A stretch of 29,385 bases of DNA from contig RFJG01000064.1 of the NCBI GenBank assembly GCA_003694965.1, positions 1 to 29,385 on the forward strand, written 5' to 3'. This stretch comes from Methanobacteriota archaeon (GTDB taxonomy: Archaea; Micrarchaeota; Micrarchaeia; Anstonellales; J096). The notes under the pieces were generated by a model that had not been told where the DNA came from, searched no databases, and worked only from the letters and a program-made list of their open reading frames with translations. Of the stretch, positions 1 through 29,385 are shown piece by piece. A program made the translations under genes and the position numbers. Every line of letters begins with the position of its first letter. Position 1 is the first letter of the stretch.

Positions 1-2
1 AT

Positions 3-848
3 CCATCTACATCTCTATCAGGAATAAAAACAATAGAAAAAGCAGAGGAGATAGTAGGAGACAAGGGAATCTTTTTTGAGTTTAGGTTAAACCTAAGAAA
101 AGAAGCAAGGCAAGATTTCTTAACGCTAACAAGAGAGGCAAGAAAAGGTGTTTATCACGTGCAAGATGGCTTAACAGGAGCTTCAGTTTTTAACTTGCTT
201 GGACATGGGTTCACAGACAAGATAAGAGCTATGTTAGTTGATGAGATAATAAAAGTTGCTAGCGAAAGAAAACTTAAAATAAACATAAGTCAGATAAAAG
301 GAAGAGGACCATTCACTCTAGTTATTGAAGGAGTTAAAGAGAAAGAGGCCACATCTCTCCTAAAAGCAGCAGAAAAGAACTTTAGAAAGAAACTATCAGA
401 ATATGCTTTAGATGCAAGTCCAGTTGGATTTACATCTAAGAACTTAGAAGGGATATCCGCTGCAGTAGATGGGGCAAGGCTTAGAAGATTATTCAGAAAG
501 CATAGTGCTATTTTCGAGTCATATGCATCAAAATTAGCGCCTTTCTTGGGTTTAGCTAAGAATCGATTAGATGAAGCCCTAAGAGCAGTAGAAAAAGCAG
601 GCTTTGATGGGGCAAGAGAGCTTATGAGAGAAGCCTTAGAAATATGGGCACAAGACCCTTCTGCAAGAACAGTTCTAGATTTCTACTCGATCCTAAAAGA
701 GCAAAGCATTAAAAGACGTTTTAACCTTAATAGTGATACAGGGAGGAATATGATGGAAAAGTTAGTCAAGGCTTGGGCTTTGTATGCAGCTGCAAGGGTT
801 CCAGCAGCTATGCTAAGAGAGGAGAGGAAGAGAGAAGTTGAGAGGTGA
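3..848 (+). CDS. Hypothetical protein, 5'-truncated by the window edge; contains a degenerate GGDEF-like segment
   Basis: The frame of the track ORF (159..848) has no stop back to base 3 (PSTSLSGIKTIEKAEEIVGDKGIFFEFRL...), so GTG159 is probably internal. Motifs FNLLGHGFTD and GRGPFTLVIEG resemble NDxxGHxxGD and GGDEF by eye only. Confidence 0.75.
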   Translation, partial: PSTSLSGIKTIEKAEEIVGDKGIFFEFRLNLRKEARQDFLTLTREARKGVYHVQDGLTGASVFNLLGHGFTDKIRAMLVDEIIKVASERKLKINISQIKGRGPFTLVIEGVKEKEATSLLKAAEKNFRKKLSEYALDASPVGFTSKNLEGISAAVDGARLRRLFRKHSAIFESYASKLAPFLGLAKNRLDEALRAVEKAGFDGARELMREALEIWAQDPSARTVLDFYSILKEQSIKRRFNLNSDTGRNMMEKLVKAWALYAAARVPAAMLREERKREVER

Positions 849-1602
849 GGAATTGGGAGAGATAGAAAAGGAAAGGGTTCATGTTAAAGTAGCTGGAAAA
901 AGCTATAGTCTTGCTGAGCTTGAGAAGATACTTGAGATAATTTCTTTCCCTTACTATCTAGATTCTGAAAGGTTGGAAGAATATGAAGAAAAAAGGCAAA
1001 GAATGCTCTCAAAAGCAGGAAAAGTTGCTAAAAAATATCCTGAACTGAAGGAAGTCATAGACATGGTTAAGAAAGTAGGGACATTAAATGCGATGGGTTG
1101 GGCAAGGAGTGCTTCTAGAAAACTTGAAGATCCAAGTACTCAGTTTGGCATTGAATTTGAGAGAGTTAAAGAACAGCTCTCAAAATGCCTTGATTTTATG
1201 GAAAGAGTAGGGAATGACCTAGAGTCTTGGGAACGAGCATACTACATGTATGTTGGGGCAGGAGTAGACTTGGATTTTTGGGAAATAGAAGAAAGAATAA
1301 AGAAAAAGAAGTCAAGGGAATGGAAAATAGTAAAGGAATGGTATGCGTGGCTTAGAAAAAACATACACACTTGGCCAGTCACTAAAGCCTTTGAGGAACT
1401 GGTAAAGGCTGTTGAAGAAGGAGACAAGAGTAAGACAGGTAAGATCATTAGAAGCTTTGAGATACTAAAAGTTCTTGAATCTACAAGGAAGAAGGCCGAT
1501 GAATTAGAAGTTAAAGAAGAGCTAAAGAAAGGTTGGAAAGTAACTATTGAAAGGTATGGCGGATTTAGGAAGAAAAGACATGAATTTATTGGAAGAAGAT
1601 AG
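838..1602 (+). CDS. Hypothetical soluble protein, 254 aa, Lys/Glu-rich and helical
   Basis: Long ORF with composition like neighbouring genes. TTG start overlaps the upstream stop by 11 nt. No family recognised. Confidence 0.75.
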   Translation: MRGEELGEIEKERVHVKVAGKSYSLAELEKILEIISFPYYLDSERLEEYEEKRQRMLSKAGKVAKKYPELKEVIDMVKKVGTLNAMGWARSASRKLEDPSTQFGIEFERVKEQLSKCLDFMERVGNDLESWERAYYMYVGAGVDLDFWEIEERIKKKKSREWKIVKEWYAWLRKNIHTWPVTKAFEELVKAVEEGDKSKTGKIIRSFEILKVLESTRKKADELEVKEELKKGWKVTIERYGGFRKKRHEFIGRR

Positions 1603-1752
1603 CAATGCCAAGGCCTAGGAAAACAGAAAAAGAGAGGCTAAGAAAATCTTGACCTTTTGTCTTCGTATGTTTAGCTCAAGCAGACTAACCATCTTCCAGT
1701 AGTTGCGTTCTGTCCACCTTTAGAAAATGTGGCGTCCGAACTTCTACCATAG

Positions 1753-2550
1753 TTAAAAGAGGAGGAAGTAGGCAAGAGAGACTATGAGTTGTGGGATGAG
1801 CATGGGGAGCAATGCGGGTATTGGCTTCCTTATCCTGAAGAGCCAGAGGAGCATCAGGAAATAACCAACTATAGATGTGGCAAGGAGCGTGTATGCTAAG
1901 TTGGGGGCTAGGGCATAGGCAGATATTGTCAATGCCGATGGCAATATTATGTCTCCCAAGCCCATCATCAAGCCAGCAAACTTGCCCTTCTTGGCTCTTG
2001 CTCCCTTGACTGTTGTTATCGTCATTGCAAGGTTGGTCTTCTCAACCTCTTCTGCCATGGCCACCATATGCTTTGTTATGAATACTGAGATAAAATCATA
2101 TGCGATGAGGACTAGTGAGAAGAATGCCAATGTGTAAAATGAGAAGGAGGTGCCTATGAAAAGAGAGCCCCCTACTGCTATTGTGAATGCTGTTAATTCC
2201 GTTACCCTCTCTCTTGCAATGACCCTCAAAAGAGTAAGGGCAATGGATAGTAGGATGGCTGTTGTTGTGTTGAATAAGAGGAAGTAAAATGTTATGAATG
2301 ACATCAACAATAGGGAGAGGAGCTCTATGAGTTTCATTATGATGGGCAGTTTCAAGACATTTAGAAAGACATAGACGGCTACGCTGCCTATTAGGAAGGC
2401 AGCTATGAGCGAGTATGTATTGGCTGGAGTAAATTGTTCCTGCTCTATTGGAAAGCTTGTAAATACCCTAATCCCCAAGAGGAATGAAATGCCCAGTATT
2501 AGGAACACCTTGATTGTATGCTCTACTAAGACCTTGCTGGCTACATCCAT
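1753..2550 (-). CDS. Presenilin/signal peptide peptidase family (A22) intramembrane aspartyl protease
   Basis: Multi-TM protein with YD (AYDFISV), GxGD (GLGDIILP) and PAL (PIPALLP) motifs in the canonical order. Confidence 0.93.
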   Translation of the reverse strand: MDVASKVLVEHTIKVFLILGISFLLGIRVFTSFPIEQEQFTPANTYSLIAAFLIGSVAVYVFLNVLKLPIIMKLIELLSLLLMSFITFYFLLFNTTTAILLSIALTLLRVIARERVTELTAFTIAVGGSLFIGTSFSFYTLAFFSLVLIAYDFISVFITKHMVAMAEEVEKTNLAMTITTVKGARAKKGKFAGLMMGLGDIILPSALTISAYALAPNLAYTLLATSIVGYFLMLLWLFRIRKPIPALLPMLIPQLIVSLAYFLLF

Positions 2551-2554
2551 GGGA

Positions 2555-4585
2555 TCACTCCAATAATCTCAGTATCCCTGGCCTTGGCTCATAGAGATCG
2601 CCATTTTTGAGCATCTTGCTTATCGTCCTCCTCACTTTGTACTCATCCATGCCATTTTGGACAGCCTCTTGGACAACAGCATCTATCTCAACAACATCAA
2701 CATTAGCTGAGATGCTCTTTATTATGTCAATTATCTCAGCAGCTATCTTCATCTCTCCTGGGCTCCTACCACTTGCTATTATGTCTGTAGAGATTATGTT
2801 GGTCTCCTTGTCCGTCATTATCTCGCTTATTACGTAGTTGAGGAGCATTTTGGCAGCTTCTGCATCCACCTCCTCCACAACAGAGCTAAGCCTTGCCTTG
2901 GCGTGCGCCTCTGCCATCCTTATTAAGCCTTCTAGATATCTTGGAGTTATTGGCACAGAACCTGTTTGTTCTCCCAACCTCCTCAAAGAAACATAGTAGT
3001 CTTTCAACACCTTAGAGGCCTCTATGCTTAGCACTGGGGAGATGTGCGACTTGGCATATGCTATGTACTTCCTAAGGAGCTCCTTGCTTATTGCTCTCCT
3101 GCTCCCTTCCCCTTCTTTCTCTTCGTGGGTTGAGCTGTGCATCTTAAGTATGTGTTCTGCCAACCTCTCATCTTTTGTTTCATTAAGTTCATCCAAAAGA
3201 GGGAATATGAGGTCAAAACGGCTCAACAAAGAAGGTGGTATGTTGAACTGATCTGGTATGTTCCTATTCTTGAGGAAGCGGCCGAGTTTGGGGTTGGCTG
3301 CCGCCACTATGGTTGTCTTTGCCTTGAAGGTAGCGACTATACCAGCCTTTGCTATACTCACTGTGCCGCTCTCCATGACCTCGTGCAACGAAGCCCTGTC
3401 CTCATCATCTATCTTGTCAAACTCGTCTATCGCAGCAACGCCGCCGCTAGCTAGGACAAGGGCTCCTGCCTTAAGAGTCCAACCACCCCCTGAGAGCTCA
3501 TCCTTCTCAGCGCTTGCTGTAAGGCCAACGCCGCTAACGCTCTTCCCGCTCACATAGACGCTCTTGGGAGCTATCTCACACATCTGCCTCAAGAACCTCG
3601 TCTTAGCTATACCTGGGTCTCCGACGAGCAATATGTGTATGTCATCCCTTATGGGCATCCCCCCTGGCGTTGTCTTGCCTTTCCTGCCTCCAAAAAGCTG
3701 GAGAGCAAGAGCAAGCTTTATCTCATCGTAGCCGTGTATATCCGGCGCTACAGAGTCCCTTATCTTGGAGACTATCTCTGGGTCTGATGCCAAGTTAAGT
3801 ATCTCTTCCTCCTCTTCTTTGGTTATCTCAAGCTCCTCAAAGTCCCTCTGTATCTTTTTTACGTGAGTTACCTCTACATACTTCTGGAATATCATATCTC
3901 CTTTGTTGTATTTCTTGGAGGGGTTTATGCGAAGTATGCCAGTTATCTCTACATTTTCTCCCGGGATTATGGTGTTAACAAGGTCATCCTCCAAGTTGAT
4001 GATTATCTTGGCTGCAGGAGTACCAGCAGTAACCCTCTCTAACGGATCTTGCACTTCAGCAACTTGGTAATCAACAAATGTTGCCTCGTCCAACCTTGCC
4101 CTCAAGAATGCTTTCTTACATGTTGGGCACTTTCCAGGAGTTGAGAAATTCCTGTCAACAATAAGTGGAAAGCGTTCAGCACAAGCCGGGCATTCAAAGA
4201 CCATACGCTTCGCCTTATGTATGACATCTCCTCTCCTTGTTATTAGGCCCTTGAAAACAAAGAGCTTGTTAAGGAAATGTGATCCTATGTTCTCTATTAG
4301 TAAGTCCTTGTCCGGGCAATTGTAAAACCTGACGTGCGGCCTAAACTCCTCTCCAGTTGCGTTGTGGAGGTTCATCTTCCTTATGGCTGCCTCTCCTCCC
4401 TTGATTGCCAGCGTTGGATGTTCCATAACTGCATCCGCGAGCTCTGCGTCAAACTTTTCCAATTCCTTCCAATCTATGTTTATGCTCCTCTTCTTTGGGT
4501 AGGTAACAAGGACGTTATTTATCTCTGCCATGTAGGATTTGGTAAAGAACCTGTCGAGCGCTTCTTGGAAAGAAATATCATCCAC
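2555..4585 (-). CDS. mcm: MCM replicative helicase, intein-free
   Basis: Zn finger CPAC..CPTC, Walker A GDPGIAKT, Walker B IDEFDK, SIAKAGI hairpin, arginine finger LLSRFD, C-terminal winged helix. GTG start. Confidence 0.98.
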   Translation of the reverse strand: MDDISFQEALDRFFTKSYMAEINNVLVTYPKKRSINIDWKELEKFDAELADAVMEHPTLAIKGGEAAIRKMNLHNATGEEFRPHVRFYNCPDKDLLIENIGSHFLNKLFVFKGLITRRGDVIHKAKRMVFECPACAERFPLIVDRNFSTPGKCPTCKKAFLRARLDEATFVDYQVAEVQDPLERVTAGTPAAKIIINLEDDLVNTIIPGENVEITGILRINPSKKYNKGDMIFQKYVEVTHVKKIQRDFEELEITKEEEEEILNLASDPEIVSKIRDSVAPDIHGYDEIKLALALQLFGGRKGKTTPGGMPIRDDIHILLVGDPGIAKTRFLRQMCEIAPKSVYVSGKSVSGVGLTASAEKDELSGGGWTLKAGALVLASGGVAAIDEFDKIDDEDRASLHEVMESGTVSIAKAGIVATFKAKTTIVAAANPKLGRFLKNRNIPDQFNIPPSLLSRFDLIFPLLDELNETKDERLAEHILKMHSSTHEEKEGEGSRRAISKELLRKYIAYAKSHISPVLSIEASKVLKDYYVSLRRLGEQTGSVPITPRYLEGLIRMAEAHAKARLSSVVEEVDAEAAKMLLNYVISEIMTDKETNIISTDIIASGRSPGEMKIAAEIIDIIKSISANVDVVEIDAVVQEAVQNGMDEYKVRRTISKMLKNGDLYEPRPGILRLLE

Positions 4586-4637
4586 AAAAGCTTATTGTGC
4601 ATAATAATTTTTAATCCAGAAGGGCACATTGCCACTA

Positions 4638-4696
4638 ATATTGATAGGTATATGAGTAGGATATTGATAGTATACTGCTAGGGTATTGGGGAGGGG
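4638..4696. repeat. Direct repeats ATATTGATAG (4638-4647, 4661-4670), a degenerate third copy near 4683 and G-tracts
   Basis: Exact 10-mer twice, 23 bp apart, each followed by (G)TATA. GTATTGGGGAG lies 22 bp further on. Located in the 130-bp gap upstream of mcm. Confidence 0.6.
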
Positions 4697-4715
4697 TAGT
4701 AATTGCCTATGTTGC

Positions 4716-5549
4716 TCAATCCGTTAAGGAAAAGAGGCCCTTCTTGAGCTCTATTACCTCTGCTGCCTCGTTCATAAACCGGAGGACCGCCAAGACTGCA
4801 TCCTCTTCTGCCTCAACACGCTTGCTTATCTCCGATGGGTGCATAGGACCCTCCTTGAGGGCCTTTTTGACCTTCTTGGATAGCCTTGAAAAAAACGACC
4901 TCTTGATGATATATACCTTCCCATCAAAGTGCTTGATAGCGTGGAACATCTCTTTCCTCCCCTCAAGGATGGAGAAAGCCTCTCTATCAGTAACTATTGC
5001 ATAGTCTGGAGCTACACGGGATAGCTGGTGAGGTTGTTGTGGTTGGCTAGCTGTAGGGTTGCCCTTATTGTCTCCATTCCCTTCCCTGCCTCTCCTAATG
5101 CTCCTACTACTTTTGCTCATATCCTTAAGCTCCTTGAAAACGCTGTCCTTGAATGCTATGAACTTCTCCCTTCCTTTCTTGTGGATGTAGAGCTTGCCCT
5201 CAGATATTAGGGATTTTAGTAACTCCACCTCCTCCTTACTTATTTTGCCTTTCATAGAGGAGAGTTTCCTTTCCTTGAATGGGATGTGGTAAAGCTTAAG
5301 AAGGAGGGATGTCTTTTTGTCCTGAGTGCCTTCTGTGTCCTTGGTGTTGGAAGTAGTGTGAAGGGCAGATGTAGTTGAAGGGAGTAGGTTGGTTGATTGG
5401 ATTGAAGTGGTTGGTTGAGCTGATTGCATTGGTTGGGTTGGCTGGCCTTGAAGGATTATTAGAATAAGGTTGTCCTTGACCTCCACCACTTCTGAACCTT
5501 GTGGAACTTCTATGATTAGTTTGCCGTCTTTTGAGTGCTTTTTTATCAC
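4716..5549 (-). CDS. Hypothetical protein with Q/P/T/S-rich linkers and probable winged-helix domains
   Basis: C-terminus KALKEGPMHPSEISKRVEAEEDAVLAVLRFMNEAAEVIELKKGLFSL fits a wHTH pattern. Central LLKSLISEGKLYIHKKGREKFIAF resembles a recognition helix plus wing. GTG start. Confidence 0.7.
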   Translation of the reverse strand: MIKKHSKDGKLIIEVPQGSEVVEVKDNLILIILQGQPTQPMQSAQPTTSIQSTNLLPSTTSALHTTSNTKDTEGTQDKKTSLLLKLYHIPFKERKLSSMKGKISKEEVELLKSLISEGKLYIHKKGREKFIAFKDSVFKELKDMSKSSRSIRRGREGNGDNKGNPTASQPQQPHQLSRVAPDYAIVTDREAFSILEGRKEMFHAIKHFDGKVYIIKRSFFSRLSKKVKKALKEGPMHPSEISKRVEAEEDAVLAVLRFMNEAAEVIELKKGLFSLTD

Positions 5550-5570
5550 ATATATGTTTGAATTTGAAGA

Positions 5571-5578
5571 TTTAAAAA
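5571..5578. promoter_or_regulatory. TATA-like box, possibly shared by two divergent genes
   Basis: TTTAAAAA on + lies 22 nt before ATG5601. The same bases read TTTTTAAA on - and lie 21 nt before GTG5549. Confidence 0.55.
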
Positions 5579-5600
5579 CCCAACTGCATTAAGGCTAAGT

Positions 5601-6098
5601 ATGGAAGAAAAAAGCCATAAAATAGAGGTTGTCCAGCTCCCCTTAATTGAGGGAGGGAATGTAATTGTAGGGATGACTCATTTCATTAAGTCGGTGGAGG
5701 ACTTGTATGAGGCAATAGTCCAGACAAACCCAGCTATGAAGTTCGGCATAGCGTTCAATGAAGCGAGTGGAGACAGGCTCATAAGGACAGAAGGTAATGA
5801 TGAGGAGTTAGTAAATGTTGCTGTTGAAGCGGCTAAAAAGGTTGGAGCTGGTCACACATTCTACATATATATGAAAGAGGGCTGGCCAGTAAACATACTT
5901 GACAGGGTCAGAAATGTCCCAGAGGTTGTATCGCTCATAGCTGCCACTGCCAACCCACTCCAAGTCGTTGTTATAGAGACAGGGCAGGGGAGAGGTATAA
6001 TAGGAGTTGTTGATGGCGGCTCTCCAAAAGGGGTTGAGGATAGCCTTAAAAAGCAAGAGAGGAAAGAGTTCCTAAGGAAGGTTGGTTATAAATTATAG
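5601..6098 (+). CDS. Adenosine-specific kinase family protein (DUF355/PAE2307-like)
   Basis: Characteristic motifs [43 protein letters not shown] and [12 protein letters not shown]. Confidence 0.92.
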
Positions 6099-6114
6099 AA
6101 GAGAGGAGATTATT

Positions 6115-6414
6115 ATGGTAAAAGCTGAAATGTATGTGCCCGAAAACAAGAAGAAAGCTGGGAAAGGGGCTGGAAAATTTGACGAATTCATTAAGCAGAA
6201 TGAGAAGGAAATTGAGAAACTAGCTAAGGAATTCCCGAAGGCCACTAAGGCCGGAATAAAGGACCTCGTGTTCTTGATATGGCAGGCAGAGCAGGTTAAG
6301 GGCAAAAAGAAGATATTCACTAAGGCTAGGCGCTTAATGAAAACACTGTTCAAGAGCAGCTGGGTAAGTATGTTGTCAGCCTTCAAGCTCGTTGGGGACA
6401 TATTCAAGAGATGA
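6115..6414 (+). CDS. Small basic hypothetical protein (99 aa) with an amphipathic C-terminal helix
   Basis: ATG6115 follows SD-like GAGGAG (6103-6108). The track start at 6082 overlaps the kinase gene and is less likely. Confidence 0.7.
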   Translation: MVKAEMYVPENKKKAGKGAGKFDEFIKQNEKEIEKLAKEFPKATKAGIKDLVFLIWQAEQVKGKKKIFTKARRLMKTLFKSSWVSMLSAFKLVGDIFKR

Positions 6415-6418
6415 TGCA

Positions 6419-6934
6419 ATGTTATTTGATGAGCTCCTCCTAAATGGAATCTTGTTCGTTGTGTTCTTGGCAACTGGCTATGTTGTGGACATTACAGATT
6501 ATGTATTCGATAGATTGAGGAAAAAATTGGGGGGAGCGCTTTTCGGCGTTTTTATCATAACAGTTACGCTTGCTTCTTTCCTATCCCTCCTGTTCTTCCC
6601 ATCGCAATTCCTTGGCATTGTCCTAGGCCTCCTCATCTCTAAGAAGCTGGACAAGCCAATTTTCCTAGTTATTGCCGTATTGCTATTCTATGTATTTGTT
6701 GAGCCTGTTGATATGCGCTTGTTATTGCTGTTTGGGGCAGCTTCCTTCTTTGATGAGCAAAGCTATTTTAGGGAGATTGGCAGGCCCGTTGTCAAACTAG
6801 CAGCCATAGTGTATGCTGTTGTGAGTGGCGATGTCCTATTCCTTAGTGCCATGGCAGGTTTTGACCTTGGCTACGACATAGCAACAAAAGAACTTGAAAA
6901 AAGGAAGGGAATAGCTCCTAGCCTACTCCCCTAA
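6419..6934 (+). CDS. Hypothetical multi-pass membrane protein (171 aa)
   Basis: Several hydrophobic segments. ATG6419 lies 4 nt after the upstream stop and is preferred over TTG6392. Confidence 0.8.
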   Translation: MLFDELLLNGILFVVFLATGYVVDITDYVFDRLRKKLGGALFGVFIITVTLASFLSLLFFPSQFLGIVLGLLISKKLDKPIFLVIAVLLFYVFVEPVDMRLLLLFGAASFFDEQSYFREIGRPVVKLAAIVYAVVSGDVLFLSAMAGFDLGYDIATKELEKRKGIAPSLLP

Positions 6935-6937
6935 ATG

Positions 6938-6945
6938 TTTATATA
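6938..6945 (+). promoter_or_regulatory. TATA box for the giant gene; leaderless geometry
   Basis: TTTATATA lies 23 nt before GTG6969. Confidence 0.65.
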
Positions 6946-6968
6946 AAGATGTAGACATAAAATAAAGT

Positions 6969-9900
6969 GTGAAAAGGCTGTTTTTCGCATTCCTGCTAAT
7001 AAGCATGGCATTCAGCGCAAACTTATTCATAAATGCTAGTGTAGGGGAGAGTAACACGAGCGTATGGATATTCCCCTACATATTCAATTCAACATCGCCC
7101 GTTAATGCTTTCAGCATGGCAGAAATAAGGAATTTTGATTTTAAGATAAATGCAATATCGCCCGATAAGAAAGATAGCGTCAATGTTGATTGCCATAATA
7201 AGCAACTACTCTCATCTACATTGAAAGTAGATGTTGGAGAGGTTATTCTCAACGGCGTTGAATGTAGCTTTCCTACGCCAGACATACTAAAAAATGGTTG
7301 TGGCTATGTTCAAGTTAGCAGCTCCGCAAACATAGGCGGGGAATTGGTAAAGGCTGGGCCATCACAAGTCATTGCTTGCTATGAAAAATTAAGCTACCCG
7401 GACAGGGCTGTCATAATCTCAAACCAAGGGCACTATGTTGATTTCACTAATCCCATATGCTTCACGGCATTGTTGGTAGCGGCGTTGTTCATAGCTGCAT
7501 TCTATGCAAAGGGAGGAGGAAGCATAACATCATTGTATGACCTCGTCTACCCAAGAATGCTTAAGATGCCTCAAGTTGCCTACACACTAAGAGGGCCGTC
7601 TCCAATAGGGGCACTGGCAAAGGGCCTCGCAAAGGGAAAGGCAGAAGCTCTTAACGCAGCAGCGCTTAGGTTGGGTCTTGGCGTGGGAGCTAGCGAAGAT
7701 ACAGTACTAGATGGGATAAGGAAGGCAGTGGGGAAGCCAGGAGCAACCATAGAGGACTTGGCAAATTTCTTCGCTGATGAGAAGAATAGGGAAATGTACG
7801 ATGATGCATATGGAGCTTTCCGTCTCTATATGACATACAAGAATATGGGAACTGGAAGCCTCGGCATAATCGGAAATAAGAGAGTGAAGAAAGTAGAGTG
7901 GGATTGGTACAAGAAATATGCAGGAAAAGTGAAAACGGGATGGGAAAAATTGCCAAGCCATGTAAGGACGCCGATAACGTGGAGCTTCTTGCCACTAAAG
8001 CACCTCTATAGAGGAGTGAAGATGGGTTTCTGGGGGATACGGGGCGCTGCGAGGCTCGTTGGGCAGATGTCTGGCGTAGTGCCGGCAGGTGCTGGATTTT
8101 ATAGGGGGATGAAGAGAGCAGAAATTGAGAAAGGCAAAAGGATACCATTAGAGGAAGGCAGTAAGGTAAGCAAATGGATTGGCAGTAAACTCAAGGCAAG
8201 CCATATGGCTATGTCAAAAGAGCACTTGCTTTGGAATCCCATAAAACACATAAATGCAGAAGCAAAAATCGCAGAGGAAGCCTTGATGGAACAGCTCTTT
8301 ATGAACGGCCTCTATTGGTTAGCAACAGAGGAGGGGAGAGCACACTATGCCAAATACTTGGAAGAGATGGGCAACATAGACATCGTTAATAAGAAGCGGG
8401 AGGAAAATGAAAAGCACGCAAGCAATGCAAGGAAAGAGTTGGAGGAGTTCTTCAAGAGCATAGAGAAGAGGGACATAGAGAGAATATGGGAGATGACAAG
8501 AGAGCTTAATGAAGCGAACTTGGATGCTTACCTTTCTCTTGTAGGAGGTTATAGCTCAGAATATGCGGAGTTAATAGGGAAACTCAGAGACATATACAGA
8601 GAGGGAGAGGAGAACATAAGGAACCTCTACCTCTTGGATTTTGTTGCTGATGAGTATGCTGACGGCATTAGAGAACTGGGCCTCCATTCAAGGTTCAGCA
8701 AGGATGAGGACATAATAACAAGAGAGGGTCTTGGCAACCTTGCCACTGAGAGTATGTACAACTACATGGAGTATGTGTATGGTGCACCAGACTACGAAAA
8801 GGCAGCAGCCAATGGTATTGATACTGCCATAGCGGAGGCCATAAATGCGATGTATGGGATAAGCTCAGAAGGGAACAACGTTGAGAGGTACTACAGCGCT
8901 ATGGACGAGAGAAATAGTTTTAAGAATGAAATAAAAAACGCTAAGGAGCATGATGAATGGGCAAGGTCTCTATTATCAAGAGTGTTTGAGAGGGAAGGAT
9001 TTACAGTAAGCGATAGGGAGCTCTATAAGTTCCTAAGTGCTAAACAAGAGCTGAAAGAGCACATAAGAAACTTGGCAGCGAGCGAAGATGAGAAAAGAGT
9101 AATGAAAAAGTTCGCGGATTACATAGCAGTGTCAGCAAAGACAAAGGTTAGGGAGCCTTGGAAAAAGAGCGCCATAGGGAAGAGGTGGAATTTCGTAACA
9201 AATGATATGGCGAAGAAAGCTGAGAAACTATCTTCCTCGTCTGTTGGGAAGGCAATAAGCTTGTTGTTTGATGAGTCTTTCAATACAAGAGTTGGGATGG
9301 CGTCAGCATTTGTGAAAGGAGAAAGAGGATATGTTGAGGGAGCAATAGGAACTGGCAAGGTCAGGGACATAAAAGCTGTAGAAGGGGAGATCAGCAAAAT
9401 AGTAGGGGACGCCATTAGTAGGATGGGTGTTAGCGCAAGCGCCTCATACTTGGATAACCTTAAGAACACCATAATGGTTGAGATTGTGAAGCAGGGAGGG
9501 GAAAATGCCAGTGCAATAAAGAGCATAATTGAAAAGAACTTGAGGGAGGTAGCTAGAGACTATGCCCGCACTGGGAAGAAGGTAGACAAGAAGATGCTCA
9601 AAGCACTTGAACAAGAAATACATAATATGGCAAAAGACATAGAAGCGGCTGCTGGAAACATAAGTAAATCCGGCACAATAGAAGTAAGGTATAGAACAGC
9701 TCTTGATGGAGAATACTCCATCAGGATTAGGAGCCTTATGACAATAGAGGCGTCAGATAGGAATTGGAAAGGATATGACAGCATAAGGACGACGAGAGAC
9801 CTTGCTATGCATTTTATGATATATGGAGCTAAGAAGTTGGGCGAGGAGAAGAGCTTGAAGGAAGTTATGGATTACTTGAGCGATGAGAAGAACTTAACAA

Positions 9901-12281
9901 TAGATGATTGGGAGATGAACCAGAGCATAAAGAGCGGGAAGCTTGCTTGGCTGGAAGTTGCTAACAGCATGTTTATGCCTATGTTTACTAACGGTTCCAA
10001 CAACGAATCTGTTGAGACTATAAATAAGCTGTTCAAGGATAAGAGCAGTATAGCATCAAAGTTTGAGGAGAGGGTTAAGCTCGGAGGAGTACTGAATACA
10101 ATAAGCAATATACCAGACCTAAAAGTAATAGGACTTGGCCAAATATACGCTGTTGCGAGCGTTAATGGAATACTCAATGTTGAAAAAAACTTGGAGATAT
10201 ATCCCTCATCAGTTGAAGACCTAAAAAGGATCTCTGCACTTCTTGAGAAGAGGGGCGATAGCGCAGGCGCCGCAGAGGTGCTCTTATTGGTTGACAAGAT
10301 CAACGATGAGAGCTTGAGCCACAACGACAGGGCAATAGTGAAGAAGGTTATGGAAAAAACAAAATCATTGATAGAGGAAGGGGAGCTAGACTTATTTGAG
10401 GCTGCTAGGATAGGTTATAGCTATGGACACAGCACTGGAGATTACAGCCTCGTCTTTAACAAGGACATAAGCGGCGTTGTGGTAGGAACAACAAGAGAAG
10501 TTGCTGACGAGATAAAGAGGGTTGGAGAGAGCGGCACAGGAGTAGCCAACAAAGTTAGCGTCCTTTTTGAGAATATGAAAATGAAAGGGGAGATGCTAAG
10601 GCAGGGAATAGGAGAGTCGCTGGAGGCTTTCTCTTTTGCTTTGATGCCTATGAGGGATGTTGAGATTTTCATGCCATACAATGAAGTTACAAAGCACCAC
10701 GCGTTGAGTGTTGTGGAGTATTTTGAGAAGGAACTCCGCAACCTTGACAATGAAAAGGCAGGTGCCAACAGCCTCCTCTCTAAATTAAAGGCAGAGGCAA
10801 AAGCCTTGAGAGTAAAGAAAAAGAACGACCCAACAAATACATTGCTGGCAAAACAGTTGGAGGACAAGGAAAAGGAGATAGAGAGAGCAGAGAAGGAAAT
10901 AAAGAGGCTGGAGAAGAAGAAGGAAAGGATAGAAGCTAGTAAGAAGAGCATAGATAGCTATATAGATAGTATGTCGTTCTACGCAACTAGGGATAATTTC
11001 TACATATACAATGGTTGGTTTGGCTCAAAGGAGGCCAGATTAGCTAAGCAGCAGCACATGAGAGGGACATATGCGGGAGGAGCACTCCTAACTAGAGACA
11101 TAATGCATAGTCAAGGGGGCATAACACTGAGGCCATCTGAGATACCCATGGGGTTCCTTACTAGCGGAGGCATAATGTTTAAGTTGATGAAATTAGGGGC
11201 TTTCATAGGAGAGCCTTTCAGGAAGTTCCAAAAACTCGCGAGTGAGGCGCTGCTCCAACCATACATAAGCCCGTCTGGATATGATGTGAAATACGAAGCA
11301 GATAGGGAGATGATGAAAAATAGTAGGAATGCTGGCATAGACAGCGCATTTATGGAGGGAGTGCAGAGGGCCAAAGATGTATATGAGCACCCACTAAAGC
11401 AAAGAGTTGATATGGCAAGGGCTAGGTCGTTGAGAGGGTTTGTAGAAACGATAACTGGGACGTTCCTGCCCATAGGAGCAATAGCAGCGGCGATAGCAAG
11501 TGGGCCTACAGCGACAATAACTGCGGGAGTTGCATTAGGAGCCTATCCTTTAGTTAATAAGCTATTCAAGAAAATGACTGGCAGCCCTTACAGCCTCTAT
11601 GAGTGGTTCTTAGACAGGTTTAGCAAGGAGACATTCAAGACAGCTATGGATTTGGAAGACCTAACTTGGAGGGCAACTGTTGGATTGGTTGACTACTCTT
11701 GGTACTCTAGAGAGATGGGGGAGGTTATGGGAGGAGGAGCGAAGGCCATCCCTGGCTTAAGCTATCACCAATACACTAGCGGGGAGTATGCACTTAATGA
11801 ACCAACAGCAATAGCATACAATAGGATGGCCAAAAATATGGGGCCCGGTTACAATCCTTTTGAAGTGCCCGAGAATAAGTATGGCTTTGGAGCTGTGAGA
11901 TACAATAAGAGTATATTGAGGAGAGTGGAGGAGCAGAACAAGGAAATGGAAGGAACTGGTCCTGCCTACAACTTCGCATTTGGGCTTTTCTCCCCCGCTC
12001 TATTCATAAACTATCTTACGCCCAAGATAACGAGGAAAGCAGCGATGTACAGGGCTATGCCTGGCAAGGCATTGGCAAAGGACTTAACAGCTGTTGCAAC
12101 AACTGCTGCAGCAATATACACTGTTGGACCCCTTGGGCCTCTTGCTATGGGAAGCGCTTATGTGGCTGCTGAGATGGGGATACATGGAGACAAAGTGCTA
12201 TGTCCAAGGTGTAGGAAAGAGAAGAAAAGAGGACAGCACTGTCCTGTATGTGGATTTAAGCCAGCATCGCCATCTATCTAA
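6969..12281 (+). CDS. Giant (1770 aa) membrane protein: signal peptide, small Cys-containing ectodomain, TM helix, long helical/coiled-coil body, C-terminal Zn ribbon
   Basis: Signal peptide MKRLFFAFLLISMAFSA; TM CFTALLVAALFIAAFYA (~7458-7508); coiled coil ~10720-10950; CPRC..CPVC at 12201-12251. No family recognised with certainty. Confidence 0.85.
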   Translation: MKRLFFAFLLISMAFSANLFINASVGESNTSVWIFPYIFNSTSPVNAFSMAEIRNFDFKINAISPDKKDSVNVDCHNKQLLSSTLKVDVGEVILNGVECSFPTPDILKNGCGYVQVSSSANIGGELVKAGPSQVIACYEKLSYPDRAVIISNQGHYVDFTNPICFTALLVAALFIAAFYAKGGGSITSLYDLVYPRMLKMPQVAYTLRGPSPIGALAKGLAKGKAEALNAAALRLGLGVGASEDTVLDGIRKAVGKPGATIEDLANFFADEKNREMYDDAYGAFRLYMTYKNMGTGSLGIIGNKRVKKVEWDWYKKYAGKVKTGWEKLPSHVRTPITWSFLPLKHLYRGVKMGFWGIRGAARLVGQMSGVVPAGAGFYRGMKRAEIEKGKRIPLEEGSKVSKWIGSKLKASHMAMSKEHLLWNPIKHINAEAKIAEEALMEQLFMNGLYWLATEEGRAHYAKYLEEMGNIDIVNKKREENEKHASNARKELEEFFKSIEKRDIERIWEMTRELNEANLDAYLSLVGGYSSEYAELIGKLRDIYREGEENIRNLYLLDFVADEYADGIRELGLHSRFSKDEDIITREGLGNLATESMYNYMEYVYGAPDYEKAAANGIDTAIAEAINAMYGISSEGNNVERYYSAMDERNSFKNEIKNAKEHDEWARSLLSRVFEREGFTVSDRELYKFLSAKQELKEHIRNLAASEDEKRVMKKFADYIAVSAKTKVREPWKKSAIGKRWNFVTNDMAKKAEKLSSSSVGKAISLLFDESFNTRVGMASAFVKGERGYVEGAIGTGKVRDIKAVEGEISKIVGDAISRMGVSASASYLDNLKNTIMVEIVKQGGENASAIKSIIEKNLREVARDYARTGKKVDKKMLKALEQEIHNMAKDIEAAAGNISKSGTIEVRYRTALDGEYSIRIRSLMTIEASDRNWKGYDSIRTTRDLAMHFMIYGAKKLGEEKSLKEVMDYLSDEKNLTIDDWEMNQSIKSGKLAWLEVANSMFMPMFTNGSNNESVETINKLFKDKSSIASKFEERVKLGGVLNTISNIPDLKVIGLGQIYAVASVNGILNVEKNLEIYPSSVEDLKRISALLEKRGDSAGAAEVLLLVDKINDESLSHNDRAIVKKVMEKTKSLIEEGELDLFEAARIGYSYGHSTGDYSLVFNKDISGVVVGTTREVADEIKRVGESGTGVANKVSVLFENMKMKGEMLRQGIGESLEAFSFALMPMRDVEIFMPYNEVTKHHALSVVEYFEKELRNLDNEKAGANSLLSKLKAEAKALRVKKKNDPTNTLLAKQLEDKEKEIERAEKEIKRLEKKKERIEASKKSIDSYIDSMSFYATRDNFYIYNGWFGSKEARLAKQQHMRGTYAGGALLTRDIMHSQGGITLRPSEIPMGFLTSGGIMFKLMKLGAFIGEPFRKFQKLASEALLQPYISPSGYDVKYEADREMMKNSRNAGIDSAFMEGVQRAKDVYEHPLKQRVDMARARSLRGFVETITGTFLPIGAIAAAIASGPTATITAGVALGAYPLVNKLFKKMTGSPYSLYEWFLDRFSKETFKTAMDLEDLTWRATVGLVDYSWYSREMGEVMGGGAKAIPGLSYHQYTSGEYALNEPTAIAYNRMAKNMGPGYNPFEVPENKYGFGAVRYNKSILRRVEEQNKEMEGTGPAYNFAFGLFSPALFINYLTPKITRKAAMYRAMPGKALAKDLTAVATTAAAIYTVGPLGPLAMGSAYVAAEMGIHGDKVLCPRCRKEKKRGQHCPVCGFKPASPSI

Positions 12282-12288
12282 CATACGA

Positions 12289-15200
12289 TTAATCCTTGAA
12301 CCTCTTTATCCTCCTCTTGGGGATTTCCTTTTTCTTGAATAGCCTGTCCTTATAGAGGTAGAGACCAGCACCGATTGCTATTACCCCCAATACCGCATAG
12401 GGGTAGTAGTCGCTCAAGTCCTTCATTGGAGGCGCTAAGTTGGCTGCGTTCTTCTTCATCTGGGAAGTGATGCTCAACACCTTGACATACTGTCCCTCAT
12501 CCAAAGCGCTCTTCGCAAGGGAGAGGCTCTTGCCGTACTGCTCCTCACTTATGCCAGAGCTCCTCAAATAGTTCTCCGTGTTGTCTATCTCTGAAGAGGC
12601 TGCTTCCTTCAAGGAATCCTTAGCTCTGTTGATCTCCGACAGGAGGGACTCGCCTTTCTTTGTTAGCATTGCCTTTTGCCTCGCTGTTTTGGCAGATGAT
12701 ATTAGCTTAAGCTTGTTCTTGAAGTAAGAAGAGGAAAATGGCAAATATTCTTCCAGATCGTTCTTCTTGGCTTCTCTCTCCATCTCCTCGTAGCCAGCTA
12801 TGGCATCTGAGAGCTTTGCCATTACAGAAGAGTATGCCATATCTATGTCCTTGCTCTTGTCCTTGTAGCTCCCTACGATGGCCTCCGCACTATCCAGTGC
12901 CTTAGCAGCCTTAGAGAGTGAAACTATATCATACGAGCTCTTGGCCTTCCTGTGCTCTGCCTCAAACTCCTTGAAGGAGTCCTCTAGCGTTGTGTTCTTT
13001 GGCATTGATTTGAGATAGTCCTTCTTGAGGTTGTAGTATTTCTTCCATAGCTGAGATGAGGTAAGGGACACATAGCGCTTAACCCAACTCTTATCATATG
13101 TGGATGCGTTGCTAGTTTCCAGCTCCTTCTCCTTGTCTGAGAGCTCTGAAGACAAACTACTTCCAACAGAAACTGCTTTTTTGAGGTTTGCCACATCAGC
13201 CTCTATTGTTTTTTGGAGCTCTTCCTCAACTGCTTTCTTCTCCTCACTTATCTTATTGTCTTTTTCTATTGTGTCTGATAGGTTCTTAGCCTTTTCCAAA
13301 GCCACATCATAGAAGCCAGAGACCTGTAAATTCTTTATCTCCTGTAATGTGTCGTTGTACTCTGGAGCAGCTGTGCTCTCTAATGATGTGAGGAGTGTTG
13401 AGAGCTCTTTGTTGACATCGTCAACCTTTGTCTTCAATGTGAAAACATATGTTTTTCCTGCCTCAAGATTACTTAAAACAAGGGAAGAACCCTCCATCTC
13501 ATAGGATGGGCCATCCTCTACCTCATAACCATTTATGTTGACAACTGCCCTAGTTATGTCGTATTGTGGAGAGATGGTCATCTGCTCCCTGCATAGTGTC
13601 TCGCCAGAAGTTGTAGCACAGGACAACGTAGTGTTGGAGATGTCTAAGAGTTTTTTCTTTTCTAGCATTTTTATTGTGTGGAAGCCTTTGTCAAGATTAA
13701 TCGTTTTTCGCGTTCCCTTGAATTGCCCATCAACATAAACAGAGCAGTCGCAACCAACATCCAAAGTGGAGTCAACAATAGCTTCAACATCATACTCCCT
13801 GCTAAGTTGTCCCTCCTCTCCATCTGCTTCCGCACTCTCATTAAGGGAGATCTGCCTTATGAATTTGTCCTTCTTAACTATGTCAGCTGTAAGGGACTCA
13901 TACGGCTCTATGTAGGGGATCCTCCACAGTATGTTGTCTCCTGTTATGACATAGCCCCTATCAACGTTGACCTCTTCTGTATAAAACTCTCCTTGTATGG
14001 GGATCGTTTTCTCAACATCAGTGAAGCGGTAGTTGAGAGGATTAGTAATTATCGCCCTTGCTTCAAGCGTTCCTTCCTCATCTATGGAGACAAGAGGCCT
14101 ATCATACATTAGCTCTACCTTGACGGCTGAGAAGGAAGTGGCCAAGCGCTCTTCTATCGTTGATATGCTATCCTTGTAGAAATTCTCCAACTCCAACAGC
14201 TTGCCCATATTGCTCCTTATGAAGTCACTATCTACTTTTACGGCATTGCCCTCCAATGTGGTTTTCTTGGAAGCTATGTCGCTATACGTGCCAGTTGCCA
14301 TCAAACTCTCCAACTCTTCTTTGTATGTCTGAAGAGAGGAGAAGCGTGAGTAGGCCTTGGAAAGTATTGAATCCTCTACAGAAGACAACAAGGCATACTT
14401 ATCTATGTATGACTTGGAGGAGCTGTCTATTGAAGATAGTTGGGATTTCTCTAATGAAACATCCAATCCATCCTTAGATGCTCGCGATAGGAGGTCCTTA
14501 ACCTCATCAACCAATGAGAGGTACTCGTCTTTTTTCATAGGTGGTTTTGCCGCAACAGCATCCAACATGCTGTCTATGCGGACATACTCCTTATAGCGGG
14601 AGCCGAGTTTTGGTTCTCCGTCTGCATTGGAAAGCATATCCTTGTATTTCTCGACATCATAGCCTTGGGAAAGCAAGCTGTCCATCTTGGAAATGAGCCT
14701 CTCCCTGAATTTTGAGAGGACTGTCTTGGCATGCTCAACTATGTGTGGCTCTTGAGAGAGGAGCTCATTATATGTGGAGAGCCCCTCATATATATCATAA
14801 GAGTAGTTGGCAGCCCCTATTGACTCCATACTATCTATAGTTGAGAGGAAAAGTTCCGCGGATTTAATGTTATTGTCTAAGTCGTTGTATTCCTCGGCGA
14901 CTGTCTTTGTAGAGGAGACCGCCCCTTCTAAGTAAAGGGCATCTATATAGAAAGCCTCCTGCCTATATGCCTCTAACCTCTTCTCTTTCATATAATCAAT
15001 CCTCGTGGAGAGGTTGAGCTTCATCGCCTCCACATCTGTGTAGTAAGTTGCTAAATCGCTATTATATGTATCGGCCAATGAGGAAACTCTTGTTGTGAAA
15101 TTGTGCGCTTTCTCTATAATGTCAAAGGCGTCGCCAAAATAAGGATAATCCTGTCCTTCCAAGTCCTTGGATGTGTTAGTTATTGCTAAAAGCTCCCGGC

Positions 15201-16158
15201 CATTGTATTGGATAGATGAGAGCTCCTCTTTCAGCGTAGCGCAAGATACTGCCCCAGGACCTGTGTAGTCTTTGTTGCAGAAACCCCTGTTGGAAGCATC
15301 CTCATACATAGATATGAGTTCCTGCCTAGCTAAATCTGCATTCTGTATGGCTAGCGACATCGCATCTTGTGTACCTGCCCACGCAAGCTTGTACTTGTCA
15401 GAGTAGAGCTTACACGATGTCTTGGCATCTGTTATAGAAGAGAGGCCGTCCAACACAATTTGGCCTACATCACTCACAAGAAGCACGGGGTTTGCTGTTG
15501 CGATGGCTGCAGACATTAGTAGGAAAGATGGCAACTCAGAGGATGTCAAGGAACGTGTGTTGCCAGAGCTAACAAGCCTATAATGTGTCGTGTAATATGT
15601 ATGGGTCTTATTGTTTACTGTCTTCGTGTGGCTTGTCTCGTACGTATCAACATAATAGCCAAGGGATGGCTCCATTACTGAATTGTAGGAAGATAGGGAA
15701 CTAAGTTGGGATTCCGACATAGAAGTGAGTGAACTTGTTAGAGGGTCCAAAAATGAACCCTTCATATCTATGGTCTTGTCTAAGTTGAATATGAACATTG
15801 CATCACACACATTGTAGTGGGAGATGGCTGCCTGAGCCTCTGCTTTGGCAGCACTAAGGCTATCATATATGCTACTATTGAGGTATGTTGGTATGTCATA
15901 AGCAAGCAATGGGTTGAGGTTGTTCCTCGTAGCTGTCGGATTTGCTATGAGTTGCCCATCAAGGTAGGTGTAGTATTTCCAGGAGGGGTCGTTGAGTTTT
16001 AGGGTAATCTGGGGGTTGAGGGGTTCGGAGTAATTATACTGCATAGTTAGAGGAGAGCTTGTTGTTGGTGTTGTTGGTGTTGTTGAAGAGCCATTTGAAC
16101 CAGAAGCAAAGAGAAGGCTAAGCATAAGGATAAATGTCAGCATATGAGTGAATCTCAT
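12289..16158 (-). CDS. Large (1289 aa) secreted, C-terminally anchored surface protein with coiled coils and a central beta-rich region
   Basis: Signal peptide MRFTHMLTFILMLSLLFA, S/T/P linker, at least a dozen N-x-S/T sequons, C-terminal TM YAVLGVIAIGAGLYLY and basic tail KKKEIPKRRIKRFKD. Confidence 0.85.
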   Translation of the reverse strand: MRFTHMLTFILMLSLLFASGSNGSSTTPTTPTTSSPLTMQYNYSEPLNPQITLKLNDPSWKYYTYLDGQLIANPTATRNNLNPLLAYDIPTYLNSSIYDSLSAAKAEAQAAISHYNVCDAMFIFNLDKTIDMKGSFLDPLTSSLTSMSESQLSSLSSYNSVMEPSLGYYVDTYETSHTKTVNNKTHTYYTTHYRLVSSGNTRSLTSSELPSFLLMSAAIATANPVLLVSDVGQIVLDGLSSITDAKTSCKLYSDKYKLAWAGTQDAMSLAIQNADLARQELISMYEDASNRGFCNKDYTGPGAVSCATLKEELSSIQYNGRELLAITNTSKDLEGQDYPYFGDAFDIIEKAHNFTTRVSSLADTYNSDLATYYTDVEAMKLNLSTRIDYMKEKRLEAYRQEAFYIDALYLEGAVSSTKTVAEEYNDLDNNIKSAELFLSTIDSMESIGAANYSYDIYEGLSTYNELLSQEPHIVEHAKTVLSKFRERLISKMDSLLSQGYDVEKYKDMLSNADGEPKLGSRYKEYVRIDSMLDAVAAKPPMKKDEYLSLVDEVKDLLSRASKDGLDVSLEKSQLSSIDSSSKSYIDKYALLSSVEDSILSKAYSRFSSLQTYKEELESLMATGTYSDIASKKTTLEGNAVKVDSDFIRSNMGKLLELENFYKDSISTIEERLATSFSAVKVELMYDRPLVSIDEEGTLEARAIITNPLNYRFTDVEKTIPIQGEFYTEEVNVDRGYVITGDNILWRIPYIEPYESLTADIVKKDKFIRQISLNESAEADGEEGQLSREYDVEAIVDSTLDVGCDCSVYVDGQFKGTRKTINLDKGFHTIKMLEKKKLLDISNTTLSCATTSGETLCREQMTISPQYDITRAVVNINGYEVEDGPSYEMEGSSLVLSNLEAGKTYVFTLKTKVDDVNKELSTLLTSLESTAAPEYNDTLQEIKNLQVSGFYDVALEKAKNLSDTIEKDNKISEEKKAVEEELQKTIEADVANLKKAVSVGSSLSSELSDKEKELETSNASTYDKSWVKRYVSLTSSQLWKKYYNLKKDYLKSMPKNTTLEDSFKEFEAEHRKAKSSYDIVSLSKAAKALDSAEAIVGSYKDKSKDIDMAYSSVMAKLSDAIAGYEEMEREAKKNDLEEYLPFSSSYFKNKLKLISSAKTARQKAMLTKKGESLLSEINRAKDSLKEAASSEIDNTENYLRSSGISEEQYGKSLSLAKSALDEGQYVKVLSITSQMKKNAANLAPPMKDLSDYYPYAVLGVIAIGAGLYLYKDRLFKKKEIPKRRIKRFKD
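16060..16085. repeat. Coding 9-bp tandem repeat (TGTTGTTGG, about 3 copies) encoding a TTP linker
   Basis: Read directly; encodes STTPTTPTTSS just after the signal peptide of 12289..16158. Confidence 0.7.
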
Positions 16159-16180
16159 AAATTATAGATAATTGAAGTTA

Positions 16181-16188
16181 TTTATAAA
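16181..16188 (-). promoter_or_regulatory. TATA box for the surface protein gene; leaderless geometry
   Basis: TTTATAAA lies 22 nt before ATG16158, with an A-rich BRE-like stretch upstream on the - strand. Confidence 0.65.
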
Positions 16189-16217
16189 TGTTTTTAGTGT
16201 TGGCAATGTGGAGGTGT

Positions 16218-16243
16218 TGGGCTTGGTGGGCTTGGTGGGTTTG
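16218..16243. repeat. Intergenic 9-bp tandem repeat TGGGCTTGG (about 3 copies)
   Basis: TGGGCTTGG TGGGCTTGG TGGGTTTG read directly between the divergent promoters. Confidence 0.7.
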
Positions 16244-16267
16244 TTGAGTAGGGCTAGGAATAAGGAA

Positions 16268-16274
16268 TATAAAA
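16268..16274 (+). promoter_or_regulatory. TATA box for gatD
   Basis: TATAAAA lies 21 nt before ATG16296. Confidence 0.55.
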
Positions 16275-16295
16275 GCTACATGGGAATATAATTAA

Positions 16296-17507
16296 ATGCT
16301 TAAAAAAATCAAATTTAGGTGGAAGGAGAAAGAACTTGAAGGAATACTCTTGCCAAGTCCAGAAAAAGGTAGGGTAGTGGTAAAGTTGGATAGCGGCTAC
16401 AACATAGAGGTTGACGAGAAAGACATAGAAGTTGTGGAGAGCACGGAAATAGAAAAAGGTGAAGAAAAAGAATTGGAAAAGGCAGAAGGTGGCGAGATAA
16501 GCCTCTTGGGCTTTGGCGGTACCATCTCTTCAAAGGTTGATTATGAGACAGGAGCCGTATCCCCGACGATAAGTGCGAGAGAGCTTAAGAAAAGCTTCCC
16601 CGAGCTTGAAAAAATAGCAAGTGTTGATGTTAAGCAGGTAATGGAGATATTTAGCGAGGAAATGAGCGTGGAGCATTGGGAGGCAATGGCAGAGACAGTA
16701 TATGAAGAGCTAAAAGAAAAGGAAGGCGTTGTTGTCTTACATGGAACGGATACTCTCGGCTATAGTGCTGCTGCTCTCTCTTTTGCGATAAGAACTCCTA
16801 AACCCGTTGTCCTTGTTGGAGCTCAGAGAAGCTCGGACAGGCCGAGTAGTGATAACAAGCTTAACTTACTGAGTGCAGTGTTCTCGGCAAAGCAAGATTT
16901 TGGGGAGGTTGTTGTATGTATGCATGCCAACACATCCGATGAGTTCTGCCTCTTACATAGAGGAACTTGCGTTAGGAAAGACCACTCAAGCAGGAGGGAT
17001 GCTTTCAGGAGCCATAACATAAGGGAGCTTGCGAGAGTTCATTGGAAGGGTTATTTTGAGGAAATAGAAGGCTTGAAGAAAAGAGCTGAGCTAAAGTTGG
17101 ACAATTCATTCAATGATAACGTTGCTCTCATATATGCTTACCCGGGGATGAAGGGAAAACAAATAGAGGCATTGTCCGAATACGACGGCGTTGTCATAGC
17201 TGGGACTGGATTGGGCCACGTATCCTTGGAAAAGGTTGGGAAGGAGATAGGAGAACTTGTAGAGAGCGGGCTCTTTGTCTATATGACAACACAGACAGAA
17301 GAGGGGCCAGTTAACCTAAACGTCTATAGCACAGGGAGAAAATTGCAGGAAATGGGAGTGGAGGGCAATATGAATACAATGTTGCCAGAAACAGCTTATG
17401 TGAAATTGTGCTGGGCCTTAGGGCATACTAAAAAGAGAGAGGAAGTTGCAGAAATAATGAAAAGGGACATAGCGGGTGAATTAACTGGAAAGCTCAAATA
17501 CATATGA
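16296..17507 (+). CDS. gatD: Glu-tRNA(Gln) amidotransferase subunit D
   Basis: GatD-specific N-terminal domain (EGILLP..VVKLDSGYNI) followed by asparaginase-fold motifs GGTISSKVDY, HGTDT, GAQRSSDRPSSD and HSSRRDAF. Confidence 0.96.
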   Translation: MLKKIKFRWKEKELEGILLPSPEKGRVVVKLDSGYNIEVDEKDIEVVESTEIEKGEEKELEKAEGGEISLLGFGGTISSKVDYETGAVSPTISARELKKSFPELEKIASVDVKQVMEIFSEEMSVEHWEAMAETVYEELKEKEGVVVLHGTDTLGYSAAALSFAIRTPKPVVLVGAQRSSDRPSSDNKLNLLSAVFSAKQDFGEVVVCMHANTSDEFCLLHRGTCVRKDHSSRRDAFRSHNIRELARVHWKGYFEEIEGLKKRAELKLDNSFNDNVALIYAYPGMKGKQIEALSEYDGVVIAGTGLGHVSLEKVGKEIGELVESGLFVYMTTQTEEGPVNLNVYSTGRKLQEMGVEGNMNTMLPETAYVKLCWALGHTKKREEVAEIMKRDIAGELTGKLKYI

Positions 17508-17544
17508 TGCCGTTAACGACTATGTTAGGGGCATATTCGGAAAG

Positions 17545-18378
17545 TTGGGAATAGAAGAGAGGGAGTTCCTAGAAGAACTGGTAGTTGATAGAACATACAT
17601 AAGAGTAAATACGCTCAAAGTTAGCCTAAGCAGGTTCTTGAAGAACACGGAGTTGGAGTTGTCAAAAACAGGATACAAGTACGGCTACAGAGTAGAGGGG
17701 GATGTAAAAATAGGGAAGACGATGGAATACTTCTTGGGTTACCTGCATACGCAATCCCTCTCCTCCATGATGCCCGTCCTCGCATTTAGCTCTTGGAAGG
17801 ATAACATAGAGGTGCTTGATGCAGCAGCCTCTCCTGGAGGTAAGACAAGCCAGATAGCACAACACACCTCCAACAAAGCAGCTATAACAGCCATAGACAA
17901 GAGAACGGGCAGGATCTCATTGCTAGTCTCTAATTTGGAGAGGCTCGGCGTTGTCAGTGTAAATGTAGTGAGAAGAGATAGTAGAAAGCTGCCTTGGAAA
18001 AATACATTCAACAAGGTCTTGGTAGATGCTCCTTGCTCATCCCTTGGCTCTTCATTGTTCGCATTGAGAAAGACGACACATAGGAGGGTTAGGGATATGG
18101 CAAGAGTGCAGAGGAAGATGCTCCTATCCGCATTTGATGCTCTCAAAGAAGGAGGAGAGCTTGTATACAGTACTTGCACAATAACAGAAGAGGAGAACGA
18201 GGCAGTAGTGGCCAACTTGCTAGAGAATAGGAGTAATGCCACTATAGAGAGAGTTAAGCTGCCGATAAGGCATAGCAAGGGATTAGAGAGCTATGAGTTC
18301 AGCGACAAGGTTGCCCGCATATACCCTTGGGAGGTTGAGAGCGAGGCATTCTTTGTTGCGAGGATTAAGAAGAGCTAA
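17545..18378 (+). CDS. RsmB/NOL1/NOP2/Sun family RNA m5C methyltransferase
   Basis: SAM motif VLDAAASPGGKT, motif IV DAPCS and motif VI YSTCT..EENE, with both catalytic Cys present. The start may lie upstream, since the frame is open from 17485. Confidence 0.93.
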   Translation: MGIEEREFLEELVVDRTYIRVNTLKVSLSRFLKNTELELSKTGYKYGYRVEGDVKIGKTMEYFLGYLHTQSLSSMMPVLAFSSWKDNIEVLDAAASPGGKTSQIAQHTSNKAAITAIDKRTGRISLLVSNLERLGVVSVNVVRRDSRKLPWKNTFNKVLVDAPCSSLGSSLFALRKTTHRRVRDMARVQRKMLLSAFDALKEGGELVYSTCTITEEENEAVVANLLENRSNATIERVKLPIRHSKGLESYEFSDKVARIYPWEVESEAFFVARIKKS

Positions 18379-19556
18379 TACCTTATCGCCTCAAGTGGGG
18401 ATATCTTTGTTGCCCTGCGCGCTGGGAGGATACCACCTAGGACTCCGACAACAACACCTATGATAAGAGCGACCACAACTTGTATTATGCTTATGGAGAA
18501 GGGCACGACAGAAGATGCAACAATACCTATGGCAATAGCTACCAATAACCCAGCAATAGAGCCTATCAACGACAACAACACAGCTTCTGTCAAGAAGAGC
18601 AGGAGTATTGTTTTTTGCTTAACGCCGACAGCTCTCATAATGCCGATCTCCCTTTTTCTTCTCAATACGGAAGTAAACATTGTATTACCTATGCCCACGG
18701 CACTAACGAGGCTTGCTATGAGGCCAACTGCCACAGCCCCAAGGTATATTATGTTGAGTATGTTCCCCGTTGTCTCTTGAAAAAATTCCTGCGTTATTAT
18801 CGTGAAGTCTTTTTTGTCAACAGTTAGGCCGTGTTTCCTTGCGAGGAACTCTTCTACTTCTTTCTTAGCCTTTGCGGTGTCCGTACCATCCACTAAGTCT
18901 ATCCCTATAAAGCTTATGTCATCTTTCTTCAAGCCTATGTTTGGCCCATCCTTGAAATTTATGAATATAGCCTCATCATCTGAGCTGGAGAATGCCTGCC
19001 CTATCTCCTTTATCGTTCCAACAACGCGGAACTTCCGCCCATTTATTGTCAGGCTTTTGCCCGGATAGACAGTTTTTGAGAATAGCTTGTGCGCCGCCTT
19101 TCCTCCCAAGACTGCAACATACCTCTCATTATCAGAGAAAAAGCGGCCCCTCTCTAATTTATAGACATCTTTCCATTGGCTGAAAAAAGCCGCTGTTGTG
19201 ACATAGATTGTTGATTCTATCTCTTCATTCTCAAACTTTATCCTCTCTTTTGAGAATGTCCCATAACTGACACTGTCAACAAATGAGAACCTCCTCAACT
19301 CTGTAGCATCTGACAATGAAAGCGAACCAAAACCTGAGAAGGTATTACTTATGTCGCTTATTGGAGCAATTATCATCTTGTCAGTTCCGAACATAGCAAA
19401 TAGCTCGTTAGCTTGGTCTATGAGGCCTTGCCCTATCCCTATTATGAGCACTGCTGTCAGTACTCCTAAGAACACACCTATAAGCGTTAGGCTGCTCCTT
19501 ATGGCATCGCTTTTTAGGGATTTATAGGCTATTGCTGCTATTTCCTTCCTCTTCAT
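18375..19556 (-). CDS. ABC transporter permease, MacB/FtsX family
   Basis: N-terminal TM (RSSLTLIGVFLGV), large extracytoplasmic loop (GRFFS), VGIGNTMFTSVLRRKREIGIMRAVG, and C-terminal PARRATKISPLEAIRY. Confidence 0.93.
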   Translation of the reverse strand: MKRKEIAAIAYKSLKSDAIRSSLTLIGVFLGVLTAVLIIGIGQGLIDQANELFAMFGTDKMIIAPISDISNTFSGFGSLSLSDATELRRFSFVDSVSYGTFSKERIKFENEEIESTIYVTTAAFFSQWKDVYKLERGRFFSDNERYVAVLGGKAAHKLFSKTVYPGKSLTINGRKFRVVGTIKEIGQAFSSSDDEAIFINFKDGPNIGLKKDDISFIGIDLVDGTDTAKAKKEVEEFLARKHGLTVDKKDFTIITQEFFQETTGNILNIIYLGAVAVGLIASLVSAVGIGNTMFTSVLRRKREIGIMRAVGVKQKTILLLFLTEAVLLSLIGSIAGLLVAIAIGIVASSVVPFSISIIQVVVALIIGVVVGVLGGILPARRATKISPLEAIRY

Positions 19557-20758
19557 TATTCATACCTCATAGCTTCCGCTGGGCTTATGGAAGTGGTTGT
19601 TCTCGCTGGCAAGTAAGAGGCGATAGCTCCTGCCAACGCAAGTATTACAGTAGCTACAATTATCAATGGGAGGTTTGCCTCAAAAGGAACGATGCCTTGT
19701 AAGATGCCGATAACCAAGCCGATAAAGCTTCCTACGACACTCCCGATGATGGCTAGCATCACCCCTTCAAAGACAAATAACCTTACCACTTCTTTGTTTT
19801 TCACCCCCAATGTCTTCAGTAAGCCAATCTCTCTTCTCCTATCTATTATATTCATATACACTGTGTTTGCTATTCCAACAATACCAACAAGCAACGCCAT
19901 AGCAGAGACAGCTATGAAGAAAGCCTCCAACATAGAGGTAAGTTTTCCTATCTGTTCTCCTATGAATTTCGCAGTAATTACTGTGTATGTCTTTTTGTCT
20001 CCAACTCTTTTTGTTATTGCTAGCATGTTGTCTATGTCTTTTGCTACCTTCTCTGAATCATAGCCGTCCCTGACCTTAGCTGCTATTGTCAACACTTCGT
20101 TTTTCTCAAACCTGTTAGGGAAAAGCTTCCTAACGGTGTCCTTCCTAATGAAGACTCTGTCATCTATGCGTGCAAGGGAGTTGCCGCTTTCCTTAAGTAT
20201 TCCGACAACTCTATAGAGTTCTCCCTCTATCTCAACTTTCTTATTTACTTGCAGTTCTTCTGAAAAGAGCGTCTTCGCTATGGAACTGCCCAACACTATG
20301 TCGTGGCTCCCTTCTATCCACCTCCCCTCATTTATTTTGAGGCTCGGCGTTATGTCTATGTATTCCTTGTCTATGCCAACGACATTTGCCTTCTTGCTAG
20401 CATTTTTGTAAGTAATCTCTACCAAACCAGCTAATAAGCCGGTTGCTCTCTCAACCCCTTGGATATGGAGGACTCTCTTCACATCGTTTTCGGTGAATTT
20501 CTGCTTTAATGGTATGAAATTCTGCCTTTGCGAAGCCACAAAGATGTTCTCACTTACTTGTGTCGGCACTATTATGACAAGTTGAGTCCCGAAGCTTGTC
20601 GCAGACGTAGTTACTTCTTTTTGGAGACCAGAGGCTAGGCCCGTCAATGCAGCAATGCTAAAAGCCCCTATGGCTATCGCTACTATTGCTAGCAATGTCC
20701 TTAACCTGCCCAGCCCCAAGGACCTAACTCCATACTCTGCTATTGTCTTATTTTCCAT
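19556..20758 (-). CDS. ABC transporter permease, MacB/FtsX family
   Basis: RTLLAIVAIAIG, GIANTVYMNIIDRRREIGLLKTLG and PARTTTSISPAEAMRYE. Confidence 0.93.
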   Translation of the reverse strand: MENKTIAEYGVRSLGLGRLRTLLAIVAIAIGAFSIAALTGLASGLQKEVTTSATSFGTQLVIIVPTQVSENIFVASQRQNFIPLKQKFTENDVKRVLHIQGVERATGLLAGLVEITYKNASKKANVVGIDKEYIDITPSLKINEGRWIEGSHDIVLGSSIAKTLFSEELQVNKKVEIEGELYRVVGILKESGNSLARIDDRVFIRKDTVRKLFPNRFEKNEVLTIAAKVRDGYDSEKVAKDIDNMLAITKRVGDKKTYTVITAKFIGEQIGKLTSMLEAFFIAVSAMALLVGIVGIANTVYMNIIDRRREIGLLKTLGVKNKEVVRLFVFEGVMLAIIGSVVGSFIGLVIGILQGIVPFEANLPLIIVATVILALAGAIASYLPARTTTSISPAEAMRYE

Positions 20759-22208
20759 GTTTCTTTTTTCCTTTTAGGTAGTACCAGCCACCCGCTCCTA
20801 CTGCTATCACTGCAACTATTGGCAATAGCAGGTCTTGCTTTCCCTTTTCCGGCTCTTCTATGCTCAACTCAAATTCCTTGGTAAGAGTGTATGTCTTCCC
20901 AGAAGGGTCGCTGTACTTGACGCTCACGTTGGCTTTGCCGTTGTTGACATCCTTAACCTTTATTTTGAATTGTTGGCTACTAAAATCATCTGGCTCCAAG
21001 GACCCTATGAACCTCTCCTTTTGTATGTCTAACACATCAAAGGCGTCAGAGCTAATAGCAACAGACACTCCCGAAATGCGGTAAGATGCCTTGTTTGCAA
21101 CAACAACTGAGAGGCTGTGTTCCCCTTTCTTTCTCAATGGCAATGGCGTTGCTTCCAAGAACACACCTATGGCGTTCCCTGCCTTCACTGATATGGGGAC
21201 GCTCACTTCTGTGCTCTTTTCTTTGCCTTCTTCTTTCCAGTTTATTGTGAATTTCACAGGGTTTTTTCCTGGACTCAATGTCGTATATGCGTTGACGGCT
21301 ATGCTCTTCTTTTCCCCCACTCCGATCTCTCCTATGTATAGCTCGCTTATTCCGGGGAAGACGAGGTTCTCATCCGCTTTTATGCGCACATCACTTGCCC
21401 TACTCCCCCTGTTTTCCAAGACAAGTTTTAGCTTTTCCTCCTCTTTATGCGTTATCTCTCCATCCTGTACTATTGTAAATCGCGTTGATTGCTTACTCAC
21501 TGTTATAGGCAAGCTTATGCTAACACTGTGGTCTCCTCCTATTCTATCCTTATAATCCACAACAAAGGAGACGGTGTTCACACCTTCGTTGAGGAGAGAT
21601 GCGTCGTAGCTCACATTCTTTTCCTTACATCCATCTACATCTCCCAAGAATGCCTTGCCGCCCTCTAGTGAGAGGGTTGTTGAGCTAACATATACATCTC
21701 TTGCTATGCCATTTTCAGCACACACAACCATAGATGTTTTCCCTTCTTTATTGATTTCTTTTGGGTTTAGCTCTACTGTCATTGACGGAGTCTTTACTAC
21801 CTTTACAGGTATTGATGTTCTTGTTGTGGCAACTTTTGAGTTTGTTGTGCTCCCCTTCTCAACAAGTGCAGAGCCCCCTATTTCTAGAGAGATGGAGTAT
21901 ATGCCTTCCTTTGCTTCCTTGTCTATGTTTAGCGGTATGGAAACTGCCATAGTTCCCTTGCTTATCTTCCCTATGTTGATAGTCTTTGTAGCTATTGGAG
22001 AGCTAGCTTTAACATATACTGATTCAAATCCAACAAGCGTCTCCGTACTACTTACAGGATAGTCAAAACTTATGTTCAAGTTAAGTACTCCCTGGTCTCC
22101 TGGTTCGTAACTAACCTTATCAGTGCTGTAGCTACTTACAGTTATTCCGTATGTCAAGTAGCTAACAGACAACAACAGCACAAAAAGTGCCATAATTCCT
22201 TTTTTCAT
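20748..22208 (-). CDS. COG1361-like S-layer-domain (Ig-like repeat) protein with C-terminal membrane anchor
   Basis: Signal peptide, repeated beta-sandwich motifs (IGSLEPDDFSSQQFKIKV, VKYSDPSG), C-terminal TM and basic tail, and the typical position beside a MacB-type ABC transporter. Confidence 0.85.
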   Translation of the reverse strand: MKKGIMALFVLLLSVSYLTYGITVSSYSTDKVSYEPGDQGVLNLNISFDYPVSSTETLVGFESVYVKASSPIATKTINIGKISKGTMAVSIPLNIDKEAKEGIYSISLEIGGSALVEKGSTTNSKVATTRTSIPVKVVKTPSMTVELNPKEINKEGKTSMVVCAENGIARDVYVSSTTLSLEGGKAFLGDVDGCKEKNVSYDASLLNEGVNTVSFVVDYKDRIGGDHSVSISLPITVSKQSTRFTIVQDGEITHKEEEKLKLVLENRGSRASDVRIKADENLVFPGISELYIGEIGVGEKKSIAVNAYTTLSPGKNPVKFTINWKEEGKEKSTEVSVPISVKAGNAIGVFLEATPLPLRKKGEHSLSVVVANKASYRISGVSVAISSDAFDVLDIQKERFIGSLEPDDFSSQQFKIKVKDVNNGKANVSVKYSDPSGKTYTLTKEFELSIEEPEKGKQDLLLPIVAVIAVGAGGWYYLKGKKKHGK

Positions 22209-22918
22209 CTTCTCACCTTCTTTCTTTTATGGTTATTACCATCCTTCTCAATCTTTCCATCTTTTATGTGCACAACCCTACTGCTATAAGCAGCTATGTT
22301 GGGATCGTGCGTAACAACAACGAGTGTCTTTCCTTCCTCATTCAAGTCTTCAAATATTGCAAGAACTTCCTCAGCTGTCTTTGAGTCCAAGTTTCCTGTC
22401 GGCTCGTCTGCAAGTATAAAAGATGGCTCCATTGCAAGAGCCCTTGCTATAGCTACTCTTTGCTGTTGCCCTCCGCTGAGCTGGCTAGGCCTATGTTCTG
22501 CCCTTTCTTTTAGTCCGAGGTCTGAGAGGAGCTCCATTGCCTTCCTTCTTGCTTCCTCTCTGTCTATGTCATATGCAAGGAATGGTAGCATCACATTCTC
22601 AACAGCAGTGAACGATGGCAGGAGGTTATAAGCTTGGAATACAAACCCTATCTTCCTCCCTCTGATGTCCGCTCTTGTATCCTCATCTAACTTGGAGACG
22701 TCCTTCCCATCTATTCTTATTTTTCCTCCTGTTGGCTCATCCAGCAACCCCATTATGTGGAGGAGAGTGCTTTTACCACTCCCAGACGGCCCAAATATAG
22801 ACACCATCTCCCCCTTCTTTATTGATAGGGAGATCCCTCTTAATGCAACTGTCTCAACATCTTCGTTCCTGTAAACCTTCTTTATGTTCTCTAATTCGAT
22901 TACTGCTTTGGCACTCAT
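22205..22918 (-). CDS. ABC transporter ATP-binding protein (LolD/SalX-like)
   Basis: Walker [10 protein letters not shown], signature LSGGQQQRV, Walker B ILADEPT, H-loop VTHD. Confidence 0.97.
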
Positions 22919-23274
22919 GCTACCAACTCCCTGAGGAATTCCCCTATTGGGTTATTGTTGAGGTATTTCTTAAGGCGCTTGAGGACATCTTTACCTCTGC
23001 TACTAGCTTTATAGAGGACTCTTCTCCCCTCCTTTCTCTTTGTGACGAGCTTGAGTTTTTCCAACTCTGCCAACATAGGGTAGATGCGCGATGCCTTTAC
23101 AGTGCCCAAGTCAAGGGATTCCATCCTCTTAATTATGCCATAGCCGTGCATCTCCTCCTTTGAGAGCATCCACAGCAATAGTGAGAAGTAAAACTTCCTA
23201 ACTATGAGTTGTGACATTGGCTTTTTCTTATCTAAGAATAACTTGTGAACTCTCCTTATGGCATCTCTATCCAT
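22915..23274 (-). CDS. PadR-family transcriptional regulator
   Basis: LLWMLSKEEMHGYGIIK..IYPMLAELEKLKLV..RRVLYKASSRG matches the PadR wHTH pattern. First gene of the ABC operon. Confidence 0.9.
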   Translation of the reverse strand: MDRDAIRRVHKLFLDKKKPMSQLIVRKFYFSLLLWMLSKEEMHGYGIIKRMESLDLGTVKASRIYPMLAELEKLKLVTKRKEGRRVLYKASSRGKDVLKRLKKYLNNNPIGEFLRELVA

Positions 23275-23279
23275 ATTTG

Positions 23280-23305
23280 GATATATCTAACTATGGATAT
23301 ATAAA
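23280..23305 (-). promoter_or_regulatory. TATA box with an overlapping inverted repeat; candidate PadR operator
   Basis: TTTATATAT on - (23297-23305) lies 22 nt before ATG23274. Inverted repeat ATATATC-N8-GATATAT spans 23281-23302. Confidence 0.55.
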
Positions 23306-23330
23306 TCTTTCCTTTTTCGCTTCTATTCTA

Positions 23331-26300
23331 TCAACTAAAGAAATCAACGAGGCCTTTTTGTTGCACCCTCTCATCCTCAAAGACGCTCGCAATCTCCTCC
23401 TCTACTAACTTGAGTCTCTGCTTTAGGTAGTTGGGCAGGGAGAACCTATCAGCCAACTCTATCGCTCTTCCCAAATACTTCTCTATCCCTCCCTTATGTA
23501 TAGTTAATGTTAGCTCTCCATTGCACTTGAGGCACTTTCCCCTTAGCGGAGGCCTATCATATTTCTCATTGCAATGTGTGCACCTGAACTTCTGTCTTGA
23601 GAACTTCCTAAGGTTTCCATATATGTCAGGTATGAAGTGGCTAAGTATTACCTTTTCCATTCCATCCTGGAGGTCAACAGCCCTTATCTTCCTCATGACA
23701 TCAACTTCAGCTTCTATTTTTTCTGGTATGCTCTTTAATCGCGTGTATGTTGATTGCAGTGGCCCTAACTGGAGATAAGCCCCTTTATGCGTGAACCCTA
23801 TCCCTTGGTAGGGGTTTTCTTTGTCTAGCAAGCTCTCAACGAGCTCCATCTTGACATTGTAGGCCATCTCTCCTTTCCAGGCCTTTTCATAGAGCTCATA
23901 CGGATACTCGCTCACTATCTCCATGACGTGGACCTCGTCATCAACTTCCTTGGGGTTTATCTTCGCATTGAGTATGAGTGGAGAGTCCATAGTCCCTCCT
24001 CTTGACACATAGAGGTATTCCTTAGAGAAATTTATGAGTCCATCTAAGAGTAACATTATGGCATCCTCATCCCCATCTGCGTTCCTCCTCCTCGCACATA
24101 TGAGATAGGGGTGTGCATAACCAACTCTTGCTTGTGTAAACCCTATTATCCTGGCAAGGTTACCTGCTGATGTGTGAGGGGATAGGCTTATGACAAGTTT
24201 TCCTATCAGCCCTTCTTTGTCCTCTATATTGTAGTAGGGCTCCATTCCATAGAGCTTAACGAGCATCTCATCTATGAACTTGGCTGCGTTTATGAGGCTC
24301 TCAACCATCCCTTCTGAAACTAGTATGTCTTGAGGGTAGAGCTCAACTATCTGCTCCCCACTAACTAACTCTTCTCCATATACATCTTTTGTGTAGCCGA
24401 GCTCCCGCAGTTTTTCTATAGGTACTCCTATGTCTTTAGCATAGAAATGTGTTAATGGCACATCAGTTGCATCGAACCTTACTGTCCCATCCCTGAATAC
24501 ATAGAGGTTGTGTTTTGCCCTAAGGAAGCCTTTCTCAAGCCTCTCGCTCATCTTCATCCTGCTCATAAGGCCCTTAACTCCCTTTATCTCGTGCTGGCTC
24601 CCTATGAGCTCCCTGCACTTATCATACATCTCAACAAATGGGAGGTCCATCTTTTTTACTTCAAGAGGGACACTCATAGACTTACATAGAGGACAGAGTA
24701 GGTATGGCACTTCCTTCTTGCATTTCTTACAATAGTATGTCATCGCCTCCACAGTGTTCAGCCTTTCCATCTTTTTTACTTTGAGAGTATTGTAGAGCTT
24801 GCTCAAGCTTCTCTGCGGCTGTCCTGTTGGGAATAGGACGTGTGGCTTTCCTTCCATTTCCCTTAGCTTGGCCTTTTCGGGCCTCCCCATCCTTCCTCCG
24901 ACATAGGAGCCGCCCTTGTCCTTTATCTCTACTCCGCTTATTGATGACAAGACCTCTAATATGTTGTCTTTCTCCTCTATAGTTTTGGCAAGCTCCTCCC
25001 TGCTTGCACATAGCAGTGTTCTTTCTAATATTTCCTTACTCTCTTTGCTTAACTTAACTACTCCTTCAACAACTTTGTGTTCCAAGCCAAGCAGCTCTAA
25101 GAGCCTCTTACCTTTCTTTATTGCTTCCATACTGCCAGAAACATAGTCGTAGAGCTCGAGGAGCTGCTCTTTCTTTAGTTCTGTCCAGTAAGGAAGGGCT
25201 ATGGGGTGGAGCGCTATGTTGTGTTTTTTTGAGAGTTCAAAGGCCTCCTCAACACTTGCTGGCTCTCCTATGTCAAGGCCGGCTTTTTTGACCTCTGCTC
25301 TCCATATCTCCTCAACATAGCCAGGCGGCAGTAGGGGTGAGTTGCTTTTGAGGAAGTCCCCAAAACTTATGAGGAGGTCTCCGAGGTGGATTATCTCTAC
25401 AACATCGTCCTTTACCTCTAAGGCTCTCTCGTATGTCGTGATTTTTTCAACGCTCCCATCCTTAAGCTTGACTATGGGCCCTTCTATGTCAGTGCAAGAG
25501 GCAACAACAGCACCCTTTCCTGGCTTCTCCAACTTTAGTTGAGTTCCATATGCTAGGAAATTGCCGCTTAATACCATCGTCGCTGGGTGGAGATTCTTGC
25601 CCATGATGCCAGTTGTGAATGTCCTCCCATAACGGACACGGAATCCTCCTCTCCTTGATGGGTAGGAGAAGACGGGCCTCCCTATAACTAAGCCGTCGAG
25701 GTAGACAGCTCCCTTGTCCTCTGCTTTCTTGACAGGAGTTAGCTCCTTAATGAACATCCATTCCTTTAAGCTCAGCATTTTTGCATACTTAGCAACCTTG
25801 CTCGCCTTTTGCAATAACCCCTCACATATGACAAGAGCTACTCCACTCCTTACTCTATTGGTCTTAATCCTCGGGTGGTCCCTGTTGACAGAAACCTCCA
25901 CCTCTTCTGTTGGCTCTCCATCTATGCATACTGGGCTGTTCTTTAAGACCTCCTCTATGTGGCTCTCTGGCGGGAAGTACTGCAACCTTGCAGCAGCCTT
26001 ATCATAGAGCTGTATCTCTTCCAAGACTCTCTTTATCTCGTTGGCATCTGGCTTAAACGCTTCTATGTTGAGCTCCCTCCTTGCGAGGTCTGCCAATATG
26101 ACAGTTAAGGCGGCAACTGTTCCTCCTGCGCTCCTTATGGGCCCAGCATAGTAGACTGCAACATAATCCTTGCCGTTGTAGTTGTTGATGGAAACCTTTG
26201 CTATTCCTTCTGTTGGGGCTACGAGGACACCTTCTGTAAGTATTGCCGTCCCTACACGCACTGCCTTGTCAAGGAGCTCCTCCCTACTACCTTTTATGAG

Positions 26301-26552
26301 TTCTCCTCTTGCTATCTCTTTTGTTATCTCAAATGCTATCTTTTCCCTATTGAGCCCAGCCTTCTCCATATTCCGTATGGCATCCGCTATCCCTTCTATT
26401 TCCAGTAATCCCTCTACTCTGCTCGCAACATCCCTCGTTATCCTTATCTCAACCTCTTCCTTTGGGTCATAGCCCTTTTTCCTCGCTTCCTCCGCATAAG
26501 CATAGGCTCTTTCCAGCTCTTTTCTCATCCTCTCAAAATAGTCCTCAATCAT
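23331..26552 (-). CDS. polC: DNA polymerase D large subunit DP2, intein-free
   Basis: EGVLVAPTEGI, YAGPIRSAGGT, FRDGTVRFD, SPHTSAG, catalytic DGDED, C-terminal Zn finger CTHC..CLKC and PIP-box-like QKGLVDFF. Confidence 0.98.
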   Translation of the reverse strand: MIEDYFERMRKELERAYAYAEEARKKGYDPKEEVEIRITRDVASRVEGLLEIEGIADAIRNMEKAGLNREKIAFEITKEIARGELIKGSREELLDKAVRVGTAILTEGVLVAPTEGIAKVSINNYNGKDYVAVYYAGPIRSAGGTVAALTVILADLARRELNIEAFKPDANEIKRVLEEIQLYDKAAARLQYFPPESHIEEVLKNSPVCIDGEPTEEVEVSVNRDHPRIKTNRVRSGVALVICEGLLQKASKVAKYAKMLSLKEWMFIKELTPVKKAEDKGAVYLDGLVIGRPVFSYPSRRGGFRVRYGRTFTTGIMGKNLHPATMVLSGNFLAYGTQLKLEKPGKGAVVASCTDIEGPIVKLKDGSVEKITTYERALEVKDDVVEIIHLGDLLISFGDFLKSNSPLLPPGYVEEIWRAEVKKAGLDIGEPASVEEAFELSKKHNIALHPIALPYWTELKKEQLLELYDYVSGSMEAIKKGKRLLELLGLEHKVVEGVVKLSKESKEILERTLLCASREELAKTIEEKDNILEVLSSISGVEIKDKGGSYVGGRMGRPEKAKLREMEGKPHVLFPTGQPQRSLSKLYNTLKVKKMERLNTVEAMTYYCKKCKKEVPYLLCPLCKSMSVPLEVKKMDLPFVEMYDKCRELIGSQHEIKGVKGLMSRMKMSERLEKGFLRAKHNLYVFRDGTVRFDATDVPLTHFYAKDIGVPIEKLRELGYTKDVYGEELVSGEQIVELYPQDILVSEGMVESLINAAKFIDEMLVKLYGMEPYYNIEDKEGLIGKLVISLSPHTSAGNLARIIGFTQARVGYAHPYLICARRRNADGDEDAIMLLLDGLINFSKEYLYVSRGGTMDSPLILNAKINPKEVDDEVHVMEIVSEYPYELYEKAWKGEMAYNVKMELVESLLDKENPYQGIGFTHKGAYLQLGPLQSTYTRLKSIPEKIEAEVDVMRKIRAVDLQDGMEKVILSHFIPDIYGNLRKFSRQKFRCTHCNEKYDRPPLRGKCLKCNGELTLTIHKGGIEKYLGRAIELADRFSLPNYLKQRLKLVEEEIASVFEDERVQQKGLVDFFS

Positions 26553-27973
26553 AGGCTTCTCACATCCACAATGGACAGCTTTTTGCTGTTGAGGTTATAC
26601 ACTGGAATGTTGCCCGGCGTTGGTATATGCCCTTGTTTTATCTGGAAAGGCGTCTGGTCTTGGAATGTGCCTGAATTGAGCATAAGGACTCCCTTATAGA
26701 GGGCTTGGCCATTCTTGTGTATGTGGCCACAATGGAAAACATGGGGCACTTTGTCCATAACCATGTAGTCTATCTCTTCTGGCACTATGGGATTTGTCCC
26801 GTATATTGGGCTGAGGTGCCTCCTCCTGAAATACTCCCTCATTATTGGCTCTACCTTATGGTATGTTAGATGTCTTATGTTAGCAACAAGAGAGTCCATA
26901 GATGTGCCGTGGTATATCAAGTGCTTAAACCCTTCTATGTGGACAACGCCAGGGTTGCCAACCAAGTAAGGCTTCTTATTGGAGAAGAAACTTTCCTTAA
27001 GGGCGGGCATCGGTTCAGCCCTCCTCACAGCGTCGTGGTTTCCCGGACTTACTACAACATCTATGTAGTCTGGCAACTCCTCCAGCAACTTGTCGAATAA
27101 CTCATACTGCCCGTATATGTCCTTGACGCTCAGCTCCTTCTCCTGACCCGGATATATTCCTATGCCGTCAACAACATCACCAGCTACGACGATGTATTTT
27201 ATTTTTCCGGCTAGCTCCTTCTTTGTTGAAGGTTCCCTTATCCAAGACATAAATCTGTTGAGCATATCCTCCAAGCAAAACCTGCTCCCAAGGTGTATGT
27301 CAGAGAGATATGCAACAGCCACATCCTTCTCTATTGTTGGGTGCACTACCCTCTCTCTGACATCTGGGAACTCCAAGTCCTCAACCAGTAGGAGTTTGTC
27401 CTTGACTTTGCAATACACTCTTATCGTGTCTTCCTTTGTTACGAGGGCTATTTTGTCCATAACTCTCTCGTCATTCTTGTTGGCAACAGCCACGGCTTTT
27501 CCAGTTAAGTCCTCCAAGGATAGTACTGTGTTGCCGCTCCTGCTCTCTCTTTTCTCGCTAACCATTGCTATTATGCTAACCTTTTCTCCATTTGCTTTTG
27601 ACAAATCCCCTATGAGCATCTCACTATACTCGCTCGTGTGGGGGCCGAAGAGGCTCCTCATCCTCTTGAACCTATTCTGAAAATACCTTACGAAATCCTT
27701 GGCACTTCCTTTTGTCCTGCTCTTCCCAGTGACATCTCTCTTGTGGTCAATTATTATGTCGCTCTCATACTCCTTAGCTACTGGTTTGTAGTGGCTCGCT
27801 CTCTTTACCTCTACTATTGGTTTTTTGATGACCTTGATGGCATTCTCTACATCGTCCTTTCTTACTATGGAGATGTCTCTCTTTTTTAGGTACTCCTCTA
27901 CCTTTGCCTTCATCTCTTCTTCGAGGTTTTGCATAGCTTCGTGAGCTTCTACATTATACCTCATCAGAGCCAC
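26549..27973 (-). CDS. polB: DNA polymerase D small subunit DP1 (3'-5' exonuclease)
   Basis: OB fold followed by calcineurin-like motifs SDIHLGS, GDVVDG, GNHD, YHG and GHIH. Overlaps polC by 4 nt. Confidence 0.97.
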   Translation of the reverse strand: MALMRYNVEAHEAMQNLEEEMKAKVEEYLKKRDISIVRKDDVENAIKVIKKPIVEVKRASHYKPVAKEYESDIIIDHKRDVTGKSRTKGSAKDFVRYFQNRFKRMRSLFGPHTSEYSEMLIGDLSKANGEKVSIIAMVSEKRESRSGNTVLSLEDLTGKAVAVANKNDERVMDKIALVTKEDTIRVYCKVKDKLLLVEDLEFPDVRERVVHPTIEKDVAVAYLSDIHLGSRFCLEDMLNRFMSWIREPSTKKELAGKIKYIVVAGDVVDGIGIYPGQEKELSVKDIYGQYELFDKLLEELPDYIDVVVSPGNHDAVRRAEPMPALKESFFSNKKPYLVGNPGVVHIEGFKHLIYHGTSMDSLVANIRHLTYHKVEPIMREYFRRRHLSPIYGTNPIVPEEIDYMVMDKVPHVFHCGHIHKNGQALYKGVLMLNSGTFQDQTPFQIKQGHIPTPGNIPVYNLNSKKLSIVDVRSL

Positions 27974-27983
27974 GGCGCTTACC

Positions 27984-28235
27984 TCAGCCCTGCTTTATTG
28001 ACTCAAGAGAGGAGAGTATGTTTAACAGCTTTATCCTCATATGTGATGCTATGTTCGGGTCTTCAACTGTTTTCTCTATGGCGTAGACTGCTGCGGAAAC
28101 CCTGAGGCTCTTGTCCTCGTCTTTCTTAAGTAAGTTCTTCTTAGCTTCTTCAAGGCAGGATTTTATGTTTTTTGAGGCAAAACTATCATTCAAGGCATCA
28201 TCTATCAATAAGATAACGTTTTCAAGCTCTTCCAT
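27984..28235 (-). CDS. UPF0147 family protein
   Basis: Pattern NIK..EEA..L..S.RVSAAV..IE..EDPNIASH.R..L.ILS.LE. ATG28235 follows GGTGG and fits the promoter spacing; the alternative start is 28250. Confidence 0.82.
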   Translation of the reverse strand: MEELENVILLIDDALNDSFASKNIKSCLEEAKKNLLKKDEDKSLRVSAAVYAIEKTVEDPNIASHMRIKLLNILSSLESIKQG

Positions 28236-28268
28236 AAGACCACCAAACATAAGTTATGGGCAGTAAGC

Positions 28269-28276
28269 TTTTAATA
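28269..28276. promoter_or_regulatory. AT box between divergent genes
   Basis: TTTTAATA on + lies 20 nt before ATG28297 and reads TATTAAAA on - toward UPF0147. It lies between and partly overlaps two TAAGCTT copies (28264 and 28288). Confidence 0.4.
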
Positions 28277-28296
28277 TTGGCTGTAGATAAGCTTAT

Positions 28297-29385
28297 ATGC
28301 TGTCTAGCCGTGCTGCGTTCTTAACACTGACATTGCTCTTCTTACTAATGAGCATATTACATGCGGCTTCTGTATGTCCCTATGAGTATAAGGCATCTAT
28401 TTACTCAACTATTACACTCAACCAGAATGGAGACATGCTATCTGTTAAGCTAACAGCATTCCAGAATGCTGAGTTCAGGGATGTCCAATACCCTACTTTC
28501 CTTTTCTTGATTAGCGGCACTAGCGGCTGTAGTGAGAGCAAGCCCTGCCTCTATAAGGGCTTGGCTGATCCGTCTGGCTACTTTGTTTTCAACATAACAC
28601 AAGCAGGAGATGTTATTGGCGAGAACTTGAGCAAGGCAACATTCTCTGTTATTTATCCTTATTATAATGCGAGCAATTCCTGTAAGTTGGGAGAAGCCCT
28701 TGCTTTGACAGAGCCTTCTTCTCCTAGCCAATGGACGAGCTCTTTTTCCAACATCCCTTCTGTAGATGTAAACAATGCACTTTCTTCAATTCCTTGCATT
28801 CCAACATCTTCAATAGATAGTGGTAGCTGCCCCTCCCTTAGTTCGTGGAGGATAGCGCAGGTCATAGACCCCCAACAAGGGCCTATTGATACATCTGTTC
28901 TTGTACCTGCTCCATCAATATATACTACGAGTCCTCCAACTCCTCCAGCTTCTTCCCTTTCATTTACATCAACCTCTTCTGATTTCTTCTGGCCTTTCTT
29001 CCTTTGCACCTCTATATTTGGCATATTGTTGGCTGCTGCGTTTGCTTCTGGCCAAAACCCATTCTTTTGGTTTACATTGCAAGCAACGCGGAGGAGCACT
29101 TACAGGAGTGCAGGCATGACTTCTTTTAGGCACTTCCAAAGAGCCGGATATGCTTATGGGAAGAAAGGTTTGTGGGTAGCTCAACAATCTGCAGGGACAA
29201 CATTGGGAGCGTTAAAGACAGCTTTTGCGTGGCTTGCTGCCACTGGTAAGTTGCAGGAATGGTTGGGCGGAGAAACTAAGGACAAGGACAACGACACACA
29301 GACTGAGGAAACTTCTTCAACGAATGGGGACAAGAAGAAGACAAAAGAGACTAAACAAGGCGCCAAGTCAGGTTTTGCAACTAAA
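28297..29385 (+). CDS. Signal-peptide, single-TM membrane protein, 3'-truncated (at least 363 aa); missing from the ORF track
   Basis: Translated by hand with no stop to the window end: MLSSRAAFLTLTLLFLLMSILHA signal peptide, Cys-containing ectodomain with NIT/NLS/NAS sequons, S/T/P linker, TM FWPFFLCTSIFGILLAAAFA, then a charged tail. Confidence 0.85.
   Translation, partial: MLSSRAAFLTLTLLFLLMSILHAASVCPYEYKASIYSTITLNQNGDMLSVKLTAFQNAEFRDVQYPTFLFLISGTSGCSESKPCLYKGLADPSGYFVFNITQAGDVIGENLSKATFSVIYPYYNASNSCKLGEALALTEPSSPSQWTSSFSNIPSVDVNNALSSIPCIPTSSIDSGSCPSLSSWRIAQVIDPQQGPIDTSVLVPAPSIYTTSPPTPPASSLSFTSTSSDFFWPFFLCTSIFGILLAAAFASGQNPFFWFTLQATRRSTYRSAGMTSFRHFQRAGYAYGKKGLWVAQQSAGTTLGALKTAFAWLAATGKLQEWLGGETKDKDNDTQTEETSSTNGDKKKTKETKQGAKSGFATK

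Follow-up and report, generated by a model that had tools for sequence, protein, structure and literature searches.

The longest open reading frame of a 644-kb Anstonellales assembly lies at 6969-12281 on the forward strand of the window (the whole stretch of 29,385 nucleotides analysed here), and its product is placed by profile comparison as a divergent member, of the type found in Anstonellales family f1, of a superfamily of giant membrane proteins restricted to Micrarchaeota. A preliminary description of this DNA had treated the 1770-residue protein as an orphan, a label that does not hold because homologues occur in 128 of 301 sampled Micrarchaeota genomes; the reading frame itself is real, with its boundaries borne out and strong constraint in homologues. 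The protein is predicted, with good support, to be bitopic, exposing a small domain outside the cell and keeping approximately 1,550 residues in the cytoplasm. The features of the gene and its product are listed below by window position.

6938..6945 (+): TATA-box-like TTTATATA, 24 nt 5' of the GTG start
6969..12281 (+): whole gene P0001, 1770 aa plus stop, GTG start, single copy in the assembly
6969..7028 (+): N-terminus resembling a signal peptide, aa 1-20, with a possible cleavage site after AFSA
7020..7391 (+): ectodomain, aa 18-141, modelled as a single Ig/FN3-like beta-sandwich, 4 Cys and 3 sequons
7452..7583 (+): superfamily signature, conserved TM helix (aa 162-186) and juxtamembrane motif SLYDLVYPRMLKMP...Y (aa 188-205)
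7602..7853 (+): small basic helical domain after the motif, aa 212-295, AF2 pLDDT 76-88
7854..10208 (+): variable helical body, aa 296-1080, little conserved between genera and devoid of Cys
10209..10508 (+): conserved helical domain, aa 1081-1180, GD.S...GT motif, AF2 pLDDT 81-88
10686..10988 (+): predicted antiparallel coiled-coil hairpin, aa 1240-1340, K/E-rich, AF2 pLDDT about 90
10989..12188 (+): conserved C module, aa 1341-1740, recognized by sequence motifs and hhalign
11436..11546 (+): Gly/Ala-rich hydrophobic segment 1, aa 1490-1526, central SGP turn, basic flanks on both sides
12081..12188 (+): Gly/Ala-rich hydrophobic segment 2, aa 1705-1740, central GPLGP turn, basic flanks
12195..12257 (+): C-terminal zinc ribbon CPRC-x9-CPVCG, aa 1743-1763, AF2 pLDDT 76-79

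Members of the superfamily measure about 1,400-2,600 aa and are built from two conserved modules separated by a variable part that is mostly helical, an architecture also kept in relatives' ORFs of 1,644-2,402 aa. The N module comprises the end of the Ig/FN3-like ectodomain, the TM helix and a juxtamembrane L(F/Y)DLxxP(R/K)LP motif, while the C module is cytoplasmic and in many members precedes a zinc ribbon. Matches to the N-module profile in the 128 genomes fall almost invariably within ORFs of 1,500-2,400 aa; they cover every family of the order Anstonellales and several other Micrarchaeota lineages, and are absent from f13 (0/75), f14 (0/54) and f17 (0/15). In hhalign comparisons, the N module of the f1 type matched that of the Anstonellaceae type with a probability of 98.5% (E 1.6e-15), and the f1-type C module matched a profile of 19 diverse superfamily members with a probability of 98.2% (E 6e-14). 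Direct alignment of the f1 and Anstonellaceae C modules gave only 3%, yet both match the diverse 19-member profile (98.2% and 98.5%, respectively). The C-module consensus of the superfamily, RD..., GY(P/D)..Y, W..PG..Y.D... and E..GY.P, is also present in the protein studied here.

The giant gene is constrained like its housekeeping neighbours, with a dN/dS of 0.088 over 2,401 codons in the homologue pair G014/G016 and values of 0.03-0.19 for the flanking genes; by part, the ratio is 0.05 for the ectodomain, 0.04 for the TM and motif, 0.11 for the body and 0.05 for the C module. All 6 genomes of g5, a genus with genomes of 0.5-0.6 Mb, have it. No more than 30 matches were obtained among 1.84 billion cluster representatives, a word-indexed search of 5.8 billion proteins returned nothing except the giant protein itself, and a feature search of the ESM Atlas gave no match. 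Sequence profiles of Pfam, NCBIfam, PHROGs and the PDB yielded coiled-coil or zinc-ribbon noise only, and fold searches (VIA-wide, Foldseek against the PDB, AFDB clusters and the Atlas) yielded nothing more specific than an Ig-like sandwich and helical hairpins, with Atlas TM-scores all about 0.2. Among 40 diverse members, no Pfam match at E<=1e-4 and no fused or client-binding domain was detected. The protein falls in no known housekeeping family and is not broadly spread in free-living archaea, the two findings that the preliminary description had set against its own reading. Both conserved modules are invisible to all family and fold libraries despite housekeeping-like selection, and the superfamily is among the clearest lineage-defining dark matter of this DPANN phylum. 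A published description of it was not found, the papers on ARM-1 (PMC8784108, PMC11329633) and on Anstonellales genomics (PMC12892359) being silent.

The N-terminal part agrees with the preliminary description. Residues 1-26 are hydrophobic, as expected of the proposed signal peptide, and a similar hydrophobic N-terminal segment opens every family member. The four Cys (75, 99, 111 and 137) and three early sequons (N22, N29 and N40) attributed to a small ectodomain were found as claimed. AF2 modelled this region with pLDDT 65-83 and 89 of its 124 residues in strands, and the model aligned to FN3 and Ig domains with VIA-align Z scores of 8-9.2 and had Ig-like matches in AFDB too, which suggests one sandwich of roughly 125 residues with an Ig/FN3-like fold. 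The TM helix, said to start at Cys and to be followed by SLYDLVYPR, spans residues 164-186 from Cys164, and SLYDLVYPR occupies 188-196; across 21 members, D191 is invariant and P195 nearly so. The region that follows, 187-460, is basic, with a pI of 9.8.

The long part beyond the membrane is rich in Ala, Lys, Glu and Gly, as had been noted, with A 9.7, K 8.8, E 8.4, L 8.1 and G 8.1% over the whole protein, an overall pI of 8.9 and not a single Cys from residue 165 to 1744. The variable body has no Pfam match, and no internal duplication was detected between the halves of the protein. In AF2 models, 72% of residues 186-1740 are helical; both halves were modelled from alignments of 20-21 sequences, at a mean pLDDT of 50-51, so that the term helical rod describes low-confidence models. 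Better-defined islands are present within it. In the conserved helical domain, G1173 is invariant within the clade in the alignments, and the strong coiled coil noticed earlier corresponds to the predicted antiparallel hairpin at 1240-1340. Fold searches with this hairpin returned generic helical hairpins only, and their Z of about 11 does not reach the noise level for helical folds.

The C module carries the motifs RD..., GYD..YE.D, WYS..G....PG.SY..YT.G....EP (1578-1612) and E..G.GP.YN......SP, and was left unfolded by AF2 (pLDDT <50). Hydrophobic segment 1 is probably an in-in membrane hairpin, and it is missing from Anstonellaceae-type and some other members; segment 2 is less hydrophobic, lying under the 1.3 Kyte-Doolittle threshold. 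The earlier count of a single TM therefore stands for helix 164-186 but has to accommodate these two additional Gly/Ala-rich segments. In the terminal zinc ribbon, carried by many but not all superfamily members, CPxC-x9-CPxC spans 1745-1761, and Pfam zinc-ribbon matches are weak (E 0.005-0.009).

Several lines of evidence argue that the large part is indeed cytoplasmic, in accordance with the type I orientation proposed before. The hydrophobic segments are flanked by basic residues on both sides, which by the positive-inside rule speaks for a cytoplasmic location, and until the C-terminal Cys4 zinc ribbon, Cys and enriched sequons are confined to the ectodomain. The zinc ribbon itself points the same way, as does homologue architecture: the body of homologue P0017 holds an ankyrin-repeat insertion (E 6e-13), and homologues lacking any C-terminal hydrophobic segment retain a homologous C module.

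A candidate partner emerges from the genomic distribution of a Cys-rich, lytic-transglycosylase-like (SLT-like) lipoprotein, whose profile matches 125 of 301 genomes. It occurs in almost identical families to the giant and is likewise absent from f13 (0/75), f14 (0/54) and f17 (0/15), although this co-occurrence is counted across related genomes and hence is not independent evidence. By this shared phyletic profile, the giant is linked to an envelope gene. In most listed genomes, including those of f1 genera g4 and g6, the lipoprotein gene lies directly downstream of the giant; in genera g1, g2, g3 and g5 it is unlinked (9/9 genomes searched). In the present genome, a lipoprotein fragment resides on a different contig (C20), and in G001 the two genes are 95 kb apart, which means that adjacency is not universal for the superfamily, while the lipoprotein is still in the genome here. 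Because the pair is unlinked in this genome and sub-clade, adjacency provides no local support for the partnership; the split pair offers a natural test of cooperation between giant and lipoprotein. The Anstonellaceae lipoprotein has an SLT match above the Pfam cut-off, whereas those of the sub-clade lie below Pfam SLT significance.

The function that best accommodates these observations, although we would put it somewhat short of an even chance, is that of a bitopic membrane scaffold joining an extracytoplasmic lipoprotein partner to cytoplasmic components. The giant would be anchored in the membrane with its Ig/FN3-like ectodomain under the S-layer, and its conserved TM/ectodomain end would bind an extracytoplasmic partner, most likely the co-inherited lipoprotein. 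The long cytoplasmic rod and the C module would recruit or place cytoplasmic components, and the C-terminal hairpins may bring the far end back to the inner face of the membrane, such that intracellular events become coupled to a surface glycan-cutting enzyme. The tight phyletic and, elsewhere, positional link to the lipoprotein favours a joint function of the two. This scaffold-client reading is weakened by the 40 diverse members, none of which has a recognizable client-binding domain. To our knowledge, Micrarchaeota have no murein, and the consequently unclear substrate of the lipoprotein enzyme counts against coupling of a scaffold to a glycanase. It is conceivable, if doubtful, that the two proteins are the central parts of a trans-envelope apparatus that is specific to Micrarchaeota and new to the literature. 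In such an apparatus, the cytoplasmic scaffold, of 200 kDa, would position or gate an enzyme that cuts glycans at the surface; the cell would use this enzyme on its own glycan envelope, for remodelling, or on the wall of a partner, for attack or attachment, and the C module would be a new fold with its own activity. The function of the pair would be informative about how ultrasmall archaea build or use their envelopes and about possible interactions with walled partners.

The proposed bitopic design has parallels in known systems. HubP, FimV and TspA, polar hubs of Gammaproteobacteria, are likewise bitopic: a single TM separates a small extracytoplasmic domain that binds the wall from a very large scaffold region in the cytoplasm with a conserved C-terminal module, and the proteins bring cytoplasmic clients to a particular place on the membrane. 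They are not homologous to the giant, which has an Ig/FN3-like domain in place of LysM, lacks the FimV C-terminal domain (no Pfam/NCBIfam match for either), and is basic (pI 8.9) and from an archaeon without murein, whereas the hubs are acidic and repetitive. Lytic transglycosylases are tied to membrane machines in the cases of VirB1 (T4SS), EtgA (T3SS) and FlgJ, and FtsEX controls the hydrolases EnvC and PcsB. Common to these cases and the present one is a genetic coupling between an enzyme that cuts glycans at the surface and a membrane component extending into the cytoplasm; however, the giant has no ATPase, polytopic channel or secretion-system genes, its sub-clade pair is non-adjacent, and the SLT assignment is weak. 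HMW2 of the Mycoplasma attachment organelle is a giant, largely coiled-coil and helical cytoplasmic protein located just beneath the membrane in an organism with a minimal genome. It resembles the giant in its huge helical part under the membrane, but is without signal peptide, ectodomain or TM and shares no homology with it. Other reduced archaea likewise keep, in tiny genomes, very large membrane or surface proteins that are confined to one lineage and defy annotation: the SPEAREs of Nanohaloarchaeota, the eight helical membrane proteins of >1,000 aa with four or more TM helices in Ca. Sukunaarchaeum (10.1101/2025.05.02.651781), and large proteins with SLT domains in Pace- and Woesearchaeota (PMC8204110). 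Sequence searches connected none of these with the giant; SPEAREs are mostly extracellular and carry serine protease, adhesion and restriction-endonuclease domains, whereas the giant has no such Pfam domains and most of its bulk is cytoplasmic.

Functions independent of the lipoprotein have to be considered. The giant may belong to an envelope or membrane skeleton, in which a helical lattice beneath the membrane is connected through the Ig-like domain to the S-layer or pseudo-periplasm and both ends are held at the membrane, maintaining shape, the division site or membrane integrity in ultrasmall thermophilic cells. A single-copy gene strongly constrained over its whole length, kept and even longer in the smallest genomes, and standing by itself under its own promoter in this clade would fit such a role, as would the N-terminal TM together with C-terminal hydrophobic hairpins with basic flanks. 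In the cultured micrarchaeon ARM-1, cryo-ET has revealed large cages of protein and stacks of filaments close to the membrane, both unexplained (PMC11329633), although the superfamily has not been demonstrated in ARM-1. Many members lack the C-terminal hairpins, neither repeats nor lattice-forming domains were detected, and the tight association with the lipoprotein elsewhere favours joint function; a skeleton is regarded as unlikely.

The preliminary description named among its candidates a device of host contact, such as a conduit, secretion apparatus or membrane-remodelling machine at the symbiont-host interface. Its appeal lies in the confinement of the superfamily to a DPANN phylum with small genomes, in the evolutionary coupling to a surface glycanase-like lipoprotein, in four paralogous secreted proteins flanking the giant in Anstonellaceae loci, and in the precedents of Nanohaloarchaeota, where large proteins have been implicated in interaction with the host, and of Sukunaarchaeum, where such a role has been proposed (10.1101/2025.05.02.651781). 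We consider it distinctly unlikely: the exposed part, about 125 aa, is too small to cross an S-layer, and its dN/dS of 0.05 in a close pair indicates purifying rather than diversifying selection, against a variable host-recognition surface. The protein has one true TM, no ATPase and no channel-like polytopic part; no host is known, and a comparatively large biosynthetic capacity has been reported for Anstonellales (PMC12892359). A membrane-inserting or pore-forming protein resembling alpha-pore-forming toxins, T3SS translocators, colicins or phage tape-measure proteins, with the coiled-coil hairpin delivering the Gly/Ala hairpins into a target membrane, is disfavoured as highly improbable. The coiled-coil hairpin is indeed followed by small-residue hydrophobic hairpins, and IpaB, AhlC and colicin Ia are among the top structural rows, but these matches are generic (Z about 11 against a helical noise level of about 13), with Foldseek E-values all >0.1 (>=0.16). 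Moreover, the segments are cytoplasmic to a stop-transfer TM without an export route, many homologues lack the hairpins although the flanking C module is kept, and neither a PHROG match nor viral or tail-gene context was found.

With respect to expression, the TATA box ascribed to the gene was found. TTTATATA is present 24 nt upstream of the GTG start, and an identical motif occurs at identical spacing before a PadR gene (23298-23305, -); across the window, however, TATA-like motifs number 3 against 1.2 expected, which alone is not significant. The short TATA-to-GTG spacing implies, as far as sequence can tell, a leaderless or near-leaderless mRNA. A search for RNA evidence recovered the sequence solely from the source hot-spring DNA run. 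An ORF at the edge of the window (28297-29385) was considered as a paralogue and rejected, with an hhalign value of 4.8% and one copy only in a profile search of its own genome. Neighbours of the giant gene encode MCM, PolD, GatD and an rRNA methyltransferase; within the sub-clade no neighbourhood is conserved except MCM and a presenilin-like peptidase, at genus level. Directly downstream lies a convergent gene for a 1289-aa surface protein. The giant gene takes up approximately 0.8% of a genome of roughly 0.65-0.75 Mb, and >1% in the smallest relatives.

The giant protein, the 1770-aa product of the ORF at 6969-12281 (+), is real, essential-looking, bitopic and restricted to its phylum; a conserved module stands at either end, the helical middle is variable, and a surface glycanase-like lipoprotein is inherited together with it. 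Its gene is one unbroken ORF with a GTG start, the longest in the source assembly (87 contigs, 644,393 bp, 85% complete), and is present there as a single copy according to an own-genome profile search. The TTTATATA box proposed as its own TATA element ends 24 nt upstream of the start codon, and the PadR gene at 23274 carries the identical motif at identical spacing. The sole public run containing the gene sequence is a hot-springs metagenome. Genes for MCM, PolD DP1/DP2, GatD, an RsmB-type methyltransferase and a presenilin-like peptidase are also found in the window; all MCM relatives carry the label Ca. Micrarchaeota/Micrarchaeia, a genome of the same genus (G001) is a hot-spring 'Ca. Anstonellales archaeon', and the label Ca. 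Anstonellaceae is given to family f6 in this order.

Loci of the window around the giant gene
1753-4585 (-): MCM and presenilin-like peptidase genes, inverted, 2.4 kb from the giant gene
6969-12281 (+): giant gene
12289-16158 (-): gene for a 1289-aa protein with signal peptide, S/T-rich and sequon-rich body, C-terminal TM and basic tail
18375-23305 (-): co-directional block of PadR regulator, ABC ATPase, 486-aa unknown protein and two MacB_PCD/FtsX permeases; TTTATATA box 24 nt upstream of PadR, the promoter geometry of the giant gene
28297-29385 (+): 363-aa open-ended ORF running off the contig end, with signal peptide, S/T/P-rich Cys-containing ectodomain and TM

Two same-genus genomes have the genes for MCM and the presenilin-like signal-peptide peptidase immediately 5' of the giant gene and on its strand (L009 3102-6050; L011 2947-5801), and this order is synteny at genus level only. 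The 1289-aa gene is the convergent downstream neighbour, its stop codon separated by 7 bp from that of the giant gene; its product, judged by layout, would be an archaeal surface-anchored protein, falls in no Pfam or NCBIfam family, and gave no match by BLAST to the related loci. The ORF at the contig end was considered as a second family member and rejected, with an hhalign probability of 4.8% and only one copy in the own-genome search.

A word-indexed search with the giant protein recovered no protein besides itself, and it had been called an orphan. This view is no longer tenable, as six-frame HMMER on related genomes gave matches that are weak but colinear, within ORFs of 1,644-2,402 aa, and all 12 fetched homologues have a common plan of signal peptide, Cys-containing ectodomain, TM, L(F/Y)DLxxP(R/K), huge divergent middle and conserved C-terminal region, with a zinc ribbon in most. 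For the N module, comparison of an Anstonellaceae-free profile with one built from Anstonellaceae alone gave 98.5% probability (E 1.6e-15), across the ectodomain end, the TM, the motif and the helices after it. The N-module profile is present in 128 of 301 sampled Micrarchaeota genomes, including every Anstonellales family (f1, the family of the source genome, 13/13; f6 22/23; f9 62/65; six smaller families 9/9) and several further families of the class, and has no match in f13 (0/75), f14 (0/54) or f17 (0/15). Direct comparison of the f1 and Anstonellaceae C modules gave 3%; their homology is supported transitively, because a 19-member profile of diverse C-termini matches the one at 98.2% and the other at 98.5%. 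Among 1.84 billion cluster representatives, a separate C-terminal profile retrieved only 30 proteins, with lengths of 1,575-2,624 aa in nearly every case. The superfamily is not described in the papers searched, on Anstonellales genomics (PMC12892359), cultured ARM-1 (PMC8784108, PMC11329633) and DPANN protein families (PMC8204110); ARM-1 is placed with the Micrarchaeum lineage in its genome tree. In f1 genomes there is usually one N-module match. In many Anstonellales genomes a second match is confined to the TM and the motif, the ORFs concerned measuring ~1,200-1,400 aa or as much as 2,670 aa, which suggests one or more putative paralogous subfamilies that have only the membrane signature in common.

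The sequence features of the preliminary description hold: the N-terminus is hydrophobic and signal peptide-like, the ectodomain has cysteines at 75, 99, 111 and 137 and three sequons in 143 aa (N22, N29, N40), residues 156-187 are strongly hydrophobic with the segment starting at Cys164, and SLYDLVYPR occupies residues 188-196. The other 1,590 aa hold seven sequons, about the chance number by our estimate from composition, and residues 165 to 1744 are free of Cys. Missing from its title are two hydrophobic segments and a zinc ribbon.

Segments of the giant protein (residues; AF2, confident in the model)
18-138: beta-sandwich, the ectodomain (AF2)
212-295: helical domain (AF2)
1081-1180: helical domain (AF2)
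1240-1340: antiparallel coiled-coil hairpin (AF2)
1490-1526: Gly/Ala-rich hydrophobic segment, basic flanks on both sides, central G/P turn
1705-1740: Gly/Ala-rich hydrophobic segment, basic flanks on both sides, central G/P turn
C-terminal end: zinc ribbon, CPRC-x9-CPVC (AF2)

The AF2 models were built from alignments of 20-21 sequences and have a mean pLDDT of 50-51; at this confidence helix is predicted for 72% of residues 186-1740, which, together with the confident hairpin, agrees with the long helical region and coiled coil described earlier. The domain-wise fold search succeeded for the ectodomain, which aligns with FN3/Ig domains (Z 8-9.2) and Ig-like AFDB clusters, and for the rest of the protein returned generic helical-hairpin matches below the helical-model noise level, or nothing.

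In Anstonellaceae loci, a gene for a 735-aa Cys-rich secreted protein with an SLT match (24.5 bits vs a cut-off of 21.3) overlaps the stop of the giant gene. A profile of this partner and two f1 homologues is present in 125 of 301 genomes, with almost the same families as the giant and the same absences. By coordinate comparison the partner gene directly follows that of the giant in most of the genomes listed, f1 genera g4 and g6 included. In genera g1, g2, g3 and g5 it is unlinked in every one of the nine genomes searched: the two are 95 kb apart on one contig in G001 and on separate contigs in the others. In the source genome it is a 5' fragment cut by a contig edge (C20:15-560(-), locus L105), whose remainder was not found in the 85% complete assembly; relatives of the fragment have a lipobox-type N-terminus. 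The f1 partners keep the SLT-motif-aligned region, yet fall below Pfam significance. Divergently upstream of the giant gene, two Anstonellaceae loci (L018 11150-16086; L019 2-4858) carry four tandem paralogues of 300-465 aa, one with weak Cys-knot-toxin-like Pfam noise, and the window has no equivalents close to its giant gene.

The single membrane pass and large cytoplasmic part proposed earlier are favoured by sequence. The region after the TM is basic (pI 9.8, residues 187-460), and the Anstonellaceae type, P0028 and P0029 lack the C-terminal hydrophobic segment and keep a homologous C module, which must therefore lie on the side of the body, in the cytoplasm. The segments at 1490-1526 and 1705-1740 must thus be in-in hairpins or not inserted, leaving one true membrane pass. 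With this topology, a pore-former or translocator-like protein seems very improbable. The favoured reading, tentative and somewhat short of an even chance, is that of a membrane-anchored scaffold, in which the giant would be the anchor in the membrane and bridge the extracytoplasmic lipoprotein and cytoplasmic components. A membrane skeleton independent of the lipoprotein is unlikely.

Between two close g5 genomes (G014 and G016; g5 genomes, of 0.5-0.6 Mb, are the smallest in f1), dN/dS of the giant gene is 0.088 over 2,401 codons and that of five flanking genes 0.03-0.19; by region it is 0.05 for the ectodomain, 0.04 for the TM plus motif, 0.11 for the body and 0.05 for the C module. The host-contact device of the preliminary description is slightly less probable than the skeleton. 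The exposed part is only ~125 aa and highly constrained, which argues against host recognition.

No part of the giant protein has an explanatory Pfam, NCBIfam, PHROG or PDB-sequence match, and in 40 further diverse superfamily members no Pfam domain reaches E<=1e-4. In P0017, a metagenomic member, ankyrin repeats are inserted in the variable body (~aa 950-1060, Pfam E 6e-13), the sole recognisable accessory domain among ~60 members.

Follow-up and report, generated by a model that had tools for sequence, protein, structure and literature searches.

Two giant membrane proteins of an Anstonellales archaeon and their probable place in a chromosomal T4SS/Ced-like machine

Chromosomal DNA-import systems derived from T4SS are known in archaea as Ced (Sulfolobales) and Ted (Thermoproteales); in the sections of the two reports on which we draw, DNA import is shown for Ced (PMC9905601, PMC11868833) and the N-terminus of CedA resembles the CedA1 pilin (PMC9905601). 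We describe here a putative machine of Micrarchaeota which is like Ced and Ted, to the extent that those sections cover them, in being archaeal and chromosomal and in having a VirB4/HerA-like ATPase together with putative counterparts of the VirB6-like proteins (CedA and TedA in the known systems) and of the VirB2-like pilins. What sets it apart from Ced and from T4SS is that it has two arrays, each with some six VirB6-like paralogs, as well as Cys-rich lipoproteins and giant single-pass subunits. The same sections give one or two CedA paralogs for Ced and Ted, against about 13 in two arrays in the genome studied here, and report neither giant single-pass proteins nor Cys-rich lipoproteins. 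The T4SS of Patescibacteria is also lineage-wide, mostly without a relaxase, carried by small host-associated cells and equipped with arrays of paralogs; however, it is bacterial, its arrays consist of VirB2 pilins and not of VirB6-like proteins, and no giants of the present kind have been described for it (PMC12102498).

The giants, G and T, recall the SPEARE-type giants of nanohaloarchaea, which are likewise single-pass proteins of DPANN archaea tied to a VirB4-type secretion locus. In contrast, SPEARE has an extracellular body of Ig repeats of about 9000 amino acids and a cytoplasmic VirB4 domain, whereas G and T have an ectodomain of about 150-210 amino acids and a long tail (PMC10266531). 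We rejected G and T as SPEARE-type giants because the transmembrane segment (TM) is reached already at residue 162 in G and 234 in T and because G and two full-length homologs of T gave no ATPase family match.

The DNA that we analysed, called the window below, is 29,385 nucleotides long and is the entire contig C15 of a 644-kb genome (G000) in 87 contigs that is 85% complete. The metagenome is from a hot spring. In a quick tree the MCM of the window grouped with Micrarchaeota (SH-aLRT 100), where its neighbour was the same-genus G001, a genome that bears the label Ca. Anstonellales, and the expected DPANN placement was thus borne out, within Micrarchaeota. No tRNA and no terminal repeats were found in the window, no tyrosine integrase (PF00589) was found in the 85% complete genome, and assembly depth was roughly even (5-11) over positions 9400-29385. 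The window genes therefore look resident, as a sequence-only reading of the window had held, and we conclude that this is ordinary chromosomal DNA of an Anstonellales (Micrarchaeota) archaeon. That reading had also named mcm and PolD genes, and mcm, DP2 and DP1 are all present.

Table 1. Features of the window, with strand and main characters.
Feature	Position	Strand	Size	Characters
Presenilin/SPP-type protease	1753..2550	-		YD, GLGD and PAL motifs; multi-TM; PF06550 over cut-off
mcm	2555..4585	-		Paired with protease
Giant G	6969..12281	+	1770 aa	Signal peptide; ectodomain of ~145 aa; TM aa 162-180; tail of ~1590 aa; C-terminal CxxC..CxxC
S	12289..16158	-	1289 aa	Signal peptide; C-terminal anchor
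gatD and NOL1/NOP2/Sun RNA methyltransferase	16296..18378	+		Housekeeping
PadR, ABC ATPase, anchored COG1361-like protein, two MacB/FtsX permeases	18375..23274	-		
PolD DP2, DP1, UPF0147	23331..28250	-		Housekeeping; same order before T in same-genus G003
Giant T, 5' part	28297..29385	+	363 aa	Cut by contig end; signal peptide; TM aa 234-252

The single TM of G carries a motif of the giant family that is also found in T, and the long tail that follows it in G is probably cytoplasmic. The C-terminal cysteines of G form a Zn-ribbon motif, which marks part of the G subtype. A PDB search with the C-terminal profile of G returned only DP2 (E 0.0017), probably through the Zn-ribbon cysteines, and we discarded this match. 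Orthologs of T in the same genus are 1764 and 2202 amino acids long, so the T of the window is the first part of such a giant; its remainder was not found on the other contigs of the genome. The model of the T ectodomain shows an Ig-like sandwich that carries inserts and leads into a single TM helix (pLDDT 82). A fold search for a specific relative of this ectodomain gave generic Ig/macroglobulin-type sandwiches (best Z 6.4), and none was retained. Pfam and NCBIfam searches placed neither G nor T in a consistent family, and a word-based protein search and an Atlas feature search with G returned only G itself or nothing usable. Relatives were obtained from genome searches.

BLASTP detected no homology between G and T (best E 0.5). 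In HHalign comparisons the profiles of the two groups matched in two regions, the TM with its juxtamembrane motif (P 95%, E 2.9e-8) and the ectodomain (P 92%, E 5e-7); the tails lie outside these regions. A joint G/T profile matched exactly two places in the genome, G and T themselves, and 596 clusters in a library at 50% identity. The suggestion that the window holds two paralogous membrane proteins is thus upheld profile to profile, and on the strength of these sequence comparisons we regard G and T as the lineage's two copies of one giant single-pass membrane family. Of the 110 genomes of the order, 109 have giants, usually two each, and giants also occur in several other families. Two further families (f13 and f14), probably Micrarchaeales, an order that includes cultured symbionts, gave only 7 weak giant matches in 129 genomes, although they have the gene arrays described below. 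Families without arrays also lacked giants (0/7 in f16, 0/5 in f20 and 0/15 in f17). Since f13 and f14 carry arrays and yet so few giant matches, some versions of the machine can do without giants; the giants are a lineage addition and not a universal contact device.

The sequence-only reading had proposed that G, T, S, the MacB/COG1361 module and the protease form one undescribed envelope or host-contact system, and every one of these is indeed an envelope protein encoded within a single 29-kb window. We examined 96 giant-gene neighbourhoods across the class; the loci come from related organisms and were chosen by means of a profile based on T, and a single-copy gene is expected by chance in about 1.2 of them. 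The MacB/COG1361 module was found near a giant once, S once, the protease twice, mcm twice, DP2 once and DP1 twice, so synteny of the giants with S, the module and the protease stands at 1, 1 and 2 of 96, the level of chance. Both protease/mcm cases come from same-genus genomes, where the pair lies near G; one distant genome has a MacB module near its T giant, and another has S near its G giant. These few cases favour a single system, but in near-complete relatives the window genes are spread over different contigs or separated by tens to hundreds of kb. For example, G001 has COG1361 at 104 kb, S at 180 kb and G at 234 kb, with T on a separate contig. Because co-location is at chance level and spacing in relatives is wide, the proposed cluster is unsupported.

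A functional tie between unlinked genes is possible in principle, as S and COG1361 share the coarse distribution of the giants, being conserved across the order and largely missing from f13 and f14. However, homologs of both, with weak scores, also occur in families where neither giants nor arrays were detected, such as f16. Gene order at the level of the genus accounts for the interleaving with mcm and PolD: same-genus genomes share mcm-SPP near G, gatD-NOL1 beside S, and DP2-DP1-UPF0147 before T. We conclude that the surface-protein genes of the window are chance neighbours, several unrelated envelope genes, and that a single system of all five is largely refuted as a gene cluster and very improbable as an explanation. 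What stands of the proposal is the giants, which probably do belong to an envelope or cell-contact system; S, the MacB/COG1361 module and the protease probably do not belong to it, and the best explanation is that they work separately from the giants.

An upstream intramembrane protease had been predicted, and it is indeed of the presenilin type. It shares the YD, GxGD and PAL motifs of archaeal PSH/PF06550 proteases, from which it differs in its linkage to mcm and in scoring 46.7 bits, below the 125-bit NCBIfam PSH equivalog cut-off. In 12 of 14 Micrarchaeota loci and 5 of 7 Altiarchaeota loci no more than 8 kb separates the protease from mcm, and only two of those loci have a giant, which argues against its membership in a single system. 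The pair of protease and mcm is conserved in Micrarchaeota and Altiarchaeota irrespective of the giants. The MacB module was also correctly recognised, with MacB_PCD and FtsX domains over cut-off and a cognate ATPase. It is a self-contained ABC module of a common kind, and compared with MacB/FtsX-type transporters that have PadR and an anchored accessory protein we found nothing unusual in it. Its MacB_PCD domain occurs in 13 of 14 control genomes, which again speaks against a single system. The COG1361-like protein gave only sub-threshold Pfam and NCBIfam matches, and its label is putative, resting on anatomy and context. The S family is conserved and mostly single-copy in the lineage; no consistent family emerged from Pfam and NCBIfam searches with S or from Pfam searches with 11 S homologs. 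S had been called a stalk-like anchored glycoprotein. The signal peptide and C-terminal anchor are there, but its ectodomain has 14 sequons where 11.3 are expected (p 0.22), and the term glycoprotein is not borne out.

The 96 neighbourhoods pointed to other partners. They contained 303 copies of an array family of multi-TM proteins of about 350 amino acids, in 68 loci, and two lipoprotein genes, lipA in 40 and lipB in 25. Array or lipoprotein genes were near 77 of the 96 giants and were the immediate neighbour of 69. Two layouts recurred, array-LipA-T and a divergent array-G-LipB, which correspond to two modules: about six VirB6/CedA-like proteins with LipA and T, and four to six such proteins with G and LipB. 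The T subtype is normally found beside LipA and a six-gene array, and in most other families LipB follows the G subtype, with an array flanking it. LipA and LipB are both Cys-rich lipoproteins and are homologous (P 98.5%). An SLT transglycosylase family matched 10 of 20 LipB proteins, below the usual thresholds, and LipB had no match in a PDB sequence search. Across the phylum the array family is present in 266 of 301 genomes. In f13, f14 and f15 the arrays have pilin-like genes on one side and a VirB4/HerA-like ATPase on the other, and in f15 an array, a VirB4-like ATPase and a giant occupy one block.

The window has no array or lipoprotein gene, and the physical membership of the giants in these modules therefore rests on other lineages. 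G is detached from the array in this genome and in the seven close relatives first examined, and the separation extends over its genus and several related genera; G006, which belongs to the same family, still has the two together. The best reading is that G and T were displaced from their modules here by rearrangement. In the same-genus G003 the order is DP2-DP1-UPF0147-T-array, and contig C27 probably follows the T end of the window, because T in G003 directly precedes an array of the C27 type. The genome has 13 array genes, on contigs C27, C33 and C67, with LipA on C27, pieces of LipB on C20 and C60, three pilin-like genes on C16 and C21, and a VirB4/HerA-like ATPase at C28:1310-2878. All of these machine parts sit on contigs other than that of the window, scattered among housekeeping genes.

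To what do the arrays belong? When an array protein encoded in this genome was modelled (pLDDT 86.6), its top two fold matches were DotA (Z 9.3, rmsd 8.6, 273 aa) and TrwI/VirB6 (Z 8.8, rmsd 6.8, 238 aa), the only full-length matches near the top of the list, although unrelated helical bundles can also score as high as Z 8.8-9.3. Foldseek gave TrwI a probability of 0.93 (E 0.14), and the Atlas matched the array protein to TrbL_3 (TM 0.51) and to a cluster in which 23% of members are named CedA1; the latter fits the likeness between the CedA N-terminus and the pilin. A Pfam search of 80 array proteins gave no VirB6/TrbL match and no consistent family. The VirB6 kinship of the arrays, as judged from models, is putative and is based on sub-threshold but concordant fold matches in three libraries. 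Four of six small genes upstream of arrays matched TrbC or T4SS_pilin (E 3e-4 to 2e-2), under curated cut-offs. The VirB4/HerA-like ATPase at C28 passes the cut-offs for AAA_10, P-loop_TraG and DUF87, and its homologs adjoin arrays in f13, f14 and f15. The one relaxase family searched (PF03432) was not found in the 85% complete genome. We also considered the giants as split parts of an extended VirB6 and found no support for this, as by HHalign the TM motif gave P 0.3% against array proteins and P 10% against pilins.

The same evidence can be read as a non-T4SS envelope structure, a docking barrel or surface scaffold in which the likeness to VirB6 is shared helical packing. Unrelated helical bundles do reach such Z scores, the Pfam search gave the arrays no sequence-level VirB6/TrbL match, and the envelope of Microcaldus ARM-1 has a 21-nm barrel of unknown identity (PMC11329633). 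In contrast, VirB6-family proteins were at or near the top in three libraries, and pilin-like and VirB4-like genes border the arrays; we consider this alternative decidedly improbable. A T4SS/Ced-like identity is the likelier conclusion: the arrays, LipA and LipB, the giants, the pilin-like genes and the VirB4/HerA-like ATPase probably make up one chromosomal machine of this type. The best reading of the giants is that they are anchor or scaffold subunits of two paralogous T4SS/Ced-like modules. This apparently undescribed, conjugation-like cluster may be the machinery by which these archaea make contact with other cells.

In such a machine the conserved TM and juxtamembrane motif would dock each giant on the VirB6-like membrane core, and the small Ig-like ectodomain would lie outside, near the lipoprotein. 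LipB with its SLT-like domain may be an analogue of VirB1. The long, fast-evolving tail would serve as a cytoplasmic scaffold or substrate adaptor. The giants could instead be cargo of the adjacent machine, which would deliver them as polymorphic effectors or toxins tethered to the membrane; their tails are highly variable in length (giants range from about 700 to 3900 amino acids) and in sequence, and G has Gly/Ala-rich hydrophobic stretches near residues 1491-1525. However, two copies per genome is a very constant number, unlike effector repertoires, and the giants have a Sec-type signal and a conserved TM anchor. Pfam, NCBIfam and PDB searches gave no enzyme or toxin domain, and no immunity-like neighbour recurred in the 96 loci. 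We therefore find it quite unlikely that the giants are cargo, and keep to the reading of them as scaffolds.

By analogy with Ced, the machine may serve contact-dependent uptake from another cell, probably of nucleic acid, and this is the job that we tentatively favour, because Ced imports DNA, and because PurC and PyrF were not found in the 85% complete genome and a GGGP-synthase-family gene was. Protein export seems somewhat unlikely as its job, and DNA exchange among kin unlikely. Anstonellales vary in predicted host dependence, and dependence is not guaranteed (PMC12892359). A more far-reaching proposal, which we hold to be rather doubtful, is that G and T are obligatory scaffolds of two co-resident T4SS-like machines, each with a Cys-rich lipoprotein and some six different VirB6-like proteins assembled into a hetero-oligomer, by which Micrarchaeota other than Micrarchaeales would attach to hosts and draw material from them.

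What is new here is the paralogy of G and T, the rule of two copies, and the negative outcome for S, the MacB/COG1361 module and the protease as partners. A search of one literature library returned no paper on VirB6 arrays of Micrarchaeota or on these giants. A comparative paper of 2024-2025 on T4SS genes in DPANN may exist, and the novelty is provisional.

Little is known of the proteins that DPANN archaea use to reach other cells and to feed on them. An unnamed giant family of nearly all sampled Anstonellales genomes is now tied to a T4SS/Ced-like locus. Our data also indicate that the genes of such a machine can scatter over the chromosome, so that the neighbourhood in a single genome misleads, and the grouping within the window was a false lead of this kind. 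The tie between giants and locus supplies named targets for proteomics and cryo-tomography.

LipB and its homolog LipA are Cys-rich lipoproteins encoded beside the giant single-pass membrane proteins in relatives. We found that 10 of 20 LipB lipoproteins have an SLT-like domain with a QES motif. The middle region of LipB is common to LipA and, judged by eye, looks like a glycosidase-type barrel.

In family f15 the giant, its array of VirB6/CedA-like multi-TM genes, a VirB4-like ATPase and pilin-like genes form a single block. The f15 giant has no ectodomain and starts with its TM, and it is preceded by a gene for ~2700 aa. One ATPase has 1047 aa and perhaps carries an intein.

T is one of the two giant subtypes. 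A small PadR-like winged-helix gene immediately follows T in family f9, at the tabulated locus and about 8 similar ones. Genome G006 has a short T of 772 aa and, after it, a string of 150-330-aa ORFs that nearly repeat one another and alternate in strand; these may represent a tail region that has degraded or been shuffled. Two genes upstream of T in genus g6 is the gene for a protein of >2450 aa that is related to an ORF in the window's own genome. Near the other subtype, G, genome G002 encodes a 1744-aa protein ~6 kb away, with C-terminal ankyrin-like repeats by eye.

Locations of features in the window, the own genome and relatives
Feature	Source	Coordinates
Edge ORF	window	3-848
mcm and presenilin-type protease	window	1753-4585
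Orphan	window	4716-5549
Adenosine-specific kinase (PF04008), then 110-aa ORF	window	5601-6414
Orphan homolog	L275	8356
1744-aa protein	G002 L021	11432-16663
PadR-like gene	L210	12834-13142
Short T and repeated ORFs	G006 L060	958-9230
>2450-aa protein	L058	12622-19998
>2450-aa protein	L061	3-7481
Related ORF	own C47	4961-7219
f15 giant	L258	8944-14649
f15 giant	L259	5703-11063
f15 giant	L292	
f15 giant	L293	
LipB (among others)	L189	3640-5877
LipB	own C20	3-578
LipB	own C60	2312-2989

Within the window, the edge ORF is the terminal part of a longer protein, whose homolog in genome G001 (722 aa) lies ~5 kb from G. The orphan has a homolog in a distant genome ~4 kb upstream of the array, and the kinase and 110-aa ORF are likewise side by side in genome G005 (L075). 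The protease gene was found within 8 kb of mcm at 12 of 14 Micrarchaeota loci, 5 of 7 Altiarchaeota loci and none of 8 other archaeal loci. The presenilin-type protease gene and mcm are an old gene pair.
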